64,000 bases of DNA, taken from positions 480,001 through 544,000 of the forward strand of contig CAXXLQ010000004.1 in assembly GCA_963668695.2 (NCBI GenBank), in the 5' to 3' direction. This document shows, piece after piece, positions 1 to 64,000 of the stretch (position 1 is its first letter; the number at the start of each line of letters is the position of its first letter). The notes below the pieces were generated by a model, which was given only the letters and a program-made list of their open reading frames with translations, had not been told where the DNA came from and made no database searches. A program made the translations under genes and the position numbers. The DNA is from Vicinamibacteria bacterium (GTDB lineage Bacteria > Acidobacteriota > Vicinamibacteria > Marinacidobacterales > Marinacidobacteraceae).

Positions 1-2
1 CG

Positions 3-362
3 GGCACTCCCTTCCAGTGGCGCCCCATGGCGCCGCTTCCGCTGCTGACCGCGCGGATCCGGTATCTGCAACGCGAGCTGGGCGCTCTCGCCGGGGTCGA
101 AGCGCACTGCAAGTCCCCGCGCATGGAACGCCTCCAGGCGCTCCTGGCCCTGGGCGACCGCCGTCTCGCCCCGGTCATCCTCGCGCTCGCCAACGGACGC
201 GGCCTGAACCGAAGCCTCAAGGATGCCGGACTGTCGCTCGACGCCTACCTCTACCGGCAGCGGGCGCTCGACGAGGAACTCCCCTGGAGTTTCCTCGACA
301 CCGGCATGAAGGACAGCCTGCTCAAGGACCAGCTCGCCAAGGCCGACCAACTCGTCGCGTAG
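3..362 (+). CDS. C-terminal part of a radical SAM protein (TIGR03960/YgiQ-like), truncated by the window edge
   Basis: Open frame from the window start reads GTPFQWRPM...LQALLALGDRR...LPWSFLDTG, typical of the C-terminus of B12-binding radical SAM proteins. Confidence 0.6.
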   Translation, partial: GTPFQWRPMAPLPLLTARIRYLQRELGALAGVEAHCKSPRMERLQALLALGDRRLAPVILALANGRGLNRSLKDAGLSLDAYLYRQRALDEELPWSFLDTGMKDSLLKDQLAKADQLVA

Positions 363-595
363 ACGCGTAGAGCGGTCCGAAACCGGGGCCGTCGTTTACC
401 GATTGGGGGGTACTGACACCCGCGTGTTTTGGGATGGGCCCCGGTTCCGACAGGCGGGCAGCGAACAAGTTCGCTGCCATCTTTTCTCGGCGCTCGGCGC
501 ATTGCCATCGCCCGCCAGAGACCAGCAGAAGCCACATAACGTCACCAACCCTGGCGGCGCGTTCCCAGGCGTCCGCGGCTAAGGGAGGAGGCGAT

Positions 596-862
596 TCAGC
601 GCTGCGGTATCTCGGGCTCCTCGACAGGAGCCGCAGCCGAGGAATCGACGTCGGAAACCGCACTCCGACTCCGCCGTTCGTCACTCAGCTCGCGCATCTC
701 TTTGAGACTCCCCACCCGGGTGATGGTCGTTGTAATCTCGTCCCTGCGAAACGAGGCAGTCGCCACCGCCAAAGAGATAAGCGCGACCGTGATCGCCACC
801 ATCAGCGCGGCGGCAATGAGAAGCCACTTGCCACGGCTCTTGGGAAAAGGCTTCCGGGGCAT
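596..862 (-). CDS. Small hypothetical membrane-anchored protein (88 aa)
   Basis: ATG 14 nt after the pgeF stop; basic N-terminus followed by one hydrophobic helix WLLIAAALMVAITVALISLAVA. Confidence 0.55.
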   Translation of the reverse strand: MPRKPFPKSRGKWLLIAAALMVAITVALISLAVATASFRRDEITTTITRVGSLKEMRELSDERRSRSAVSDVDSSAAAPVEEPEIPQR

Positions 863-875
863 TTCTGCTGCGCCT

Positions 876-1769
876 CTATCCGATCGCGGCGGTCCCGACC
901 TTCGGCCCCTCAACCACCACCACCACCACCACCGACCAGTTCCGTCCCACCCCCGAACCCTCGCGGCGATAGGAGTGAAACGCCGGATGGCACCGGGTGC
1001 AGAGCCCAGTGTCCTCGATCGCCTCCTCCCGCAGTCCCGCGTCGAGGAGCTGGAGGCGGTTCGCGAGCACCAGGTCGAGATGGGGTCTACCGCGTGACAG
1101 ACGGGCCTCCGCATCCGGCCAGAGCGCGATCCGGCCGATGTCGTGCCCGTCTTCGGTGAACGCGGAAACGACTTCGGGACCTACCTCGAAACAGCAGGCA
1201 CGGATGGAGGGGCCGATGACGGCCGCGAGCCGCGAAGGAGGGGCGCCCGCCTCCGCGGCGAGCGCGCGGGCCGCCTTCCCGACAACCCGCACCAGCGTGC
1301 CCCTCCAGCCCGCGTGAACTCCCGCCACCGCGCCGGAGACGGGGTCCGCGAGCAACACCGGAACGCAATCGGCGGCCTTGATGGCGACGCCGGTGTTGGC
1401 GGAGCAGGCGATCAGCGCATCCCCCGGAGGTGGAGTCGGGTACCGCGCCTGATCGGCCGCTACCTGCACGCGGTCCCCGTGCACCTGCCGCAGGGAATGG
1501 AGGACATGCGCACCGGTGGCGTGTTCAAGGAGTTCCAAATCTCTATCGGCCTGGTCCCGGACTCCGAGAAACGGGGCGTCCGGCTGCCGGTTCCGTACTC
1601 GGCAGGTGAAGCCGTGGAGGGCGGGGAAGCGCGCGGAGACGAGCGCTTCGATCGGCTCTCCCGAAGTGGACGCGTTCGCGGCGCCGGACCCGAACTCCTG
1701 CCAACGGAAGCCGTCCGGAGGATCGGGAAGAGTGAACCGCGCCGGCAGGGCGTCTGCGTCAGACGTCAT
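876..1769 (-). CDS. pgeF: PgeF/YfiH peptidoglycan editing factor (laccase-domain purine nucleoside phosphorylase)
   Basis: Motifs QVHG, ADCVP, HAGWRG, IGPSI..CCFEVG, LCT, SYRR; downstream of ftsZ as in many dcw clusters. Confidence 0.9.
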   Translation of the reverse strand: MTSDADALPARFTLPDPPDGFRWQEFGSGAANASTSGEPIEALVSARFPALHGFTCRVRNRQPDAPFLGVRDQADRDLELLEHATGAHVLHSLRQVHGDRVQVAADQARYPTPPPGDALIACSANTGVAIKAADCVPVLLADPVSGAVAGVHAGWRGTLVRVVGKAARALAAEAGAPPSRLAAVIGPSIRACCFEVGPEVVSAFTEDGHDIGRIALWPDAEARLSRGRPHLDLVLANRLQLLDAGLREEAIEDTGLCTRCHPAFHSYRREGSGVGRNWSVVVVVVVEGPKVGTAAIG

Positions 1770-1882
1770 GTTGTCGAGCGCCGAGCTGGATGGCGGCAGG
1801 CACGTCCGTCATTGCGGGGAACACGGGCGGGAGGGCCATCCGTACGATCCAGGCCATGTCTCTCGCCCGCCTCCGGCGGGCT

Positions 1883-2030
1883 GTGCCGGTCTGGAGGCCC
1901 CCACCGGGAGGACTGGCCGGCGTTCCCTCCCGGCGGCACCACGGGGATGTTGAGCAGTGCGCAGTCTCGCTGCGCTTCGCGCAGCGGTGCCGGCCCCCGC
2001 CGGGAGAACTGGCCAGAGGTTGGCGTTCCC
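1883..2030. repeat. Two REP-like (family B) hairpin repeats, each carrying a 19-bp micro-insertion
   Basis: GTGCCGGTCTGGAGG[CCCCCACCGGGAGGACTGG]CCGGCGTTCCC and GTGCCGG[CCCCCGCCGGGAGAACTGG]CCAGAGGTTGGCGTTCCC. Confidence 0.75.
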
Positions 2031-2119
2031 CGGCCTGAATCCCGCAAGGGCAGACAGCAACGCGCCGTTCCGCGGCCCTGCGGGCCGCGGGTGCCGACCG
2101 GAGGTCTATACCCTTCGGA

Positions 2120-2335
2120 CTTCGTTTTCTGGGCCCTCCGGTGTGAGAGGCACCGAAGGGCCCTACTTCACCAACCTGTTAGCCGATCCGCCGGGAGCAA
2201 CCAACCGGAGGCATGTGTTTCGAACACCTACGCCGGACTGTGCCTCGACGGATCTTGGCCGTGATGGAACGCACGGTAGAAGGGCAGCGCCATCGAGCAG
2301 CCAGTATAGGCCCCAGCGAACATCACGGCGGCTGA
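2120..2335 (+). ncRNA. IS110 bridge RNA: 5' hairpin, target-binding loop and donor-binding loop
   Basis: Hairpin 2131-2163. Stem GATCCG/CGGATC (2185-2254) encloses ACCGGAGG (= left target) and ACGCCGGAC (= revcomp of right target). Stem GCCGTGATG/CATCACGGC (2258-2329) encloses GGTAGAAGG (= element right end) and GTATAGGC (approx. revcomp of element left end). Exact RNA ends are not known. Confidence 0.85.
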
Positions 2336-2374
2336 CTTCCCTCGGGGGGCTTCCCTCGGAAGGACAACAGCGCC

Positions 2375-3622
2375 ATGACATCTCCTTTTCTGTTTTTCGT
2401 CGGCATCGATTGGGGCTCGACGACCCACCATGGATGCCTGCTGGAGGCGAACGGTTCGGTTCGCGGCAGCCGGGCCTTTCCCCACGGCGGCGCGGGCCAG
2501 GCGGAGCTCGTCCGCTGGCTCCTGGACGAGACCGGGGCCGCCCCCGGGCAGCTCGCGGTCGCCATCGAGACGCCCCACGGGCCGGTCGTCGAGGGCTTGC
2601 TGGTCGCCGGCTTTGCGGTGTTCGCCATCGGTCCCGCCCAGATCCGCGGCTCCCGGCGCCGCTACGTCTCCTCCGGGGCGAAGGACGACCCCCGCGATGC
2701 CTGGATGCTCGCTCGCGCCCTCCGCGCCGACCCCGACCTCTTCCGACGGGTCGAACTCGAGAAGCCTCTCGTCCTCCAACTGCGCGAACGCACCCGGACC
2801 ATCAACGAACTCACCTGCCAGCGCACCCGGCTCTGCCACCAGATCCGCCAGCAGCTCTGGCGCTACTACCCCCAACTGCTCGCGATCCCCGACCTCCTCA
2901 ATCAACTCACCCACCCCTGGTTCCGAGAGCTCTGGAACAAGGCCAAAACCCCCGCACTCGCCCTCAAGCTGCGCGTCTCCACCCTCGCCAAACTCCTCAA
3001 AAAGCACGGCATCCGGCGACTGAACGCCAAAGGCCTGTGGGAGATCCTGCACGCCCCCGCGCTCACCGTCGCCCCCGGAGCCGCCGAGGCCGCCTGCCGC
3101 GCCCTCCAAAGCCTCTTCGCCCAGGCACACACCACCAACCAACTCCTCGCCCAGGCACGAGAAGACGTCCGTGAACTGCTGAAGGCCTTCTCCCAGGCCC
3201 ACCCCGACGACGAACGACCCGACGACATGACCCTCCTCCGCTCCCTCCCCGGTGTCGGGGGCTACGTCCTCAGCACCTTGTTCGCCGAAGCCTTCGACCT
3301 CTTCCAACGCCGCGACTACCCCGCCCTCCGCGCCCGCTCCGGAGTCGCCCCCGTCAGCATCCAGTCCGGCAATACCCGCTGGGAGATCCGCCGCCTCGCC
3401 GTCCAGCACGAACTCCGCAACGCTCTCTACCACTGGGCCCGCGTCGCCGCCGTCCACGATCCCCTCAGCAAAGCCCGCTACCGCGCCCTCCGCGCCCGCG
3501 GCCACTCCCACGGACGCGCCCTCCGCACCGTCGGCGACCGGCTCCTCGCCGTCGCCTGCGCCATGCTCAAAAACGGAACCCTCTACGACCCGAAGCTCTC
3601 CCGAGACAAGCTCGCCGCCTGA
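2375..3622 (+). CDS. IS110-family transposase / bridge recombinase
   Basis: N-terminal FVGIDWG, AIETP, KDDPRDA (DEDD RuvC-like fold); C-terminal SLPGVG and PVSIQSG catalytic-Ser region; GGAAGGA RBS. Confidence 0.95.
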   Translation: MTSPFLFFVGIDWGSTTHHGCLLEANGSVRGSRAFPHGGAGQAELVRWLLDETGAAPGQLAVAIETPHGPVVEGLLVAGFAVFAIGPAQIRGSRRRYVSSGAKDDPRDAWMLARALRADPDLFRRVELEKPLVLQLRERTRTINELTCQRTRLCHQIRQQLWRYYPQLLAIPDLLNQLTHPWFRELWNKAKTPALALKLRVSTLAKLLKKHGIRRLNAKGLWEILHAPALTVAPGAAEAACRALQSLFAQAHTTNQLLAQAREDVRELLKAFSQAHPDDERPDDMTLLRSLPGVGGYVLSTLFAEAFDLFQRRDYPALRARSGVAPVSIQSGNTRWEIRRLAVQHELRNALYHWARVAAVHDPLSKARYRALRARGHSHGRALRTVGDRLLAVACAMLKNGTLYDPKLSRDKLAA

Positions 3623-3861
3623 GCAACTCCTCCAAAGAAAAAAGGATCTTCAAGGTGAGCCGGTGGGAAGTGTGGGAAACGCGCCCCTCTCCGCCGCGGC
3701 CGGCGAACAACCGCCGCCGTGGTGCCGCGTTTTCCAAGTCCTGGGGAAATCGCTTCCCGCCCCGCCGGCCCCCGAAGCCCAAACCCACCTCCCATCCCGA
3801 TTTCCCCGGGACGGCACTTTCCACCGGATACCGAGCACCCGCCCGCAGCCCTCCTTCCCCC

Positions 3862-3867
3862 TTGACA
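3862..3867 (+). promoter_or_regulatory. Outward-facing -35 box at the IS110 right end (half of the circle-junction promoter)
   Basis: TTGACA 15 nt before the junction; after right-end/left-end joining it lies 17 nt from TACCCT (2109-2114). Confidence 0.75.
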
Positions 3868-3941
3868 AAAAGGTAGAAGGTCCGGCGTTCCCTGACCTTC
3901 GCGCCACGGTGCCGGCTGGAGGCGGGCGGTCCCTTGCCCCC

Positions 3942-5669
3942 CTACCGCCGGCGGTGGAGGTAGGCAGGCGTATCGAGGTCGCCCCACCGGTCGTCTCCCA
4001 CATGCCCGGGGAGGGACATGGGCTCATCGATTACCAGCCGTGAGCTGCCGGCGCCCGGAGCACTCGCGGCACTTTCCTGGCCCGCCCCGGGGTCGCTTCC
4101 CATCGCTTCCGCGCGGTCGGTCCCGGAAGCGGCGATGGTGGGACGGGTCCCGAGTTTCGGGATGGTCCGGCCGACTCTCACGGTAGCGGCCGCATCGGCC
4201 TGGGCCACCGGCCCGGACCGGCCGGACGCGGGGGTCGCTCCCCGGGCTCCAAACGTACCGGTCGCGCGGTTCGTGAAGCGGGCGAAGTCGTGAGGGGTCG
4301 CTCCCGCTCGGCTTCGGTCGGGGAAGCCGGTGGCAACCACCGTAACCTTGATCTCGCCCGTCTTGTCCATCGCCGGGTCGAGTGCGGTCCCGATCAGGAC
4401 GTTGTCTCCCGGTTCCGCGTCCGCGGATCCGTAGATTCCCGTCGCTTCGGGAGCCACCGCGTCGCGGACGACCTCAACGGCGCGCTGGACCTCGTTCAGC
4501 GTGAGGCTCTCACCGCCCGTTACGTTGACGATGATGCTCGACGCTCCCTTGATCGAGGTGTCCTCGAGCAACGGCGAAGAAATCGCCGCTTCGGTCGCTT
4601 CCTCGACGCGATTGTCGCCCGAGGCCTGTCCAATGCCCATCACGGCGTCGCCGCGGAGCCGCATGGCGGAACGAACGTCGGCAAAGTCCAGGTTGATCTC
4701 TCCCGGCACCTGGATCAGGTCGGAAATTCCCTGAACGGCCTGGCGCACCACATCGTCGGCACACCGGAACGCGTCCCGGATCTTGAGGTTCCCGTACACC
4801 TCCACGACCCGGTCGTTCGGGACGCAGATGAGGGTATCCACAAACTCGCGGAGTTCCCGGATCCCGTCGTTGGCGGTCGTCTTCCGGCGCCTGCCCTCGA
4901 CGGTCATCGGCTTGGTCGCCACCGCGACGCAGAGGGCCTTGATTTCCTGGACCACGCAGGCGATCACCGGCGCCGCGCCGGTGCCGGTGCCACCTCCCTC
5001 ACCCACGGTGATGAAGACCATGTCGGCGCCCGCCAGCGCGTCGATGAGCAGGTTGATGTCGTCGCGCGCCGCCGACCTGCCGACTTCCGGATCGCCGCCG
5101 CAGCCGAGCCCGCCGGTGCGCTCGCTTCCCAATTGAATCTTCACCGGGGCCTTTGACAGTTCGAGAACCTGAGCGTCGGTGTTCGCGGCAATGAACTCCA
5201 CTCCGGTCACCCCGGCCTCGATCATCCGGTTGACAGCGTTGCCACCGCCGCCGCCGACGCCAATGACCTTGATGACGGCCCGTCTTTCCTGCACGTCGTC
5301 GGGAGCCGCCGAGGGCGGTTCCGCCGTCACGGCGGGCGGGGCGCCGGTCGTGGACTCGACTTCCTCCGCTTCAGCCGGTGGCTTCGTGTTCGTGGCGGCC
5401 GGCTCCTCCACCGCCACGGATCGTTCGGCACGCTCCCAAGGCGCGGCTTCCGGCGTCGCCGCCTCCGGTGTCACCGCCTCCTCCGGGTCCGCAGACTCGT
5501 CCTTGGGGGCAGCGCCCGCGCTGGCAAAGAGCGCCGGCTGGACGGCGGGCGGGGACGCCGCGGCGGCCTCCGGCCGCGAGTCCTCGGGCGGCGAGGACTT
5601 CTCCGTTTTCGGGATCCCGGCTTCGGGATCGCTGGCCTTGGGCGTCGTTTCTTCGGCGAAGAAGATCAT
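3942..5669 (-). CDS. ftsZ: Cell division protein FtsZ with long low-complexity N-terminal extension
   Basis: IKVIGVGGGGGNAVNRM, GGGTGTG tubulin signature, INLDFAD, C-terminal LDTPAYLHR; AAGGAG RBS before ATG 5669. Confidence 0.95.
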   Translation of the reverse strand: MIFFAEETTPKASDPEAGIPKTEKSSPPEDSRPEAAAASPPAVQPALFASAGAAPKDESADPEEAVTPEAATPEAAPWERAERSVAVEEPAATNTKPPAEAEEVESTTGAPPAVTAEPPSAAPDDVQERRAVIKVIGVGGGGGNAVNRMIEAGVTGVEFIAANTDAQVLELSKAPVKIQLGSERTGGLGCGGDPEVGRSAARDDINLLIDALAGADMVFITVGEGGGTGTGAAPVIACVVQEIKALCVAVATKPMTVEGRRRKTTANDGIRELREFVDTLICVPNDRVVEVYGNLKIRDAFRCADDVVRQAVQGISDLIQVPGEINLDFADVRSAMRLRGDAVMGIGQASGDNRVEEATEAAISSPLLEDTSIKGASSIIVNVTGGESLTLNEVQRAVEVVRDAVAPEATGIYGSADAEPGDNVLIGTALDPAMDKTGEIKVTVVATGFPDRSRAGATPHDFARFTNRATGTFGARGATPASGRSGPVAQADAAATVRVGRTIPKLGTRPTIAASGTDRAEAMGSDPGAGQESAASAPGAGSSRLVIDEPMSLPGHVGDDRWGDLDTPAYLHRRR

Positions 5670-5709
5670 GGATTCGCTCCTTGTTCTTGGGGTGGCTGCA
5701 GGGCGCCCC

Positions 5710-5896
5710 GTAGCAGTTCGTGGATAGAGTGACGTGAGCACCGAGATCGGCGAGGCGCCTGGCTGACAAGGCGCGCGAGGGAGGAATACCCGGTGTATTT
5801 CGACCGACGCGCAACGATGAGCGACGCGAAGCGGTGCTGTTCAGCCAGGATGCATCGCCGGTCGAATGCCGCGTGACTCTGTTCACGGGCTGCTTC
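5710..5896. mobile_element. MITE family A copy (187 bp) between ftsA and ftsZ
   Basis: Imperfect TIRs CAGTTCGTGG...TCACGGGCTG; conserved core GGCTGACAAGGCGCGCGAGGGAGGAATACC..GTGTATTTCGACCGA. Confidence 0.85.
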
Positions 5897-5913
5897 AGGG
5901 GCTGGGAAAGTGT

Positions 5914-7176
5914 TCATTGCGCCTTCTTGAGGACCCGCCTCAGGCCGTCGCCGATCGCGCGGCGAAGGGAACGGGTCGCGGGGGTTCGCTGGCGCTGGAC
6001 CAGGCCGTAGCGGCAAAGACCCATGGCGCAGGCGAAGTGGGGGCGCGTCGCCAGATCGCGCCGCCCGGTCAACTCCCGGGGACCACGGCTCTCGACGTCG
6101 GCGCCAAATACCAACCGGGCGACGTCGCTCAGCCCGTCGAGGTTGGCTCCCCCTCCGGTGAGCACCAAGCTACCCGGGATCTCCCGAAGCACGCGGCGCA
6201 ACTGGTCGCGGATCTTGGTGAAATCGCTCTCCGCGCGCCGCTGCAGGACATCGGCGAGCAGCCGGCGGCGCCACTGCTTGGGGTAGCCGCCACCCGAAAC
6301 CCGAATTTCGAAGTAGTCGTCTTCCGGAACCTTGTCCACGAGGGCAACCCCGTAGCGGCGCTTCGCGTGCTCGGCGTGGGCATGGGACGTCTTCAATCCG
6401 TAGGCAAGATCGCGCGTGTAGGCTCGCCCGCCACTCGGCATCAGGTCCGAATGCCACAGCGCGCCGCGCCGGAACACCGCGATGTCGGTGGTCATGGCTC
6501 CGATGTCCAGGAGGACGACCCCTCCCTGCCGTTCTTCCTCGTCCAGGACCGCGTAGCCGGTCGCGAGCGGGGCGGCCACCAGGCGCTCGACCCGGATACC
6601 GGCCCCATTCACCGCCTCTTCGAGGTTGCGCAACGTGAGGCGCGGGCAACTGACCAGATGGACGTAGGACTCGATCTTCTCCCCGGTCCAGCCCGTCGGA
6701 TCGTCGGTGGGATCGAGGTCGTCCACCCAGAACTCCTGGGGCAACGCGTGCAGAAGTTCGTACGGTGGGCGAAGCCAGGCCGTGCCGCCGTCCCGGGGCA
6801 CCGCCGCCATGACGGCCCGGTACACGTCGGACTCGCCGATCCGGCGGCGCGGCTCCAGGATGGAAATCGCGCCGGACGAGTTGATGCTGCGACGGGTCCT
6901 GCTGCCCACTGAGACGAAGGCCGACCCGACTTCCACACCTGCGGTCTGTTCGACCTCCTCGACCGCCTGACGCACGGCTTCGGTGACCCCTCCCTGCCGC
7001 ACGACTTCCCCGTACTGGACGGAATTCCGTGACTCCGCCTGCCCGACCGCCAATACCTCGAGCTGCGTAGCCTCCTCCGTCCCGGAGGGGTTGTCGGGCA
7101 CGCGGGCGAGCACGGTCCGCACGTGATCGGATCCGATATCGATGCCGCAGAGCAGATCCGTTGTCCTCGTCGTCAC
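5914..7176 (-). CDS. ftsA: Cell division protein FtsA
   Basis: GIDIGS, LLDIGAMTTDIAVF, VLTGGGANL actin-fold motifs; dcw position. Confidence 0.93.
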   Translation of the reverse strand: MTTRTTDLLCGIDIGSDHVRTVLARVPDNPSGTEEATQLEVLAVGQAESRNSVQYGEVVRQGGVTEAVRQAVEEVEQTAGVEVGSAFVSVGSRTRRSINSSGAISILEPRRRIGESDVYRAVMAAVPRDGGTAWLRPPYELLHALPQEFWVDDLDPTDDPTGWTGEKIESYVHLVSCPRLTLRNLEEAVNGAGIRVERLVAAPLATGYAVLDEEERQGGVVLLDIGAMTTDIAVFRRGALWHSDLMPSGGRAYTRDLAYGLKTSHAHAEHAKRRYGVALVDKVPEDDYFEIRVSGGGYPKQWRRRLLADVLQRRAESDFTKIRDQLRRVLREIPGSLVLTGGGANLDGLSDVARLVFGADVESRGPRELTGRRDLATRPHFACAMGLCRYGLVQRQRTPATRSLRRAIGDGLRRVLKKAQ

Positions 7177-8057
7177 GTCTGTCCTCCAACAGGATGGGCC
7201 GGTTGCTGCGGGGCGGCGTCCAGCGGGCCGGTGCGGAGGAGAAACCGATCCGGGACCCGGGCGTCAACCCGTGAAATCCCCGGCCAGCGCTCGACCAGAT
7301 CCGGCAGGAGCCCGGCTGTTCGCTCCAGGCCTTCCAAAAAGCCCCGTTCTGTCAACAGGACGGGTAGCGCCGGGGATCTGAAGACCACCCGCAGCCGGTA
7401 TGGACCGTCACTCACGTCCAGTTCCGAGACCAGGCGGTCCAGCTCGGGCCGGCGCGAAAGCGCCGCCGCCAGCCGGCCGGCCAACGAGGCGCGCGCGGCG
7501 AAGTCGCGGTGGCTCCGGTCCGCCCCGCGGACGAGCACCAGATCGGCCGCACCCGCCCAGGCCAGGTCGGCAACCGTTGCCGGTCCGAGGACCGTCCCGT
7601 CCTCGGCGAGGGCTGCGGGCGGCTCCCAGTCGAGGAGAGCCACGGCCCGTTTCTCCTCGATGTCCACCAGGACCCCTCCCGTCAGCGCCCGCTCCACGGA
7701 CACCTTCTTCGGGACTCCGGTTGCGAGGAGGCGCTCCCGGATCGCGGCCGCGTCCGCGAGCAGGCCGCCCGTTCCCAGAACCTCGGGGTCGAAGAGGGCG
7801 TTCAGATGCCCTGCCCCCCGGATCCGCAGTTCGGCCGGGGCCCTCTCGGAGACCGGACTGGCGCCTTCGACAGCCGTCAGCCGACCGACCGCGACACCGA
7901 CGGCAAGCGCGAGCCCGATGGATCCGACGGCAATGCGAAGGGCGAGTCGGGGCAGCGGGGTCCGCGGCGCGGGCGGGGCAACGAGCCGGCGTTCGGGATC
8001 CGCCGCGCGTGGACGGGCGCCGGCATCGGTCCGCGGCGGGAGCTCGACGGGCAACAT
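7173..8057 (-). CDS. ftsQ: Cell division protein FtsQ/DivIB (divergent)
   Basis: Single TM helix, then POTRA-like VSVERALTGGVLVDIEEKRAVA and C-terminal RVDARVPDRF; between murC and ftsA; start uncertain. Confidence 0.7.
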   Translation of the reverse strand: MLPVELPPRTDAGARPRAADPERRLVAPPAPRTPLPRLALRIAVGSIGLALAVGVAVGRLTAVEGASPVSERAPAELRIRGAGHLNALFDPEVLGTGGLLADAAAIRERLLATGVPKKVSVERALTGGVLVDIEEKRAVALLDWEPPAALAEDGTVLGPATVADLAWAGAADLVLVRGADRSHRDFAARASLAGRLAAALSRRPELDRLVSELDVSDGPYRLRVVFRSPALPVLLTERGFLEGLERTAGLLPDLVERWPGISRVDARVPDRFLLRTGPLDAAPQQPAHPVGGQT

Positions 8058-8082
8058 GCCCTGGCGGCCACTGCCTCTTCCG

Positions 8083-9513
8083 CTATGCCACCCGTTCACG
8101 GAGCACCTCCTGCAACATGTCCGGAAGCTGGGTGATGGTCCCCGCACCCAGAGTCATGACGACATCGCCGGACCGGAGATCGGGCGCCAACCGGCTGGCG
8201 ACATCCTCCAGGCGGGCGATGAAACGCGCGTCGGGATGTCCCGTGCTCCGGATTCCCGCGGCGAGCCCTTCACCGTCCACGCCGGGAATCGGCGCCTCGC
8301 CCGCCGGGTAGATGTCCGTGACCACCACGATGTCCGCCGCGCCGAACGCCCGGGAGAACTCCTCGTACAGGGCCTGCACCCGGCTGTAGCGATGCGGCTG
8401 GAAGATGGCCACCGTCCGCGCGGAAAATGCCGCGCGGGCGGCGGCGAGAGTCTCCGCAATCTCGGTCGGATGGTGGGCGTAGTCGTCCACGATGCGGACG
8501 CCGCCCACCGTGCCGCGCCGCTGGAAGCGGCGTTCGACTCCGGCGAACGCCTCGAGTCCCTCGCGGATCGCGGGGGTCCCGAGCCCGAACTCGAGCCCGA
8601 CGGCGGCGGCGGCCAGGCTGTTGAGGACGGCGGTCCGGCCCGGCTGCCGGAGATGGACGGTGCCGGCGAGGCCGCCACGGATCCGCAGCTGGTAGCGGGT
8701 GCCGTCTTCGGAGATCGAGATCCCATCGGCCGAAACCTCGGCATCCGGAGAAAGTCCATAGGTGATGACCCGGCGGCGGATGCGCGGCAGCAGCGACCGC
8801 ACGTTCTCGCAGTCGAGGCAGACGATCGCCCCCCCGTAGAAGGGGGTCATGTTGATGAAGCGCACGAAGGAATCCACGAGATCGTCCATCCCTTCGTAAG
8901 CGTCGAGATGCTCGCGGTCGATCCCCGTAACCACCGCCAGCACCGGGAGCAGCCTGAGGAAGGTGCGGTCCGATTCGTCGGCCTCCGCCACCAGGATTTC
9001 GCTCTTCCCGACGCGGGCGCCCCCACCGATGGTGGCGACCCGCCCACCGATTACCGTCGTCGGGTCGAGCCCCGCGTGGTCGAGCAGGACCGAGGTCATC
9101 GAGGTCGTCGTGGTCTTGCCGTGCGACCCCGCGACGGCCACCGCGAACTTCATCCGCATCAGCTCGGCGAGCATTTCGGCCCGCGGAATGATGGGGAGCT
9201 GTCGTTCCCGCGCCGCGACCACCTCGGGGTTGTCGGCTGGAACCGCCGAGGAGGTGACCACCACATCGGCGGACCCCACCTGTGCCGCGTCATGTCCCTC
9301 GAACACGATGGCCCCGAGTTCGGCCAGCCGCCGGACGCTGGCGCCGGCCCGGAGGTCGGAGCCGCTCACCCGGTACCCGAGGCTCAGCAGCACCTCGGCG
9401 ATGCCGCTCATCCCCACCCCGCCGATGCCGACGAAGTGCACCCGGATCCGTTTCGAGAAGAGCAGTCCGCCCCCCGTCCCGCTGGAGGAAAAACCCGGTA
9501 CGCGGCCGTTCAT
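8083..9513 (-). CDS. murC: UDP-N-acetylmuramate--L-alanine ligase
   Basis: HFVGIGGVGMSGIA, GSHGKTTT, EADESD, DDYAHHPTEI, FQPHRYSR; ATGA overlap with murG stop. Confidence 0.96.
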   Translation of the reverse strand: MNGRVPGFSSSGTGGGLLFSKRIRVHFVGIGGVGMSGIAEVLLSLGYRVSGSDLRAGASVRRLAELGAIVFEGHDAAQVGSADVVVTSSAVPADNPEVVAARERQLPIIPRAEMLAELMRMKFAVAVAGSHGKTTTTSMTSVLLDHAGLDPTTVIGGRVATIGGGARVGKSEILVAEADESDRTFLRLLPVLAVVTGIDREHLDAYEGMDDLVDSFVRFINMTPFYGGAIVCLDCENVRSLLPRIRRRVITYGLSPDAEVSADGISISEDGTRYQLRIRGGLAGTVHLRQPGRTAVLNSLAAAAVGLEFGLGTPAIREGLEAFAGVERRFQRRGTVGGVRIVDDYAHHPTEIAETLAAARAAFSARTVAIFQPHRYSRVQALYEEFSRAFGAADIVVVTDIYPAGEAPIPGVDGEGLAAGIRSTGHPDARFIARLEDVASRLAPDLRSGDVVMTLGAGTITQLPDMLQEVLRERVA

Positions 9514-10589
9514 CGCTGGCCTCCGGCGAGATCGTGAAGACGCGCGGCGAGCCGCTCCGCGGGACGGTCGCGCACCAATTGCCGCGCCGCGCGCGACATG
9601 TCCGTGCGGCGAGCAGGGTCGTCCAGCAGGGAGCAGAGCGCGTTCGCGAACTCGGCTCCCGAAGCGCTCTCGTCGAGCGTGAGCGCCGCCCCGGCATCCG
9701 CGAGAGCGGCTGCATTGTGCCGCTGGTGTCCGCCCGCAACCGGCGCCGGCACCAGGATGCCCGGCCGCCCGGCGGCGCTGAGTTCGGCGCAGGTAATGGC
9801 TCCTGCCCGGCCGACCACCAGATCCGCCGCCTCCATCGCCCGGGGCATATCGTCGAGGTAGGCCGTCACCCGGGCGCCCAGTCCGGCTTCCCGATACGCG
9901 TCGCGAACCTGCGCTTCCTCCGCGGGGCCGGTCTGATGGGTGATCCGCAGACTGCCGCGTCGCTCGCGAAGCGCCGGCAACGAATCCACGACCAGCCGGT
10001 TCAGGCGGGAAGCGCCCTGGCTGCCGCCGGTGACGAGCACGGATACCGTCCCGTTGTTGCCCGGCGGGGGAGCCACCGCGAAGAACTCCGAACGCACCGG
10101 AATGCCGGAAACCACCGCCCCCCGACGGAAGAACCGCCGCGTCGGCTCCCACGCCACGGCGACTTCGGTCGCGAAGGGCGCACTCCAGCGGGTCGCGAAG
10201 CCAGGCTCGGCGTTGGGTTCGAGAATCAGCGATGGGATCCGGAGAAGCCGGGCAGCGAACACCGCGACGCCGGACACCGACCCTCCGGTTCCGAACACCG
10301 CGTCGGGACGGAACTCCTTCAGCAGCCGGCGCATGTCGCTGAGGGAACGGAGAAGCCGGAACGACGTCCGGGGCAGAACGAGCGGCGAACGGCCGCGGAT
10401 GGGCGGAACCTCCACGAGTTCGAGACGGAACCCGTGCCGCGGCACGAGGCGTCCCTCGAGGCCCTTCGCAGTGCCCACGAAACAAATCTCGGCCGGCCCC
10501 AGCTCCGAGAAGGCGCGCGCCACCGCGAGTCCCGGATAGATGTGTCCGCCGCTGCCCGCGGCCGCGACCAGAAGACGGCTGCTGGTCAC
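9510..10589 (-). CDS. murG: Lipid II GlcNAc transferase
   Basis: GSGGHIYPG, GGSQGA, RAGAIT, HQRHNA; GTGA overlap with ftsW stop. Confidence 0.95.
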   Translation of the reverse strand: MTSSRLLVAAAGSGGHIYPGLAVARAFSELGPAEICFVGTAKGLEGRLVPRHGFRLELVEVPPIRGRSPLVLPRTSFRLLRSLSDMRRLLKEFRPDAVFGTGGSVSGVAVFAARLLRIPSLILEPNAEPGFATRWSAPFATEVAVAWEPTRRFFRRGAVVSGIPVRSEFFAVAPPPGNNGTVSVLVTGGSQGASRLNRLVVDSLPALRERRGSLRITHQTGPAEEAQVRDAYREAGLGARVTAYLDDMPRAMEAADLVVGRAGAITCAELSAAGRPGILVPAPVAGGHQRHNAAALADAGAALTLDESASGAEFANALCSLLDDPARRTDMSRAARQLVRDRPAERLAARLHDLAGGQR

Positions 10590-11674
10590 GGAACCCTCTG
10601 CGAAACGGACAGCACCAGCCCCGCCGCCAGCAAGGTGGTGACGAGCGCGGAACCCCCGGCGGACACGAACGGGAGCGGCAATCCGGTGGTGGGAAGGATC
10701 GCGGTCGCAACGCTGAAGTTCAAAAACGCCTGCACCGCGATGGTCAAGGTGGCGCCCGCCCCGAGCAGCATGCCGAAGCGGTCCGGCGCCCGGCAGGAAA
10801 CGACCAGGCCCCGGATGGTGAACAGGAGGAAAAAGACCACGAGCAGCCCGGCCCCGATGAAGCCCAGTTCTTCGCCGACGACCGAGAAGACGAAGTCGGA
10901 GTGGGGCTCGGGAAGATAGAGAAGCTTCTGGCGACTGGCGGCGAAACCCACGCCGGTGACGCCCCCGCTGCCGAGAGCGATGAGCGATTGGCTCAACTGG
11001 AATCCGTCGCCGAGCGGATCCGCGAAGGGATCGAGAAAGGTGAGGATCCGGGCGACCCGGTAGTCGGCGGCCAGCACTCCGGCCACAAAGAGGGGAACGC
11101 AGACCGCAGTCAGGAGGGCGAGGTGCTTGAGACGCGCCCCACCCACGAAAATCACCGCCGCCCCGACGAGCACCAACAGGGTCGCCGTTCCGAGATCGGG
11201 CTGGAGATAGATCAGGCTGGCGAGAAATCCCGTACAGGCGAGCGGCAACAACAAGGTGCGGAAGGAGTCGGCGCGCCGGATGGCGAGCAGATGGGCAAGC
11301 GCTACCACCAGCCCGAGCCGCGCCGGCTCGGAGGGCTGCAGGGAGAAGCCGGCGACCTGCACCCAGCGGTGCACCCCGTTGATCGAAGGAGACAGCAGGG
11401 CGGCGAAGAGCGACACGATGACCGCCCCGTACACCGCCCACACCACGGCCGGACGATTCAGGAGCCGGTAGTCCGAACGGGCGACCGCGATCATCGCCAG
11501 GCAGCCGAGTGCGGCCCAGACCGACTGGCGCCCCAGGAAGTAGGAGGGGCTGCGGTCGCTGGCGTCCGCCAGGATGGCCGAGGCGCTGTAGAGCATGACC
11601 AGCCCAAAGACGAGAAGCCCGAGCGTGAGGAGGAAGAGCGGCACGTCGGGAGCCATCATCCGCCGCCCCTTCAT
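10586..11674 (-). CDS. ftsW: SEDS peptidoglycan polymerase FtsW
   Basis: LQPSE, QPDLGT, YLPEPHSDFVF, GEELGF, LPFVSAGGS. Confidence 0.95.
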   Translation of the reverse strand: MKGRRMMAPDVPLFLLTLGLLVFGLVMLYSASAILADASDRSPSYFLGRQSVWAALGCLAMIAVARSDYRLLNRPAVVWAVYGAVIVSLFAALLSPSINGVHRWVQVAGFSLQPSEPARLGLVVALAHLLAIRRADSFRTLLLPLACTGFLASLIYLQPDLGTATLLVLVGAAVIFVGGARLKHLALLTAVCVPLFVAGVLAADYRVARILTFLDPFADPLGDGFQLSQSLIALGSGGVTGVGFAASRQKLLYLPEPHSDFVFSVVGEELGFIGAGLLVVFFLLFTIRGLVVSCRAPDRFGMLLGAGATLTIAVQAFLNFSVATAILPTTGLPLPFVSAGGSALVTTLLAAGLVLSVSQRVP

Positions 11675-13266
11675 CGCCGGCCCCCTTGGGCGCCTTCCAG
11701 GCGCGCGACCAGCGCGCGGAATCGGGTGCCCCGGTCCGCGTAGTTTTCGAAAAGGTCGAAGCTGGAGCAGCCGGGGGAAAGAAGGACGATCCCGCCAGGG
11801 CGGGAACGCGCGAAGGCGGCCGCCACGGCTCCGTCGAGGGTGCCCTGGACCTCCACCGGCACGCTGCTGATTTCGGTTGCGATCCGGGCCTTCGTCCGCC
11901 CGATCGCCTGGATCCCCTCCACCCGGCCGAGCGACCCCTCCAGATCGGAAAACCGGCCGCCCTTGAGGATCCCTCCCAGAATGAGCTGGATCCCGCCGCC
12001 CGCCGTTCCGGAAAGCGCATCGAGGGCCGCCCGGGTCGCCTGCAGGTTCGTCGCCCGGGAGTCGTTGATGAACCGGACCCCCGCCACCGAGCCCGCTTCC
12101 TCGAGGGCGTGGGGCAGGCCCGAAAAACGGGCCGCCGCCGTTTCGATGGCGTCCCGGCGAACCCCAAGCACACTGGCGGCCGCGGCCGCGGCCGCCAGGT
12201 TCTTCTGCTGGTGGCGGCCTGGGAGCCGGAGCGCGGACAGCCGGGCGAGGACCCGCGTTTCTTCTCCGTCCCGCCGGAGGACACTTTCGGAATCCAGGAG
12301 GACTTCCGGATCGTGCGCGCCGGCCGGCCCGGCGAACGGCAGCCAGCGCGCGCTGCTCGCCCGGATGCCGGCGGTCGCGAGATCGTGAGCCACGGGGTCA
12401 CCGCCGTCGCAGACGACCCAGTCGATGGCCGTCTGGTTCTCCAGGAGCCGGGCCTTGGACCGGCGGTAGTCGGCGAGATCCGGGTGCCAGTCGAGATGGT
12501 CCTGACCCACCTCCAGCAGCACGGCGACGTGCGCCCGGAAGCGGGCGATCGTCGCCAACTGGAAACTCGAGGTCTCGACCACCGCGATCTGATCGGGGCC
12601 GAACGATCCAGCGAGCGCGGTAAGGGGTTCGCCGAGGTTCCCGCAGGCCCTGACCGGGGTCCCCTGCGCCTCGAGCGCTTCCGCAAGCAGAGTCACCACG
12701 CTGGACTTTCCCTTGGTCCCCGTCACGGCCACCAGCCGGTCCCAGGGTTCGCCCAGCGCTCGGTATCCCAGCTCGAGTTCGCCCCAGACCGGGATTCCCT
12801 CGCGCTTTGCCGCTCTCAGGATGTCCGCCCGCGGCGGGACTCCGGGGCTCGTCACCACGAGCGCCATCCCGGCCAGCAAAGACGGGGGATGGCCCCCGAA
12901 GTGAACGCGCGCTCCCAGCGACCGGAGCGCGGAGGCCGCCGGAATGGCGGGCTCCGGTCGGGAGTCCGCAACCAGCACCCGCCGCCCGATACTGCAGAGA
13001 TAGCGCGCCGCCGCCTGGCCGCTCGCGCCGGCGCCGAGCACCAGTACGTCCGGCCCCGGGACAGGGTCTGCACAGCCTGTGGACAAAGTGGCGTGAGCGC
13101 CGAGAGCGGTGAGGCGCCCGGCTGACGAGGCGCGCGAGGGAGGAATACCGGGTGTATTTCGACCGAAGCGCAACGACGAGCCACGCGAAGCGAGGCGTTT
13201 CAGACGGGATGGATCGCCGCTCGAACGCCGCGTCGCCTTGTGCACAGGCTGTGTTAGTGCCGTCAT
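11671..13266 (-). CDS. murD: UDP-MurNAc-L-Ala--D-Glu ligase with an in-frame MITE at its N-terminus
   Basis: VLGAGASG, SPGVP, TGTKGKSS, ETSSFQL, DHLDWH, LLSPGCSSFD; start codon uncertain because of the MITE. Confidence 0.9.
   Translation of the reverse strand: MTALTQPVHKATRRSSGDPSRLKRLASRGSSLRFGRNTPGIPPSRASSAGRLTALGAHATLSTGCADPVPGPDVLVLGAGASGQAAARYLCSIGRRVLVADSRPEPAIPAASALRSLGARVHFGGHPPSLLAGMALVVTSPGVPPRADILRAAKREGIPVWGELELGYRALGEPWDRLVAVTGTKGKSSVVTLLAEALEAQGTPVRACGNLGEPLTALAGSFGPDQIAVVETSSFQLATIARFRAHVAVLLEVGQDHLDWHPDLADYRRSKARLLENQTAIDWVVCDGGDPVAHDLATAGIRASSARWLPFAGPAGAHDPEVLLDSESVLRRDGEETRVLARLSALRLPGRHQQKNLAAAAAAASVLGVRRDAIETAAARFSGLPHALEEAGSVAGVRFINDSRATNLQATRAALDALSGTAGGGIQLILGGILKGGRFSDLEGSLGRVEGIQAIGRTKARIATEISSVPVEVQGTLDGAVAAAFARSRPGGIVLLSPGCSSFDLFENYADRGTRFRALVARLEGAQGGRR
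13069..13255. mobile_element. MITE family A copy inside the 5' end of murD
   Basis: TIRs CACAGCCTGTG...CACAGGCTGTG and the family core. Confidence 0.88.
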
Positions 13267-13269
13267 CGG

Positions 13270-14352
13270 TCATCGCAGCTTCAGGGTGGTCAGGGTGGCG
13301 AGCGCGCAGAGGACGGCCAGGATCCAGAACCGGACGCTCACCTGGGTCTCGTGCCAGCCGGCCAGTTCGAAGTGGTGGTGGAGCGGCGCCATCTTGAAGA
13401 GCCGCCGTCCAGTGAGCTTGAAGCTGGCCACCTGCAGAATGACCGAGGCGGCTTCGAGGACGAACACCCCGCCCACCAGCACGAGCAGCATTTCCTGCCG
13501 GATGAGGATCGCCTGCATCCCGATGCCGGCGCCGAGGGCGAGCGAACCCACGTCGCCCATGAAGACGCGCGCGGGGTGGGCGTTGAACCACAAAAAACCC
13601 AGGGCGGCCCCGGTAATCGCTGCTCCGAAGATGGTCACCTCGGAGGCGGCCGGGAGGTACAGGATGTCGAGATAGGCCGAGAACTCGGCGTGGCCGGCGA
13701 GATAGGTCAGGGCGGTGTACACGGCGGCCGCGATCAACACGCAACCCGCGGCGAGACCGTCCAGACCGTCGGTCAGGTTCACCGCGTTCGAGGAGGCGAC
13801 GAGGACCAGCATGGCCGCGGGCACGAACAACAGCGCCAGTTCGGGCTGGAACTCCTTCCAGAAGGGGAAGACGACGCGGGTGGTGAAGCCGCCGGTGCCG
13901 GAGTACCAGAGCAAGAAGCCGCCGACCGCCAGCCCGAGGAGCAGTTGGACGCCGAACTTGGATCGCGCGCTCAGCCCGATCCCATCCCCGCGCCGCAGCT
14001 TCTTCCAGTCGTCGAGGAAGCCGAGCGTGCCGTACCCCGTCATGGTCAGGACCGCCACCCATACGAGCACGTTCCCCAGATCGGCCCAGAGCAGCGTGGA
14101 CACGACCACGGAACCCACGATCAGGACTCCGCCCATCGTCGGGGTCCCGGCCTTGTGGTGGTGCGCCGGGCCGTCGGCGCGGATCCGCTCACCCACCCGG
14201 AGGCGGGACAGACGCGAGATCACAAAGGGCCCAAGGCCGAGCGAGAGGATGATGGCGGTGGCGGCCGCCGCCGCGGTGCGCACCGACACGTAGCGGAACA
14301 CGTTGAACGCGCTGATCTCGTCCGCGAGGGAGAACAGCAGTTCGCCGAGCAT
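13270..14352 (-). CDS. mraY: Phospho-MurNAc-pentapeptide transferase
   Basis: KAGTPTMGG, GFLDD, NAVNLTDGLDGLA, FMGDVGS, MAPLHHHFE. Confidence 0.96.
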   Translation of the reverse strand: MLGELLFSLADEISAFNVFRYVSVRTAAAAATAIILSLGLGPFVISRLSRLRVGERIRADGPAHHHKAGTPTMGGVLIVGSVVVSTLLWADLGNVLVWVAVLTMTGYGTLGFLDDWKKLRRGDGIGLSARSKFGVQLLLGLAVGGFLLWYSGTGGFTTRVVFPFWKEFQPELALLFVPAAMLVLVASSNAVNLTDGLDGLAAGCVLIAAAVYTALTYLAGHAEFSAYLDILYLPAASEVTIFGAAITGAALGFLWFNAHPARVFMGDVGSLALGAGIGMQAILIRQEMLLVLVGGVFVLEAASVILQVASFKLTGRRLFKMAPLHHHFELAGWHETQVSVRFWILAVLCALATLTTLKLR

Positions 14353-15755
14353 CAGGCGCCTCCCCCAAGCCCCGTCACCGGAGCTTCCAGCCGGCGGAGC
14401 GACGCATCGAGTCCAACCGCCCGGGACGCCTTGAAGAGCACCAGGTCTCCCTCGCGCAACGCGCCCTCGAGCAACTCTGCGGCCTCGTCCGGATCCTCCG
14501 CGGCGAGGGTGCTCGATCCGAGAGCGTCGGCCGCCTCGGCGAGCACCCGTCCCAGGGGTCCGACCCCAACGACCAGATCGAGGCGCAACTCGTTCGCGAG
14601 CTCTCCGCAGGCGCGATGCATCGCCTCGGCGTCTTCGCCGAGCTCGAGCATGTCGCCCACCACCAGGATGCGCCGCGCGGCGGGCAAGGCCGCGAACTCG
14701 TGCAACACGGCGCGTAGCGCACCGGGGCTGGAGTTGTACGTCTCGTCGAGCGCGACCGCCCCTCGGAGAAGCCGCACCCTCGTTCCCCGCCCCGGGAGCG
14801 GCGCCAGCCCCGCGACTCCGCGGGCCGCGCGCTCGAGCGGCACGTCGAGGACGGTCGCCGCCGCGAGCCCGGCGAGCACGTTGCCCGCGTTGTGCCGGCC
14901 GCCGAGCCCGCACGACACCGATACGGCGGGACCGCCGAAGGCGCGGACCTCGAAAACAAGACCGGCGGGGCTCGCCGCGTAGGCCGCGCCCCGGACGTCC
15001 ACCCCCTCGGAAAACCCGTACGTCACGTGCCGTCCCGAGAAGCGGAGCGCCTGCGCTCGAACGCGCTCGTCGTCGGCGTTCACCACCGCGGTCGCCCCGG
15101 GGGGCATGGCCTCGAAGAGTTCCCCCTTCGCCGCGGCAATGGCGCTGAGCGATCCGAAGTACTCCAGATGCGCTTCGGCGATGGTGGTGAGGACGCCGCA
15201 GTCGGGCACCGCGATCTCGGTAAGGGTCCGGATCTCGCCCGGAGCCGACATCCCGAGCTCCACGACCCCCACTTCTTCGTCTTCGCGGGCGAGCAGCGAG
15301 AGCGGAAGCCCCCACTGGTTGTTCAGATTCCCCCGGGAACGAAAAACGGTCCGTCCGGCGCCGATGGCGGCCGCCGCCGCTTCCTTGGTGGTGGTCTTGC
15401 CCAGGCTTCCGGTGATCGCAACGATCCGGACGCCGCTCTTCAACCGCTCTTCCCGGGCGAGCGCCCCGAGCGCCTCCGTGGGATCGGACACCCGGATCAG
15501 GAAACGGCCCGTTATCGTTTCCGGCAGGGTTGCCGGCCGGTCCCGGTATCCGCTCCCGACAACCGCACCTGGGGCGCCGCGGCGGAACGCGTCCGCGACG
15601 AAGGCGTGACCGTCATGACGGGGCCCCCGGATCGCGAAAAAGAGATCGCCCGAAGCGAGCGTGCGGGAGTCGATCGAGACGCCGGTAAGCATTCCGGCCG
15701 GGCCTTCGAGAGCGCCGCCCATCGTCCTGGCTGCCTCTTCGCCGGGGAGTCTCAT
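14352..15755 (-). CDS. murF: UDP-MurNAc-tripeptide--D-Ala-D-Ala ligase
   Basis: SIDSR, ITGSLGKTTTKE, NLNNQWGLP, DETYNSSP, GDMLELG, KASR. Confidence 0.95.
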   Translation of the reverse strand: MRLPGEEAARTMGGALEGPAGMLTGVSIDSRTLASGDLFFAIRGPRHDGHAFVADAFRRGAPGAVVGSGYRDRPATLPETITGRFLIRVSDPTEALGALAREERLKSGVRIVAITGSLGKTTTKEAAAAAIGAGRTVFRSRGNLNNQWGLPLSLLAREDEEVGVVELGMSAPGEIRTLTEIAVPDCGVLTTIAEAHLEYFGSLSAIAAAKGELFEAMPPGATAVVNADDERVRAQALRFSGRHVTYGFSEGVDVRGAAYAASPAGLVFEVRAFGGPAVSVSCGLGGRHNAGNVLAGLAAATVLDVPLERAARGVAGLAPLPGRGTRVRLLRGAVALDETYNSSPGALRAVLHEFAALPAARRILVVGDMLELGEDAEAMHRACGELANELRLDLVVGVGPLGRVLAEAADALGSSTLAAEDPDEAAELLEGALREGDLVLFKASRAVGLDASLRRLEAPVTGLGGGA

Positions 15756-17410
15756 GAGAGCGCGAGTTCCAGCGCATTGGCGGCGACTTGCCGGTCATCA
15801 AAGGGGATCCGCGTGTCCCCCAACTGCTGGTGTGTCTCGTGGCCCTTGCCCGCGACCAGGACCAGGTCGCGCGGCCCGGCCACCGACACCGCGTTCTCGA
15901 TGGCGCGCCGCCGATCCGGTTCCAAAAGCACCTCGGCGCCGAGGGCCGGGTTCTCGGCGCCGACCCGGATCTCCGCGATGATGGCGTCAGGCTCTTCCCC
16001 GCGGGGATTGTCCGAGGTGAGGATCACCCGGTCGGCGAGCCGGGCCGCGGCGTCTCCCATGAGCGGTCGATTGCCCCGGTCCCGTTCGCCCCCGCAGCCG
16101 AAGACCACGAGCAGCCGGCCGTCTCCCACCAGGCAGCGGGCGGCGGCCAGGGCCCGGGCCAGCGCGTCCGGAGTGTGCGCGTAGTCCACCAGGACCGCCG
16201 GCTCCCGCCGACGCCGGCGCCGTCCACCGGGTGCTCCGACCCGCTCCATGCGACCGGGAGGCGCGGCGATGGCGGCAAGGACCTCGGCGACGCGGGCTCC
16301 GTCGAACCCCATGGCGGTGAGCGCTCCCCACGCCGCCGCCAGGTTGAGGCCGCTGAAGTGCCCGAGCATCGGGCTCGCGAGCTCGTGAGACCCCGCCGGA
16401 CCGTCCACCGCCACCCGGGTGCCGTCGAGGTCGGAACGGATCGCACCGAGTCGGATCGTGGCCCCGGGAGCGGTCCCGAAGCCCACGATGCTCACGTCGG
16501 GACGAAGCGCCCGAAGGTCCTCGGCGAGCCGAACGCCATAGGGATCATCCCAGCCGACCACCGCCGTCCCGCCGGGACGGAGCAGATCCGTGAAGAGTTC
16601 CCGCTTGGCCTCGAAGTAGGAGTCGAACCCGCCGTGAAAATCGAGATGGTCGCGGGTGAGGTTCGTGAAGATCGCCGCCTCGAAGACGGTGCCCGCGAGC
16701 CGTCCCTGCCGGAGGCCGTGCGAGGAACACTCGACCGCTCCGGCGCGGCAGCCGGAAGCGAGGGCGGTGGCCAACAGGGACTGAAACTCGGGAGCCTCGC
16801 GGGTGGTGAGGCCCGAAGCGGTGGGCTCCAGGAGCCGGCCGCCCACCCGCGCGCGGTGCCCTACCGTGCCGCAGTAGAGGCTTCTTGCTGTTTCGCGATG
16901 AAAGAACTCGTCGAGCAGCCAGGCCACGGTCGTTTTGCCATTCGTCCCGGTGACTCCCACGAGCCGCATCCCTTCCGAAGGGCGGCCATGGAACGCGGCG
17001 GCGACCGGACCGGCGGCGCGGCGGGAATCGCGGACCAGGGCAAAGGGAATTGGCGAGTTCGGCGGCGGCGCTTCCACGACCGCGGCCACGGCCCCCGCGG
17101 CGGCGGCCGCCGGCACGAAGTCATGACCGTCGAAGCGCTCTCCCCGGGTCGCGATGAAGAGGCTTCCGCGCCCAACACGCCGCGAATCGGAGGTGACGTC
17201 CCGAACCTCCTGCTCGCCGGCGCCTTTCGACAGTTCTGCGTCGAGGCCTTCCAGGAGTTCTCGCAGGCGGCAGGATCGGGCTCCTCCGGCCACCCGCCCA
17301 GACGCATCGAGAACAGACGCATCGAGAACAGACGCGTCGGAAACTCCGGCGTTCGCTGGACGGCAGGACACTCCCTCGGGCACTCCCTCGGGCACTCCCT
17401 CGGCGGTCAT
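15752..17410 (-). CDS. murE: UDP-MurNAc-dipeptide--diaminopimelate ligase
   Basis: TGTNGKTT, FTNLTRDHLDFH, DYAHTPD, SDNPR (DAP-type), AGKGHE. Confidence 0.95.
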   Translation of the reverse strand: MTAEGVPEGVPEGVSCRPANAGVSDASVLDASVLDASGRVAGGARSCRLRELLEGLDAELSKGAGEQEVRDVTSDSRRVGRGSLFIATRGERFDGHDFVPAAAAAGAVAAVVEAPPPNSPIPFALVRDSRRAAGPVAAAFHGRPSEGMRLVGVTGTNGKTTVAWLLDEFFHRETARSLYCGTVGHRARVGGRLLEPTASGLTTREAPEFQSLLATALASGCRAGAVECSSHGLRQGRLAGTVFEAAIFTNLTRDHLDFHGGFDSYFEAKRELFTDLLRPGGTAVVGWDDPYGVRLAEDLRALRPDVSIVGFGTAPGATIRLGAIRSDLDGTRVAVDGPAGSHELASPMLGHFSGLNLAAAWGALTAMGFDGARVAEVLAAIAAPPGRMERVGAPGGRRRRRREPAVLVDYAHTPDALARALAAARCLVGDGRLLVVFGCGGERDRGNRPLMGDAAARLADRVILTSDNPRGEEPDAIIAEIRVGAENPALGAEVLLEPDRRRAIENAVSVAGPRDLVLVAGKGHETHQQLGDTRIPFDDRQVAANALELALS

Positions 17411-19710
17411 TCCGGATGGCTCCGGCGGTTTCCCACGGACGGTTTCGGCGTGGACTCGACTGCCGCCGCCGGGTCCGCTCCGGCCGCCGGATCCTCCGGG
17501 CCGCCTTGGGATTCGGTCGCGACGTCCGGGAGCGAGGCCGGGATCAGGGACCCGGCCGTGGGCGCAGGGGATTGGACGTCGTCCGCCACGGTGCGCAGAC
17601 GCCCCGCAGCCGGCGCGGCGGTCCCCGCGATCAGAGTGCTTTGTGTTGTTCCCGGTGTTGTTCCCGGTGTTGTTTCCGGTCCCGCGGCGTCGGCGCGGCG
17701 CAGCCGCCGGGCAACAACGTCACGCGCCGCGAGGCTCCGATCGGCCGGCGTTCCGTCCGGCGTTTCGTCGCGCCAGGAAGCGGGGGCCACCCGGCCGGTC
17801 CGATCTCTCCCGAGCTGGCGAATACCCCGGCCGGAACTGACCAGACGCTCGGTCCCCCATCCGGTCTTCCGATAGCGCCAGAGCACGCGGTCCGCGATCC
17901 TTCCGAACACGCGCGCCGCGTTGGCCCCGCTGTGGTTGGGCTTTTGGACGTCGAGGATCACCACCCCGGTGAACAGGGGATCGCCAGCGGGCGCAAAGCC
18001 GGCGAACGTGGCGGTGTAGTCGGTCGCCGAGTAGCCTCCCGGCTCCGCCTTCTGAGCGGTCCCGGTCTTCCCGGCGACGGAGAAGCCGTCCACGCCCGCG
18101 GCGCCGCCGGTTCCATTCTGGACGACCCCGACCAGAAGCTGGCCCACCCGGGCCGCAGTCATCGGGGTCACGACCCGGTGGCCGGTTGCGATCGGTTGCG
18201 CCTCCCCTCCGATCCCGCGGATCAGACGGAGGGGCAGGCGGACGCCGCCCGTTGCGATCGTGTTGACGCCCTGGACGAGCTGGACGGGAGTCACGGCGAT
18301 CCCCTGGCCGAAGGACACGGTCGCCAGCCGGATCGGTCGCCACACACCCCTGGCCGGCACGATTCCGCGACTCTCCGCGCCGAGCGGCAGCCCCGTCGGT
18401 TCTCCGAATCCGAAGGCGTCCAGATATGCGTGGAGGGTTTCGGAGCCGAGGCGCGAAGCAACCTGAAGGGTGCCGATGTTGGAGGAGCGCTGGATCACGC
18501 CGGCAAAGGTCAGCGGCCCGAGCGGTTGCCAGTCGCGGACGACCCGCCCGCCGATGCGGTAGCTGCCCCCAAAGGTGTCGAACTGCTCTCCCTCATCCGT
18601 CACTCCCTCCTCGAGAGCGGCGGCGGCGGTGAAGATCTTGAAGACCGATCCGGGCTCGTACGGATCGGTGATCGACCGATTGGCGAGCGTCGCCGTGGGA
18701 TATTCCTCTGCCTGGTTCGGGTCGAAGGACGGAGCGCTGGCCATCGCCAGCACCTCGCCGGTCTGGGGCTCAACCAGAATGACGGCGCCCGAAGTTGCCG
18801 AAAACTCGGCGACGGCCCGCTCGAGTTCTTCCTCGGCAACAGCCTGCAGGTAGGAATCGATCGTCAGTTCGATGTCGGCCCCCGGGCGCGACTCCCGCAC
18901 CACGCGGCTTCCCCGGCCCGTTCGCCGGCCGTCGGTCCAGACGGTGCGGCGTCCGGGCTCTCCTCGCAGCACCCCGTCAAGGGCGAACTCGATGCCCCCC
19001 AGGCCGTCGTTGTCCGCCCCCACGAAACCCAGAACGTGAGCGGCGAGTTCGGCGCCGGGATAGAAGCGGCCGTATTCCTCGATGGTCCCCACCGGGAAAC
19101 CGGTTTCGCTGGCGCACGCGACCTGAGACGCCGTGGCCTTGCGCTTGAGCCAGGAGAACCGGGAGGCGCGCCGCAGTCGTCGCTCGACCAGGGCGCTCGG
19201 TACCTCGAGACACGCTGAGAGACGACCCGCCGCTTCCGGGATCGCCGCCGCTGAGTAATCGGGCGGGACCACATACACCGAGTCCACCGCGACGGTGAGC
19301 GCCAGTGGCCTCCCGTTGCGGTCGTAGATCCTCCCGCGGAACGGCGGAATGGTGAGTTCGTGATGATGTTGACTGGCGGCGCGCCGCACCATGGTTTCGT
19401 GATCGAGAACCTGGATCTGGACCAGTTGGCCGAGGATCAGCGCCGCCCACACCCCAATCAGGACCGCGCCCACCACCGCCCGCCGCCGCAGCGCCGCTCT
19501 CCCGTCGTTTCCCGACGATCCGGCGCCGGTGCCCGTGGACGGCGGCGGGAATTCCGGAGCGGCGGCGGGTGAAGGTTCGCGCCGGCGCTTCGGCCGGCGA
19601 GACGCCTCCCGGGCCGCCGATCGAAGGAGCGGCGCCGGGATATCGGGGAACAGGCTGTTCGGAGGGCGTTTCCACCCACCTGAGCCCGGGTTCGGTCGCC
19701 GGGGGCTCAT
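17407..19710 (-). CDS. ftsI: Penicillin-binding protein 3 (FtsI)
   Basis: RGRIYDRNG, EPGSVFK (SxxK), SSN, KTGTAQK. Confidence 0.93.
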   Translation of the reverse strand: MSPRRPNPGSGGWKRPPNSLFPDIPAPLLRSAAREASRRPKRRREPSPAAAPEFPPPSTGTGAGSSGNDGRAALRRRAVVGAVLIGVWAALILGQLVQIQVLDHETMVRRAASQHHHELTIPPFRGRIYDRNGRPLALTVAVDSVYVVPPDYSAAAIPEAAGRLSACLEVPSALVERRLRRASRFSWLKRKATASQVACASETGFPVGTIEEYGRFYPGAELAAHVLGFVGADNDGLGGIEFALDGVLRGEPGRRTVWTDGRRTGRGSRVVRESRPGADIELTIDSYLQAVAEEELERAVAEFSATSGAVILVEPQTGEVLAMASAPSFDPNQAEEYPTATLANRSITDPYEPGSVFKIFTAAAALEEGVTDEGEQFDTFGGSYRIGGRVVRDWQPLGPLTFAGVIQRSSNIGTLQVASRLGSETLHAYLDAFGFGEPTGLPLGAESRGIVPARGVWRPIRLATVSFGQGIAVTPVQLVQGVNTIATGGVRLPLRLIRGIGGEAQPIATGHRVVTPMTAARVGQLLVGVVQNGTGGAAGVDGFSVAGKTGTAQKAEPGGYSATDYTATFAGFAPAGDPLFTGVVILDVQKPNHSGANAARVFGRIADRVLWRYRKTGWGTERLVSSGRGIRQLGRDRTGRVAPASWRDETPDGTPADRSLAARDVVARRLRRADAAGPETTPGTTPGTTQSTLIAGTAAPAAGRLRTVADDVQSPAPTAGSLIPASLPDVATESQGGPEDPAAGADPAAAVESTPKPSVGNRRSHPE

Positions 19711-20090
19711 TGCGGGTCCGAACTCCCTGGATCCAGAAGCACCCCGGCGGCGCCCGGGGCTTCGAGCACCACCCGCTCCCCGGCGGGTTCCAACCCATAT
19801 GTTTCCCGGGCAATCCGCTCAACGGACCGCGGGTCGGTGAGTTCGCTCAGCTCGAGTTGGTACCGCTCGATGTCTTTTTCGAGCTGGTCCCGCTCCAGGC
19901 GCAGTTCTTCCACCCGGTAGCCGAGCCGGATTGCTTCGAGGTGCGGCCAGGTGGCGGCGACCGCCGCCGCCAGGGCGAAGATGCCGATGGCGAGATAGAG
20001 AAGAAGCTGCGCGTACCGGGTGCGGTCGAGTTTCCGGTGCAGCCACTGGTTGTCCGGGCGGTAGGTCACCTCGAAACGTTCCGGAGTCAT
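19707..20090 (-). CDS. ftsL: Cell division protein FtsL
   Basis: TM helix, leucine-zipper coiled coil and PRSVERIARETYGL; between rsmH and ftsI. Confidence 0.8.
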   Translation of the reverse strand: MTPERFEVTYRPDNQWLHRKLDRTRYAQLLLYLAIGIFALAAAVAATWPHLEAIRLGYRVEELRLERDQLEKDIERYQLELSELTDPRSVERIARETYGLEPAGERVVLEAPGAAGVLLDPGSSDPQ

Positions 20091-21130
20091 CGTCCATCTC
20101 CCTCAGGGCGCGCAGCCTCCCCCGGGGCCTCTTCGATGCGGCGCAAGATGCGGAGGCAAGCACTCCGCGACCGGCGGTTCGCGCTGGACTCGTCTTCGTC
20201 CGGACGAATGGGCCGCCGCGTGCCCACCTCGAACCGGGACTCCTCGGCCAGTCGCCGGAAAGTGTGCTTTACGGGGCGATCCTCCCCGGAGTGATAGGAG
20301 ATCACGGCCAGGACGCCGTCCTTCCGGAGCCGGGCGGGGGCCTCGTGCAGTGCGGCCGCGAGGACCTGCGGCTCGCGATTCACCGCGGAACGGACCGCGA
20401 GGAAGGTCCGGGTGGCGGGATCGATGCGCCCCCGCCGAGGACCGACGGCGGCGATCACCGCCGCGCGCAGATCTCCGGTCGTGCGGAGCGGCCGACGCCC
20501 CACGATGCGCCAGGCGATGGCGCGGGACCGGCGCTCCCCCATCCCGAACAGCAGATCGGCGATCTCCCGCTCCTCGAGCCGGTCGAGCAGTTCGGCCGCC
20601 GTCTCCCCCGAGCCCGGGTCGAACCGCATGTCCAGCGGGCCGTCGTGCCGGAGCGAAAAACCGCGTTCCGGCGTTTCGAGCTGCGGGCTGGAAAGCCCGA
20701 GGTCGAGAAGGATCCCGTCCACCAGGTCCCAACCCACGCGGTCCAGCGCGGAACCAAGCTCGGAGAAGTCCCCCGCGAGGAAGCGGAAGCGAGGCTCCCC
20801 GGCGGCCAGCGCGGCCGCGGCCGGCGCCGCCTCCGGATCCTTGTCGAGACCCAGCACCTCAGCACCCGGAGCGGCCTCGAGGATGGCTTTCGTGTGTCCG
20901 CCGCGCCCGAAAGTGCCATCGACATAACGTCCGGCGGAGCGCGGTGCCAGCCAGCGCAGCACCGTGTCCCGCAGCACCGGCACGTGCGCCGGCGATTCGG
21001 GTGTCATGGGCGCGGTCATCTTGGGCGCGGTCATCTCAGGCTGGGTCCAAAAGGAGGGACCCACCCGGAACGCCGGAAGCGGGAAACGGACCGGCGCCGG
21101 ACGGGGAGCGGAGGGAAGCTGAGAGAGCAT
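20087..21130 (-). CDS. rsmH: 16S rRNA m4C1402 methyltransferase
   Basis: HVPVL, DGTFGRGGH, DLGLSSPQL, PLDMR, ISYHSGED, NRRSRSA; true start may be one of the downstream ATGs (about 21008-21035). Confidence 0.93.
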   Translation of the reverse strand: MLSQLPSAPRPAPVRFPLPAFRVGPSFWTQPEMTAPKMTAPMTPESPAHVPVLRDTVLRWLAPRSAGRYVDGTFGRGGHTKAILEAAPGAEVLGLDKDPEAAPAAAALAAGEPRFRFLAGDFSELGSALDRVGWDLVDGILLDLGLSSPQLETPERGFSLRHDGPLDMRFDPGSGETAAELLDRLEEREIADLLFGMGERRSRAIAWRIVGRRPLRTTGDLRAAVIAAVGPRRGRIDPATRTFLAVRSAVNREPQVLAAALHEAPARLRKDGVLAVISYHSGEDRPVKHTFRRLAEESRFEVGTRRPIRPDEDESSANRRSRSACLRILRRIEEAPGEAARPEGDGR

Positions 21131-21149
21131 GCCGGCCGGAACCCAGGAG

Positions 21150-21590
21150 TCAGATTCCCTCCTGGTGTGCGAGCTTCAGATCGTCGTCGGTAAGCGGGTC
21201 GTCGGTGATCCGCGAGAACAGGGTTGCGTGGTTCCACACTTCGAGATAGCGCTCCATCCCCAGGACATCCACCTTCCCGACGATGTTCGCCAGGGTCCGA
21301 AGGTGTTGGGGAAGAACGATCCGGTGCTGCGTATCGAGCTCGACTTGCTGTCCGTAGAAGTTCGTGATGCGGGAGAACCTGCGCCAAGTCGGATGGAGTT
21401 CTCCCAACTTGCGCACACGGGCCACCATGTCCTCCCAGACCTTCATCGGGTAGATGGAGGCGCTGTGTCCGTCGAGGCTGGTAACGAAGACCTGGGTGCC
21501 GAGCTGTTCCAGCGTTTCAAGAAACGCGGCCGGGACCTTCAGCCTTCCCTTCACATCCACGGTGGCGGGGTGGTTGCCGTGGGGAAACAC
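21150..21590 (-). CDS. mraZ: Division/cell-wall cluster transcriptional repressor MraZ
   Basis: VDVKGRLKVP, LDTQHRIVLP, YLEVWN. Confidence 0.9.
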   Translation of the reverse strand: MFPHGNHPATVDVKGRLKVPAAFLETLEQLGTQVFVTSLDGHSASIYPMKVWEDMVARVRKLGELHPTWRRFSRITNFYGQQVELDTQHRIVLPQHLRTLANIVGKVDVLGMERYLEVWNHATLFSRITDDPLTDDDLKLAHQEGI

Positions 21591-21689
21591 GAGGTCTGAA
21601 GGGGCTTGGTGAGGTCTGCGGTTGCCTGCCCGCCCACTCCAGGACCTGAGTCTGGATTTAATCGTAGAATGAGAGGGAAAGGTTCTGTA

Positions 21690-21722
21690 TTTTTACCACT
21701 TCTAGCCACAATTTTCCACCAC
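21690..21722 (-). promoter_or_regulatory. MraZ operator: three GTGG boxes at 10-bp periodicity
   Basis: Minus strand GTGGAAAATT GTGGCTAGAA GTGGTAAAAA upstream of mraZ; candidate -10 TACGAT at 21661-21666. Confidence 0.75.
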
Positions 21723-21750
21723 AAGAACCGTACTCGCCCCCGGTGACCGC

Positions 21751-21937
21751 CTAGCAGCCTGTGGTGAAACCCACGTGAGCGCCGAGGCCGGTGAGGCGCC
21801 CGGCTGACAAGGCGCGTGAGGGAGGAATACCCGGTGTATTTCGACCGAAACGCAACGCCGAACGCAGCGAAGCGGAGTGGTTCAGCCGGGATGGATCGCC
21901 GGTCGAACGCCACGTGGGTTTTGCCACCGGCTGCTAG
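21751..21937. mobile_element. MITE family A copy with CTAG at both ends
   Basis: CTAG-CAGCCTGTGG...CCACCGGCTG-CTAG, 187 bp. Confidence 0.9.
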
Positions 21938-21974
21938 CCCCACAAGGGCCGGCCCGTTCTCCCGTTGGGGGCCG

Positions 21975-22200
21975 CCACCGCGGCCCGGAGGTCGGAAACG
22001 CCGACCGGTTCTCGCGGTAGCGGCCTTCAGACCGGCACCGGCAGCCCGGAGGTGAGGAACGCCGGGCAGTCCTCCCGGTGGGGCCCTTCAGACCCCCACC
22101 GGGAGAACTGGCCGGCACCGCGGCCGCAGGCCGCGAAACTCCCATCGCCAACCGCGAAAAAGCGCGGGGACGGCTGGAAGCGCCGACCTCTGGTCGGCAC
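21975..22200. repeat. Cluster of REP-like family B units (BIME-like), with two 19-bp micro-insertions and an empty IS110-type target
   Basis: GGCCTTCAGACCGGCACC units; revcomp of 22181-22200 is GTGCCGACCAGAGGTCGGCG. Confidence 0.7.
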
Positions 22201-22317
22201 TGCGGCAGGCTACGATGCTCAGCACTTGGTCCCCGCCGGACTCGCCGAAAGGCCCCGGCGGGGTTATTCGTGTCCGACCGCGCTTGGCCTCAAGCGCGCT
22301 GTTTCGTTCGCCGGCCC

Positions 22318-23382
22318 TCAGCCCACGTGGAACCGGATCACCAGCACGTCCCCATCCTGGACCGGATAGTCCTTCCCCTCCAGCCGTAGCGCTCCCGCCT
22401 TCCGCGCGCCGTCCCAGGAGCCGCAGTCCACCAGCCTGTCGTAGGAGACCACTTCCGCCCGGATGAATCCCCGCTCCAGATCGGAGTGGATCTCGCCGGC
22501 AGCCTCCTGGGCCCGCGTATTCCGGCGGATCAGCCAGGCCCGCGACTCGGTGTCGCTGGCGGTGTAGAAGGTCGCGCGGTCCATCAACTCGAAGATGGCC
22601 CGGACGATCCGCTCGGCGGCGCCCGCCTCGACCCCGATGTCCCGCCGGAACTCGGCGGCGTCTTCCTCGGGAAGCTCCGCGATTTCCGCCTCGATCCGGG
22701 CCGAGACCGCCGCGAGCCGGGTCTCCGGACGCCGGGCGATCTCGTCGAGCCCCGGCCAACTCGCGGGGTCCCGTGCGGCCTCCGTGTCGCCGGCGTTCAC
22801 GACCAGGAGTTGCGGCTTCGCACTCATCAACCCGTAGCCGGCAAGGCGTTTCCGGTCCTCCGCGCTCAGCGCCTCGCGTACCGGAACTTCCCCTTCCACC
22901 GCCTGACGCGCCCGGTCGAGCAGGTCACGCTCTCCCCGCACCGCTTCCGGTTTGCCCCGGGCCCGATCCGCGTCGAGCCGCGTAATCCTCTTCTCGAGAA
23001 CCGCCAGATCGGCCAGCAGCAGCTCCAGCTCCAGATTCGCGGCATCGCGCCCGGCGTCTACCGAGTCGAACGGCGTGGGAACCGTCGGATCCTCGAAGGC
23101 GCGCACGGCGTGGACGATCGCGTCCACCTCCCGAAGCGCCGCCAGGTTTTCCGTCTGACCCGAGGCTCCCCGCCGGAGCGCGGGGATGAGCACCACCTCG
23201 ACGGTGGCGGGAGTGGTCTTTTTCGATTCGTGGAGGCGCGTCAGCGTTTCGAGCCGCTCGTCGGGAACGGCCAGCACGCCGCGCTTCGCACCGGCCGCAA
23301 AGCCCACCTGGGCCACCTGGGTCAGGAGCGAAAAGAGGGTCTTCTTGCCGGAAGCGGCAAACCCGACGATACCGGCGCGCAC
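22318..23382 (-). CDS. ychF: YchF/DUF933-family protein with degenerate nucleotide-binding motifs
   Basis: VPDERL, HAVRAFED, EL-LADL, KPQLLVVN, AAGEIHSDLERGFIRAEV, RLEGKDYPVQDGDV; GTG start. Confidence 0.85.
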   Translation of the reverse strand: MRAGIVGFAASGKKTLFSLLTQVAQVGFAAGAKRGVLAVPDERLETLTRLHESKKTTPATVEVVLIPALRRGASGQTENLAALREVDAIVHAVRAFEDPTVPTPFDSVDAGRDAANLELELLLADLAVLEKRITRLDADRARGKPEAVRGERDLLDRARQAVEGEVPVREALSAEDRKRLAGYGLMSAKPQLLVVNAGDTEAARDPASWPGLDEIARRPETRLAAVSARIEAEIAELPEEDAAEFRRDIGVEAGAAERIVRAIFELMDRATFYTASDTESRAWLIRRNTRAQEAAGEIHSDLERGFIRAEVVSYDRLVDCGSWDGARKAGALRLEGKDYPVQDGDVLVIRFHVG

Positions 23383-23611
23383 GAGGCGGTGATGGTAGCC
23401 GTGCGGACCCGGGACGTCGGCAAGCGACAGCTCCGGGGAACCATCGGCATGAGCCTTGCTTGCGCATCGTGGCGTACGCGTCGGGACTGAAAGAGCCCGG
23501 TGGCCGCCAGTGCTGCGGGCCCTCGAAGGCGCGCGCCCAAGGAAGAGACGAAAAGACCGTGACGGGCGGTTGCGGGGCGTCCACCGGTCGCGCGACTGGC
23601 AGGAGACGGAA

Positions 23612-25018
23612 ATGACGATCCGACTGTTCATGATTCTTGGAGTTCTGCTTGGGTGCCAGGCCTGCGACGACGACTCCACGGCACCGACCAGCCCACAGCG
23701 GATGCGGACGCCGACTCCGCCCCCCGCTCCGGAGCCTGACCCCGGACCCGGTCCGGTGCCGCCCGAGATCGCGGCGTGGGTCGAGGCCAATGCGCTTCCA
23801 TTCAGCGGAACCCACCTGTCGCTTCCCCACACGGATATCGAGTTCCTGCGCGACCTGGTGGGCGATGCCCGGATCGTCGCCCTCGGAGAAAACACGCACG
23901 GCACCCGCGATTTCTTCGAGATGAAGGCCCGGATTCTCCGCTTCCTCGTCGAGGAGATGGGCTTCAACACCTTCGCCATCGAGGCGACCTGGCCCGAATC
24001 CCTCCTCCTGGACCGCTATGTGCGCACCGGCGAGGGCGACCCGGCGCGGCTCCTCGCCGGGCTCTACTTCTGGACCTGGAACACGGAATCGGTGCTCGAA
24101 ATGATCGAGTGGATGCGGGAGCACAACGAAGCCGGCGGCGACGTCGGTTTCCACGGGTTCGACATGCAGTATCCGGGGATGGCCCTCGATAACGTCCTCG
24201 AGTACGTCGGAGAAGTGGACCCCGACCGGGTTGACGAAGTCACCATGCTGGTGGAATGCCTGCAGTTCTACGCGAACCGCGACGGCGGCAGGTTTCCACG
24301 TGACCGGTACGACGACCTGAGCGCAACCTATCGGGCCGAGTGTGGCCAGTCCCTCCAAGAAGCGCGTGAACTGCTCCTGGCGAACGGGGAGGAGTACGAG
24401 GCAGTGTCGGGAGAAGACGCCTTTGAAGTGGCCCTCCAGAGCCTGCGGGTCGCGTTCCAGTACCACCTCAACGCTACCGGCCACCAGTATCGCGACGAGT
24501 CCATGGCCGAGAACACGGAATGGATCAGCCGCCGGATCGGCCCGGAGGGACGGATGGTGCTCTGGGCGCACAACTACCACGTCTCGAATCAGAGGTATGC
24601 GCAGGGTTCGTATCTGAAGGAGACGTTCGGCGACGACATGCTCGTGCTTGCCTTCACGCACGAACGCGGCAACTTCACGGCGTATAGCCGAAACGCCCAG
24701 AGCAATCAGGCGTGGGAGCTCGATCCCCCGGTCGCGGATTCGGTCGAGCACTACCTGTCAGCCGCTTCCGCCCCGCAGTTCATTCTGGACCTGCGCGAGG
24801 TGGACGAGAACACGGTTGGCGGTTCGTGGCTCACCGAGCCCCGCCAGACGCGCCACATCGGTTGTTGCTACGAGCAGGACGAGCCAGAGGGCTACTGGGT
24901 CTCCCGCCGGATGACGGCGCTCTACGACGTGATCGCCCACTTCGAGTCCACCGAAGCGACCACCGTCCTTCCCTTCTACCTCTCGGTCTTCGAGACGGAC
25001 GGAGTCGGAAGCCGATAG
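23612..25018 (+). CDS. Erythromycin esterase family lipoprotein
   Basis: Lipobox-like LLGCQAC, Pro-rich linker, VALGENTHGTRDFF, FAIEA, GFDMQ, RDESMAEN, LWAHNYHV. Confidence 0.85.
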   Translation: MTIRLFMILGVLLGCQACDDDSTAPTSPQRMRTPTPPPAPEPDPGPGPVPPEIAAWVEANALPFSGTHLSLPHTDIEFLRDLVGDARIVALGENTHGTRDFFEMKARILRFLVEEMGFNTFAIEATWPESLLLDRYVRTGEGDPARLLAGLYFWTWNTESVLEMIEWMREHNEAGGDVGFHGFDMQYPGMALDNVLEYVGEVDPDRVDEVTMLVECLQFYANRDGGRFPRDRYDDLSATYRAECGQSLQEARELLLANGEEYEAVSGEDAFEVALQSLRVAFQYHLNATGHQYRDESMAENTEWISRRIGPEGRMVLWAHNYHVSNQRYAQGSYLKETFGDDMLVLAFTHERGNFTAYSRNAQSNQAWELDPPVADSVEHYLSAASAPQFILDLREVDENTVGGSWLTEPRQTRHIGCCYEQDEPEGYWVSRRMTALYDVIAHFESTEATTVLPFYLSVFETDGVGSR

Positions 25019-25139
25019 ACCCGCCGCTCATGGCCTCCACCGGGAGAAACGCCCATGATCGGGTCCGCCTGCACGCCGCGCCAGTCATGAAAAAAGCGCG
25101 GCCCTCGCCTTGGCAGGGCGCAACGTCATCGGCGCCGGT

Positions 25140-25288
25140 TTCGCGCTCCCGCGCGATGCCGGCCGGAGGCCAGCGTTCCAAGTCGTCCCCGCGTTCCTTC
25201 TCGTTCGGCAGTACGCGGTTTCGCGGCCCGGTGGGCCGCGATGCCGGCCAGTTCTCCCGGTGGGGGCGTGAACACCGGCGTTCCCCGC
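25140..25288. repeat. REP-like family B doublet with a 19-bp micro-insertion, between convergent genes
   Basis: GATGCCGGCCGGAGGCCAGCGTTCC-linker-CGCGGCCC..GGGCCGCGATGCCGG[CCAGTTCTCCCGGTGGGGG]CGTGAACACCGGCGTTCCC. Confidence 0.7.
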
Positions 25289-25289
25289 C

Positions 25290-27199
25290 TCAGAGATCCA
25301 GCGCGGCCGGGTCGGGGGCGCCGTCACGGATGAGCAGTCGGCGCTCGGCGGGGTCCTTGCCCATCAGCTTGACGATGAAGGCGTCCGCGGTTTTTCGGTC
25401 GGGGATTTCCACCCGGAGGAGACTCCGGGTCTCGGGGTTCAGCGTCGTGTCCCACAGCACCTTGGGCTGCATCTCCCCGAGACCCTTGAAGCGGGTGATC
25501 GTCGGGTTCTTCGCGCCCGCGTTCCGGAGGATGACTTCCTTGTCCGCCTCGTCCCGGGCCCAGTGGGTCGTGCTCCCGATATCAACCCGGTAGAGCGGCG
25601 GCTGCGCGACAAAGATCCGTTCCGCTTCGAGCAGCTTCCACATGAACTTGACGAAGTAGGCGAGCAGCAGGGTCGTGATGTGGTTCCCGTCGGCATCGGC
25701 GTCGGCGAGCAGCACCACCCTCCGGTAGCGAAGCTTTTCGGGGTCGCAGTCGTCGCCGGTCCCGCAACCCAGCGCGAGCGCGATGTCCCTCAGCTCGGCG
25801 TTGTCGGCAACCTTCGCCCGGGTAGCCTGCGCGGCGTTCAGGATCTTGCCCCGGAGAGGGAGCACGGCCTGGCGCATGCGGTCCCGCCCCTGTTTCGCGG
25901 ACCCTCCGGCGGAGTCTCCTTCGACGATGAATATCTCGGTCTCCTCGGCATTCCTCAGGGCGCAGTCGCTCAGTTTGCCCGGCAGGACGCTGCGGGTCCT
26001 GGTTTCGGCCTTTCGGGAGACCGCCGCCGATGCGGCGCGCGACGCCTCGCGGGCCCGGGCGGCGAGCACCACCCGGTTCGCGATCCGCTCCGCCGCGGTG
26101 GGCGACTGATTGAGCCAGCGCTCGAGTTCGAGGCGCACGGCGGCGTCGACCGGCGCCCGCACCTCGGGGTTGTTCAGCCGATCCTTCGTCTGACCCTGGA
26201 ACTGAGGGTTCGGCAGGAACATGCTGAGGATCGCGAGCACCCCCTCCCGTACGTCTTCGGCCGCGATGGTCAGGCCCCGCGGGATCAGGGAATGGGTCTC
26301 GAGGTAGTTCCGGACGGCCTTGGAGAGTCCGTCGCGGAGACCCGTTTCGTGGGACCCGCCGGACCCCGTCGGGATCCCGTTGACGTAACTGCGGAACTCC
26401 TCGCGCGGAGCCTCGGTCCAGCCGAGCACCAGTTCCAGGCGGCCTTCGCCGTCGAGCGGATCCCGCGAAAGCTCGAACGCCGCCTCGTGGGCCAGGGTCA
26501 GCTTCCGGTCCCGGACCACGGCGTCGAAGTAGTCGGGCAGGCCGCGCGCCTGCTTCCAGTCGTGCGCTTCCCCGGACGCTTCGTCCGAGAAGGTCAGTTG
26601 AAGACCCCGGTGGAGGTAGCTGGTCTCGCGCATCCGGGCGGCGATCCGCTTTCCGTCGAGCTTCGGGTCCGGAAAGATCTCGGGATCGGGCAGAAAGGCG
26701 ATCTCCGTGCCGGTGCCCTTGCCCGAGCCGGTCTCCTTCAGTTTCCCGAGGGGCTTGCCGCGCCGGAAACGCATTTCCCACTGCCGGCGGTGGCGCCGCA
26801 CCTTCGCCGTAAGCGAACAGCTCAGCGCGTTCACCACCGAGGCCCCGACGCCGTGCAGGCCGCCGGAAGCGTGGTACGCCCCCCGATCGAACTTCCCGCC
26901 CGCGTGGAGCGTCGTGAGGATCACCTCGATGGCGGGCTTCCCGGAGGGTTTGTGGACATCCACCGGGATCCCGCGGCCGTTGTCCGTGACACAAAGCTCG
27001 CCGCTCTTCTTGAGGGTCACATCAATCCGGGACGCGTGCCCATTCATGGCTTCGTCCACGCTGTTGTCCAGGATTTCCCACACCAGGTGGTGGAGTCCCT
27101 CGACGTCCGTTCCCCCGATGTACATCGCCGGGCGCTTCCTCACCGGCGCGAGACCCTCGAGGACGGTGATGTCGCGGGCGGTGTAGTCGTCCCGGGGGC

Positions 27200-27203
<4 letters not shown>
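25290..27203 (-). CDS. parE: Type IIA topoisomerase B subunit (topoisomerase IV ParE-like)
   Basis: [68 protein letters not shown]. Confidence 0.88.
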
Positions 27204-29551
<2,348 letters not shown>

Positions 29552-29554
29552 GGG

Positions 29555-30050
29555 TTAACAGCCTGTGGTGGAACCCGGGTGAGCGCCGAGCCCGGTGAGG
29601 CCCAGTTCTCCCGGTGGGGCCAGTTCTCCCGGTGGGGGCCCGGCTGACAAGGCGCGTGAGGGAGGAATACCGGGTGTATTTCGACCGAAACGCAACGAAG
29701 AACGCCAGTTCTCCCGGTGGGGGGGCGAAGCGGAGTGGTTCAGCCGGGATGGATCGCCGGGCGAGCCCCCACCGGGAGAACTGGGCCGCCTGGGTTTCAC
29801 CACAGGTTGTTAACAGCCTGAGGACGGAGTGACGTGAGCGCCGAGGCCAGTGAGGTGCCCGGCTGACAAGGCGCGCGCGAGAGGAGCCCCCACCGGGAGA
29901 ACTGGGCCGAGTGTATTTCGAGCGAGGCGCAACGATGAGCGCCGCGAAGCGGCGCGGCCAGTTCTCCCGGTGGGGGCCAGCCGGAGTACATCGCTGGCCG
30001 AGCCCCCACCGGGAGAACTGGGCCGCGTCACTCTGTTCTCCGGCTGTTGG
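29555..30050. mobile_element. Two tandem MITE family A copies (29555-29813, 29810-30050) sharing a TTAA, with seven 19-bp micro-insertions
   Basis: TTAA-CAGCCTG...CAGGTTG-TTAA-CAGCCTG...CGGCTG. Confidence 0.88.
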
Positions 30051-30088
30051 CGGTTTACCGGGCAGCGGCCGGCGCCGGAGCGGAGAGA

Positions 30089-30469
30089 ATGAACGCCGTG
30101 CTCAGCGGCCGGCATCAGGGATTTGCGCTCCTCGCGCTGTCGGCGATCAGCCTGGGCGTCTCCGTTCTGCTCCGGGAGCTGGCCGGAGACGTCACCCTCT
30201 GCGGCGTCAAGGCCCTGTCGGGGCTGCCCTGTCCGTTCTGCGGCGGTGTCCGCGCCACGGCGGCGCTCGGACGCGGCGCACTCGTGGAGGCGTTCGGCTG
30301 GAATCCGGCGCTCACCCTGCTCCACGCCGGGATGGTCATTAGCGGAGCGGCGCTGGTCCTGGGAGTGACGCCGCCGTGGTTCGCTCCCGACCGCCAGCGG
30401 TTCGTGTTCCGCGCCGCGATCGCCATCCTGCTGGTGAACTGGGTCTATCTGGTGGTAGCGGGCCGCTGA
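30089..30469 (+). CDS. DUF2752-family membrane protein
   Basis: LCGVKALSGLPCPFCGGVRA...AFGWNP motif and TM helices. Confidence 0.8.
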   Translation: MNAVLSGRHQGFALLALSAISLGVSVLLRELAGDVTLCGVKALSGLPCPFCGGVRATAALGRGALVEAFGWNPALTLLHAGMVISGAALVLGVTPPWFAPDRQRFVFRAAIAILLVNWVYLVVAGR

Positions 30470-30505
30470 AGGCCTCCGGCGGGTGGATGCCGGGGCGGGC
30501 CGGAC

Positions 30506-31183
30506 TCACCCGGCGGCTTCGACATATACCCGCACCTTCAGACGCGTCGCTCCACGCGAGCCGTTGGACCGGATGGTGAGCCAGCGCTCCAGCACGCCCC
30601 GGTAACGCCGGGTTTCGAGGGTCACCCTGAGTGTCGCCGCCTCCCCCGGAGGGATCACCATGCGGTCGGTCACCGCCGCCGCGCACGCGCATGCCGAGGC
30701 GATGCGGCCGATCTCCAGATCCCGCTGTCCGGTGTTCTTCAGAGCGAACTCGCGAACGAGCACCTCACCGGGGGCCGCCCGCCCGAAGTCCCACTCCCCG
30801 GGCTCGATCTCGAGGCGCGGCCCCCGCTGAAGGGCGTTCCCGGAAGCCGCCGCGAAACCTCCGAAGAGCGCCGCGGCGAGAAGGCAAGCCAGCGCTAGCA
30901 GCCCGTGGTGGAACTCGCGTGAGCGCCGAGAGCGGTGAGGCCCAGTTCTCCCGGTGGGGCCAGTCCTCCCGGTGGGGGCCCGGCTGACAAGGCGCGCGAG
31001 GGAGGAGCCCCCACCGGGAGAACTGGCCCGAGTGTATTTCGACCGAAGCGCAACGCAGAGCGCCGCAAAGCGCCAGTTCTCCCGGTGGGGGGGCGGTTCA
31101 GACGGGATGCATCGCCGCTCGAGCCCCCACCGGGAGAACTGGGCCGCGTGAGTTTCACCACGGGCTGGTCGACTTCGTTTCAA
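30506..31183 (-). CDS. DUF1573-domain secreted protein whose signal peptide is interrupted in frame by a MITE
   Basis: WDFG, F.LKNTG..DLEI, SACAC, IPPGE, IRSN; AGGAGG RBS before TTG 31183. Confidence 0.75.
   Translation of the reverse strand: MKRSRPARGETHAAQFSRWGLERRCIPSEPPPHRENWRFAALCVALRSKYTRASSPGGGSSLARLVSRAPTGRTGPTGRTGPHRSRRSREFHHGLLALACLLAAALFGGFAAASGNALQRGPRLEIEPGEWDFGRAAPGEVLVREFALKNTGQRDLEIGRIASACACAAAVTDRMVIPPGEAATLRVTLETRRYRGVLERWLTIRSNGSRGATRLKVRVYVEAAG
30895..31171. mobile_element. MITE family A copy carrying five 19-bp micro-insertions
   Basis: CTAG-CAGCCCGTGG...CCACGGGCTG and the family core. Confidence 0.88.
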
Positions 31184-31187
31184 CCGA

Positions 31188-31466
31188 TCAGTCCTCCTGG
31201 TCAGAGGTTTCGACCATCCTGAGAAAGGCCGCGAGTCGCTCGTTCTCATAGCGGACGACGTTCAGGAACACGCTTTCTATCAGGTAGCTGCGGCGCTCGC
31301 CGGCATCCATCTCGTCCACGAGGTGGCTGATCTCCCGGGTCATGGCCTCGTAGGTGTTGCGGAACTCGCTCCGCACCGAGACCTCGCGGTAGAGCGCCTC
31401 AAGAATCGCGAGCAGGTCGCCATCGAGCTCGATTTCGCGGCCGCCCCGCATTTGAATGGACCGCAT
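31188..31466 (-). CDS. Hypothetical protein (92 aa)
   Basis: TGATG coupling to the upstream STAS gene; protein-like composition. Confidence 0.65.
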   Translation of the reverse strand: MRSIQMRGGREIELDGDLLAILEALYREVSVRSEFRNTYEAMTREISHLVDEMDAGERRSYLIESVFLNVVRYENERLAAFLRMVETSDQED

Positions 31467-31825
31467 CAATCGTTCCCCCCAGAGCTTCCCACAAGGGCGC
31501 GAACCGCCTCCTCCGCCGATCCGTAGATCGGAATGAACTCGTGGGCCCCCGTCATCCTGAGCATTCTCTCCACCCGTTCCATGACCCCCGAGAGGGCGAT
31601 CCGGCCCCGGTTTGCCGAGGCCCGCCGGTAGAGGTCCATGAAGCACCCTATCGCAGCCGAATCCAGATAGTTCACCGGCGAGAGATCGAAGACCACCGCC
31701 GGCCGGTCGGCTTCGAGGTGGGCGCCGACCTGCTCCACAAAGGAATCGAGGGTGGCGTAGACAAGGCGGGCGACTTCGACGCGAACCACTACGGCGCTGC
31801 CGTCGGTGCGAGTGCTGAGTTTCAT
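31466..31825 (-). CDS. STAS-domain anti-sigma factor antagonist
   Basis: VVFDLSPVNYLDSAAIG, VERMLRMTG. Confidence 0.85.
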   Translation of the reverse strand: MKLSTRTDGSAVVVRVEVARLVYATLDSFVEQVGAHLEADRPAVVFDLSPVNYLDSAAIGCFMDLYRRASANRGRIALSGVMERVERMLRMTGAHEFIPIYGSAEEAVRALVGSSGGND

Positions 31826-31839
31826 GACGTGAATCTCCG

Positions 31840-32511
31840 TTAGCCGTTGGAACCGGGCGGCCGGCCGGGCGCGCTCCTGGAAGCGATGAGGAGACGCTTC
31901 AACTCGGCGCGCCCCCGGTGGATGCGGCTCTTGACGGTTCCCTCGGGGACGCCGAGGCGGTCGCGGATCTCCTCGTACGGCATCTCCTGGAAGAACCGGA
32001 GTTGCACCACTTCCCGAAGCTTGGGGGACAGGCCATCCAGTGCCGCCAGCAGACTGGCGCGCGCTTCGCGCCGTTCCAGGACGCGGTCCGGGCCGAGGAG
32101 CGCATTCCCGGGAGTGCGTTCCAGCGGAGCCTCGTCCGGGAGCAGCCGCTGCCGCTCGCGGACCTTCGACCGGTAGCGGTCTATGCAGTAGTTCCGGGCG
32201 ACGGAGTTCAGCCACACGGCGAAATGCGCCCGCGGGTCGAAGCGGTGCAGTTGGTGGTAGACCCGGACAATGATCTCCTGGGTCAGCTCTTCGGCCTCCT
32301 GGTACTGGCCGGTAAAGCGATAGGCCATCGAGAAGAGACGCCGACGATGCCGCCCGATGAGGTCAGTCCACGCGGTATCGGGGTCCAGTTCGCCAGCCCG
32401 GAGCGCCCGGATGGTTACGATGTCCTGTGAATTACGAAAGTCATCCGTTTCAGGTCCATCGCGGGCGCCGGCGGAGACTGCGGTCGGGTCGATGGTGGTG
32501 AACTCGGTCAG
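31840..32511 (-). CDS. ECF RNA polymerase sigma-70 factor; start codon uncertain
   Basis: Region 2 AEELTQE..FAVWLNSVARNYCID and region 4 YEEI..LGVPEGTVKSRIHRGR; homology extends upstream of the first ATG (32328). Confidence 0.85.
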   Translation of the reverse strand: MTEFTTIDPTAVSAGARDGPETDDFRNSQDIVTIRALRAGELDPDTAWTDLIGRHRRRLFSMAYRFTGQYQEAEELTQEIIVRVYHQLHRFDPRAHFAVWLNSVARNYCIDRYRSKVRERQRLLPDEAPLERTPGNALLGPDRVLERREARASLLAALDGLSPKLREVVQLRFFQEMPYEEIRDRLGVPEGTVKSRIHRGRAELKRLLIASRSAPGRPPGSNG

Positions 32512-32528
32512 GATGAACGGTCGACGGG

Positions 32529-32715
32529 CTAGCAGTCGGTGGTGGAACCCACGTGAGCGCCGAGGCCGGTGAGGCGCCCGGCTGACAAGGCGCGTGAGGG
32601 AGGAATACCCGGTGTATTTCGACCGAAACGCAACGATGAGCGGCGCGCAGCGACGCGGTTCAGCCGGGATGGATCGCCGGCCGAACGCCGCGTGGGTTTC
32701 GCCACAGGCTGCTAG
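32529..32715. mobile_element. MITE family A copy with CTAG ends; the right CTAG is the stop codon of the adjacent gene
   Basis: CTAG-CAGTCGGTGG...CCACAGGCTG-CTAG, 187 bp. Confidence 0.9.
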
Positions 32716-33533
32716 GTCTCAGGAACTTCGGGGCGCCCCGCCGCCACCCAGGCGGTGTACCAGAGACTCGCAGTGTTGCGCGCCGCGTCGGTCGTCAGCG
32801 CTCCAATCAACCCGCCGAGCTCGTTCCACATGCCGTCCATGTAGAACCGGTCGAAGCCGGCGACCCCCCGGCGCGACATCAAGTCCGTGAAGATGATGTT
32901 GTCCACCCAGATGTACGCCTTGAGCGGCAGCGAGCGGATGAACTCGTGCGGCCGATCGAGATACAGGGCGGCCGAGTCGCGCACCCGCAGCTTGTCGGCG
33001 AAGATCTCGATGAGTTGGGTGTCGAAGCGGCGGGCGAGACCGTCCTGTTGGGTGGCCTGTCCGTCTCCGGCGGCGGAAGTGTTCGGCGGAACCGCGAGTT
33101 CGCCTACGAGCCAGGCCACGTCGCTGGCGCGTTCCAGCGCGAGATCGAAGTCGGCCTCCTCGAACGCCTCGACGAGGGCGTCATGCGCTTCCAGAAGCCG
33201 CCAGAGCGCGTCGCCGTGTTCGGCGATCTCCTCCTCGGAAAAGCGCCTCAGCGCCAATTCGCGCGTTGCCGGTACGTCCCAGAAGGGAAACTCGTCGTAA
33301 CGCTCGAGGAAAAAGTGCGCCGGGTCGCGGCTGCGCGCCGGATCGTCGAGCAGTTCGTAAAACGTCTCCTCACGATCCTCGAAGAACTCCTTGAGGGGAT
33401 CGCGAAGGGATTCGATCGCCTTCTCTCCGATCTCCCGATGGCCCTCCGGGCCCCAGGACATGGCCGGACCAGCCCATACGGCCAGGCACGTGAAAGCCGT
33501 GAGCGCGCGAACCCGGCGCCGCGTGGTTTCCAT
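32712..33533 (-). CDS. Secreted S1/P1 nuclease or Zn-dependent phospholipase C-like protein (degenerate)
   Basis: Signal peptide followed by mature N-terminal WGPEGH, then HFFLE, HGDALW, SLWYTAW. Confidence 0.65.
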   Translation of the reverse strand: METTRRRVRALTAFTCLAVWAGPAMSWGPEGHREIGEKAIESLRDPLKEFFEDREETFYELLDDPARSRDPAHFFLERYDEFPFWDVPATRELALRRFSEEEIAEHGDALWRLLEAHDALVEAFEEADFDLALERASDVAWLVGELAVPPNTSAAGDGQATQQDGLARRFDTQLIEIFADKLRVRDSAALYLDRPHEFIRSLPLKAYIWVDNIIFTDLMSRRGVAGFDRFYMDGMWNELGGLIGALTTDAARNTASLWYTAWVAAGRPEVPET

Positions 33534-33669
33534 GAGTAGTAAAGGCGATTGTCGCGTGGACGGCCGGACGAATTCTAGCCAGTGGCGGCGACCGGCGGAG
33601 TTTGCGCGGCTGGGAGCCCGAAGAGCCGCGTCGGCGCAGGGCAATCCGTGAACAAAGTCGCGCGAGCGC

Positions 33670-34108
33670 TTAACAGCCTGTGGTGGAACCCGGGTGAGCG
33701 CCGAGGTCGGTGAGGGGCCCGGCTGACAAGGCGCGTGAGGGAGGAGCCCCCACCGGGAGAACTGGCCCGGGTGTATTCCGACCGAAACGCAACGATGAGC
33801 GGCGCGAAGCAACGCGGTTGATGGACAGCCGGTCACCGGTGGATGGATCGCCGGCCGAACGCCGCCTGGGTTTTGCCACAGGCTGTTAACAGCCTGTGGT
33901 GGAACCCGGGTGAGCGCCGAGGTCGGTGAGGGGCCCGGCTGACAAGGCGCGTGAGGGAGGAGCCCCCACCGGGAGAACTGGCCCGGGTGTATTCCGACCG
34001 AAACGCAACGATGAGCGGCGCGAAGCAACGCGGTTCAGCCGGGATGGATCGCCGGCCGAGCCCCCACCGGGAGAACTGGGCCGCCCGGGTTTCACCACAG
34101 GCTGTTCA
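33670..34108. mobile_element. Two tandem MITE family A copies (33670-33889, 33886-34108) sharing a TTAA
   Basis: First ~145 bp of the two copies are identical; TTAA junctions; three micro-insertions. Confidence 0.9.
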
Positions 34109-34168
34109 ACGCCCAGCGGGAGAACCGGGCCGAGTACCTTTGTCCACGGGGCTGCCAGGACCGGCTGG

Positions 34169-34978
34169 TCAGGCCCCGCCCGAGCCCATGCTCCGGGCCA
34201 CCGTCAGGACATCCACCGGCCCGGCGCCAGCCCGGATCAGGGTCCGTACGGCCGCCTCCACGGTGCTCCCGGTAGTGAACACGTCGTCAACCAGAAGGAG
34301 GGGCCGGCCAACCAGTTGTTCAGGAAGCCGCCTTACCCGAAAAGCCCCCCGGACATTGCGGCGGCGGGCGCTCGGGGTGACCAGGGTTTGCGGAGGTCGA
34401 GCTCGCCGGCGCAGCACACTCCGCACCAGCGGAATCCCGAGCGCCCGGGCGACCGGCCTGGCGAGTTGTTCCGCCTGGTTGAACCCTCGACGTCGGCGGC
34501 GCCAGAACGGCAGGGGAACCGGGAGGACGGCGGCGGGAAGCATCGCCTCGCCGCCGGCTTCGCGATCCCTGGAAGCGTGACGGAAGGCGTAAGCGGCAGG
34601 CCCTGCCAGAAGCTCGGCGAGCACCTCCCGACGCCGGAACTTCAATTCAAGCAGGGCCCGCTGAAACACACCCTCGTAGGGCGCCGCCGCCACCGCCATC
34701 CGGAAAGGCCGCTTACGCACCCGGCATTCACCGCAGAGCCCCGGCGCCGCCGAAGGAGCGAAGAACAGGCCGCATTTCGGGCAGGCGGGGGCCGTCAGGG
34801 GACGGAGCCGGTCCACACACCCGGGGCACACCGGGCTGAGCAGGGGGTCCTCGAGAAATCCTTCACAAAGGCAGCAGCCCCGGGGGAAGAGGAGTTGTCC
34901 GAAACAACGCCTCCACCGCATTGCGAAGGATCCTCCCGCGGAATCCGGCAGGCGCCTCGGGTAGGGCTGCTCGGCCAT
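34169..34978 (-). CDS. comF: ComF-family phosphoribosyltransferase-like competence protein
   Basis: Double zinc ribbon, PVPL...RRGFNQA, RRRNVRGAF, LLVDDVFTTGST; start may be 34921. Confidence 0.88.
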   Translation of the reverse strand: MAEQPYPRRLPDSAGGSFAMRWRRCFGQLLFPRGCCLCEGFLEDPLLSPVCPGCVDRLRPLTAPACPKCGLFFAPSAAPGLCGECRVRKRPFRMAVAAAPYEGVFQRALLELKFRRREVLAELLAGPAAYAFRHASRDREAGGEAMLPAAVLPVPLPFWRRRRRGFNQAEQLARPVARALGIPLVRSVLRRRARPPQTLVTPSARRRNVRGAFRVRRLPEQLVGRPLLLVDDVFTTGSTVEAAVRTLIRAGAGPVDVLTVARSMGSGGA

Positions 34979-35055
34979 GGAACGCAAACCCTTGCGGGAG
35001 GGGGGAGAGGAGGCCTGAGGCAAGCGAACTCCGCGGCGAGGACGCGAGAAGCCTT

Positions 35056-35873
35056 TTAGAGGATCCGGTAGTCCGTCAGGACACCGGCGGCGCACAACCT
35101 GACGTAGAGGTCCGTGACCATTACCCAGACCAGGCTCGCCCACGCGAAGTTCAGGTGGCGCAGATTCAGCCAGCTCATGCAGTCATAGGCGCACCGGCGC
35201 AGCGGCCGTCCCGACAGCCGGTCGAGGAACCCGCCCGCCAGGTGCCGCAACGAGTGACATCCCAAGGTGTATCCCGCGAGCAGCGCGGCGTTCACGGCCA
35301 TCACCACGGTTCCGACTCCGACGCCGAAGGAGACCTCCCCGGTGGCAGGATCGGCGAACTGGGTCGCTCCCCAGGTGTAGTAGAGATGGAATCCGATGAA
35401 GACCACCGCGACGTAGAGGAAGTAGCGGTGGACGTTTTGCAGGATGAGCGGGAAGCTGTTCTCGCCGCGGTAGACGTTCCACGGTTTGCCCACCGTGCAG
35501 GAGGCCGGACTGGCCCAGAAAGCCTTGTAGTACGAACCGCGGTAGTAGTAGCAGGTAAGTCGCAGCCCCGCCGGCGCCCAGAACAGGAACACACCCGGCG
35601 TCCAGGGCAGCAGAGCCGGCCACGCCGCGGGTTTCGGTCCGAACCAGGCGTGGGCCGTATCACCGAAGAGCACCGGCACGTGGATGGGCGATACGTAGTT
35701 GCCGAACTCCGCACCGTGATGCGCGAAGACCGCCCAGGTCGAATAGACGACGAAGACGCTAAGGCCAACGAAGTGGCCGTCGGTGTGATCCACCAGGGAT
35801 CGCGGCGCCTCGTGGCCCCGAAACGCTGCGGAACGGGTAGGACACCGCTGAGTCGGGGGAGCAATCGAGCCAC
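35056..35873 (-). pseudogene. Succinate dehydrogenase membrane-anchor-like gene (Rv0249c type) with an apparent frameshift near 35772
   Basis: RLTCYYYRGSYYKAFW, FPLILQNVHRYF, YTLGCHSLRH; the family-like N-terminal FGATRRRDPWW lies in a different frame from the body. Confidence 0.6.
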
Positions 35874-35886
35874 GCGGGCAGGAATT

Positions 35887-36073
35887 CTAGCGGCCTGTGG
35901 ACAAAGTGGCGTGAGCGCCGAGGCCGGTGAGGCGCCCGGCTGACAAGGCGCGCGAGGGAGGAATACCTGGTGTATTTCGACCGAAGCGCAACGATGAGCG
36001 ACGCGACGCGGCGTGGTTCAGCCGGGATGGATCGCCGGCCGAACGCCGCGTGACCTTGTCCACAGGCTGCTAG
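35887..36073. mobile_element. MITE family A copy with CTAG ends
   Basis: CTAG-CGGCCTGTGG...CCACAGGCTG-CTAG, 187 bp. Confidence 0.9.
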
Positions 36074-36076
36074 GCC

Positions 36077-36131
36077 AGGAGCGCCGGTCTTCAGACCGGC
36101 ATCGTGGCCCGAAGGGCCGCGAAACTCCCAA
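36077..36131. repeat. REP-like family B copy, empty allele
   Basis: GGAGCGCCGGTCTTCAGACCGGCATCGTGGCCCGAAGGGCCGCGAAACTCCC, two adjacent hairpins. Confidence 0.75.
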
Positions 36132-36193
36132 ACTCAGCCACGCCCATCACCCGGACCCAACCCGGGACGGCGTAGCGCCGCTGCCCCGAAGGG

Positions 36194-37549
36194 TCAGACG
36201 GCCAGGGGCGGGGATCCCTCTGGCTCGCCGACGGGTACCCGGGGTCCCTCCTCCACGTCGAGATGCACTCCTCCGTACGTTCCGCACTCCGCGCAGGTAT
36301 CGCGCCAGTCCGGGCTGCGGGTTCCGCACACGGAACAGCTGTACTCGGCGGAAAGTGCCGGCTCCGCGGAAATGACCTCCCGGGCTCGGATCACCGCTTC
36401 GGCCAGATCGCCGCGGCCCTCCAGGATGCGCGAGAGGCGGGCGCCAAGTGCCGGGGCAGCCGACCGGGGCAGGTTGGCGAACATCTTGAGGGCATCGTCC
36501 AGCATGTAGAGGCGGTCGTACAGCTTTCCGAGCAGGTACTGGCTGTCGCCCGGGTTCTCAGCGGCGGTGATCGCTCGCTTCCAGACCGAGATCGCGTCCT
36601 CGGGACAGGTCCGGTCCAGGTAGTAGTCCTGGAGCGCGGAGAGGGGCGCCGTGGCTCCCGTCAGGTCGAACGCCTTCTGCCAGGTCTCGACGGCAGCCCT
36701 TTCGTTACCCCCGGCCAGGTACGCCTCCCCGAGGCGCACCCAGGCGGGTACAGCGCCGGGATCCTCCTCAAGGATGGCCCGGAAGACCCGCGCCGCCTCG
36801 GCCGGCTCGCCGTTGTCGAGCAGTTCCCTGCCGTACCTATGCCGGAGCGACAGCGTGCGCTGCTCTTCCGCAGCGCGGGCGGAGGGAGGAACGTGAGACA
36901 CCAGTTGCTGCTGGACCGACAGGGCGGCCTGGTTCTCGCCCGAGTCGACGAGGATGTCCCGCAACCGGGCGAGGGCCGTGATCGGAGCCTCGGGATCCTC
37001 GGAAATCGTTTTCTCGAGCAGCGCACGCGCCTGCTCCGGTTCTCCCATCGCCACCCGGGCCTCGGCCAGCGCGTACGACACCTCGCGATTCCCGCGATCC
37101 TCGGCCGCGGCCTGCTCCAGCGCTTCCGCAGCTTTTTCCGGCCGGCCGAGGCGTATGAGGCAATCGGCCTTGCGGCGGAGTGTCTTGATGTCGGCTCCCG
37201 CGTACTCCTGGGCGGCCTCGAAGCTCAGCAGCGCCTCCGGCCAGCGTCCGGATGCCATCTCATCGAGCCCGTCGAGATGCAGCCGCTCGCCCTCCTCGAG
37301 ATCCTGACGACCGCGGCGGAGGCGCCGTTCCCGAACCAGCCGCCGAACGCGTCCCGCGAGATCGAAAGCCAGCGCGACGGCGGCCCCGAGGCCCACGCCG
37401 CCGAGCATGACCTTCCAGAGTTCCACCCGAATCGGAAGGAAGAGCGGCAGGGTGACAGTCACGAACTGCGCGTTGGAAGCCACCACCACAACGAGGAAGC
37501 CCGCCGTCAGAAGGACCGCCGCCACAAGCAGCAGGGTGCGAATGCCCAT
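36194..37549 (-). CDS. LapA-LapB-like fusion: membrane anchor, TPR repeats and rubredoxin-type metal site
   Basis: N-terminal TM-N..VTVTL-TM (LapA-like), TPR helices, C-terminal CSVCG...W...CAECG. Confidence 0.75.
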   Translation of the reverse strand: MGIRTLLLVAAVLLTAGFLVVVVASNAQFVTVTLPLFLPIRVELWKVMLGGVGLGAAVALAFDLAGRVRRLVRERRLRRGRQDLEEGERLHLDGLDEMASGRWPEALLSFEAAQEYAGADIKTLRRKADCLIRLGRPEKAAEALEQAAAEDRGNREVSYALAEARVAMGEPEQARALLEKTISEDPEAPITALARLRDILVDSGENQAALSVQQQLVSHVPPSARAAEEQRTLSLRHRYGRELLDNGEPAEAARVFRAILEEDPGAVPAWVRLGEAYLAGGNERAAVETWQKAFDLTGATAPLSALQDYYLDRTCPEDAISVWKRAITAAENPGDSQYLLGKLYDRLYMLDDALKMFANLPRSAAPALGARLSRILEGRGDLAEAVIRAREVISAEPALSAEYSCSVCGTRSPDWRDTCAECGTYGGVHLDVEEGPRVPVGEPEGSPPLAV

Positions 37550-37574
37550 CGGATCTCTATCTTTTGGTCGGATT

Positions 37575-37988
37575 CTAAGGGGTGTCCGGGGTGTCGGCGG
37601 CGGCGGCGGCGACCGCGGGTGGCGGCTCCGGATACCAGCGCCCGGCGTCGCCCCAGAGTCTTTCGAGCTGATACAGCTCGCGGCTCTCCGGCGAGAAGAC
37701 GTGGACCACGAAATCCACGTAGTCAGCGAGCAGCCAGCCGGCGGCCGGATACCCCTCGACGTGGTTGGGCTTTCGGCCAAAACGCTCTCGGAGGCGACGT
37801 TCGACGGCGTCCACGATCGTCCTGCGCCGCCGCTCGCTGCGTGCCGTGCCGATCACGAAGAAATCGGTGAAACCCGCAAGACCCCGGAGGTCGAGTACCA
37901 CCACTTCGTCGGCCTTTTCGATCAGCGCGGCCTCAGCCGATAGCCGGGCGCACGACTCTGCGGTGACGCTGGGAATGGATTCGCTCAA
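37575..37988 (-). CDS. rsfS: Ribosome silencing factor
   Basis: EKA.EVVVLDLRG, TDFFVIGT, WLLADY.DFVVHVF, RELYQLERLWGDA. Confidence 0.92.
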   Translation of the reverse strand: MSESIPSVTAESCARLSAEAALIEKADEVVVLDLRGLAGFTDFFVIGTARSERRRRTIVDAVERRLRERFGRKPNHVEGYPAAGWLLADYVDFVVHVFSPESRELYQLERLWGDAGRWYPEPPPAVAAAAADTPDTP

Positions 37989-38656
37989 CGGTAAAACTCC
38001 TGTTCGGCGATGCGGGAAGCAACCCGGGAAGGCAGGAGATCGGAGACGGAAACCTGCGTACGGAGGAGTTCCCGAATCCGCTGGGACTCGGGATCCGGGA
38101 GGGAAATATCCATGGTGAAGACTCGCGGCGGCGTCAGGGGCAGGGAAAGATCATCAGTGATCCGGGACCGGAAGCGGGCAGGCAGAACGCCGACCGCCTC
38201 CGCGATGGAACATCCCGACCGGCGATGCACGAGGACCGGATGCCGGTTCAACAACTGCTCGTACCGGCTCCAGGTGCGGATTTCCCGGAACGCGTCCGTG
38301 CCGACCACGAACAGCACCGAAGCGCCGGCGCCGCTCGTCCGGGGCCGTTCGGCCGCCAGCGTATCGAGGGTGTCGAGTGTGAAGGACGGACCCTCGCGCT
38401 CGAGCTCGATGGAACTCGCCAGCAGGCGATCCCGGCCGAAGACCGCTTCCTCCACGAGCTGGAGCCGCTGCCGGCCCGAAAGACGCGGCGGCTCGGGGCG
38501 GTGGGGAGGAATCTTCGCCGGCACGAGCCAGACGGCATCGACCCCCATACGGTCGCGAACGGCTTCGGCCGCACGGACATGCCCCCAGTGCGGGGGATCG
38601 AAAGTCCCGCCGAACACCGCAATCACCCCGGGGCGCCGGACGGCAAAGTCCTTCAC
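37985..38656 (-). CDS. nadD: Nicotinate-nucleotide adenylyltransferase
   Basis: FGGTFDPPHWGH, PPH, SFTLDTL, VVGTDAF..W. Confidence 0.9.
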   Translation of the reverse strand: MKDFAVRRPGVIAVFGGTFDPPHWGHVRAAEAVRDRMGVDAVWLVPAKIPPHRPEPPRLSGRQRLQLVEEAVFGRDRLLASSIELEREGPSFTLDTLDTLAAERPRTSGAGASVLFVVGTDAFREIRTWSRYEQLLNRHPVLVHRRSGCSIAEAVGVLPARFRSRITDDLSLPLTPPRVFTMDISLPDPESQRIRELLRTQVSVSDLLPSRVASRIAEQEFYR

Positions 38657-39672
38657 GCCTCGGTCCGCCCTGCGTCGGTTGGCACCACCCGGGCGACAAG
38701 CTCGGCCACCAGGGCGGCGCAGCCCTCGCCGGTTGCCGCCGAGACTGCGAAGAAGGGCAAGCCTCCAGTCGCCGCCGCTCCGGAGAGCGCCTCAAGCCGG
38801 GCATCGTCGGTCAGGATGTCCGTCTTGTTGCCCACGACCAGGGCCGGTTTCCCTGGGAGGTCTCCGCCGTAGAGGGTCACCTCTTGCTGCAGGACGCCGA
38901 GATCGGCCGCCGGCGCCCGCCCCGACGACTCCGAGAGATCCACGAAATAAACCAGGAACGCGGTTCGCGACAGATGTTTCAGAAACCGCGTGCCCAACCC
39001 CGCGCCCTGGCTCGCCCCGGGAATGAGGCCGGGGAGGTCGGCGACCACGAATTCGGCGTCGTCCCCCAGCCGCACGAGCCCCAGATTCGGAGTGAGGGTC
39101 GTGAACGGGTAATCGCCGATGCGCGGCTTGGCAGCGCTCACCCGGGCAATGAAGGAGGACTTGCCGGCATTCGGAAAACCCACGAGGCCCACATCCGCAA
39201 GCAGCTTCAGCTCAAGCCGGACCGTGCGGGCGACCCCTGCCCCGCCGGGCTCGTTGCGCCGGGGCGCCTGGTTGGTGGGTGTCCGGAAGACGGCGTTCCC
39301 TCGTCCTCCGCGACCGCCGGGCGCCACCGTGAGGGAGCTTCCGTCCTCCACGAGATCCCCCAGCAGCACGCCCGTTTCCTCGTCGAAGGCCGCCGTGCCC
39401 GCAGGAATTCGCAGGAGGAGATCCTGCCCCGAACGCCCCTGCCGATTGTTGCCCGACCCGTGCCTCCCGGCTTCGGCCCGGTAGCTGGGCCGGTAGCGAT
39501 ACGCAGCCAGCGTGTGACGCCCCCGATCCGCAACCAGCACCACGCTGCCGCCGCGTCCCCCGTTACCGCCGTCGGGACCGCCCCGCGGCATGAACTTTTC
39601 CCGGCGAAAGCTGAGAGCGCCGTTCCCGCCGCGCCCTCCGGCCAGCTTCAGGACGACCTCGTCAACCAGCAT
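38653..39672 (-). CDS. obgE: GTPase ObgE/CgtA
   Basis: FRREKFMPRGGPDGGNGG, GFPNAGKSS, DYPFTTL, DLPGLI, NKTD. Confidence 0.95.
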   Translation of the reverse strand: MLVDEVVLKLAGGRGGNGALSFRREKFMPRGGPDGGNGGRGGSVVLVADRGRHTLAAYRYRPSYRAEAGRHGSGNNRQGRSGQDLLLRIPAGTAAFDEETGVLLGDLVEDGSSLTVAPGGRGGRGNAVFRTPTNQAPRRNEPGGAGVARTVRLELKLLADVGLVGFPNAGKSSFIARVSAAKPRIGDYPFTTLTPNLGLVRLGDDAEFVVADLPGLIPGASQGAGLGTRFLKHLSRTAFLVYFVDLSESSGRAPAADLGVLQQEVTLYGGDLPGKPALVVGNKTDILTDDARLEALSGAAATGGLPFFAVSAATGEGCAALVAELVARVVPTDAGRTEA

Positions 39673-39677
39673 CAGCC

Positions 39678-39858
39678 ACTCGTGGGGGAAGCGCCCCGCA
39701 CTGTTTCCTGGACGAAAGTCCCGCCGAATGTGCCGGTGTTTCCGAGTGCGGGGCGCTTCCCCCACGGGGTGATGCCGCGGTTCGCTTCGCGATCCGCGCC
39801 ATCGTTCTTCCTGGGGAGGGGAAACCCCTCGCCACCCCCGCGGCGCTCCGCGCCGGGC
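39678..39858. repeat. Structured repeat family C, copy 1
   Basis: Long hairpin CGTGGGGGAAGCGCCCCGCAC...GTGCGGGGCGCTTCCCCCACG plus further hairpins; homologous to the revcomp of 62752-62938. Confidence 0.7.
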
Positions 39859-39880
39859 ATCGAAACTCCCTTGCGCGCCA

Positions 39881-39950
39881 GGAGCGCCGGCCAGTTCTCC
39901 CGGTGGGGGCCTTCAGACCGGCATCGCCCGCGCAGGGGGCGAAACTCCCA
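39881..39950. repeat. REP-like family B copy with a 19-bp micro-insertion
   Basis: GGAGCGCCGG[CCAGTTCTCCCGGTGGGGG]CCTTCAGACCGGCATCG. Confidence 0.8.
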
Positions 39951-40277
39951 ATTTTCCGTAGCCGGGTTCCAGAGCGGTATCCGCGAGCGCGCTGCGGCGA
40001 GTTCCGATTCGTTGTTGCCTTTTGGTGAAAGGGGGGATGCCCCCCTTTCACACTTTCCCCCCGGTCTCGCGGGCAGCGAACAGAGTTCGCTGCCGTAAAT
40101 CTTTGCGCGCTCGGCGAGACGCGGCACAAAACCCCGGCGTTCCCACCGGTAGCGGTGCCCGACCGGGCACCCACCCGGAAGAACCCGCGGTGCACTCATG
40201 TCAGTTTCACCACGGCATCCGGACGGTCCGACGCGTCGGTCGGGGTTCGGCCGTTCGGGAATCCCCCCCTCGGGGAA

Positions 40278-40532
40278 TCAGTCCGAAGCGATCGAAATGA
40301 ACCGCCCGAGCCGGCCGCGGTTCCAGAACTGAACGACCCCGCCGATCTTGGCGAACAAGGTGTCGTCGTTCCCGCGCCCGACATTCGCGCCCGGCTTGAA
40401 CCGCGTACCCCGCTGCCGAACCAGGATGCTCCCGCCCGATACGCGTTCTCCGGCGAAGCGCTTGCAGCCGAGCCGCTTCGAGTGGCTGTCTCGCCCGTTT
40501 CTGGAGCTTCCCTGTCCCTTCTTGTGCGCCAC
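40278..40532 (-). CDS. rpmA: 50S ribosomal protein L27
   Basis: [30 protein letters not shown]. Confidence 0.97.
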
Positions 40533-40613
40533 GGTGACCTCCTGAGTGTCTCAGCCGCTTTTCTTCCGTCGTGACTTTTGTCCTGGCGTGCGCCCGACCC
40601 GCAGCGAACCGAT

Positions 40614-40976
40614 TTACTCCGCTGCGGCGGATCCGTCTCCGCCTGTCCCGTCCGGTGTTCCCTCGTGAATGGCCTCCACGAGAACCTGAACGCGAGCCTG
40701 CCGATGTCCCTTCTTTTTCCGGTAACCCTTGCGCCGCTTGCGCTTGAACACCAAGATCTTGGGGTCTCGGTAGTGCGCGAGAACGGTTGCCGAAACCGTC
40801 GTATCCGACAGGTAGGGACTGCCGATGCGGCACTCGCCGCCTTCCGGATCCCGCACCATCAGGACGCGGTCAAACGAAACGGTGTCGCCATTGGCGGCGT
40901 CGAGCTTTTCCAGCGCAAGGCGCTGGCCGGGCTCGGCGCGGTGCTGTTTGCCGCCGCTCTCGATGATTGCGTACAT
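40614..40976 (-). CDS. rplU: 50S ribosomal protein L21
   Basis: MYAIIESGGKQ, KRRKGYRKKKGHRQ. Confidence 0.96.
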   Translation of the reverse strand: MYAIIESGGKQHRAEPGQRLALEKLDAANGDTVSFDRVLMVRDPEGGECRIGSPYLSDTTVSATVLAHYRDPKILVFKRKRRKGYRKKKGHRQARVQVLVEAIHEGTPDGTGGDGSAAAE

Positions 40977-41049
40977 GAGGTATCTGCCCGGAGAAACGCG
41001 GGATTCTAACAGTCGAGAGCGTATTGCAGGCCGCTCCGAAGTACGGACA

Positions 41050-42360
41050 TCAGGAGACCCGGATCGACGACAGCATTTCGACGTTGTTCTTCGTTCGTTC
41101 CATCCGGCCGAGCAGCAGGGACATGGCCTCCATCGGCTTCAGGCCGGCGAGCGCGCGGCGAAGCAGGTGGGTCTTCGGCAGTTCTTCCGGGGAAAGAAGG
41201 AGCTCTTCGCGCCGGGTTCCTGACTGGTGAAGGTCAATGGCCGGAAAGATCCGCGACTCCGCCAGCTTGCGGTCCAGGACGAGTTCCATGTTGCCGGTGC
41301 CCTTGAACTCCTGGAAGATGACCTCGTCCATCTGGCTTCCGGTGTCCACGAGCGCCGTTCCGAGGATGGTCAGGCTGCCGCCGTCTTCGATCTTGCGCGC
41401 CGCTCCGAAGAACTGGCGCGGGAACTCGAGCGCCCGGGAGTCGATGCCGCCGCTCATGGTGCGGCCCTTCCCGCGCATTTCCCGGTTCGCGGCCCGGCCC
41501 AAACGGGTAATCGAATCGAGGAGGATGACCACGTCTTCCTTCATCTCGACGAGACGGCGCGCCTGCTCCAGCACGATCCGGGCGACCCGGACATGGTCCG
41601 CACTGCCGCTGTCCGCGGTCGAGGCAACGACCTGGGCCTTCGGGACCGAACGCCGCATGTGCGTCACTTCTTCGGGGCGCTCGTCGATGAGCAGGATGAT
41701 GAGGTGGATTCCCGGATAGTGCTGCGAGATGGAAAACCCGATCTGTTCGAGCAGGATCGTCTTGCCGGTCCTGGGGGAGGCGACGATGAGGCCGCGCTGG
41801 CCTCGTCCGACCGGAGCGATCAGATCCACCACCCGTAGAGACAGCACAGCGGGCTCGGTGCGCGCGAGCTCGATGCGGGGAGCCGGATGTTCGCTGATCA
41901 GATCGGCGTAGTTTCGCCGGGGCGGCAGCGCGTCGACCGGGTACCCGTTGACCTCGAGAACGGTGTGGAGTTCCGCGCGCGGCGGCCCGCCGCGCCGACG
42001 GCCCCGTCGCGGCGGGCCGTGGTAGCCGAGGATCATGTGCCCCTCGCGGAGCTTGTGGCGATCGATCAGACCGAACGGAACCCGAACGTCCGAAGCCCGC
42101 GGTAGGAAGTTGTTGGCGAGGAGCCGCAGGTGGCCGCTATCGCGAGGTCCGATGTCCAGCAGGCCGGTGATCTCGACGCGGGGGATTTCGGGTTCCTTGA
42201 CTTGTGGTTCGGGTTCCTGCTCGCCAGCCTGGGATATCGGTTCCGTCACCGCGAAATCCTCGTTCGCGGCGGGGACGGGCAAGTCGGGCATGGTCGTTTC
42301 CTGAGGGGTGTGGGGCGTCTTCGGCCTGGAGGAGGTCTTTAGGTTGGGTGTGGTCTGCAT
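41050..42360 (-). CDS. rho: Transcription termination factor Rho
   Basis: GRGQRGLIVASPRTGKT, LIDERPEEVT, LDSITRL, EFKGTGNMEL, SGTRREELL; start may be 42291. Confidence 0.95.
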   Translation of the reverse strand: MQTTPNLKTSSRPKTPHTPQETTMPDLPVPAANEDFAVTEPISQAGEQEPEPQVKEPEIPRVEITGLLDIGPRDSGHLRLLANNFLPRASDVRVPFGLIDRHKLREGHMILGYHGPPRRGRRRGGPPRAELHTVLEVNGYPVDALPPRRNYADLISEHPAPRIELARTEPAVLSLRVVDLIAPVGRGQRGLIVASPRTGKTILLEQIGFSISQHYPGIHLIILLIDERPEEVTHMRRSVPKAQVVASTADSGSADHVRVARIVLEQARRLVEMKEDVVILLDSITRLGRAANREMRGKGRTMSGGIDSRALEFPRQFFGAARKIEDGGSLTILGTALVDTGSQMDEVIFQEFKGTGNMELVLDRKLAESRIFPAIDLHQSGTRREELLLSPEELPKTHLLRRALAGLKPMEAMSLLLGRMERTKNNVEMLSSIRVS

Positions 42361-42731
42361 GGACGGCGCCGCCGGGTGCGGAACCGGAAGAGGCAGGGCT
42401 CATAGGCAGGGCTCGATAATTCGAGGGCTCCGGGAAAGCGAACGGCGCTGGCACTGGCGAGGGTCGCCGGACAGCAAGCCTCACAGGCGAGATCGGGTCA
42501 GCGCGCCCGCAGGCACACGGAACCAAGTCTGCCGATCCGCGGATCGGAGTCCTCTGGAACGTCGATCGTTCTAGCGGGGAGAACCCTCCGTCGCTAAAGA
42601 CCGGGTCACTCTGGGTGGGGAACGCACCGGCAATGAAGCCGCGTCATCCCCCAGCGAATCCGAGAAGCAATTCTAGCACGCAAGCGGTCTTTTGCCGACA
42701 GGAATCCGGGTGGCCCGAACGCGGCGCGCGG

Positions 42732-43082
42732 TTACCGGGCCGCGATGGAGTGGACGGTCACCATGGTCTTGTCCTCGCTGAGGACGCCCGTAACCACGAC
42801 ATCGGTCCCGGCGAACTCCTCCACCTTCTGCTGGTCGTCCACTGCGTACACGGCATCGTCCGCCGGCACGTAGAGCTGGAGCGCCGCCCCCATCTCCACG
42901 CACGCGATCGCGCACTCCGGATGGGTCATCCCGTCCATCATGTGCTCCTTGCCGCACATCTCGTCGGTGACGTGGGCCTCCCACGTCTGCTCCTGCATGG
43001 CGCCCGCGAAAACGAAGGCGGACGTCGCCAGGACGAGGGCCACCAAAACGGAAATGGATGCAAGGGTTCGAATCAGGCGCAT
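42732..43082 (-). CDS. Small secreted Cys/His/Met-containing protein
   Basis: Signal peptide, DEMCGKEHMM...ECAIACVEMG, then beta-rich OB-fold-like tail; GGAGG RBS. Confidence 0.75.
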   Translation of the reverse strand: MRLIRTLASISVLVALVLATSAFVFAGAMQEQTWEAHVTDEMCGKEHMMDGMTHPECAIACVEMGAALQLYVPADDAVYAVDDQQKVEEFAGTDVVVTGVLSEDKTMVTVHSIAAR

Positions 43083-43135
43083 GATGCCCTCCCGCCGGCA
43101 ATCGTGCCGACTCTCATCCGGGATTGTGGCGCAGT

Positions 43136-43354
43136 CTGGCAGTCTGTGGATAACGTGACGTGAGCGCCGAGAGCGCCAGTTCTCCCGGTGAGGGCGAGGC
43201 GCCCGGCTGACAAGGCGCGCGAGGGAGGAGCCCCCACCGGGAGAACTGGCCCGAGCGTACTTCGACCGAAGCGCAACGCCGGGCGACGCCCGGAGCGTTC
43301 AGCCGGGATGCATCGCCGCTCGAACGCCGCGTGACGCTGTCTACAGGCTGCTCG
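43136..43354. mobile_element. MITE family A copy with two micro-insertions
   Basis: CAGTCTGTGG...CTACAGGCTG and the family core. Confidence 0.85.
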
Positions 43355-43398
43355 GGCCGGCCGACCACCCGCTTGGGTCAGTATGCTCCGCGCCGCCC

Positions 43399-44760
43399 AT
43401 GGGGAAAGCGCTAACCAAGCCGGTCAGCGGCATGCGGGACCACCTGCCTGCTCAAGCCCTGAAGCGCCAGGAAGCATTTCGCCGGGTCGAGAGCGCGTTC
43501 GCAGCGCATGGATTCGTCCCCCTCGAGACACCGGCGATGGAGCGGCTCTCCACCCTGCTCGGGAAGTACGGCGAAGAGGGCGATCAACTCATCTATCGCG
43601 TGCTCCACCGGGGCGAGAGGCTGTCCCGGGCGCTCGGCCGGGAGCGGGTGGAGGCGGCGGATCTCTCCGAACTTGGACTGCGCTACGACCTCACCGTGCC
43701 GCTCGCCCGGGTCACCGCCGAGTACCGCGCCGACCTGCCGGTGGTATTCCGCCGCTATCAGATTCAAGCGGTGTGGCGCGCGGACCGCGCTCAACGCGGG
43801 CGTTTCCGTGAATTCACCCAATGTGACGCCGACATCGTGGGGAGCAGTTCCCTCGTCGCCGACGCGGAGGCGCTTTTGGTGTTGCACGCGGCGCTGTCCG
43901 CCCTCGGTTTTTCGGATTTCACGATCCTGTTGAACCACCGGGAGCTCCTCCGGGCACTGATCGCGGCAAGCGGAATCTCCGCGCACTGTGAACAGAAAAC
44001 GCTGGTCGTACTCGACAAGATCGGCAAGATCGGCCGCGACGCGGTCAAAAACGAACTCGGCGGCCTCCCGGAAGTGGGACCCGACCGGGCGCGGCGACTC
44101 CTGGATTTCGTGCCGGGCGACGCCGAAGACCGGGAGGGCGATCTCGAGAGGCTTCGTCGTCTCGGCCAGGCACTGCCCGCCGGGCCGGGCCAAAACGCCG
44201 CCGCGGATCTCGTCGCGCTGCTCGATGCACTCGACGGAGCCCTGGGAGAAGCCGCTCCGGTCCGGTTCTCACCGAGCCTCGCCCGCGGCCTGAGCTACTA
44301 CACGGGGCCCATTTTCGAGGTGGTCGCAGCGGGAGGCGCGGGTTCGCTCGCGGGGGGAGGCCGCTACGACGGACTCGTGGGGATGTTCAGCGGAAGGGAG
44401 ACCCCGGCGGTGGGGTTTTCTTTGGGAATGGAGCGCATCCTGATGCTGCTCGAGGAAGGCGGGGCCTTTTCCGCGGAAGGCGCGGCGCCGCAGGCCATGC
44501 TCTGCCCACTCCCGGGAATCGCCGTCCGCGACACCCTGCGGATAGCTCGAACCCTGCGTGCCGCCGGATTGCGGCTCGACGTTCAGGTGGATTCGCTGAA
44601 AATCGGAAAGCAGCTCGGGCGCGCGGTGGCTGCCGGCGTCCCCTTCGCGCTGATCCTCGGTCCGGACGAACTCGCGGACGGCCGCTGCACGGTGCGGAAC
44701 CTCGGTTCCGGTGAACAGCGCACGGTCCCCCTCGCGGAAGTTCCGAAGCATCTGGACTAG
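43399..44760 (+). CDS. hisS: Histidine--tRNA ligase
   Basis: GMRD, LRYDLTVPLAR, GRFREFTQCDAD, LARGLSYYTG, GGGRYD, GMERI. Confidence 0.95.
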   Translation: MGKALTKPVSGMRDHLPAQALKRQEAFRRVESAFAAHGFVPLETPAMERLSTLLGKYGEEGDQLIYRVLHRGERLSRALGRERVEAADLSELGLRYDLTVPLARVTAEYRADLPVVFRRYQIQAVWRADRAQRGRFREFTQCDADIVGSSSLVADAEALLVLHAALSALGFSDFTILLNHRELLRALIAASGISAHCEQKTLVVLDKIGKIGRDAVKNELGGLPEVGPDRARRLLDFVPGDAEDREGDLERLRRLGQALPAGPGQNAAADLVALLDALDGALGEAAPVRFSPSLARGLSYYTGPIFEVVAAGGAGSLAGGGRYDGLVGMFSGRETPAVGFSLGMERILMLLEEGGAFSAEGAAPQAMLCPLPGIAVRDTLRIARTLRAAGLRLDVQVDSLKIGKQLGRAVAAGVPFALILGPDELADGRCTVRNLGSGEQRTVPLAEVPKHLD

Positions 44761-44812
44761 GAACGCCGGCCTTCAGGCCGGCATCGCCGCCCGTAGGGGG
44801 GCGAAACTCCCG
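44760..44812. repeat. REP-like family B copy, empty allele, directly after the hisS stop
   Basis: GGAACGCCGGCCTTCAGGCCGGCATCGCC...GGCGAAACTCCC. Confidence 0.75.
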
Positions 44813-44861
44813 TCGCCGCGCCCCGCGTGATCTGTCGCCATCCAGCGCGTCCTAAAACCCT

Positions 44862-45158
44862 TCAGCGCACCGGCGTCAACAGGACCCGGCTGCGATCGCG
44901 TATCCGCGGGTTCAGGGGATCGGGATTCCCGGCGCGCGGATCGGGGATCTTCTCGGCCCGAAAGCGCCTGCCGGACGCGAAGAGTCCCGGGTCCCGGATC
45001 GGGGGTAGCGGCCGCGATGGATCCCTGACGTAAAGACCGTCCTCCGTTTCGCGCATCGCTCCGACGAACAGGATTTCCCGCCACTTCCGCCCCGGAAGGT
45101 GGAAGGCCCCCTGATCGCCCACCGGTTTCAGGTCGTGGAAGGGGCCGGGGTCAGGCAT
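44862..45158 (-). CDS. Hypothetical protein (98 aa)
   Basis: Only sizeable ORF in the gap; plausible composition; no recognised motif. Confidence 0.45.
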   Translation of the reverse strand: MPDPGPFHDLKPVGDQGAFHLPGRKWREILFVGAMRETEDGLYVRDPSRPLPPIRDPGLFASGRRFRAEKIPDPRAGNPDPLNPRIRDRSRVLLTPVR

Positions 45159-45182
45159 TCGAGAAGGGAACGAGATGTCGTC

Positions 45183-45359
45183 CTAGGAGTCTGTCCCGGT
45201 AATGTTGTGAGCACCGAGACGGTCGAGGCGCCCGGCTGACAAGGCGCGCGAGGGAGGAAGAGCAGCGTTCTTTCGACCGACGCGCAACGCAGAGCGAAGC
45301 GGTTCAGCCGGGATGCATCGGCCGTCGAATGCCACGAGATTATCGGGAGAGGCTCCTAC
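45183..45359. mobile_element. Diverged MITE family A copy
   Basis: Family core conserved; TIRs changed on both arms (TAGGAGTCTGTCCCGGTAAT...ATTATCGGGAGAGGCTCCTA). Confidence 0.8.
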
Positions 45360-45374
45360 GATAGGCACGATCCC

Positions 45375-46103
45375 ATGGCGCAGGTACATGTCGTTCTCGT
45401 CCGGCCCCGCCGGCCGGAGAACATCGGCGCGGTGGCCCGGGTGGTCGCGAACACCGGGCTCGCCGGGTTGCGCCTGGTCCAACCCGGAGACTGGCGCACC
45501 GTCGAAGCGTTCCGGATGGCCTGGCAGGCGGAAGAAGTGCTCGAGGACGCGGCGGTATTCCCGACCCTGGCCGAAGCCGTCGGCGGTTGCCGGCTGGTGG
45601 CCGGACTCAGCGGCCGCGGCCGGGAGGTGATTCAGCATCTGACCCCGCGGGAACTCGCGGGCGAAATCGGCGGGATCGAGGCCGCCGGTGAGGTAGCGGT
45701 CGTCTTCGGGAACGAATCGAGCGGCCTCACGCTCGAAGAACGAAAGCTCTGCCAGCGGCAGGTCCGGATTCCCGCTTCACCTCGCCAGCCCTCGCTGAAC
45801 CTGGCCCAGGCGGTGATGATCGCGGCTTACGAGATCTTCGTGGCGAACGGCCCTCCGCCCGAGGACCCCATCCGCAGGGCCACGGCGGAAGAGGCCGAGC
45901 GCGCGCTCCTCACCCTGCGCGATGCGATGCTGTCGGTCGGCTTCCTCCCCCCCGAGAAACCGGAATCGCGCTTCGCCGAGTGGCGGGAACTCTTCGGACG
46001 CGCCGGACTCACCGAACGCGAGACACGCATGCTGATGGCCTTCACCCGGCGGGTGAAGGACGCTGGGACGAGGGCAGGAAAGCCACCGGCCCGGAGCGGC
46101 TAA
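45375..46103 (+). CDS. trmJ: TrmJ/LasT-family SPOUT RNA methyltransferase
   Basis: VVLVRP..PENIGAVAR, VFGNESSGL, SLNLAQAV. Confidence 0.85.
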   Translation: MAQVHVVLVRPRRPENIGAVARVVANTGLAGLRLVQPGDWRTVEAFRMAWQAEEVLEDAAVFPTLAEAVGGCRLVAGLSGRGREVIQHLTPRELAGEIGGIEAAGEVAVVFGNESSGLTLEERKLCQRQVRIPASPRQPSLNLAQAVMIAAYEIFVANGPPPEDPIRRATAEEAERALLTLRDAMLSVGFLPPEKPESRFAEWRELFGRAGLTERETRMLMAFTRRVKDAGTRAGKPPARSG

Positions 46104-46219
46104 GGAACGCCGGCTATCGGACCGGCATCGTTACCCGCGAGGCAGCAGAACGGCAAAACGCCGATCCGACCCGGCGCCCAGCCACCGCGCGGGTCTTGTC
46201 CATAGTCCCCTACCCTGTG

Positions 46220-46885
46220 TCAGAGGTTCTCCCGGAACAGGCGGATCACGCGGTCCCACGCATCCGCGGACGCCTCCGCGTCGTAGGCCGGACGTCGGTC
46301 ATTGAAGAACGCGTGGTCGGTTCCCGCATAGGTGTGGAACTCATGAGCTACCCCCGCCCCTGCGAGGGAAGCCGCCAGGTTGTTCACTGCCTCGGCGCTG
46401 ACGAAGCCATCGTTCTCGGCGAAGAGTCCGAGGACCGGGCAGCGGATCGCTTCGTAGTCGGGGTGGACGTTCGGGTGGACGCCGTAGAAGTCGACGCACG
46501 CCCCGATGCGCGGAGATTTGCTGGCGGCGTAGAGCGCGAGCTGGCCGCCCATACAGAAGCCGACGACTCCGACCGAATCTCCGGAAGCGACGGTCGCCAG
46601 GTGGTCGGCGGCGCCCCGCAGGTCCTGCTCCGCCCGGTCCACTGCGAGCGCCATCAACAGCTTGCCGGCCGCATCCGGCGAAGTCGTCTGTTCGCCGTGG
46701 AAGAGATCGGGAGCGAGCGCAGTGAATCCGGCCTCCGCGAAGCGGTCCGCTACCTCCTTGATGTGTCCCACCAACCCCCACCACTCCTGGATCACCAGGA
46801 CGCCGGGCCCCGGTTGATCCGGCACCGCCAGGTAGCCGTCCGCGGCGCCGCCGTTCGCCGCAAAGGAAACCATTTCACTGGGCAT
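46220..46885 (-). CDS. Dienelactone hydrolase family protein
   Basis: IQEWWGL, GFCMGG, FYG, HAFFND. Confidence 0.9.
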   Translation of the reverse strand: MPSEMVSFAANGGAADGYLAVPDQPGPGVLVIQEWWGLVGHIKEVADRFAEAGFTALAPDLFHGEQTTSPDAAGKLLMALAVDRAEQDLRGAADHLATVASGDSVGVVGFCMGGQLALYAASKSPRIGACVDFYGVHPNVHPDYEAIRCPVLGLFAENDGFVSAEAVNNLAASLAGAGVAHEFHTYAGTDHAFFNDRRPAYDAEASADAWDRVIRLFRENL

Positions 46886-47016
46886 TGCGACCCTCCTCGG
46901 AGGCGGCGATGCTACCAGCGGAGTCCCGCGGGATAGCGGAATTTCCTTCCGGAAAGCGCCCTTCCTTTGTTATCGTCGGCCGGTTGCTCCCGGCAGGAGC
47001 GAAAGGAAGGACGCCG

Positions 47017-48717
47017 ATGAGCCCACTGGTGGCGACCCTCATTTGTTTCGGGCTCTATTTCGTCGGCTACCGCTTCTACGGCCGGTACATTGGACGGCGC
47101 GCCTTTGGGCTGGACGATTCCCGCCCCACTCCGGCGCACGAATTCGAGGACGGACGCGACTACGTCCCGACCCGCAGGGCGGTCCTGTTCGGCCACCACT
47201 ACGCTTCGATCGCCGGCTTGGCTCCCATGCTGGGACCGGCGATCGCGGTGATCTGGGGCTGGGTCCCGGCGATGATCTGGGTGGTGCTCGGCACCCTGCT
47301 GGTCGGCGCGGTGCACGACTTTTCCGCGCTCTGCATCAGCATCCGCGCAAAGGGGAAATCCATCGGCCGGATCGCCGAGGACATCATCGGCCGCCGCGCC
47401 AAGTACCTCTTCCACGCCCTGATCGTCTTCCTCATCGGGCTTGCGATGGGGGTCTTCGTCCAGGTCGTCGCGCAGCTCTTCTCGAGCGTCTTCTATCCCC
47501 AGGCCGTGACGCCGAGCACCGCGGTGATGGTGCTCGCGATCGCCATCGGGTATCTCTCCTACCGGAAGGGCGTGCCGCTCAGGTACCTCGTGCCGGTGGG
47601 CGCCGCGCTCCTGTTCGGGAGCATCTGGCTCGGCATGGTGCTTCCGGCCCCGGATCTGTCGACCACCACCTGGAGCTTCGTGCTGCTGGCCTACGCCTTC
47701 TGCGCCTCGGTGCTTCCGGTGTGGCTGCTGCTGCAACCCCGGGATTTCCTGAACTCGATCCTGCTCTATCTCGGGCTCATCGGGATCTTCGTTTCCTTCG
47801 TCATCCTCAACCCCGAGTTCGCGGCCCCCGCCTACAACCCCGCACCCGCCGGCGCGCCACCCATCTACCCCTTCGTTTTCATCGTGATCGCCTGCGGCGC
47901 GGTCTCGGGGTTCCACGCCCTCGTGTCGTCGGGCACGACGGCGAAACAGCTCGACAAGGAGAGCGACGCCCCGTTCATCGGTTACGGGGGCATGATCGGC
48001 GAGAGCCTGCTCGGACTCTCCGCGGTGCTCGCCACCACGGCCGGCTTCGCGAGCAGAGAGGAGTGGCAGCAGCACTTCTCGAGCTGGAACTCGGCGAACG
48101 GCCTGGCCGAGAAACTGGACGCCTACATCACCGGCGCCGCCAACTTCCTCACCACCCTCGGGATTCCAGTGGAGGCCGGGAAAGCGTTCATGGCGCTGGT
48201 GGCCGTTTCCTTCGCTCTCACCACGCTCGACTCGGCGACCCGCATCCTCCGCTACAACATCGAGGAGATCTCGGAAAGCATCAAGGTGCCGTTCATCGGG
48301 AACCGCCACGTGGCCTCGTTGATCGCCGTCGTGATCATCGGCTTCTTCGCGCTGATGAAGGTTCCGGGCGGCCCCGACGGGGCCATGATGCCCGCGGGCA
48401 CGGCGCTTTGGGCCCTCTTCGGCACCACAAACCAGATCATGGCGGGCCTCACCCTCCTGTCGGTGACCCTCTACCTCTACTTCCGCAAGAAGCCGTTCGC
48501 CTTTGCGCTCATCCCGATGGTGTTCATGGTGGTGACCACGATCGCCGCCATGCTCTACAACATTCGGGAATACGCCGCTTCCGGGAACGTGCTCCTGCTG
48601 GTGGTGGGCGGGGCGATCATGGCGCTCGCGATCGCACTCGTCGTCGAGGGCATCCTCCGGGTCACGAAGGGCAGAGAAGCCGCGGTGGAGGGGATTCGCC
48701 GCGCCTTCGGGGACTGA
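47017..48717 (+). CDS. cstA: Carbon starvation protein A (CstA) transporter
   Basis: TPAHEFEDGRDYVPT, GHHYASIAG, QPRDFLN, IACGAVSGFHAL, TTLDSATR. Confidence 0.92.
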   Translation: MSPLVATLICFGLYFVGYRFYGRYIGRRAFGLDDSRPTPAHEFEDGRDYVPTRRAVLFGHHYASIAGLAPMLGPAIAVIWGWVPAMIWVVLGTLLVGAVHDFSALCISIRAKGKSIGRIAEDIIGRRAKYLFHALIVFLIGLAMGVFVQVVAQLFSSVFYPQAVTPSTAVMVLAIAIGYLSYRKGVPLRYLVPVGAALLFGSIWLGMVLPAPDLSTTTWSFVLLAYAFCASVLPVWLLLQPRDFLNSILLYLGLIGIFVSFVILNPEFAAPAYNPAPAGAPPIYPFVFIVIACGAVSGFHALVSSGTTAKQLDKESDAPFIGYGGMIGESLLGLSAVLATTAGFASREEWQQHFSSWNSANGLAEKLDAYITGAANFLTTLGIPVEAGKAFMALVAVSFALTTLDSATRILRYNIEEISESIKVPFIGNRHVASLIAVVIIGFFALMKVPGGPDGAMMPAGTALWALFGTTNQIMAGLTLLSVTLYLYFRKKPFAFALIPMVFMVVTTIAAMLYNIREYAASGNVLLLVVGGAIMALAIALVVEGILRVTKGREAAVEGIRRAFGD

Positions 48718-48940
48718 GCCGGAACCCGCACCTCCCACCGAGGACGGGCAGCGCCGAGCGCCCTCGCTTCGCACAACCCGGCGCAAAGGCAGATAGGATC
48801 GCCAGATCCTCAAAGGGGATCCGCGGTTCAGTATCACGGCCCTGGCGGCGCCTGAGTTCGTGGTCAAGGACGGCAAGGTGTACCGGCGCGACTGGCAGAC
48901 CCGGAACAAAGTCACTCGGCGTGGTCCGAAGGAGACAACC

Positions 48941-50797
48941 ATGAACACTCTCGGTTTCCGATCCGGGATCGCACCCGGACGCAAGATTGCGCCCGCGCTG
49001 GCAGTTGTGGTGGGCCTCGCCGCACCTTCCTTCGCCCAGGAGAGCGCCCACCCGATCCGGGTCGGGGAGATGCGGAGCCAGGACCGCCCGGTGGTGCCCG
49101 GAGTCCACGGTCTCGTAACCGCGGGGCATCCGCTCGCGGCCATGGCGGGCATCCAGACCCTCATGAAGGGCGGGAACGCGATCGATGCCTCGGTCGCGGT
49201 ATTGGCCGTCCTGAACGTCGTCCGGCCGCAGATGGCCGGGGCCGCGGGCAACGGTTTCCTGACCTATTTCGACAAGGCGTCGGGAACGGTCCACTCCCTG
49301 AGCGCCACCGGGGCGGCCCCGAAGGCGCTTCGCGCCGAGGATCTGACCCCCGACCAGTTGAACAAGGGCATCAACGCCGGGGTGGTTCCGGGACTCTTCG
49401 GCGGCTGGATCTCGATGCTCGACCTCCACGGGACCATGAGCCTCGAAGAGGTGCTCGCGCCGGCGATCGACTACGCCAAGAACGGACATCCCATCGAGGA
49501 GTCGGTGTCACGGGCGATCGCGGCCTCGCGGGAGGCTTTCGAGCGCTTCCCGACGAGCGTCCGGATGTTCATGCCCGAGGGCCGTCCGCCCGAAACCGGC
49601 GAGCTTTACAAGATGCCCGATCTTGCCCGGACGCTCGAAAAGCTGGTCGAAGCGGAACAGGCGGCCCGGCGCGCGGGCAAGAGCCGTTCGGAGGCTCTGG
49701 GCGCCGCTTTCGATCGCTTCTACCGCGGAGACATCGCGGAGGAGATGGCCCGTTTCTACGAGGAAAACGACGGACCGTTCACGCTCGAAGACTTTGCTGC
49801 CTACGAGCCGATGTGGAAGGAGCCCCTCCACACCAACTACCGGGGCTACGACGTGTATTCCAGCCCGCCCACCTCCCGCGGCGGGCTCGAAGTGCTGATG
49901 CAGCTCAACCTGATCGAGGGCTTCGACCTCGCGGAACTCGGCCAGAATTCGCCGGAGGCGCTCCATCTGGTGATCGAGGCGATCAAGGTGGCCAAGTCGG
50001 ACATCTACCGCTACGTGGCGGACCAGGCGAAGTTCGAGGTGCCGCTGGAAGGGCTCCTCTCGAAGGGCTACGCCGAAAAGCGCCGGGCGCTCATGAACGA
50101 GCGCACCGCTATCGCCTACCCAGCCGGCGGCGTCCCACCGGGCGCGACCGCAACCGATGCCCCGCCGGGCGTCCTCTCCGCGGCCGATCCCGCCGGGAGC
50201 CGGTCCACCGCGGGCAGCACCACCAGCTTCTCCGTGGTTGACGGGGCCGGCAACGCGGTGGCGTGCACCCCGACGCACGGCGGCATGTTCGGCACCGCGG
50301 TGGTGGTCGGCAATACCGGCCTCACCTTCAACAACGGAACCCGCATCGGCTCGACGGCTCCGCATCCGGACCATCCGAACTACGCCCGCGGCGGGCAGAT
50401 TCCGATCCTGAACAACTCGCCGATCATCGTCCTCAAGGACGGCGAGCTCATGCTCGCGCTGGGGACGCCCGGGGGCGAGACCATCGGCCAGACTCAGTTC
50501 CAGGTGCTGCTGAACATCCTCGACTTCGGCCTGAAAATCCAGGAGGCGGTGGCAGCGCCCCGGCTCAGCCTCATCGCCGATCCCAACTTCTACACGCCGG
50601 GCTCCGACATCCTGGTGCGGGTGGAGAACCGCGTGATGCCGGGAGTGGTCGAGGCACTCATGGGGATGGGCCACCGGGCCGAACTCACCGGTGGTCATGC
50701 CCTCGGCAGCAACAACGGCATCCTCATCGATCTCGCGACGGGCACCATGACGGCGGGCGCCGACCCCCGCCGCGCCGCCTACGCCATCGGCTACTGA
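48941..50797 (+). CDS. ggt: Gamma-glutamyltransferase family protein
   Basis: GGNAIDA, VPG, FYRGDIA, STTSFSVVD autoproteolysis site, GTPGG, ADPRR. Confidence 0.9.
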   Translation: MNTLGFRSGIAPGRKIAPALAVVVGLAAPSFAQESAHPIRVGEMRSQDRPVVPGVHGLVTAGHPLAAMAGIQTLMKGGNAIDASVAVLAVLNVVRPQMAGAAGNGFLTYFDKASGTVHSLSATGAAPKALRAEDLTPDQLNKGINAGVVPGLFGGWISMLDLHGTMSLEEVLAPAIDYAKNGHPIEESVSRAIAASREAFERFPTSVRMFMPEGRPPETGELYKMPDLARTLEKLVEAEQAARRAGKSRSEALGAAFDRFYRGDIAEEMARFYEENDGPFTLEDFAAYEPMWKEPLHTNYRGYDVYSSPPTSRGGLEVLMQLNLIEGFDLAELGQNSPEALHLVIEAIKVAKSDIYRYVADQAKFEVPLEGLLSKGYAEKRRALMNERTAIAYPAGGVPPGATATDAPPGVLSAADPAGSRSTAGSTTSFSVVDGAGNAVACTPTHGGMFGTAVVVGNTGLTFNNGTRIGSTAPHPDHPNYARGGQIPILNNSPIIVLKDGELMLALGTPGGETIGQTQFQVLLNILDFGLKIQEAVAAPRLSLIADPNFYTPGSDILVRVENRVMPGVVEALMGMGHRAELTGGHALGSNNGILIDLATGTMTAGADPRRAAYAIGY

Positions 50798-50809
50798 TGA
50801 CACACGCCC

Positions 50810-50940
50810 GGGACCGTTCGCCAGTCCTCCCCGTGGGAGCCTTCAGACCCGCATAGCCCCCGGAGGGCCAGGAACGCCGGCCAGCTCTCCCGGTGGGGGC
50901 CTTCAGACCGGCATCGCTCCCTGGAGGGGAGCGAAACTCA
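50810..50940. repeat. Two REP-like family B units, each with a diverged micro-insertion
   Basis: GGAACGCCGG[CCAGCTCTCCCGGTGGGGG]CCTTCAGACCGGCATCG and a degenerate upstream copy. Confidence 0.7.
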
Positions 50941-50957
50941 CACCGCCACACCAGCTC

Positions 50958-51857
50958 ATGATCCGATCTCCCCACAACAAGACCCTTCTCTCAACCCTCG
51001 TCGCACTTCTCCTCGCAACCACCGCGTACCCCCAGGACTTCCCCGCCCCCGAAATGGTGGAAATCAGGGGCGGCGTCTTCTTCATGGGATCGCAGGCCGG
51101 CCCGCCCCAGGAAAAGCCGATCCACGCTGTCCAGGTCTCCGACTTCTGGATCTCGAAGTACGAGGTGACCCACGCCCAGTTCGCGGCCTTCGTCGAAGAC
51201 ACCGGCTACGTCACCGAAGCGGAAGAGTTCGGCACCGGCCGGATCCTGCTGGACGGCAGCTTCGGCTACTACCCCGGCTTTACCTGGAAGGAGCCCCACG
51301 GCCCCGGCTCGAAGGTCGAAGAGCCCGACAATTACTCCGTCGTCCAGGTGAGCTGGAACGACGGGGTGGCATACACCCGCTGGCTGAGCCGCAAGACGGG
51401 GCAGGCCTATCGCCTACCGACCGAGGCGGAATGGGAGTACGCCTGCCGCGGAGGCACCCAGACCACCTACTGGTGGGGCGACGAGTTCGATCCCACGATG
51501 CTGAACAGCTCGGTGACCTGGCGGCAGGGAGATGCCCCCTGGCCGCGGGACGAGCACACCCTGATCACCCCGGTGGACCGCTACCCGGCGAACCCCTTCG
51601 GCCTCCACGACATACTCGGCAACAACTGGGAGTGGGTCCAGGACTACGCCTCCGCCGACCACTACGCCACGGAAGTTCGCCGGCCGGAGTCTCCGGTGGT
51701 GGATCCGCAGGGCCCGGCCTCCGGCCACGAGCGCGTGCTCCGCGGCGGCGGCTGGAACGCAACCCCTTCCCGCGCGACCTGCTCCTTCCGCTTCCTCGCC
51801 GATCCGCCGGTGTACCGCAGTGATCACGTGAGCCTACGGGTGGTCCGGAACCCCTGA
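50958..51857 (+). CDS. Formylglycine-generating enzyme (SUMF1/FGE-sulfatase) family protein
   Basis: FFMGS, YEVT..QF, VQVSWND, RLPTEAEWEYACRGG, NPFGLHD.LGNNWEW, RVLRGGGW. Confidence 0.9.
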   Translation: MIRSPHNKTLLSTLVALLLATTAYPQDFPAPEMVEIRGGVFFMGSQAGPPQEKPIHAVQVSDFWISKYEVTHAQFAAFVEDTGYVTEAEEFGTGRILLDGSFGYYPGFTWKEPHGPGSKVEEPDNYSVVQVSWNDGVAYTRWLSRKTGQAYRLPTEAEWEYACRGGTQTTYWWGDEFDPTMLNSSVTWRQGDAPWPRDEHTLITPVDRYPANPFGLHDILGNNWEWVQDYASADHYATEVRRPESPVVDPQGPASGHERVLRGGGWNATPSRATCSFRFLADPPVYRSDHVSLRVVRNP

Positions 51858-51926
51858 CCCGGCGAGCAGCCACCGGGATCGCTGTCGGGCAGCCGGGTGG
51901 CGCGCCGCCTAACATCATCTGCAGGC

Positions 51927-53720
51927 ATGAGACCGCTGCACTTTCTCGAGATCGAGAACTTCAAGCGCTTCGGCGAGAAGCAACGTATCGAACTCGATCA
52001 CCCGACCGTTCTGATCGGCCCCAACAACTGCGGCAAGACCACCGCCATTCAGGCTCTGGCGCTCTGGTCCCAAGCGGTGCGCACCTGGTACGAAAACAAG
52101 GGCAAGGCACCGCCCAAGGAACGAACTTCGACTTCGATCAACCGACTCAGCATTGTTGCGGTTCCAGTCCAGCGAACGCGGTATTTCTGGGCCAACACAA
52201 ACGTCCGCCGCGGCAACCAGGACATCCATCTCGTCCTTCGGGTCGGCGTGCTCTACAACAACCGCGTCGAGCCGATAGCCATGCGCTTCCGAAACCAAGG
52301 GGACGAACTCGTCTATTGCACCCCGGACGAAACCACGCTGCAAAACCCCGAGGTCATCAAGCACGCGGCGCAACTGCGGGTCGAACTGCTCTACCCGATG
52401 TCGGGTCTCGAGACCGAAGAACCCGTCTTGCAGCCCGGTCGCATAGATGTGCTGTTGGGGCAGGGCCAAACCGCCCAAGTCCTCCGCAACCTCTGCCTGC
52501 TCGTGCAAAAGGACGCGCCACAGGACTGGGAGAGGATCACCCAACTCATGAAACGGCTGTTCGCGGTCTCATTGGGACAACCCCGACAAACGGCTCGCGG
52601 AAGCATCGATCTGAACTACCGGCAGGAAGGCGTCAGGGACCCGCTGGACATATCCCTGGCCGGACGGGGCTTCCAGCAGATGCTTCTCCTGCTCGCCTAC
52701 CTTTACTCGCACCGCGGCTGCGTGATCCTGATCGATGAGCCCGACGCCCACCTTGAGATTCTGCGCCAGAAGCAGGTGTACGTGCTGCTGCGTGAGCTAG
52801 CAGCCGAGAACGACTCCCAGGTCATCCTCGTTACGCACTCGGAAGTCCTCCTCGACGAAGCCCTTGACCACAATCTCACCCTCCTTCTCGAGGGACGGAC
52901 GGAAGATCTCACCGCGAAGCGGGACATCCGCAACGCCCTGCAGCACTACGGCACAGACTCCTATGTCCGGGCGCGTCAGTGCGGGCACGTCCTGTATGTT
53001 GAAGGAAGGACCGACCTCCAGATCCTTCGCGGGCTGGCACGCCGCCTGGACCACCCGGCGTCTGAGGTTCTGGACGAGGGGATCAACATCTACCACGTCC
53101 GCGACAACTTTCCAAGCGCAACGACGGAATCGGAAATGGCGCGAGTCGAGCGCAGCTTTGGAATGCCCCCGATGGACCACTTCTCCGCACTCCGGCCCCT
53201 GGTCCCTACCCTTCGGGGACTGGCCATCCTGGATTCGGATCGCGGCCGGAAGGAAGATCAGGATAGGGGTGGATTGCTTATCACCCACTGGCGCCGCTAT
53301 GAGGGCGAAAACTACTTTGTGACCCCGCAGCTCTTAAAGCGGTACGCGATGCGCGCCTATGAGGCCGCGACCCTCTTCAGCCAGTTCGAGCAGGAGATTC
53401 AGGACGTACTGGATGGGCTTGTCCAGGAACAGATCTTCGCCGGCAACTCCAAGGACTTTGGAACGTGGAAGGAGTTGGACGGCAATGCGGAACGAATCGT
53501 CTGGGAAGCCCGAACCGAGCGAATCAAACTGAGCACCTTCGCCGAGAACTTCTTTCGACGCCTCGCTCAGAGGGTGGGAAGTCCGATGCTGCTTCGCAAA
53601 GGGGAATTGCACCGGCTCCTGGAGCTTGTAGAACCGGAGCAGATTGACGCCGAAGTCGCAGAAAAGCTTGATCTGGTTGCCGACCTGTTGGCACCCAAGG
53701 CGGAGGGCGACGACAATTGA
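51927..53720 (+). CDS. ABC-type ATPase fused to a TOPRIM domain (OLD-family-like nuclease)
   Basis: IENFK, GPNNCGKTT, AGRGFQQ, LIDEPDAHL, VTHS, then YVEGRTD and LDSD; visibly lower GC. Confidence 0.8.
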   Translation: MRPLHFLEIENFKRFGEKQRIELDHPTVLIGPNNCGKTTAIQALALWSQAVRTWYENKGKAPPKERTSTSINRLSIVAVPVQRTRYFWANTNVRRGNQDIHLVLRVGVLYNNRVEPIAMRFRNQGDELVYCTPDETTLQNPEVIKHAAQLRVELLYPMSGLETEEPVLQPGRIDVLLGQGQTAQVLRNLCLLVQKDAPQDWERITQLMKRLFAVSLGQPRQTARGSIDLNYRQEGVRDPLDISLAGRGFQQMLLLLAYLYSHRGCVILIDEPDAHLEILRQKQVYVLLRELAAENDSQVILVTHSEVLLDEALDHNLTLLLEGRTEDLTAKRDIRNALQHYGTDSYVRARQCGHVLYVEGRTDLQILRGLARRLDHPASEVLDEGINIYHVRDNFPSATTESEMARVERSFGMPPMDHFSALRPLVPTLRGLAILDSDRGRKEDQDRGGLLITHWRRYEGENYFVTPQLLKRYAMRAYEAATLFSQFEQEIQDVLDGLVQEQIFAGNSKDFGTWKELDGNAERIVWEARTERIKLSTFAENFFRRLAQRVGSPMLLRKGELHRLLELVEPEQIDAEVAEKLDLVADLLAPKAEGDDN

Positions 53721-53941
53721 GCTGGGTCGGAGAGCTTGCCCTCCCAGTGGGTGGCGCGGGTCGCGTGTTCGGCCGCGCTTCCATCAGGGTCCGACGCTCC
53801 CGAGAATCAAGGTGAGACTGGGCATTCGCTGACGAGGTCGCTCCGCCCGCCGCCTTCCGGGAACCCCACCTTTGGAACAGCGGCGGCCGGGCGTTGCCGG
53901 GCGGTATCGTCCTGCCGGACTCTCCTCAGCCGCTGACCGCC

Positions 53942-54265
53942 ATGCCCATCCCTTCTGACCCCAAGATCCGACGAGCCCTCCTGGAACTCGCTTCCGACGG
54001 CAAGATCCACCGCCTGCTCCACGCCGTGGACTCGCTGACGAACCGTTTCGACCTGACCCCCGCCGAACGCAACGAGAAGACTCCTGCCGGCAACAAACGA
54101 TTCTACGACCGCGTCTCCTTCGCCAGTCTCGACGTGCGCCGGCACCACCTGCTCGACGCCATGGGACGCGGCCACTTTCGCATCACTCCCCGCGGCTACA
54201 CCCTCCTGAAGGAACACCCTGGCCCGTACCCCGACTCCGCCCTTCGAACCTACGGACGCAGCTGA
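53942..54265 (+). CDS. Stand-alone Mrr N-terminal winged-helix domain protein
   Basis: MPIP....LLELASDG, FDLTPAER, FYDRVSFA, RGHFRITPRG; no nuclease domain follows. Confidence 0.75.
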   Translation: MPIPSDPKIRRALLELASDGKIHRLLHAVDSLTNRFDLTPAERNEKTPAGNKRFYDRVSFASLDVRRHHLLDAMGRGHFRITPRGYTLLKEHPGPYPDSALRTYGRS

Positions 54266-54326
54266 CGCCTAAACCGGCGCTATCGCGACTTTGTGTTTCC
54301 TCCCGCGAGCGGGGCCGACTTCCACC

Positions 54327-54560
54327 TCAGAGCCTCAGGTAGCTTCCGAAATCCGGGATCGCTCCCCCCTCCACTTCGGCCGCCCACGCGGACAGCCTCT
54401 CCTTGCCGCGGGGCCAGGAATCCGCGCAACGCGTGAAGTACTCCAGCACGACCGCGGACTCGCCCTGCTGCAGGAGATCGCGGGCGAGAGCCATGTTCGG
54501 GCGTTCGACCACTGTTCCGCCGGAGAATTCGGCGGCCATCAGGACACGCTCCCGGGCCTC
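54327..54560 (-). pseudogene. Short ORF or C-terminal gene fragment
   Basis: PNMALARDLLQQGE..VVLEYF..C...W...L..W......G.IPDFG resembles a conserved C-terminal helical module; in-frame TGA just upstream. Confidence 0.45.
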
Positions 54561-54653
54561 TCATTCTTCTTCGATCCATGCGGACTACGGACCCACTCTC
54601 GCCTCGGTCCGGGACGTGGCGCGCCCGGCGGAGCCGAGCGACGCCGCGGGTGG

Positions 54654-55439
54654 TCAGCGGGCGCAGGTGAGGTGCCGTCCCCCGTCCACCGGAATCGTCA
54701 CCCCGGTACAGAAGCCCGCCTCGTCCGATAGCAGGAAGAGGGCGAGGTCGGCCACCTCTTCGGGCCTCCCGATCCGGCCGATGGGGTGGGTGGTCTTGCT
54801 GTGCTCCACGAACGCCGCGTAGCGCTCGTCGTCGAGACCGCCCGCGGTGTGGAGTTCGGTGCGGGTAACACCGGGGTTCACGGAGTTGACGCGCACTCCC
54901 TTGGCGGCGAGTTCGAGCGCCGCGCAGCGCGTCAACTGATCGAGGGCCGACTTGCTCGAGTTGTAGGCCAGCACTCCCGGGAAAGAACGGATCCCGTTGA
55001 CGCTGGAGACGTTCACGATGCTCCCCTGCCGCTCCAGCAGGTGGGGCACCGAAAGCCGCATCAGGTCGAAGACCGCCTCCACGTTCAGGGCGAACATCCG
55101 CTGCCAGGCGTCGAGCGCGGTGTTCTCGATGGTGCCGAAGGCGATCACTCCGGCGGAGTTCACGAGGTGATCGAGCCCGCCGAAACGGCTCACCGTCTCA
55201 TCGACGACCCGGGAGCGGAAGTCCGCATCCGTCACGTCCCCCGCGAGCGGCAGCGCTCCTCCGCCCGCTCCTTCGATCTCTTTGGCCAGCGCCCCCAGCC
55301 TCTCCGGCCGGCGGGCGGTAACGGTGACCATTGCCCCCTCGGCGCCGAGCGCCAGGGCGGTGGCCCGCCCGATGCCGCTGGAGGCTCCGGTCACGATGGC
55401 GACCTTGTTCTGAAAGCGGTTCTGCGCGCGATTCGGCAC
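54654..55439 (-). CDS. SDR family oxidoreductase
   Basis: TGASSGIG, NSAG, YNSSK, NPG, VDGG; AGGAG RBS before GTG. Confidence 0.92.
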   Translation of the reverse strand: MPNRAQNRFQNKVAIVTGASSGIGRATALALGAEGAMVTVTARRPERLGALAKEIEGAGGGALPLAGDVTDADFRSRVVDETVSRFGGLDHLVNSAGVIAFGTIENTALDAWQRMFALNVEAVFDLMRLSVPHLLERQGSIVNVSSVNGIRSFPGVLAYNSSKSALDQLTRCAALELAAKGVRVNSVNPGVTRTELHTAGGLDDERYAAFVEHSKTTHPIGRIGRPEEVADLALFLLSDEAGFCTGVTIPVDGGRHLTCAR

Positions 55440-55534
55440 CGTTGTTCTCCTCTCTCCGGCAGCGGCGGCTCTGCGCCGCCCGCTGGACATCCCCAAACCC
55501 CGAGCGGGAGACTATCGCCCACAGAACACGATTC

Positions 55535-56527
55535 GTGCCCGAATATCCCGACGTTGAGTTGTACCGCCGCGCAGTCGCAGCGCGGATCGTGGGCGCGCGT
55601 CTCTCCGGTTTCCGGATCGCGTCGCCACACCTGCTCGCCTCGGTCGAGCCGGCGCCCGAGGCGCTGGTCGGCCGCCACGCCACTGGGGTGCAGCGGATCG
55701 GAAAGCAGCTCGTGATGGAGTTCGAGGAGGATCTTTTCTGCGCCGTCCACCTGGCGGTGGCGGGACGGTTCCACTGGACGGAGGGTTCCGGTACCGGGAA
55801 ACCGGTGCGCCTCTCGCCCCGCGGGAATCTCGCAGTCTGGACTTTCGAGTGGACTTTCGAGTCTGGCCCGGCGGAAGGCGGACACCTCCGGCTCGTCGAG
55901 CGGAGTCCCAAGAAGCGGGCCTCCATCCGGGTCGGCCGAGGTCCGGATCAACTCATGGCGCTCGACCGCGGCGGCCTCGAAATCCCCGGTTCCACCCGGG
56001 AGGCTTTCGCGGCCCGGCTCGCGGGTTTGACCCGCACCATCAAGCGTGCACTGACCGAACCGGCCCGCTTCGCCGGGATCGGGAATGCCTATTCCGACGA
56101 GATCCTGCATCGCGCCCGCCTGTCGCCCACGAAGCGCGCCGGCAGCCTCAGCGACGAGGAGGTCGGACGGCTCCATGGGGCGGCCGAGTCCGTGCTCACC
56201 GAGTGGGCGGCGAAGCTCCAGGACGAGTGCGGGAGGGCTTTTCCCACCGGCGTCACCGCTTTCCGCGAGGGAATGGCCGTTCACGGCCGCTTCGGCCAGC
56301 CGTGCCCCGACTGCGGCTCCCCGGTGCAGCGGGTTCGACGCGCCGAGAACGAGTTCAACTACTGCGCGACCTGTCAGACCGGGGGGAAACTGCTGGCCGA
56401 TCGGGCGATGTCACGGTTGCTGCGGAAGAAGTGGCCGCGGACGCTCAAGGCGGCCGAGGAGCGCCGGCGGCGGCTGGGGGGGCCAACTTCCGAGTCACCG
56501 TCCGAGCAGGAGCCCGAATCAGCTTGA
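55535..56527 (+). CDS. Fpg/Nei-family DNA glycosylase
   Basis: N-terminal PEYPDV, RIGK, HL, GIGNAYSDEIL (H2TH), C-terminal CPDCG...YCATCQ zinc finger. Confidence 0.9.
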   Translation: MPEYPDVELYRRAVAARIVGARLSGFRIASPHLLASVEPAPEALVGRHATGVQRIGKQLVMEFEEDLFCAVHLAVAGRFHWTEGSGTGKPVRLSPRGNLAVWTFEWTFESGPAEGGHLRLVERSPKKRASIRVGRGPDQLMALDRGGLEIPGSTREAFAARLAGLTRTIKRALTEPARFAGIGNAYSDEILHRARLSPTKRAGSLSDEEVGRLHGAAESVLTEWAAKLQDECGRAFPTGVTAFREGMAVHGRFGQPCPDCGSPVQRVRRAENEFNYCATCQTGGKLLADRAMSRLLRKKWPRTLKAAEERRRRLGGPTSESPSEQEPESA

Positions 56528-56566
56528 GTAGGGCGGAATCCCCGGGAACTCAGATCCTGGGAATGG

Positions 56567-56614
56567 TTGACACTTGCACGTTCGTGCACAAACACACTAG
56601 TCTTCTGTCTAGTC
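56567..56614 (+). promoter_or_regulatory. Putative toxin-antitoxin promoter/operator
   Basis: TTGACA, palindrome TGCACG-TT-CGTGCA, -10-like TAGTCT and direct repeat CTAGTC x2 before a GGGAG RBS. Confidence 0.5.
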
Positions 56615-56632
56615 AGTAAAAGGGAGAACACC

Positions 56633-56893
56633 ATGAGCAACCGATGGCAGGTTCAGACCGCGAAGGCCCGATTCAGCGAGTTTTTGGAAAAGAGCCTGGA
56701 CGAGGGACCCCAGATCGTTACCCGGCGCGGAGTCGAGACTGCGGTGCTTGTGCCGATTGAGCAATGGCGGCGCCTCGAGCGCATGACCAAACCCGATTTG
56801 AAGCAACTGCTTCTCTCAACGGACGCTCGCACCGACTCCTTGACCCCACCTCGACGTCGATTCTCCCGGCGCCCGCCTCCGGATCTCGACTAG
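56633..56893 (+). CDS. Phd/YefM-family antitoxin
   Basis: WQVQTAKARFSE, GPQIVTRRG.ETAVLV. Confidence 0.9.
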   Translation: MSNRWQVQTAKARFSEFLEKSLDEGPQIVTRRGVETAVLVPIEQWRRLERMTKPDLKQLLLSTDARTDSLTPPRRRFSRRPPPDLD

Positions 56894-56897
56894 CCCC

Positions 56898-57308
56898 GTG
56901 TATCTCCTCGACACGAATGTCGTCTCGGAACTTCGTCGCCAAAGACCTCACCCCGCGGTCGAGGAATGGATTCGACCCATACCCGCGGAAAAACTCCTTC
57001 TCTCGGCCGTGACGGTCGGCGAAATCCAGGCCGGAATCGAGTTCACCCAGGAACAGGACCGTTCCAAAGCCAAGGAACTCGAGGTGTGGCTTGACCAGGT
57101 GATCGCCAGCTACCAGATTCTGTTCCTTGATGCTCCGGTGATGCGCGAGTGGGCTCGGCTCATGCACCGGAAATCGGACACGCTGATTCAGGATGCTTTG
57201 ATTGCCGCAACCGCCGCAGTCCACCGATTGACCGTGGTAACCCGGAATGTCCGGGATTTCGAACAGTTCGGCGTCGGGACATTCAATCCATTTCGTCATC
57301 AGGCATAG
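56898..57308 (+). CDS. vapC: VapC PIN-domain toxin
   Basis: YLLDTNVVSE, SAVTVGEI, DALIAATA, VTRNVRDF, NPF. Confidence 0.92.
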   Translation: MYLLDTNVVSELRRQRPHPAVEEWIRPIPAEKLLLSAVTVGEIQAGIEFTQEQDRSKAKELEVWLDQVIASYQILFLDAPVMREWARLMHRKSDTLIQDALIAATAAVHRLTVVTRNVRDFEQFGVGTFNPFRHQA

Positions 57309-57431
57309 CTGTCGCCCCCGCGAAGGTCAGCGGCGGCGACATCGCGGCCCTCTCAGGCCGCGATGTCGGCACCGCAGGTCGGCGTTCCCTGCCCCGGCCG
57401 CGTTTCACGCGGATCAGGACTACGCGCTCCC

Positions 57432-57508
57432 GCGCGATATCGCGACACCTACGGAAGAAGTGGCCGAGGACGCTCAAGGCGGCCGAAGAACGCCGACGGC
57501 GGGTGGGG
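57432..57508 (+). repeat. Diverged duplicate of the 3' end of the Fpg/Nei gene
   Basis: CGGAAGAAGTGGCCG.GGACGCTCAAGGCGGCCGA matches 56423-56457 (RKKWPRTLKAAEERRRR). Confidence 0.85.
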
Positions 57509-57771
57509 CTCCGAGTCCGGGCCGCCCGAGGAAAGGCCGCCGGGACTGAAACCATTCCGATTCTCGGACGGGCGTTACTCGCCCAGATTTAAACCCGGCG
57601 AGTCCCTCGGCCGCCGGCCGAACTTCGGCTAACGAGCTGCCCGCTCCTGCCCCCGGCTCGAACAGAGCTACCCAGTCGACCGCCCCGCGCGCGCCGTGGG
57701 CCAGCTCGAAGGTCGCCTTTGACAGGAGCGGAGTGTCGGCGCGCTCAAGGGCGGTTCCTCACGAGCGAGCG

Positions 57772-59622
57772 TCACGGCTGTTCTTGGCGGAAGTACGGAT
57801 GTCCCATGAGGATGGGCGCTTGCTGCGGCCCGCCAATGCGCTCGATCTCGAGCTCCTCGAACAGAACCGACGGCGCGACGACAGCCGCCGGGATGCCCTG
57901 GCCACCGGGGCCGGCAAAGCCAAGGCCGCGAAAAAACCCGCCTCCGCCTGACTCCAGGAACCGATTGTTGACGTACTGATCCTCACCGCTAGCCACGATG
58001 TCCCGCAGGCTCTGCACCGACACATCCCGAAAGCGGAGACCACGCACCAGCTCTTCCCTGCCGTCCTCGACGTAGACCTTGTACGCAATGACCGGGCTCG
58101 TGAGTTGAGACTGGGACATTCCACCCTGCATGAGAACGAAGATGCTCGCCGGGCTCGACAGGTCGCTCCCGGTGATTCCGGGATCGTCGAGCACGCTTAC
58201 CAGAAGACCGTAGTCGAGCCCGGCGTCCCTGGCCATGTTGATCAGCTCCGCCTTCAACGCCTCCGCGCTCAGCCCGCCCTCGGCCCGAACGAGGAGGTTG
58301 CCCGGCTGGGCAGTCGCCGACCCGAACGTTCCAGCGCGACCATGCCCATTGGATTGGGGGATCTCCCGCCGCGGCCGACGAGACATCAGCAGCGTTCGCA
58401 AGATACCGCGTTCGATGAGCGTCACCGGCTGAGAACGCACGCCCTGATCATCGGCGGCGTAACTCCCGATGAGCGTCTCGCCGGCAAAGGACGCCTGCGT
58501 CGGGTCGTCAACCACATCGAAGGATGCCGGCAACACCCGCCGATTCAACCGGTTGGCGAGACCGCTGGACGGCATCATCGCCGCCATGCGTTCGTCCTCG
58601 AGGAGTGGAGGTCGATGGCCGGACAGTTGGGCACCGAGGAGCTGGGCGAAGAATTCGGGGGAGGCCTGCCCGGAGACCAAGACCGGGCCGATGTAGCCAC
58701 CGAGAACGGGAGCCGCAGCCAAGGCCGTCAATTCGCTTGCCATGCTTCGGACGGCAGCTTCCATCTCAGCTTCCGCCGGCAAGTCCTCAACGGCGCGCTC
58801 ATAGAACGGGGCGAAGTGCTTCAGCCGCATCCCGTCTGGCGCCCGGGTGGCCGCCCGCGCATAGAGGACGGCGAGTGATGCTGGCCGGCGGACTACGCTG
58901 CCATCGCTGTTGACGAGGTACTTGTGGCCCCGCTCGACGCGCAACGTCACGCTGGATTCGTCAATCGCCGAGTACTCCCTGAATACCTCGGACAACCTCC
59001 GCAGGGTCCCTTGCCATGCCTCCGCATCGAACGCGGACTCCGCAGGGGGCTCAACCAGCACGGAAGCCCCCTCGACGGAAAAGTCGGGCACGGGTTCGTC
59101 CTGAACCCGGTTCTGGAGGAAGGCACGCTTCTGCGCAAGCTGCTCCAAGGCCTCCTTGTACGCGGCATCGGTCGCCAGCCAGAGATCGTGGCGCAGGGCG
59201 TCATAGTCGTCGTCTCGCACGAGATTCCGCGGAAAGCGCCCGATCCGGATAAAGGACGGCCCTGCGACGAACTCGCTGTTGTCGAGCTCGTGGCTCCCGA
59301 CCCGGACGTCGACGCGCAGCGACCGCATGTGCGTCTGGTCGTTGCGCACACTCGCCCCGAACGTCGCCTCGATAACCGTCAGTTCCGTGTCGACCACCGC
59401 GTACTCGATGAAGTACGGCCGCTCCAGTTCCTCCAGTTGCAGCGTGTCGGTAGACCGTACGAGTTCATCGCGCATCGCGCGCAGCAGAACGTCGGATTGC
59501 TGTGCAGCTCCCGGCTGCTCTCCCGCCGTCTGCCACTCTCCGGCTGCAGGATGGGCACAGAGGGAGAGGAGCAAGACCCATATGCAGAAACGGGCCGACC
59601 GGATGCCTGAGCCAGTCATCAC
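57772..59622 (-). CDS. TldE/PmbA-like protein with signal peptide, lacking HExxGH
   Basis: LRAMRDELVRS, DDQGV, LMSRRP...SNGHGR, GREELVRG, VAPSVLFEELE. Confidence 0.8.
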   Translation of the reverse strand: MMTGSGIRSARFCIWVLLLSLCAHPAAGEWQTAGEQPGAAQQSDVLLRAMRDELVRSTDTLQLEELERPYFIEYAVVDTELTVIEATFGASVRNDQTHMRSLRVDVRVGSHELDNSEFVAGPSFIRIGRFPRNLVRDDDYDALRHDLWLATDAAYKEALEQLAQKRAFLQNRVQDEPVPDFSVEGASVLVEPPAESAFDAEAWQGTLRRLSEVFREYSAIDESSVTLRVERGHKYLVNSDGSVVRRPASLAVLYARAATRAPDGMRLKHFAPFYERAVEDLPAEAEMEAAVRSMASELTALAAAPVLGGYIGPVLVSGQASPEFFAQLLGAQLSGHRPPLLEDERMAAMMPSSGLANRLNRRVLPASFDVVDDPTQASFAGETLIGSYAADDQGVRSQPVTLIERGILRTLLMSRRPRREIPQSNGHGRAGTFGSATAQPGNLLVRAEGGLSAEALKAELINMARDAGLDYGLLVSVLDDPGITGSDLSSPASIFVLMQGGMSQSQLTSPVIAYKVYVEDGREELVRGLRFRDVSVQSLRDIVASGEDQYVNNRFLESGGGGFFRGLGFAGPGGQGIPAAVVAPSVLFEELEIERIGGPQQAPILMGHPYFRQEQP

Positions 59623-61340
59623 CGGCCCTCTCTTTCCGGCCGAGGCAGCAACGGCGGTCTGTCGGCGGCCTTCGGTTGCTTCTGGATCTCGATTTGCGCC
59701 GTGAGGATGGCAGGAGCGACCCCCGAGACCGGGACCATTCCCGATTCGGCGCCACAGAAGCCGTTGAAGACTTGCTGCTCGGTCCCGGTGGCGATGATCC
59801 CGCTGAACGAGATCAGGGGAGTGCCGATCAGGTCAGCGCCGCGAACCAACTCGTCCGGCCGCCCGTCGGCGTACACCCGGTAGACCATGATCGGGGTCAC
59901 CTGGAACACCTGCGGAACCATGCGCCCCGTGAAGGTGAAGCCGCCGGCGATCTCGGTGAACAGCAGGCCGAACTCCTTCCCCTGTCGCTCGATCTCCTCG
60001 ACCAGCAGATCCCGCAGTTCCGAGTCCGACACGGTCTGGGAGGATTCGACAATCAGGTTGCTCTGCCGCCCAACCGGGGCCCGCCCCGGCTGCCTCCTCC
60101 CGTGTCCGTTCGATTGAGCGAAGCCCTCCACGGGTGACCGCGACATGAGGAAGTTCCGCAGCACGCCGTTCTCCACCACCGTTACGGGACGTGACCGCAC
60201 GCCCTCGTCGTCGATCCGGTAGTGACCCGCCAGGTCGGTGCCACCAGCGCGTTCCCGGGTCGGATCGCTGTATACGGAGACGAACTCCGGCAGGATCCGC
60301 TCGCCGATCTTCTTGGTGAACGTCTGGCCCTCCGTTTCGCTCTTCTGCCTATGGCCTTCAATCCGGTGACCGAAGATCTCGTGGAAGAAGACGGCCGCGG
60401 CACGACCCGAGAGGATCGCCGGCCCGGTGTAGGGCTCGATCGCCGGCGCTTCACGGAGTGCGAGCAGATCGGTCACCATACGGTCGATGGCTTGCCGCAC
60501 GGTGTCCTCCCCTGCGAGCCGATCGGGCGAGTGGGCATCGAACGACTCGTACCGATACAGTTCCATGCCGTCGTCCGCACTGGTCGCCGCGTACAGCGCG
60601 ACGCGTACTTGAACCGTGCCGTGCTGAACCTTGGTGCCCTCGCTGTTGACGAGGTACTTGTTGGTTGCGATGGCCGTCAGCGTGGCGTTGGACTCGTGGA
60701 TCTCGGGGTGCGAATCAAGCAGGGCCGAGTACTCCTTCAGGCGCTCTCTCCATGGCTCCACATCGATTGCGATGGAAGCGAGCGGCCCGATGGCCACCTC
60801 CGGTGATTCCCGGGAGAAGTCCGCCGAGCCGTCCTCCTCGTCGACCGTCACCGCCTGGTTGGTCTTGACCTTGACGAGTTGATCCGCAGCAGCCTTGTAC
60901 TTGCGATCGGTGTGCAGCCAGAGAATGCTCTTGATGGCATCGTTGTCATCCTCCAGCGGAATGGCCACGGGCCCGCTGAAGTCGCGCAGCCGCGCGAAGG
61001 GCATCGCGTCGCGAACCTCGTGGGTGTTGTCCAGTTGGTAGTCGCCGACCCGCACATCGACATCGAGAAGCCGCGATCGCCTGGACGTACTCGAGCGCAA
61101 TGCCCCGTATGACGAGACGAGCCTCGTCTGTTCGGTCTCGGTGACCGAGTAGCTCATGAAGTAGGGAGGCGGGTCGGCGTTCCCGCTCAGCTCGTTCATC
61201 GAGCGCTGCAGCTCCTCCTCCATAGGCCGCAGGAGCAGGCTACTCTCCGGCCCCTGCGCGCGGGCACGTTCCGCAGCGATGTAGCAACAGCCAACGGTCA
61301 CGACGACAGCGACCGCGAGAGTCTTCGTGAGTTGATTCAT
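59619..61340 (-). CDS. TldD-like metalloprotease with signal peptide
   Basis: FFHEIFGHRIEG, DDEGV, SNGHGR, RQSNL, CGAESG.VPVS. Confidence 0.85.
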   Translation of the reverse strand: MNQLTKTLAVAVVVTVGCCYIAAERARAQGPESSLLLRPMEEELQRSMNELSGNADPPPYFMSYSVTETEQTRLVSSYGALRSSTSRRSRLLDVDVRVGDYQLDNTHEVRDAMPFARLRDFSGPVAIPLEDDNDAIKSILWLHTDRKYKAAADQLVKVKTNQAVTVDEEDGSADFSRESPEVAIGPLASIAIDVEPWRERLKEYSALLDSHPEIHESNATLTAIATNKYLVNSEGTKVQHGTVQVRVALYAATSADDGMELYRYESFDAHSPDRLAGEDTVRQAIDRMVTDLLALREAPAIEPYTGPAILSGRAAAVFFHEIFGHRIEGHRQKSETEGQTFTKKIGERILPEFVSVYSDPTRERAGGTDLAGHYRIDDEGVRSRPVTVVENGVLRNFLMSRSPVEGFAQSNGHGRRQPGRAPVGRQSNLIVESSQTVSDSELRDLLVEEIERQGKEFGLLFTEIAGGFTFTGRMVPQVFQVTPIMVYRVYADGRPDELVRGADLIGTPLISFSGIIATGTEQQVFNGFCGAESGMVPVSGVAPAILTAQIEIQKQPKAADRPPLLPRPEREGR

Positions 61341-61539
61341 GACCACATCTCCACTCGGGTCAATGCCCTCCAAGCTTGATGCTTGCCCTCCGGCAGCAAC
61401 CTTGTCAAGGGCATGATCCAGAACGCAGACTTGACGGCCCGACGCTAGCACTATAACCCATTGATAATCGGCAATATTAGGGGCACACACCGGCACCTAT
61501 CGGAACGGGGTGGAACGTGGAGATTGCCGACCAGAGGTC

Positions 61540-61667
61540 TATACCTTTCCGGGCATCACATTTTCATGGGGCAGACACCTTGCGAACGAATGGCGCCGGA
61601 CGGGGTGCGTTGGGGCGCGGCAGGTAGCCGGGAGGCGGTGTCAAGAGGAGGAAGGCGGCGAAGGTTC
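61540..61667 (+). mobile_element. Candidate non-autonomous mini-IS110 or internally deleted remnant in a REP target
   Basis: Left junction TGCCGACCAGAGGTC|TATACCTTTC is 23/25 identical to 2092-2116; right junction GAAGGTTC|CGGCGTTCC resembles 3876-3891. Confidence 0.65.
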
Positions 61668-61812
61668 CGGCGTTCCAAGCCGTCCCCGCGCTTCTTCGCG
61701 GTCGGCGATTCGCGCTCTCGCGGCCCTGCGGGCCGCGCGGTGCCGGCCTGAAGACCGGCGTTCCCTCGCCCTCGCGCCACCCTTCTGACCGGGGGTCGGC
61801 GTTCCCTCGCCG
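61668..61812. repeat. REP-like family B cluster (empty alleles)
   Basis: CGCGGCCCTGCGGGCCGCGCGGTGCCGGCCTGAAGACCGGCGTTCCCTCGCCCTCGCGCCAC. Confidence 0.75.
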
Positions 61813-61842
61813 GCCCCCGCGCTCTGTTGGTGAAACCCTGGC

Positions 61843-62613
61843 TCAGGCGACTCCGGGCTCCACGCGGACGCCCATCAGGCGGCCGGTGTGGCCCACCGCC
61901 GCTCCGGCGGCCGTGATCCCCCAGAAGTAGCCCGGGATGGCGCCGACCAGGCACAGGATGAGGGTCAAGTCCGAAACGATCGCGAACAGGATCAGAGTCA
62001 GCAGCATCACGACGTAGGTGCCGAAACTGGCGCGAATCCAAGCGATGTTCTCGTCCAACCGGAAGGCGGCGCTGAAACGGCCCGTCGCCGCCAGTTGCAT
62101 GATGCCCGCCGGGATCAGCGCCTTGGCGACCAGTGCCGCGAACACGAGGAAGATCACGGAGGCGATGCTGCCCAGGACCGAAGTCACGACCACCGCGGGA
62201 GAACCCATGGACTGCCCGATCACCGCCCAGAGAATCCCGATCCCCACGAGAACCGCGCCCATGGCAACAGCCGCGAGCGAATATCCCAGGACAACCCCCA
62301 GCGCCCTGAGGCCGTCGACCAGCAGGCCGCCGAAATCATCCCAATCGGGCATCGGGTGCTCGTCACCCCGCAGCGTTCCCCGCGCCGTCCGCACCCCGAA
62401 GCCGAGCAGCGCCAGCAGGCCGAGACCCAGCAGGGGGATGAGCAGGACCATGAGGCTGCCGATCATGAACTTCGACAGCGCCTTCGGATCCCGGAAGGCA
62501 AAACCGAACAGGTGGCCGATGTCGAATCGCTCGGGCGCGGGGGGAGTCGGCGGTAGAGGTGGCGGCGGCGCCTGCTGCTCGCCGGTAGTCGGAACTGGTT
62601 GGTCTTCGGTCAT
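61843..62613 (-). CDS. DUF4013-family membrane protein
   Basis: FAFRDP...KF.IG, MPDWDDFGGLLVDGLR, multiple TM helices. Confidence 0.8.
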   Translation of the reverse strand: MTEDQPVPTTGEQQAPPPPLPPTPPAPERFDIGHLFGFAFRDPKALSKFMIGSLMVLLIPLLGLGLLALLGFGVRTARGTLRGDEHPMPDWDDFGGLLVDGLRALGVVLGYSLAAVAMGAVLVGIGILWAVIGQSMGSPAVVVTSVLGSIASVIFLVFAALVAKALIPAGIMQLAATGRFSAAFRLDENIAWIRASFGTYVVMLLTLILFAIVSDLTLILCLVGAIPGYFWGITAAGAAVGHTGRLMGVRVEPGVA

Positions 62614-62751
62614 CGTTTTCCTTCCGGGGACGCCGGGTTCGTTTCCGTTCCCCGAAACAAGCTAACGAAGACAGATCGCGAAAGTTCTTGCCGGCGTGAG
62701 CGTTGGGTCGGCGCAGCCAGACTGCCCGTGGCGAACGACACCAGCGTCGGC

Positions 62752-62938
62752 CGGCGGCGCGGAGCGCCGCAGGGGTGGGGTGCGGGGAGGGGTTCCCCTC
62801 CCCGCGGAAAAGGATGGCGGGAATCGCACAGCGATTCCCGTCATCACCCCGTGGGGAAAGCACCCCGCATTCAGAGAGTCTCGCAGAGCCAACTCTCCTC
62901 GTGGCGGAGGGAGGATGCGGGGTGCATTCTCTACGGGC
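62752..62938. repeat. Structured repeat family C, copy 2 (inverted relative to copy 1)
   Basis: Revcomp aligns with 39678-39858. Confidence 0.7.
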
Positions 62939-62940
62939 TG

Positions 62941-63347
62941 CTAGCAGCCTGTGGTGAAACCCGGGTGAGCGCCGAGGTTGGCCAGTTCTCCCGGTGGGGG
63001 CGAGGCGCCCGGCTGACAAGGCGCGTGAGGGAGGAATACCTGGTGTATTTCGACCGAAACGCAACGATGAGCGGCGCGAAGCGACGCGGTCAACAGCCGG
63101 TGGTGGAACCCGGGTGAGCGCCGAGGTCGGCCAGTTCTCCCGGTGGGGGCGAGGCGCCCGGCTGACAAGGCGCGTGAGGGAGGAATACCGGGTGTATTTC
63201 GACCGAAGCGCAACGATGAGCGGCGCGCAGCGACGCGGTCAGCCGGGATGAATCGCCGGCCGAACGCCGCGTGGGTTTCATCACCGGCTGTTTGGCCGGG
63301 ATGGATCGCCGGCCGAACGCCGCGTGGGTTTTGCCACGGGCTGCTAG
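62941..63347. mobile_element. Nested MITE family A: inner copy 63090-63294 inside an outer CTAG-bounded copy
   Basis: Outer copy breaks at GCGACGCGGT and resumes at GCCGGGATGGATCGCC after a full inner copy. Confidence 0.85.
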
Positions 63348-64000
63348 ATACCCATCGAGCGGGCGGCGCGCCCGACAGCCACTCCCGAGGCGGCGTAACC
63401 CCAGAACAAGCCCGGAATGAGCCCGATCCCGCAGAGCGCGGAACTGGCGGTCGACAGCACCTCGATCAGAATCACGATCAGGAGAAAAACAACGTAGGTG
63501 CCGAGGTGGGCCTGGATCAGGCGGAGGTTTTCCTGGACGTCGAACGCGGACCGGATCTCGCCGCTCGCGACCATCTGCGCCAGAGCAACCGGCAAGAGGG
63601 CGAAGGCGAGCAAACTGAGAAGAAGCGTCAAGGGACCGAGCACCACGTTCGCGAGCCCTCCCAGCACCGGGATGAGGCCGAGAATCGCGGTGACGACGGT
63701 CAGGGCGAACACCGGCAGGAGATAGCCGAGAACCACGCCGAACACGCGAAGCCCGTCACCCAGTAGCTGGCCGAGATCTCCCCACTCCGGCATCGGGTGC
63801 TCTTCGCCTCGCCGGGCGCGTTCCGCCGTCTGGAACAGGTAGCCCGCCAAGGCGAGCAACCCGAGTCCGAAGAACAAAATCCCGACAACCGCGAGGCAGC
63901 CGCCGAGAAACTTCGGCAAGGCCCGCGGATCGCGGAAGGGAGCGCCGAGAATGTCGCCGAGTTGGAGGGTTCCGGACGCGGCGGCGCTGCCGTTCGGGGT
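63344..64000 (-). CDS. DUF4013-family membrane protein paralogue, 5' end outside the window
   Basis: PFRDPRALPKFLGG, HPMPEWGDLGQLLGDGLR; stop TAG is the MITE's CTAG. Confidence 0.8.
   Translation of the reverse strand, partial: TPNGSAAASGTLQLGDILGAPFRDPRALPKFLGGCLAVVGILFFGLGLLALAGYLFQTAERARRGEEHPMPEWGDLGQLLGDGLRVFGVVLGYLLPVFALTVVTAILGLIPVLGGLANVVLGPLTLLLSLLAFALLPVALAQMVASGEIRSAFDVQENLRLIQAHLGTYVVFLLIVILIEVLSTASSALCGIGLIPGLFWGYAASGVAVGRAARSMGI

Follow-up and report, generated by a model that had tools for sequence, protein, structure and literature searches.

A 64,000-nt stretch of a Vicinamibacteria bacterium genome, referred to as the window, carries one short non-palindromic word again and again, which raises the question of how a sequence of fewer than 20 nt could come to occupy so many places. 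All copies listed in an earlier sequence-only reading exist: we detected 26 at ≤2 mismatches in the window, against 0.01 expected, and four degenerate ones (22065, 25034, 34109, and 50820). The copies and their carriers are:

1898..2012, + strand: two units (1898-1916 and 1994-2012), one mismatch each, in REP-type carriers
21953..22111: REP B-type cluster with a unit at 21953-21971 (-, two mismatches), a degenerate copy at 22065-22084 (-), and an exact unit at 22093-22111 (+)
25034..25245, + strand: Element C copy, its 5' end sharing the first ~15 nt of the unit (CCTCCACCGGGAGAA) before it diverges (ACGCCCATGATCGGG)
25248..25266, - strand: exact unit in a GCCGG...CCGGCGTTCC REP hairpin immediately 3' of Element C
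29557..29811, + strand: MITE A copy 1, with a doublet at site s2 (29602-29638; -,-), s4 29705-29723 (-), s5 29766-29784 (+), and s3 empty (GGAATACCG)
29812..30048, + strand: MITE A-like copy 2, diverged, with units 29887-29905 (+), 29958-29976 (-), and 30003-30021 (+)
30897..31167, + strand: MITE A copy 3, fully loaded, with a doublet at 30942-30978 (-,-), s3 31008-31026 (+), s4' 31073-31091 (-), and s5 31124-31142 (+)
33747..34128, + strand: exact units 33747, 33963, and 34061 in MITE A copies; degenerate copy 34109-34128
39891..39909, - strand: filled REP B hairpin, GCGCCGG-unit-CCTTCAGACCGGC, a clean 19-bp insertion
43176..43249: units 43176-43194 (-, one mismatch) and 43231-43249 (+)
44750..44790, + strand: empty REP B hairpin, GGAACGCCGG joined directly to CCTTCAGGCCGGC, the empty counterpart of 39885
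50820..50899, - strand: degenerate copy 50820-50839 and unit 50881-50899 (one mismatch), in REP B-type context
62982..63149, - strand: two exact units (62982-63000 and 63131-63149) at site s1 of MITE A copies

The degenerate copy previously placed near 25037 is the 5' end of Element C.

The proposed genome-wide word count yielded 1,613 copies at ≤2 mismatches (1,123 exact), evenly split between strands, in the 4.1-Mb genome, a figure that is ~10% too high because three of the four contigs (C1-C3) largely duplicate parts of the fourth, C4. This genome is labelled G000 among those compared. The reversed word, used as a control at the same threshold, had no match genome-wide.

The boundaries of the unit were assessed from doublets, flanks, and pairs of filled and empty sites. 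The insert had been described as 19 bp long; a discrete, bounded unit is indeed present, but the net gain was 18 bp at eight of the ten sites where filled and empty forms were compared and 19 at only two. The repeating unit is thus 18 bp (CCCCACCGGGAGAACTGG), the tandem doublets reported at 29602/29620 and 30942/30960 have a period of 18, and MITE lengths climb in unit steps (167, 185, 203, 221, 239, and 257). This core travels with one to three flanking bases, ~22 nt in total. A G generally stands at position -1 (1,411/1,612) and a C at +20 (1,484/1,612), and information content drops steeply outside this range. Partial units made up 1-5% of occurrences (16-69 outside full units, out of 1,351-1,603 per 11-mer). 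The unit was rightly called non-palindromic and too short for a MITE: complementary ends reach at most 3-4 nt, and only if flanks are counted. A classification as a MITE was ruled out on its length of 18-19 bp and the lack of TIR-type palindromy and of a target-site duplication; 0-4 nt are replaced instead. Only some filled alleles are clean insertions, such as the pair GCGCCGG-unit-CCTTCAG (from 39870) and ACGCCGG-CCTTCAG (from 44750), which was exact as reported. At s3, ATA was exchanged for 21 nt, at s4 two bases for 20 nt, and at s5 AC for 20 nt. Insertion between GG and CC, said to regenerate GGCC at both junctions, fits 255 of the 1,613 copies but is not a strict target, as 562 had GGCC on the right only, 46 on the left only, and 750 on neither side.

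The unit is modular. Its carriers, a ~185-bp hairpin MITE and several REP-like hairpins, are GC-rich, palindromic, and mobile; the main one is the MITE, which has TIR CAGCCTGTGGTGGAACC and whose sites are empty in relatives. About 91% of copies occupied about six fixed sites of this very active element. Repeats lay on both flanks of 1,376 of the 1,613 copies and mostly unique sequence flanked only 42; strictly solo copies numbered five, all within REP or MITE fragments. At least six positions were seen in MITE A and two to three in REP B-type hairpins, in agreement with the minimum of five and two counted before. MITE fragments fused to Element C at the unit, and a mini-MITE (L028) formed by deletion between two units, show that it acts as portable homology.

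Haplotypes were counted on chromosome C4. Each MITE site had only two to three discrete haplotypes, in near-absolute linkage with flanking SNPs. Filled s5 read CGA-GC[18]G in 272 copies versus four with A, and empty s5 read CGAACG in 232, plus seven CGAATG, with G in about one. Filled s3 read GGAGC[18]CC in 222 copies, the corresponding contrast being 222 versus 1, and empty s3 read GGAATAC in 162. At s2, single units went with A (62 versus 5) and doublets with G (n = 121); the doublets were one haplotype, marked by a SNP linked to it and by variant and consensus unit in a fixed order. Most copies therefore descend from few founder events, and the ~29 copies in the window and ~1,600 in the genome cannot be read as separate insertions. 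The earlier claim of independent spread stands as far as many positions, unrelated carriers, and filled and empty alleles are concerned. Descent from a few ancestral events spread by conversion, which had been named as the outcome that would speak against it, applies to most copies; at least 15 independent founder sites across carriers and genera remain. In every one of the three backbone subfamilies, 26-55% of copies were filled at each of s1, s2, s3, and s5, and site states formed 18-23 combinations per subfamily.

Among relatives, the unit was found in all 15 genomes searched of the genus, five of nine others of the family, and none of 16 genomes of two sister families; viral contigs contained no unit. 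Copy number ranged from zero or one up to 1,526, with none in four family genomes and a density of ~1 per 2.6 kb in four species. The identical word occurred in five genera with MITE backbones ~25-30% different from one another, and it was mostly exact even where a genome had only 7-18 copies.

Filled/empty polymorphism, which the sequence-only reading had proposed to look for, was found among related genomes, with orthologous copies switching both ways. MITE A copy 1 has four units in G000 and none in G004, with one SNP otherwise; copy 2 has all three units in G004 as well. At the copy 3 locus the MITE is missing in G004 and G008, and in G001 it is present but has none of the five units. For 41 of 71 G000 units compared with G004, the carrier or a large segment was missing there, and several sites were clean and empty. 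Across 40 comparisons of a locus between species, canonical allele signatures accompanied every precise difference of 18 or 36 nt, and the differences ran in both directions. A single locus allowed polarity to be assigned. At C4:523176 (43176 in the window), s5 of a MITE is filled in G004 and G008 and carries the canonical empty GAAC allele in G000; plain deletion is disfavoured there because it would not recreate that allele. In G020, a genome with no other unit, one of 43 MITEs was filled at s3 with the same ATA to GC[18]C signature as in G000; the filled s3 signature is common to two genera.

The statement that no copy lies in coding sequence failed genome-wide, as one copy sits in an AcrB-family gene of G000. 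In total, three genes (acrB-like, mfd, and coaBC) carried in-frame copies with orthologous empty sites. In the acrB-like gene, 7 nt became 25 nt, unchanged in both G000 and G001. In mfd of G012, AGAC became 22 nt relative to the 93%-identical relative G007, and the patch flanks (GGCC...TGC) equal those of a MITE-borne copy in the same genome. This GGCC[18]TGC patch shows microhomologies of 1-2 nt; tract length across sites is near constant, unlike SPDIR as described. Added flanks were lineage-specific (GCC...TG in G010 and G012, G...SC in G000).

The explanation we put first, with about an even chance of being right, is that the 19-mer is a lineage-specific small dispersed repeat and optional module that arose from few founders, then proliferated and was converted, new sites being founded by patch transfer. 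Its host lineage is marine or sponge-associated Vicinamibacteria, and it appears to spread by copying between larger mobile repeats, not by jumping alone. A limited number of founder events would have left one filled haplotype per site, and proliferation of the very active MITE would have amplified these. Short-tract gene conversion or recombination, which we infer, would then shuffle haplotypes among hundreds of near-identical MITE copies, explaining why site states assort freely and orthologous copies go on and off rapidly. An existing copy may also found new sites, the three in genes included, by templated patch transfer. The unit with its donor's immediate flanks would take the place of a few target bases, through joints of 1-5-nt GC-rich microhomology, in a step comparable to short-patch illegitimate recombination or template switching. 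The MITE switches yielded no pair of donor and recipient, and four separate switches in one MITE with no other change require a near-identical donor or very short tracts. The sharp ends of the unit are a point against this copying model, and the identity of the word across genera, with its exactness in low-copy genomes, suggests sequence-specific recognition or selection outside it.

Such recognition is offered by a dedicated micro-insertion system, in which a putative recombinase, nuclease-ligase, or integrase-like enzyme would move a ~22-nt oligonucleotide; we consider it unlikely, at somewhat above one chance in five. In this system the oligonucleotide would replace 0-4 nt where GC-rich hairpins, once extruded, are left unpaired, a step that is doubtful to the same degree. 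Sharp ends with rare partial units, the constant gain of 18 bp, the identical word in five genera and in low-copy genomes, and more than 15 distinct sites over carriers and genera are consistent with such a system. So is the location of s1, s2, s4, and s5, which the predicted MITE fold puts into loops or bulges, and that of REP-borne units in or beside the hairpin loop. Against it, no candidate gene emerged from the RVT_1 and Y1_Tnp profile searches, which gave no match in the genome, no unit was found in viral contigs, and a single filled haplotype per MITE A site implies that the process, if real, fires rarely. Moreover, replaced and added bases vary by site and track lineage donor flanks, as copying from a neighbour predicts. 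In a concrete form, units in opposite orientation would pair perfectly in the folded MITE, in contrast to the imperfect pairing of its backbone; a nuclease that trims the extruded hairpin could then free exactly the unit as an oligonucleotide to be re-integrated at replication forks. That an enzyme or structure-specific process writes a ~22-nt piece into unpaired hairpin DNA, and occasionally in frame into genes, is accordingly no better than a minority possibility.

Less probable still, at roughly one chance in seven, is a selected functional site, such as one bound by a regulatory or nucleoid protein or an uptake-type signal, which purifying selection would keep identical and which would serve as a module of mosaic repeats, comparable to the IHF site in Escherichia coli BIMEs/RIPs. 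The word stays exact between genera as its carriers diverge, uses the two strands equally, reaches its high density in four species, and is unchanged in the acrB-like gene of G000 and G001, all of which suits this reading. A core function would, however, not tolerate a range from zero or one to 1,526 copies among relatives with four family genomes lacking the unit; orthologous sites flip on and off freely, copies lie nearly all in repeats where an uptake signal would be genome-wide, and a 19-nt insertion cannot arise by selection.

A reverse transcriptase or telomerase-like activity writing the unit from an RNA template at breaks, one of the sources suggested earlier, is very improbable. Doublets with an exact 18-nt period look like template reiteration, but they form a single SNP-linked haplotype, not repeated events, and a six-frame search of the four contigs gave no match to PF00078 (RVT_1), a profile that scored in three of 14 control genomes. 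As no Rfam family was detected within the window either, assignment to retron, telomerase-like, or group II insertion was rejected, leaving a small probability for a divergent reverse transcriptase. For an assembly, adapter, or primer artefact nothing was found, and its chance is negligible, as the unit occurs in many independent MAG assemblies from different assemblers and projects, in sponge-metagenome contigs from runs of four studies, and within orthologous loci and in frame in genes across species.

Next, we compared the unit with known systems; its sequence was not found in literature text. Contrary to the statement that no such element has been described, Nostocaceae have small dispersed repeats (SDR4-6), 21-27 nt long, which Elhai et al. 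(Genome Res 18:1484), cited in PMC5861425, PMC3116915, and PMC2884548, are said to have described in 2008. These reportedly nest in other repeats, occur in filled and empty versions, and are sometimes tandem; we know of no enzyme behind them and of no mechanism put forward since 2008. Judged by description, they are the closest precedent. The unit is likewise a highly iterated dispersed word of ~20 nt (an 18-19-nt core, ~22 nt with flanks) inside other repeats with empty counterparts (at least six MITE A sites, REP hairpins, and three genes). Its core is slightly shorter than the SDR range, its Acidobacteriota host has no lineage relationship to Nostocaceae, the words are probably unrelated in sequence, and haplotype linkage, patch-type junctions, and in-frame genic copies are seen for the unit. 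According to PMC5861425, SDR5 inserts at HIP1, a short palindromic GC-rich site, and no SDR-like repeat is reported outside Nostocaceae among HIP1-rich cyanobacteria.

Escherichia coli BIMEs combine palindromic units with extra motifs, an IHF site being contained in BIMEs/RIPs, and pneumococcal BOX elements vary in the number of boxB modules. Palindromic units (PUs) are mentioned in PMC2884548. Like these modules, the unit is short, optional, and variable in number and orientation within intergenic palindromic repeats; it differs in being non-palindromic, in having at least six alternative positions in one element, in entering unrelated carriers and genes, and in being far better conserved than its carriers. 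REPINs are short, hyper-abundant, lineage-specific extragenic repeats, often inverted pairs forming hairpins (PMC3116915). The unit shares shortness, abundance, and lineage specificity; it was excluded as a REP/REPIN with a RAYT because it is not palindromic and the Y1 transposase profile PF01797 (RAYT/IS200-type), which scored in six of 14 control genomes, had no match in the genome. SPDIR is a documented process in which single strands of ectopic origin are integrated at microhomologies. The junctions at mfd, s3, s4, and s5 may resemble it, a short ectopic stretch joined at microhomologies standing there in place of a few bases, and differ in that the unit is one fixed, recurring word with sharp ends. 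Point mutation gives rise to the uptake signals of Neisseria (DUS) and Pasteurellaceae (USS), which lie scattered through genes. They share with the unit its family specificity, its spacing of about one per few kb on both strands, and its frequent inverted pairs, whereas the unit is nearly confined to repeats, is an indel, and varies from 0 to 1,500 copies among relatives; given repeats on both sides of 1,376 of 1,613 copies, it was not classed as a DNA uptake sequence.

Repeats shorter than a MITE that appear at new places are, to our knowledge, almost undocumented, the SDRs of Nostocaceae being the only described case we know of. The unit adds another, apparently unrelated case that is much more abundant and far better suited to comparison, as it comes with four genomes close to one another, mostly complete or near-complete, with hundreds of copies each, low- and zero-copy relatives, orthologous on/off switches, and three in-frame insertions in housekeeping or transport genes. 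With this material, comparative genomics and long reads from populations can directly test how a 20-nt word spreads. The unit is also a clean natural case of hundreds of MITE copies evolving in concert and shuffling their alleles, and of a repeat module able to add six codons to proteins. For annotation, the unit accounts for ~0.7% of the genome and for many breaks in short-read MAG assemblies from the lineage. A dedicated writing process, if true, would define a class of mobile DNA below MITE length, the smallest known, possibly with a mechanism shared with the SDRs.

The copies reported by the sequence-only reading are real: the 19-mer CCCCCACCGGGAGAACTGG had 26 matches in the window at ≤2 mismatches, where shuffling predicts 0.01, and relaxed matching added degenerate copies near positions 22065, 25034, 34109 and 50820. 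In the whole genome (G000; 4.1 Mb, 67.5% G+C, four contigs) we counted 1,613 copies at ≤2 mismatches (1,123 exact, 403 with one mismatch and 87 with two), a figure that, like all repeat counts here, is about 10% too high because contigs C1–C3 largely repeat stretches of C4. Copies were split evenly between the strands, two recurrent variants made up 310 of the 403 one-mismatch copies, and the reversed word gave no match in the genome at ≤2 mismatches. Near-identical large duplicates also occur within and between contigs (e.g., C4:304184-421223; C4:9354-130583 versus C4:3780406-3913787); these are consistent with either assembly redundancy or real large duplications and agree with the 9.3% "contamination" figure.

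Drawn as a logo, the copies showed a sharply bounded core, with G at position -1 in 1,411 of 1,612, C (969) or G (637) at +19, C at +20 in 1,484, and a signal that collapses outside. What repeats is in fact an 18-bp unit: tandem doublets have a period of 18, and copies of the main carrier, MITE A, fall into length classes between their end motifs that rise in 18-nt steps (167, 185, 203, 221/222, 239 and 257 nt). Partial units were rare: depending on the 11-mer taken from the unit, 16–69 of 1,351–1,603 occurrences fell outside a full unit, mostly in one-base-deleted units or in a longer repeat described below, Element C. Read by eye, the 19-mer lacks a stop codon in all six frames, and the net 18 nt equal six codons.

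The unit is no artefact. An adapter or assembly origin was dismissed, as the unit is carried by many independently assembled MAGs recorded as Vicinamibacteria or "Candidatus Marinacidobacterium", and four studies of sponge metagenomes yielded runs whose contigs carry the window stretch. The unique parts of window 29300-31300 were 99–100% identical to sponge-metagenome contigs from several studies (runs X1, X5, X15 and X18). Short-read contigs of all four runs break at every MITE, so short-read MAGs of this lineage will be fragmented there; 36-nt "skips" in them stem from other MITE copies.

Nearly all copies sit in repeats. Their flanks comprised only 764 distinct 14-mers; 1,376 of the 1,613 copies had repeated sequence on both sides, 42 had mostly unique flanks, and the five strictly solo units still lay, by eye, within REP or MITE fragments. 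In-register clustering placed 1,465 copies (91%) in the MITE A family and the remainder in small REP-hairpin families. In REP B, the unit occupies the stem–loop junction. MITE A is about 185 bp long when empty, has terminal inverted repeats CAGCCTGTGGTGGAACC, is predicted to fold into a single long imperfect hairpin, and is present in 400–600 copies by BLAST depth. Sister species differ in where it is inserted, and the vacant sites are clean. Units occupy at least six positions in it, always in the same orientation at a given position (s1, s2 as single or doublet, s3, s4/s4', s5 and s6); among 204 aligned complete copies, occupancy was about 10% at s4 and 20–49% at the other sites.

Copies of MITE A also lie inside or abut one another (C4:588137-588435; window 29557-30048), and in comparison with the relative G004 a 129-nt MITE piece sits within another MITE. 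The MITE A region had no match among PLSDB plasmids, and no autonomous partner was found in the genome. Long repeats were traced to assembly duplication or tandem arrays and were not IS elements, and none of four DDE_3 (IS630-type) hits was flanked by MITE ends, one of them (L223) merely having an ordinary MITE upstream. Long tandem arrays lie outside the window at C4:574312-576071, 2554259-2555871 and 2329554-2330693. One array repeats GAACATGTCGC(T/A)(C/G)TAGCG with variable stretches of ~17–20 nt between repeats (period ~36–40), a CRISPR-like layout with spacers that are too short; another has a ~31-nt period (…GATGCGGAGTCTCCCCGGCGTGGTCCCCGC…).

Filled and empty sites were compared to define the junctions. 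The pair 39885 (filled) and 44764 (empty) does differ cleanly by 19 bp, as first read, and a 19-bp insertion holds for s1 and REP B; elsewhere the net gain is 18, often with a few bases replaced.

Filled versus empty alleles of unit sites (18 in brackets, the unit)
s1: +19, clean
REP B: +19, clean (window pair 39885 filled, 44764 empty)
s2: +18, clean
s3: GGA-ATA-CCG becomes GGA-GC[18]C-CCG
s4: 2 nt become 20 nt
s5: CGA-AC-GCCG becomes CGA-GC[18]-GCCG

Across ten compared sites the net gain was 18 in eight and 19 in two, and junctions were often replacements, not insertions. The proposed GG|CC target, with GGCC on both sides, fits only 255 of the 1,613 copies. The observation stays real and striking once it is corrected for an 18-bp net gain, loosely defined flanks, junctions that replace bases, and the genic copies described below.

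Flanking differences on C4 were linked almost absolutely to the filled or empty state. At s5, filled sites had GC (n = 272) or AC (n = 4), while empty sites read CGAACG (n = 232, plus seven CGAATG), with about one empty site having G. At s3, filled sites read GC..CC (n = 222) and empty ones ATAC (n = 162). At s2, the base before a single unit was A (62 vs. 5) and that before a doublet was G (121), the doublets having a preferred variant-plus-consensus order. Each site thus has two or three discrete alleles, with no spectrum of independent events. These alleles assort almost freely: s1, s2, s3 and s5 were 26–55% filled in each of three backbone subfamilies, which held 18–23 state combinations apiece, and only s4 was subfamily-bound.

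Alleles also switch at orthologous loci. In 40 locus-by-species comparisons around the window, each G000 unit was scored for its state in the nearest relatives, with gaps of ≥60 nt denoting an absent or rearranged carrier.

State of G000 units in relatives (identity to G000)
G004 (92–94%): present 22; 18-nt gaps 4; 36-nt gap 2; imprecise gaps 2; gaps ≥60 nt 41
G001 (92–96%): present 7; 18-nt gaps 3; 36-nt gap 2; imprecise gaps 0; gaps ≥60 nt 22
G008 (88–90%): present 7; 18-nt gaps 0; 36-nt gap 0; imprecise gaps 1; gaps ≥60 nt 7

In the reverse direction, one G004 unit and one G008 unit were missing from G000. All precise differences showed the canonical filled or empty allele, including its flanking SNPs. 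In the MITE at window 29557-29811, all four units of G000 are missing from G004, and one further SNP separates the two copies. At C4:523176 (window ~43.2 kb) it is G000 that is empty, with the canonical GAAC allele, and both G004 and G008 are filled; since a simple 18-nt deletion would give GAGC, conversion from an empty copy is the economical reading. Haplotype linkage and orthologous switching together indicate that the copies descend from few events. The count of about 29 insertions found no support, most copies being inherited haplotypes, and independent insertion gave way to a few events whose products spread through proliferating carriers and through conversion, an outcome that the sequence-only reading had itself named as contrary to it.

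What survives of the original claim is that a word smaller than a MITE colonises new sites: founder sites number at least 15 across carriers and genera and are not limited to one carrier. Every searched genome of the genus carried the unit (15/15), as did 5/9 of the family's other genomes (genera g2, g4, g5 and g6), at 1 to 1,526 copies per carrying genome; two sister families had none (0/16 genomes). New MITE sites were found in G010/G012, bin61-type MAGs and G019, and several REP hairpins bear the unit in the loop. In G018, of another genus, the unit and a REP hairpin (GCCGGACTCCAGTC...) form 44-bp tandem arrays of 3–4 repeats (L226, C1:61800-62700). G020, of a different genus, has 43 MITEs and a single unit: one MITE is filled at s3, its backbone is of the native G020 type, and its junction repeats the ATA→GC[18]C signature; the donor was thus extragenomic or the allele is ancient. 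No viral contig had an exact unit. A 6-kb "Gammaproteobacteria" MAG contig with the unit in typical REP context is probably mis-binned. An exact 19-nt match in an Acidimicrobiaceae MAG contig (L154) lies inside an unrelated actinobacterial ORF (...YAQFSRWGIALV...) and was rejected, being taken as chance in a 596-Gb collection; lone exact matches beyond the lineage accordingly carry little meaning.

Ordinary coding sequence, where the sequence-only reading saw no copy, contained three, all in frame (readings PPPGEL, PHRENW and TSSPGG). One, shared by G000 and G001, lies in a gene for an AcrB-family transporter (Pfam ACR_tran, E 6e-241), where 7 nt in seven other aligned genomes of the genus became 25. 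The second is in mfd of G012 (CarD_TRCF_RID and UvrB_inter domains), where 22 nt stand in place of the AGAC of G007 (93% identical); at this position G010 has a degenerate 12-nt version, and it carries the third unit in coaBC. Around the mfd patch at least 3 of 4 flanking bases differ, against ~0.3 expected at that divergence, and its flanks (GGCC...TGC) are those of a MITE-borne copy in G012 itself (L026).

Element C, a ~150–210-bp repeat and a candidate small RNA or MITE, lies at window 25034-25245 and recurs at ~27 further places in G000. It opens with the unit's first 15 nt (CCCCCACCGGGAGAA), continues with ACCCTCATGATCGGG...CCCGTCATGAAAAAGG (a hairpin) and ends in ...TTTCGCGCTCCCGCGCGATGCCGG; it had no Rfam match. 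Its restriction to the genus (15/15 genomes, against 0/25 beyond it) ruled it out as master copy of the unit, because four other genera have units. Element C is fused to differing MITE fragments exactly at the unit, which thus serves as portable homology, as it also does in L028, a mini-MITE that lost the stretch between two units.

The best-supported account has two layers. In the first, MITE proliferation and short-tract conversion among hundreds of near-identical copies would amplify and shuffle the unit; the shuffled pattern is directly visible, and we infer conversion as the process. In the second, rare founder events would copy the unit and its immediate flanks from an existing copy to a new place, with GC-rich microhomologies at the junctions and a few target bases replaced. 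Such a pattern is characteristic of template switching or short-patch illegitimate recombination; SPDIR is described as integrating ectopic single strands at microhomologies.

Against the two-layer account as the whole story stands the identity of the unit between genera with MITE backbones 25–30% diverged, even where a genome has only 7–18 copies. That identity keeps two further explanations alive. A dedicated sequence-specific process is unlikely. Candidate machinery suggested by the sequence-only reading did not turn up: G000 had no match to RVT_1 or to Y1_Tnp, though control genomes scored for both, and no Rfam family reached the gathering threshold in the window. Selection on a putative binding site, which would keep the unit unchanged on diverged backbones, seems distinctly improbable. 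When a fully loaded MITE is folded in prediction, units of opposite orientation pair perfectly and the backbone imperfectly, so trimming of extruded hairpins could free unit-length oligonucleotides with defined ends, a speculative bridge. Quasipalindrome copying between MITE arms was ruled out as a general rule: the sites are not mirror positions, s3–s4, which would pair, showed no association (OR 1.07), and the s2–s5 association (OR 3.65) was matched by the non-pairing s3–s5 (OR 4.6).

The unit fails the defining tests of a MITE, REPIN/RAYT, RT-templated insertion and an uptake sequence. The closest described phenomenon is the small dispersed repeats (SDR) of Nostocaceae, ~20-bp repeats "which might be mobile" (PMC2884548); in another account, HIP1 is a possible insertion site of SDR5, and HIP1-rich cyanobacteria other than Nostocaceae showed no SDR-like repeat (PMC5861425). 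The searched literature did not print the unit word and contained nothing on "Marinacidobacterium" and nothing relevant on Acidobacteria, sponge and MITE together. In its behaviour, the unit acts like a module of mosaic REP elements such as BIME and BOX.

Follow-up and report, generated by a model that had tools for sequence, protein, structure and literature searches.

The window analysed here comprises 64,000 nucleotides (positions 480001-544000 of contig C4) of a genome assembly of 4.1 Mb with 67.5% G+C, hereafter G000; the contig itself spans 3.9 Mb in an assembly of four contigs. An insertion sequence of the IS110 group, 1777 bp long, was found on the forward strand at positions 2107-3883, or equally at 2106-3882, one C being ambiguous. 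It lies in the spacer between a pgeF-like gene and ftsZ (Table 1); the insertion point follows the ftsZ stop by 59 nt and precedes the pgeF start by 338 nt. Both neighbours are uninterrupted and the gene of the element is intact, in agreement with the preliminary description of this DNA, which had placed the insertion between ftsZ and pgeF without damage to either.

The encoded recombinase carries the N-terminal, RuvC-like DEDD domain (PF01548; E = 4.1e-27, residues 9-166, covering the full profile 1-155) and the C-terminal Tnp domain (PF02371; E = 8e-13, residues 286-370). Its resemblance to the solved bridge recombinases is distant yet significant (ISCro4, 2.6e-8; IS621, 1.3e-7). The motif LRSLPGVG was aligned to LESIPGIG of ISCro4, and its serine is presumably the catalytic one. 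Together with these two domains, an RNA in the left end, covariation of its guides with the target, and a scarless insertion without terminal inverted repeats place the element in the IS110 group. The guides, at 2204-2312, lie upstream of the recombinase ATG at 2375, which is the IS110-group layout; in the IS1111 group they lie downstream.

Table 1. Features of the element, its interrupted target and its surroundings in the window.
Feature	Position	Strand	Details
pgeF-like gene	876-1769	-	Left of the element; Cu-oxidase_4 domain
Two long-family REP units	1860-2038	+	Directly upstream of the interrupted REP unit; profile matches
Left half of interrupted REP-like unit	2064-2106	+	nhmmer match 2064-2105; GC-rich hairpin at about 2071-2088, GGTGCC, left target ACCGGAGG (2097-2104), target core TC (2105-2106)
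TACCCT, -10-like hexamer	2109-2114	+	Read from the sequence; putative promoter role
5' stem-loop of predicted non-coding RNA	2131-2163	+	GGGCCCTCCGGTG / CACCGAAGGGCCC; minimum free energy (MFE) fold; conserved in all copies
Target-binding domain, bridge RNA	2184-2257	+	Closing stem, LTG, inner hairpin, RTG; consensus structure with compensatory pairs
LTG, ACCGGAGG(C)	2204-2212	+	ACCGGAGG at 2204-2211 equals the 8 nt before the core (left flank)
RTG, ACGCCGGAC	2230-2238	+	Complement of GT+CC+GGCGT (right junction)
Donor-binding domain, bridge RNA	2258-2329	+	Closing stem GCCGTGATG / CATCACGGC, kept in 10 of 10 aligned sequences
LDG, GGTAGAAGG	2275-2283	+	Identical to the right end
RDG, GTATAGG	2304-2310	+	Complement of CC+TATAC (left end)
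Recombinase gene	2375-3622	+	Intact, 415 aa; PF01548 (4e-27) and PF02371 (8e-13)
Right non-coding end	3623-3883	+	TTGACA (-35-like) at 3862-3867; terminates ...GGTAGAAGGTCC
Right half of interrupted REP	3884-3945	+	Right target GGCGTT (3884-3889), then a further partial REP unit; nhmmer match 3885-3945
ftsZ	3942-5741	-	Right of the element; Tubulin and FtsZ_C domains
Near-cognate empty target	22179-22194	-	ACCAGAGG TC GGCGCT; 2 mismatches in 16
Near-cognate empty target	57371-57386	+	ACCGCAGG TC GGCGTT; 1 mismatch in 16
Uninterrupted REP unit, other sub-family	61709-61780	+	Loop CCTGAAGA; not a guide match; reference copy of the preliminary description
Near-cognate empty target	61788-61803	+	ACCGGGGG TC GGCGTT; 1 mismatch in 16

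The interrupted repeat and the ends of the element

The element separates the two halves of a repeat that consists of a GC-rich hairpin of variable sequence, (G/T)GTGCC, a second hairpin and then GGCGTTCC. The second stem is kept across sub-families by paired changes (GCCGGTC/GACCGGC, GCCGGTG/CACCGGC and GCCGACC/GGTCGGC). An nhmmer search of G000 with a profile built from 86 seed copies returned 377 matches at E <= 0.01, of which 258 pass E <= 1e-4; 12 matches fall within the window. The repeat is, like REPs, a short, imperfect palindrome in many copies (258-377), and like them it is extragenic: coding-like frames contained 2 of the 258 copies compared with 815 of 2000 random segments, by a crude test devised for this analysis (an open frame with GC3 >= 0.8 on both sides). 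A search for RAYT (Y1 transposase, PF01797) gave no match in G000, which is 92% complete, and the control was detected in 6 of 14 genomes; the repeat is therefore labelled 'REP-like' here.

The boundaries of the insertion were resolved by public run X1, in which a 1323-nt contig joins window position 2105 directly to 3883, skipping 1777 bases, and so represents the empty allele of the ftsZ-pgeF locus. Its shorter flank measures 207 nt, and a single further letter differs between its flanks and the window. The empty site reads ...ACCGGAGGTCGGCGTT..., which gives the target as ACCGGAGG-TC-GGCGTT. Comparison of the empty with the occupied allele shows a scarless, site-specific addition of 1777 bases (1 nt ambiguous) around a short core and no terminal inverted repeats. 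The site reconstructed in the preliminary description by removing the element does align over its full length to positions 61719-61780 (62 columns, 1 gap and 7 mismatches), but it contains one C too many when compared with the X1 contig.

Relatives of the element were found in 15 of the 41 genomes searched. G000 itself holds three degenerate paralogous loci (36-38% identity), and two congeners carry close copies: six in G004 (identity 98% for one and 93% for four, the sixth being split) and seven in G008 (at 91%). One G004 copy is 98.7% identical over element positions 1-1776. Copy boundaries were set by eye and by regex, column identity being misleading owing to the repeated flanks. The ends of the element are defined by these 13 copies, which sit in other flanks. 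All 13 have the right end ...GGTAGAAGGTC followed by CGGCGTTCC, and in 12 a REP left half that terminates in AGGTC lies directly before the left end TATACC.... Ten of these 12 left flanks read GCCGACCGGAGGTC, and the same left half as in the window precedes ten of the 13 copies; the other two are long-family units reading CTGCCCAGAGGTC. In the thirteenth copy (L023), the left flank is cut by an rve-like sequence. Copies of the element in unrelated sequence, which would have spoken against a repeat target, were absent among the 13 in G004 and G008. The expectation that every flank would be a REP half split at AGGTC was thus borne out for the halves themselves, but AGGTC does not mark a 5-bp duplication. 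Its occurrences at 2102-2106 and 3878-3882 are mostly a chance likeness of the target and the right end.

Assignment of the ambiguous C was decided by three observations. The first is the single C of the empty allele. The second came from a BLAST search of G000 for orthologous empty sites with the flanks of 12 of the relatives' copies. Flank pairs were obtained for 5 of the 12, and one, L015, gave a clear orthologous empty REP, which has a single C and reads GGAGGTCGGCGTTCC; at the L013 locus the whole REP is absent from G000, and the remaining flanks matched repeat arrays. The third is the number of exact sites: the single-C 16-mer ACCGGAGGTCGGCGTT occurs 7, 129 and 223 times in G000, G004 and G008, respectively, and the TCC 17-mer 4, 1 and 0 times (reversed control, 0). 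The extra C therefore belongs to the element, whose ends are 2107 and 3883. This makes CC the donor core and TC the target core, and the right end finishes with GTCC, as in every sister lineage. An alternative reading takes the TCC form (ACCGGAGGTCCGGCGTT) as the target, with a TC core in both donor and target and a 1776-bp element flanked by a TC (apparently AGGTC) duplication. It would give perfect pairing of RTG over 8-9 nt (GTCCGGCGT), and four exact uninterrupted TCC sites do exist in G000. We nevertheless consider it improbable. Besides the single C in the X1 allele and in the orthologue of L015, G008 has six copies with the same junction but no TCC site against its 223 single-C sites, and all sister lineages end in GTCC, begin with TATA and have an RTG reading GT+CC+RT.

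The element is absent from the ftsZ-pgeF spacer in all five congeners. The spacer of G008 holds an exact empty target, and in G004, the closest relative, the REP array of this spacer is wholly absent. No contig linking unique flank to the element was found in runs X1, X4, X8 and X10, so the occupied state of the locus is documented by the window assembly alone. The placement could thus be an assembly artefact, with the element really residing in another REP copy of the same sub-family. The X1 locus is empty, the X1 contig with the element carries just 14 and 10 nt of REP flank, and the X4 contigs stop exactly at 2106 and 3883, as such an artefact would predict. However, short-word contigs break at repeats anyway, the window sits in a 3.9-Mb contig of a four-contig assembly, and empty and occupied alleles in different samples are normal for a mobile element. 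We therefore give a misplacement little chance and retain the insertion between ftsZ and pgeF.

Guides in the left end and their targets

The left end was predicted to fold stably (MFE -96.7 kcal/mol, z = -3.2; 1 of 200 shuffles was as stable) into a 5' hairpin and two stem-closed domains. An alignment of ten left ends from five lineages kept both closing stems and returned the two closed domains in its consensus. Compensatory change was observed in 5 of 28 pairs, for example from GATCCG/CGGATC to GACCCG/CGGGTC in G008, and the guide segments were unpaired and variable. Under the published guide rule, LTG is identical to the left target and LDG to the left donor, both on the top strand, and RTG and RDG are complementary to that strand (PMC11208160). 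Matches of this kind were found in the order LTG (8 nt), RTG (9 nt), LDG (9 nt) and RDG (6-7 nt). All four abut the junction, and their order and register are those of bridge RNAs. The right end offered no better matches (lengths of 7, 8, 7 and 6). The guides are not perfect: LTG carries CA where the target core is TC and does not pair with the core, and LDG is without the T that precedes the core. The 5' stem-loop has a 3' arm (..GAAGGG|CC) similar to the true right end (..GAAGGT|CC).

The lengths of these matches are weak evidence in themselves. In shuffles of the left end, 528, 160, 25 and 169 of 2000 reached the observed lengths, and 78 of 2000 did so for all four, as plain k-mer matching discriminates weakly in a GC-rich, palindromic left end. 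The case for the guides therefore rests on register, order and covariation. An Rfam scan of positions 1800-4100 at E <= 10 returned no bridge RNA family, its three matches being at chance level (E 0.88 to 8.7).

The covariation was evident from five genus lineages, in each of which the target loop carries that lineage's own flank, so that the guide changes with the flank. The targets are ACCGGAGG|TC in lineage A, GGAGCCC|CC in lineage B, AGGCCC|CC in long-family REPs in lineage C, GGCGTT|CC, which is the same REP's conserved tail, in lineage D, and ATGGAGCG|CC in lineage E. When target loops and left flanks were compared in a 5x5 matrix, the values on the diagonal (8, 7, 7, 8 and 9) were the maximum of every row and column, compared with 3-7 elsewhere. 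RDG and RTG were in register in all five lineages, and the register GT+CC+RT of RTG was found in all eight elements with a known right end. These five sister lineages, with guides redirected to different positions within the same repeat families, form a natural reprogramming series. A long form of the element in G004 has about 330 bp of extra DNA between tip and hairpin; its LTG, ACCAGAGGT, fits its two long-family sites and mismatches three of the five readable sites.

Empty sites were scored by comparison with the 16-mer that follows from the guides together with the empty allele. Base composition alone predicts 0.006 perfect sites in G000, which in fact contains 7; a further 30 sites differ from the 16-mer at one position and 61 at two. 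The seven places in the window named beforehand as repeat copies all hold a member of the repeat. As empty sites for this element, however, most of them belong to other sub-families: the window holds three near-cognate targets (Table 1) and no perfect one, the seven perfect ones being elsewhere in G000. Numbers of perfect sites and of element copies rise together across the three genomes (7, 129 and 223 sites and 1, 6 and 7 copies in G000, G004 and G008). The single copy in G000 despite seven perfect empty targets counts against the overall interpretation given below.

The association with the repeat might alternatively be passive, arising from unguided insertion and from selection that spares only copies in harmless intergenic repeats, since extragenic sites are tolerated. 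This is very improbable: all junctions share one nucleotide position in one repeat sub-family, and the guide strings match the target and change with it in five lineages. The earlier proposal that the bridge RNA is programmed against an abundant intergenic repeat is upheld by the same guide matches and by the 2 of 258 repeat copies in coding-like frames. Insertions land between genes because the target is a multicopy extragenic repeat. Overall, we conclude that positions 2107-3883 very probably represent an intact IS110-group element with a guide RNA matching its REP-like target, working like IS621 or ISPpu10. The element is probably still active. As a natural case from outside Proteobacteria in which a bridge-RNA element is directed at a repeat of its host, it is well resolved, with an empty allele and 13 further copies. 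For annotation, the ends of the element and its core are now fixed, and the apparent 5-bp duplication is misleading.

Putative junction promoter and solo left-end inserts

Building on the observed anatomy, guide-flank matches, REP occupancy and empty allele, a cycle may be proposed for the transcription, circular form, catalysis and strand order of the element. Upon circularisation, the right end (TTGACA, 16 nt, ending in GGTAGAAGGTCC) would meet the left end (TATACCCT...). The TTGACA hexamer lies 16 nt from the right end and would stand 18 nt from TACCCT if the ends were joined; in the integrated state, the hexamer at the -35 position upstream of TACCCT is CGCGGG. Joining of the ends would thus build a promoter whose -35 is available to TACCCT only in the circle, and this promoter would transcribe a bridge RNA of about 210 nt and the recombinase gene. 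Across the joined ends of lineages B and C, TTGCGT or TTGCAT is followed after 17 nt by TACGAT or TAGGAT. Such a junction promoter would correspond to the hybrid one known for IS621 and ISPpu10. The predicted target loop reads the REP-like hairpin GCCGACC-GGA-GGTCGGC, with LTG (ACCGGAGG) equal to the left target and RTG (ACGCCGGAC) pairing with the core plus GGCGT. The predicted donor loop reads the element's own joined ends through LDG (GGTAGAAGG) and RDG (GTATAGG), the latter pairing with CC+TATAC. Recombination would then take place within the 3' arm of the hairpin, at a core of 2 nt (target TC, donor CC), and each insertion would keep TC at the left junction and CC at the right junction.

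The first 57 nt of the left end were also found alone, in the same REP as the full element, at four loci, three in G000 (C4:3527770, 1498549 and 788847) and one in G004; one more solo left-end insert in G004 is cut short. These inserts end at the internal site GAAGGG|CC in the 5' stem-loop, which resembles GAAGGT|CC and has a 7-nt match to LDG. Since the right junctions vary among loci by one base or letter, the inserts arose as separate events. Partial excision or microhomology deletion may have left them as scars. Alternatively, by analogy with partial products of related elements, each may be a small module that moves in trans, with the internal site half-matching the donor guide.

The target's T is kept at the left junction in the 13 full copies, the window copy and the four solo inserts, and the donor's C at the right junction in all 14 full copies. 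It is conceivable, though in our view unlikely, that this asymmetry reflects exchange of one strand only, followed by replication, and that the 57-nt inserts are the smallest non-autonomous IS110 derivatives, moved in trans, and not mere deletion scars. A single-strand copy-and-paste model has reportedly been proposed for IS621, and one-strand exchange, if true, would lend natural-history support to it. The mismatched core and the solo left-end inserts offer cheap, testable handles on strand order and on half-match recombination.

A start of the element near 2164, with a REP variant as target in which the 57-nt insert was already present, would accommodate the three G000 loci and one G004 locus that hold the REP and the first 57 nt without the rest, but it can practically be dismissed: it is refuted for this locus by the X1 empty allele, which is without the 57 nt, paralogous lineages share the layout (TATA.., about 22 nt, the 5' hairpin and TACTTCA.CAAC) behind different flanks, and the long form with about 330 bp between tip and hairpin still begins with TATACC after a REP.

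Comparison with known REP-targeting elements

IS621 and ISPpu9/10 are established cases of IS110 members that target REPs, and the element of the window is a clean further example, not a new kind of system. With IS621, the founding member of the bridge-RNA recombinases, which has REP elements at 144 of 173 insertion sites (PMC11208160), it shares the DEDD plus Tnp recombinase, a left-end bridge RNA that combines a 5' stem-loop with a target loop (LTG, RTG) and a donor loop (LDG, RDG), a -35 (putative here) in the right end, and REPs as natural targets, as far as the IS621 account extends in these features (PMC11208160). In contrast, the two proteins are only distantly alike, and the core is CC/TC here and CT in IS621. 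The donor and natural target cores of the window element differ at the first position, and its LTG is unpaired with the core. The hosts differ as well, an acidobacterial MAG lineage here and E. coli for IS621.

ISPpu10 of Pseudomonas putida is described as targeting one REP, with a GC-rich stem-loop 5' of or over the target whose structure is better conserved than its sequence (10.64898/2026.03.19.712850), and as forming a hybrid promoter in the circle (PMC12288879). ISPpu9 is likewise reported in REPs, and parts of it occur alone and form their own circles (PMC12288879). As in these descriptions of ISPpu10 and ISPpu9, all insertions of the present element lie in copies of one REP, and its target likewise has a GC-rich stem-loop with the position and structural conservation just described. 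The REP family and the host phylum are different, however, and no RAYT was found in G000. The solo module here is a 57-nt left-end tip, as opposed to an sRNA gene lying downstream.

For expanded IS110 loci and half-match recombination, partial excision products have been reported, as have boundaries at sites matching only half of the bridge RNA (10.64898/2026.08.14.744561, 10.64898/2026.08.31.748434). The internal site GAAGGG|CC, with its 7-nt match to LDG, and the long form with about 330 bp of extra DNA resemble these loci. Those reports deal with kilobase cargo and laboratory reactions, whereas the present case consists of four short genomic inserts only.

Turnover at the ftsZ–pgeF spacer

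The ftsZ–pgeF spacer carries three to four REP units here (window 1770-3941), versus only ~130 nt with REP remnants at the corresponding locus (L026) of G004, the closest relative. Given that this REP content differs while the flanking genes are 89-90% identical between the window and G004, REP arrays change faster than genes. For the element itself, identity between the window genome (G000) and G004 reaches 98.7%, well above that of the flanking genes, and this suggests recent exchange.

Solo left-end inserts and TCC-form REP units

Several REPs harbour only the initial ~57 nt of the element (Table), running from TATACC through the 5′ hairpin to CACCGAAGGG; none of these solo inserts was found in the congener genome G008. 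The host site is the REP also used by the full element, with an identical left junction, and (T/C)C(C)GGCG follows immediately 3′ of the insert. The inserts stop at an internal site resembling the true right end of the element, and this internal site contains a 7-nt match to the donor guide of the bridge RNA.

Four REP units in G000 have the TCC form (ACCGGAGGTCCGGCGTT), with one extra C relative to the empty target. This form is the exact product expected from deletion across the AGGTC direct repeat at an occupied site. G004 has only one such unit and G008 none. The four units in G000 may be footprints of lost element copies.

Locations of element-derived and related features in G000 and the congener genomes G004 and G008
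Feature	Genome	Location	Strand
Solo left-end insert	G000	C4:3527770-3527830	-
Solo left-end insert	G000	C4:1498549-1498609	+
Solo left-end insert	G000	C4:788847-788908	+
Solo left-end insert	G004	C1:2331662-2331722 (L055)	
Solo left-end insert, cut copy	G004	C1:2503529-2503571 (L069)	
TCC-form REP unit	G000	C4:223410	
TCC-form REP unit	G000	C4:807083	
TCC-form REP unit	G000	C4:1461356	
TCC-form REP unit	G000	C4:3479587	
Long-form copies	G004, G008	L014-L022, L024, L025	
Copy with replaced left end	G008	C1:1836018-1838662 (L023)	
Degenerate IS110 paralogue	G000	C1:137109-138124	
Degenerate IS110 paralogue	G000	C4:310725-311742	

Structural variants of the element

In the long form, ~330 bp are added behind the left tip, between TATACCTTTCC.. 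and the RNA 5′ hairpin. This insert contains an inverted repeat (TTTTCCTGCTTCCGG / CCGGAAGCAGGAAAA) and a GC-rich module that lineage D, another IS110 lineage of the genus, also carries in its right end. It is missing from the window copy and from L013, a short-form copy that shares its flanks with the long-form L025. Contigs of the public sequencing runs X1, X4 and X10 include a variant right non-coding end in which a single A replaces 41 bases (window 3686-3726); the change falls inside a long inverted repeat (GGGAAACGCG... / ...CGCGTTTTCC).

In L023, the left end is replaced up to ~10 nt before the RNA T-run by sequence whose translation resembles the C-terminus of an rve-type transposase, an arrangement resembling one mobile element nested in, or abutting, another. 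One degenerate IS110 paralogue lies with its REP flank on two contigs, and may represent a real duplication or assembly redundancy (contamination estimate 9.3%).

IS110 lineages of the genus

At least five IS110 lineages occur side by side in the genus (loci L031-L049 and G000 C4:310868-311990), each with a different insertion position in the REP families; lineage D reads the conserved REP tail GGCGTTCC. All of them have a common RNA scaffold, CCGCCGGGAG ... GTGCCCCGACGG ... GGCCGTGATGG ... CATCGCGG.

Follow-up and report, generated by a model that had tools for sequence, protein, structure and literature searches.

The window, the whole 64,000-nucleotide stretch of DNA that was analysed, carries an IS110-family element in the intergenic spacer that separates a Cu-oxidase_4 (YfiH-like) gene from ftsZ-ftsA. 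Coordinates of the element, its parts and its neighbours are collected in Table 1. Within its host genome (G000), it is an unremarkable insertion sequence that occupies a REP-like repeat. When the two flanks are joined, the 16-mer ACCGGAGGTCCGGCGT (ACGGAGG-type) results, and four uninterrupted copies of it are present in the same genome, for example at C4:807083-807098. Each of these empty sites is preceded by a short GC-rich hairpin and followed by TCC, which places the element in an imperfect palindrome of REP-like type. The pentamer AGGTC is present at both junctions and in the empty sites, so the boundaries can be shifted jointly by up to three bases to the left or two bases to the right. 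The orthologous spacer is free of the element in two related genomes, of which one has no repeat there and the other a different repeat variant. This genome holds one full copy of the element, and its other IS110-like genes are truncated.

Table 1. Features of the IS110-family element, its insertion site, its neighbours and the related solo left ends. Positions are those of the window unless a contig or locus is named.
Feature	Position	Strand	Basis or remarks
IS110-family element	2105..3880	+	1,776 bp; 4 uninterrupted empty sites in genome; flanks of related copies
Left half of target (left flank)	2097..2104	+	identical to left target guide
Left-end tip (putative core TC plus right donor arm)	2105..2111	+	paired by right donor guide; homologous to CC plus T-G/A-T-A arm of relatives
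5' stem-loop of RNA	2131..2163	+	fold; kept in family A
Internal pseudo-left-junction	2152..2166	+	11/15 bases equal 2097-2111, best such match inside element; footprints end here
Target-binding stem-loop	2185..2254	+	stem 2185-2190/2249-2254; guides 2204-2211, 2230-2238; inner hairpin 2215-2227; compensatory change in helices
Donor-binding stem-loop	2258..2329	+	stem 2258-2266/2321-2329; guides 2275-2283, 2304-2312; inner hairpin 2283-2302
Recombinase gene	2375..3622	+	415 aa; D12, E65, D105, D108, S331; Pfam domains; alignment of relatives
TTGACA, candidate -35 box	3862..3867	+	read by eye; would face TACCCT (2109-2114) over circle junction, 17-nt spacing
Right-end tip (left donor arm)	3872..3880	+	identical to left donor guide; kept in 13/13 family rows
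Putative core TC plus right half of target	3881..3888	+	paired by right target guide; same right flank in 13/13 family rows
Cu-oxidase_4 (YfiH-like) gene	876-1769	-	neighbour
ftsZ	3942-5741	-	neighbour; long N-terminal extension, 599 aa
ftsA	5914-7176	-	neighbour; end of cell-division cluster
Solo left end	G000 C4:3527773-3527828	-	repeat copy with both target halves
Solo left end	G000 C4:1498551-1498606	+	repeat copy with both target halves
Solo left end	G000 C4:about 788850-788913	+	repeat copy with both target halves
Solo left end	L096:1501-1570 in G002		repeat copy with both target halves

The motif of this target variant occurs genome-wide in four exact copies, nine at no more than one mismatch and 27 at no more than two. 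The wider family of REP-like repeats in the host genome consists of a short GC hairpin and an imperfect palindrome followed by TCC, and exists in several variants. Two variants lie inside the window at about 1903-1930 and 1990-2030, and the repeat also flanks the element (1900-2104 and 3881-3940).

The recombinase matches both Pfam domains of the IS110 family: PF01548, the N-terminal, RuvC-like DEDD domain (4.1e-27; 95.3 bits against a cut-off of 29), and PF02371, the C-terminal Tnp domain (8e-13; 49 bits against a cut-off of 21.3). The residues D12, E65, D105, D108 and S331 are invariant across an alignment with 10-11 relatives of 38-52% identity, and the earlier description of the recombinase as intact, made from the DNA letters, is upheld by both observations. 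S331 aligns to the serine of the E-S-G motif of IS621 (chain 8wt6_A) in the PDB alignment. The pairwise HMMER alignment puts the IS621 E three residues off E65, and the equivalence of E65 therefore rests on the family alignment. The sole PDB matches are the ISCro4 transposase (E 2.6e-8) and the IS621 transposase (E 1.3e-7). Residues 8-402 match NCBIfam NF033542 (IS110 family RNA-guided transposase, equivalog) with 134.3 bits and an E-value of 5.5e-39, narrowly missing the cut-off of 140; by this yardstick, the predicted protein is a divergent member of IS110.

The left end upstream of the recombinase gene contains four guide segments that match the flanks and ends of the element itself. In the first loop, ACCGGAGG, which forms the left flank at 2097-2104, is repeated as the left target guide at 2204-2211 (8/8), and the right target guide, ACGCCGGAC (2230-2238), matches 3880-3888 as its reverse complement without a mismatch (9/9), with base 2239 able to add a U-G pair. 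In the second loop, GGTAGAAGG is found both as the left donor guide (2275-2283) and at the right end of the element (3872-3880; 9/9), and the right donor guide GTATAGGC (2304-2311) matches the reverse complement of 2104-2111 if a single G-T wobble is allowed. This last pairing extends by one further base, C2312 with G3879, to give nine pairs in all including the wobble. The sequence-only reading had described the same four guides, 5' hairpin and two stem-loops, all of which were recovered when the region was read base by base, and it had likened them to the bridge RNA of IS621, an assignment that agrees with the architecture described by Durrant 2024 (PMC11208160).

The claimed helices are present in the minimum-free-energy structure of 2105-2374, which holds the 5' hairpin, both outer stems and the inner 5-bp hairpin at 2215-2227. 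The fold has a z-score of -2.55, and 1 of 200 shuffles folds equally well. Chance agreement of the guides was gauged with 20,000 dinucleotide-preserving shuffles of 2120-2374, scored for exact matches to four probes. At least eight matching bases to the left flank occurred in 1,574 shuffles, at least nine to the reverse complement of the right flank in 416, and at least nine to the right end in 44; none of the 20,000 brought together three or four probes at the observed lengths. The longest exact match of the fourth probe lies elsewhere, in another 8-mer at 2153-2160 that is complementary to 2111-2118, because the right donor guide contains the wobble. An Rfam search of 1800-4100 up to E = 1 returned no family, and its one chance match, to a CRISPR repeat (E 0.88), fell in the flank only.

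The RNA scaffold is kept by distant relatives whose loops carry other letters. Family B (an alphaproteobacterial MAG; 47% amino acid identity, five copies) and family D (a Thermoanaerobaculia MAG; 39%, seven copies) have loop sequences that are very different and that fit, in each family, its own flanks and ends, in family D by way of U-G pairs. A covariance model, R1, was built from 15 sequences with three hand-drawn helices and searched against 99 sources, comprising the window, a single member from each genome-scan family and 80 metagenome loci; duplicate copies of families A (the close relatives described below), B and D were omitted, as were loci fetched for other purposes. The search gave 82 matches, all of them directly upstream of the recombinase gene and on its strand, with a single match in the window (2188-2336, 115 bits). 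Three loci (L036, L038 and L056) had no recognisable RNA. Across the 73 distinct rows, 93.0% of cells pair, compared with 30-48% for shifted partners, and changes on both sides are seen at 21 of 24 pairs, values reached by 0 of 500 shuffles. All nine pairs of the donor-loop outer stem changed on both sides in this set. The 73-row alignment is fitted to R1, and the fairer figure is thus that of the unfitted 15-sequence alignment, in which 89.6% of cells are paired and both partners have changed at 19 of 27 pairs (0/500 shuffles).

For the covariation test, the ends of each locus were located by its own loop-2 guides, with an exact match of at least 7 on the left and at least 8 on the right, and the loop-1 guides were compared with the 16 bases of flank so defined. 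Ends were located in this way for 57 of 82 loci on the left and 56 of 82 on the right. On the right side, at least 8 letters are shared by 38 of 52 distinct own pairs and by 42 of 2,392 cross pairs between unlike guides, two further rows being guide-less where the contig cut the RNA. The corresponding left-side counts, for at least 7 shared letters, are 21 of 57 own pairs and 40 of 3,062 cross pairs; on both sides the rows are related to one another, the flanks are located through the loop-2 guides, and near-constant letters across loci (four on the right, two on the left) raise all scores alike. Many of the own scores on the left are only 4-6 and represent mismatched or drifted guides. A smaller set that can be checked by hand gives the same picture of guides and flanks. 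The loop-2 guide search, allowing up to three mismatches, found no right end at L035, L039, L052, L054, L048 or L036, so these loci contribute no right-flank test. At L049 it gave a spurious match; when the downstream DNA of these loci was read, L049 alone showed a plausible right end, and a laxer threshold added three doubtful right ends with a score of 3. Covariation of guides with flanks among homologues had been proposed as a check in the sequence-only reading, and its outcome is positive.

The anatomy of the left end, the compensated scaffold and the tracking of flanks by guides together support the bridge-RNA reading. Very probably, the locus holds an intact element of the IS110 group that encodes a bridge RNA and a DEDD/Ser recombinase and would work as IS621 does. 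By the IS621 mechanism, the element would leave as a circle in which position 3880 abuts 2105. Its 270-nt left end would encode the bridge RNA, with a 5' hairpin followed by a target-binding and a donor-binding loop. Loop 2 would bind the circle junction and loop 1 an unoccupied repeat copy, both loops engaging the two strands in the same way, and a recombinase tetramer (DEDD/Ser) would swap strands at a 2-nt core. We infer that the RNA is produced, probably from a promoter at the circle junction, and that the protein binds it.

In IS621, a -35 box in the right end has been described to meet a -10-like box in the left end (PMC11208160, PMC11208158), and candidate counterparts of these boxes were read here by eye. 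Families A and D and the loci L037, L040 and L043 have a TGAC-containing hexamer 14-15 nt before the end of the core. A consensus scan of 1950-4000, which corresponds to the integrated copy, found no sigma-70-like promoter. Contigs from two metatranscriptome runs of one study (X15 and X17) include relatives that are 93-95% identical to 2125-2251, at depths of 453-2,060 (X15) and 134-178 (X17), and contigs over the recombinase gene, at 10-42 (X15) and 5-6 (X17). These depths hint at abundant left-end RNA in relatives, where contigs give no level, ends or strand and DNA carry-over is possible. The circle junction (3880 to 2105) was found in none of the contigs of four RNA-library runs, a kind of data that cannot prove absence, and the parts of the stretch left uncovered in runs X16 and X18 are uninformative.

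Close relatives, termed family A, were collected in a genome scan that covered one genome per species and gave 48 loci. The family comprises 12 further copies and one partial copy with 91-98% amino acid identity, which sit in other copies of the repeat in two related MAGs, both labelled Candidatus Marinacidobacterium (Acidobacteriota). All 13 family rows, the window included, have the same right tip and the same right flank, and their sequences diverge beyond. The left tip is present in 12 family copies and follows ACCGGAGG in ten and CCCAGAGG in two (L017 and L019). The left target guide of the sub-family L017-L020 reads ACCAGAGG, so that one guide letter is changed relative to ACCGGAGG, and the matching flank variant stands beside two of these four copies.

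The members of family A also differ in layout. In ten close relatives (L017-L025 and L028; about 926-1255), the left tip is separated from the 5' hairpin by some 330 additional bases, and a junction promoter would thus stand far from the RNA in these copies. The compact form is found in the window and in L016, and L026 is without the left tip. The host genome additionally contains a second, degenerate IS110 element at C4:about 310840-312010 (L007, L013, L014) and C1:137109-137957 (L008, L012). Its recombinase gene is without the N-terminal domain, and its bridge RNA is homologous, with loops that partly fit its own ends. The presence of this region on both C1 and C4 suggests that the assembly, for which contamination is estimated at 9.3%, contains a duplicate stretch. 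The RNA of the degenerate element is the most similar one found (72%), and CC stands directly ahead of its TATA arm.

We next consider where strands would be exchanged. The sequence-only reading placed the crossover inside AGGTC, which accords with the presence of these five bases at both junctions and in the empty sites. It also held that the core is unlike the CT of IS621, and this claim stands: AGGTC contains no CT, the core dinucleotide that marks the IS621-like subgroup, and as read from the letters the core is not CT whichever place in AGGTC it takes. In IS621, the T of the CT core is nearly invariant and is read by the protein backbone (Hiraizumi 2024, PMC11208158).

With modest confidence we place the core at TC (2105-2106 / 3881-3882). 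The dinucleotide before the T-G/A-T-A left-end arm is CC in 55 of 56 distinct relatives and TC in the family of this element only. In family B, CC is the exact shared core by empty sites. A search of the family B genome with its own left half-site gave, among the matches listed, 30 loci, of which five are occupied and 25 empty, and all 25 of the listed empty sites pass from the left half straight into the right half after CC. Homology to relatives thus points to TC as the putative core of the present element.

Guide coverage disagrees with homology on the place of the core and favours GG. The two left guides end on GG, directly ahead of TC. GG falls within all four guides, being paired at both bases by the right donor guide and at one by the right target guide, which may also form a U-G pair with the other. 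With the core at TC, the left target guide would pair with neither core base and the left donor guide with the second one only, whereas in IS621 all four guides include the core (Durrant 2024, PMC11208160). Exchange at GG (2103-2104 / 3879-3880) or GT instead of TC is therefore a serious contender, though not the reading we would choose. Against it, the dinucleotide shared by 55 of 56 relatives directly before the T-G/A-T-A arm corresponds to the TC place here, and the empty sites of family B establish the TC-equivalent place there. The closest RNA relative, in the same genome, likewise has CC directly before its TATA arm, and the right junctions of the solo-left-end footprints described below are the products expected of exchange at the TC place.

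A core at TC would be preceded by three bases that target and donor have in common. In IS621, handshake pairing of the guides with their own DNA locks the complex (Hiraizumi 2024, PMC11208158), and under that rule the identity predicts poor activity unless the clade differs. An alternative was considered and rejected in which the element keeps the exact register of the clade on the target side, so that the target would have CC and the donor CT. A mismatched core should segregate both ways, and 12 of 12 left and 13 of 13 right family junctions carry the same letters. A full-text literature search found no paper combining 'CC core' with IS110, and among the matches listed 'non-CT core' returned only Durrant 2024 and its preprint; the supplementary tables of Durrant 2024, which lie outside such a search, may list elements of this kind.

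Traces of past activity may be preserved as solo left ends of 56-57 nt that run from the left tip through the 5' hairpin, three in the host genome and one in a related genome. Two of these footprints, m3 and L096 (the latter in G002), match exactly the product predicted for an exchange between the internal pseudo-left-junction and the right junction at TC. The remaining two, m1 and m2, are longer by one base; at that position one has T and the other C. These sequences suggest aberrant cut-out at the internal pseudo-left junction. Partial circles that use one canonical boundary only have been reported in a preprint on expanded IS110 elements, which makes aberrant excision a reasonable reading of the footprints. 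That the footprints represent an older, independent repeat later entered by the element was rejected because there is no second left tip from 2161 onward.

The copy in the window might be an immobile relic that has kept its sequence and lost excision and insertion. The identical target and donor arms beside the core would fit such a state, since identity of this kind is inhibitory in IS621 (PMC11208158), as would the single full copy in the genome, the absence of the circle junction from the RNA-library contigs and the lack of a promoter in the scanned integrated copy. All 13 family rows, from different loci in three genomes, share this AGG-before-core identity, however, which implies that elements so arranged have moved repeatedly. 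The open frame, the intact catalytic residues and the empty orthologous site in two related genomes also speak against a relic, and we regard loss of mobility as improbable. It is highly implausible that the left end is instead a cis-acting mRNA leader for translation or stability with guide-like matches captured from the target repeat: it does lie directly upstream of the start codon in a genome rich in that repeat, but the target halves stand in opposite senses across the internal loop, unlike a copied repeat, the second loop matches the ends of the element and not the repeat, and relatives with unrelated targets keep the scaffold while their loop letters have changed to fit their own flanks.

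Read as a bridge-RNA element, the locus resembles IS621 of Escherichia coli in having its RNA in the left end upstream of a DEDD/Ser recombinase (PMC11208160, PMC11208158), with a 5' stem-loop followed by a target-binding and a donor-binding loop (PMC11208160). Again as described for IS621, the bottom strand is read by the 5' sides of the loops, which match the top strand in sequence, and the top strand by the 3' sides (PMC11208160). Both elements have a REP-type repeat as target, and inverted repeats are absent from IS621 and appear to be absent here. The proteins are distant (E 1.3e-7 to 8wt6_A) and differ in length, with 328 residues in IS621 and 415 here. IS621 has a CT core, whereas the bases shared by the junctions here contain no CT and the relatives have CC. 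Target and donor share two bases in IS621 and five in the present element. Right target guides of IS621-type loops are reported to pair over 4-7 bases, compared with nine here. The remark in the sequence-only reading that the right guides appear long therefore holds for the target guide, which pairs nine bases, but is not a novelty, as a long right target guide has already been reported in other orthologues (PMC11208160).

ISCro4 / IS622 (PDB 9t56; 10.1101/2025.05.14.653916) gives the best match in the PDB, and its RNA works by the same logic of two loops with handshake guides. It differs in its CT core, and in its engineered sites target and donor positions 6-7 were chosen to differ, whereas they are the same here (10.1101/2025.05.14.653916). 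ISPpu10 of Pseudomonas putida (10.64898/2026.03.19.712850) is likewise an IS110 element found in one conserved, stem-loop-forming REP, and its bridge RNA is made from a junction promoter; its core is CT and its host belongs to another phylum. The seekRNA of ISEc21 (Siddiquee 2024, PMC11187229), compared by description only, also derives from an upstream non-coding region and matches both target strands as a small RNA, but it goes under another name and a shorter RNA is sufficient.

Two-loop RNAs, REP targeting, junction promoters, longer guides and thousands of orthologues have all been published, so the mechanism is not new. Thousands of orthologues with predicted bridge RNAs are already in print (PMC11208160), and to call the element a candidate new programmable orthologue, as the sequence-only reading did, is fair. 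The departures from known systems are the distant protein, a core that is not CT, the 9-bp right target pairing and arms that are identical over three bases before the core. Tentatively, the element may belong to a clade of bridge recombinases whose crossover ends in C (mostly CC, here TC) and which tolerates identical arms beside the core, the 57-nt footprints then being natural double-strand cut-out scars between pseudo-left-junction and right junction. If so, enzymes with C-ending cores would reach target and donor sites that are closed to IS621 and ISCro4, and the footprints would bear on whether such elements leave by a cut-out or a copy-out route.

Bridge recombinases are under development as programmable tools for DNA insertion, inversion and excision, and both systems with solved structures use a core that ends in T. 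The element offers a natural, complete and readable system from an uncultured marine acidobacterium, with a protein near the limit of sequence search from IS621. Its target and donor, together with dozens of relatives in which guides and flanks can be compared, allow an immediate test of how far the IS621 rules apply, in particular those for core identity, guide length and handshake positions.

Two further hairpins were observed around the RNA. A terminator-like hairpin lies over the left junction (2098-2118, with a T-run to 2128), in which the left target half pairs with 2112-2118. Such a hairpin could stop transcription that enters from the flank; the terminator scan gives two such sites compared with 1.6 expected, so it may be due to chance. 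The second, a small hairpin at 2338-2368, stands before the start codon, and its CTTCC can pair with GGAAG of the likely ribosome-binding site.
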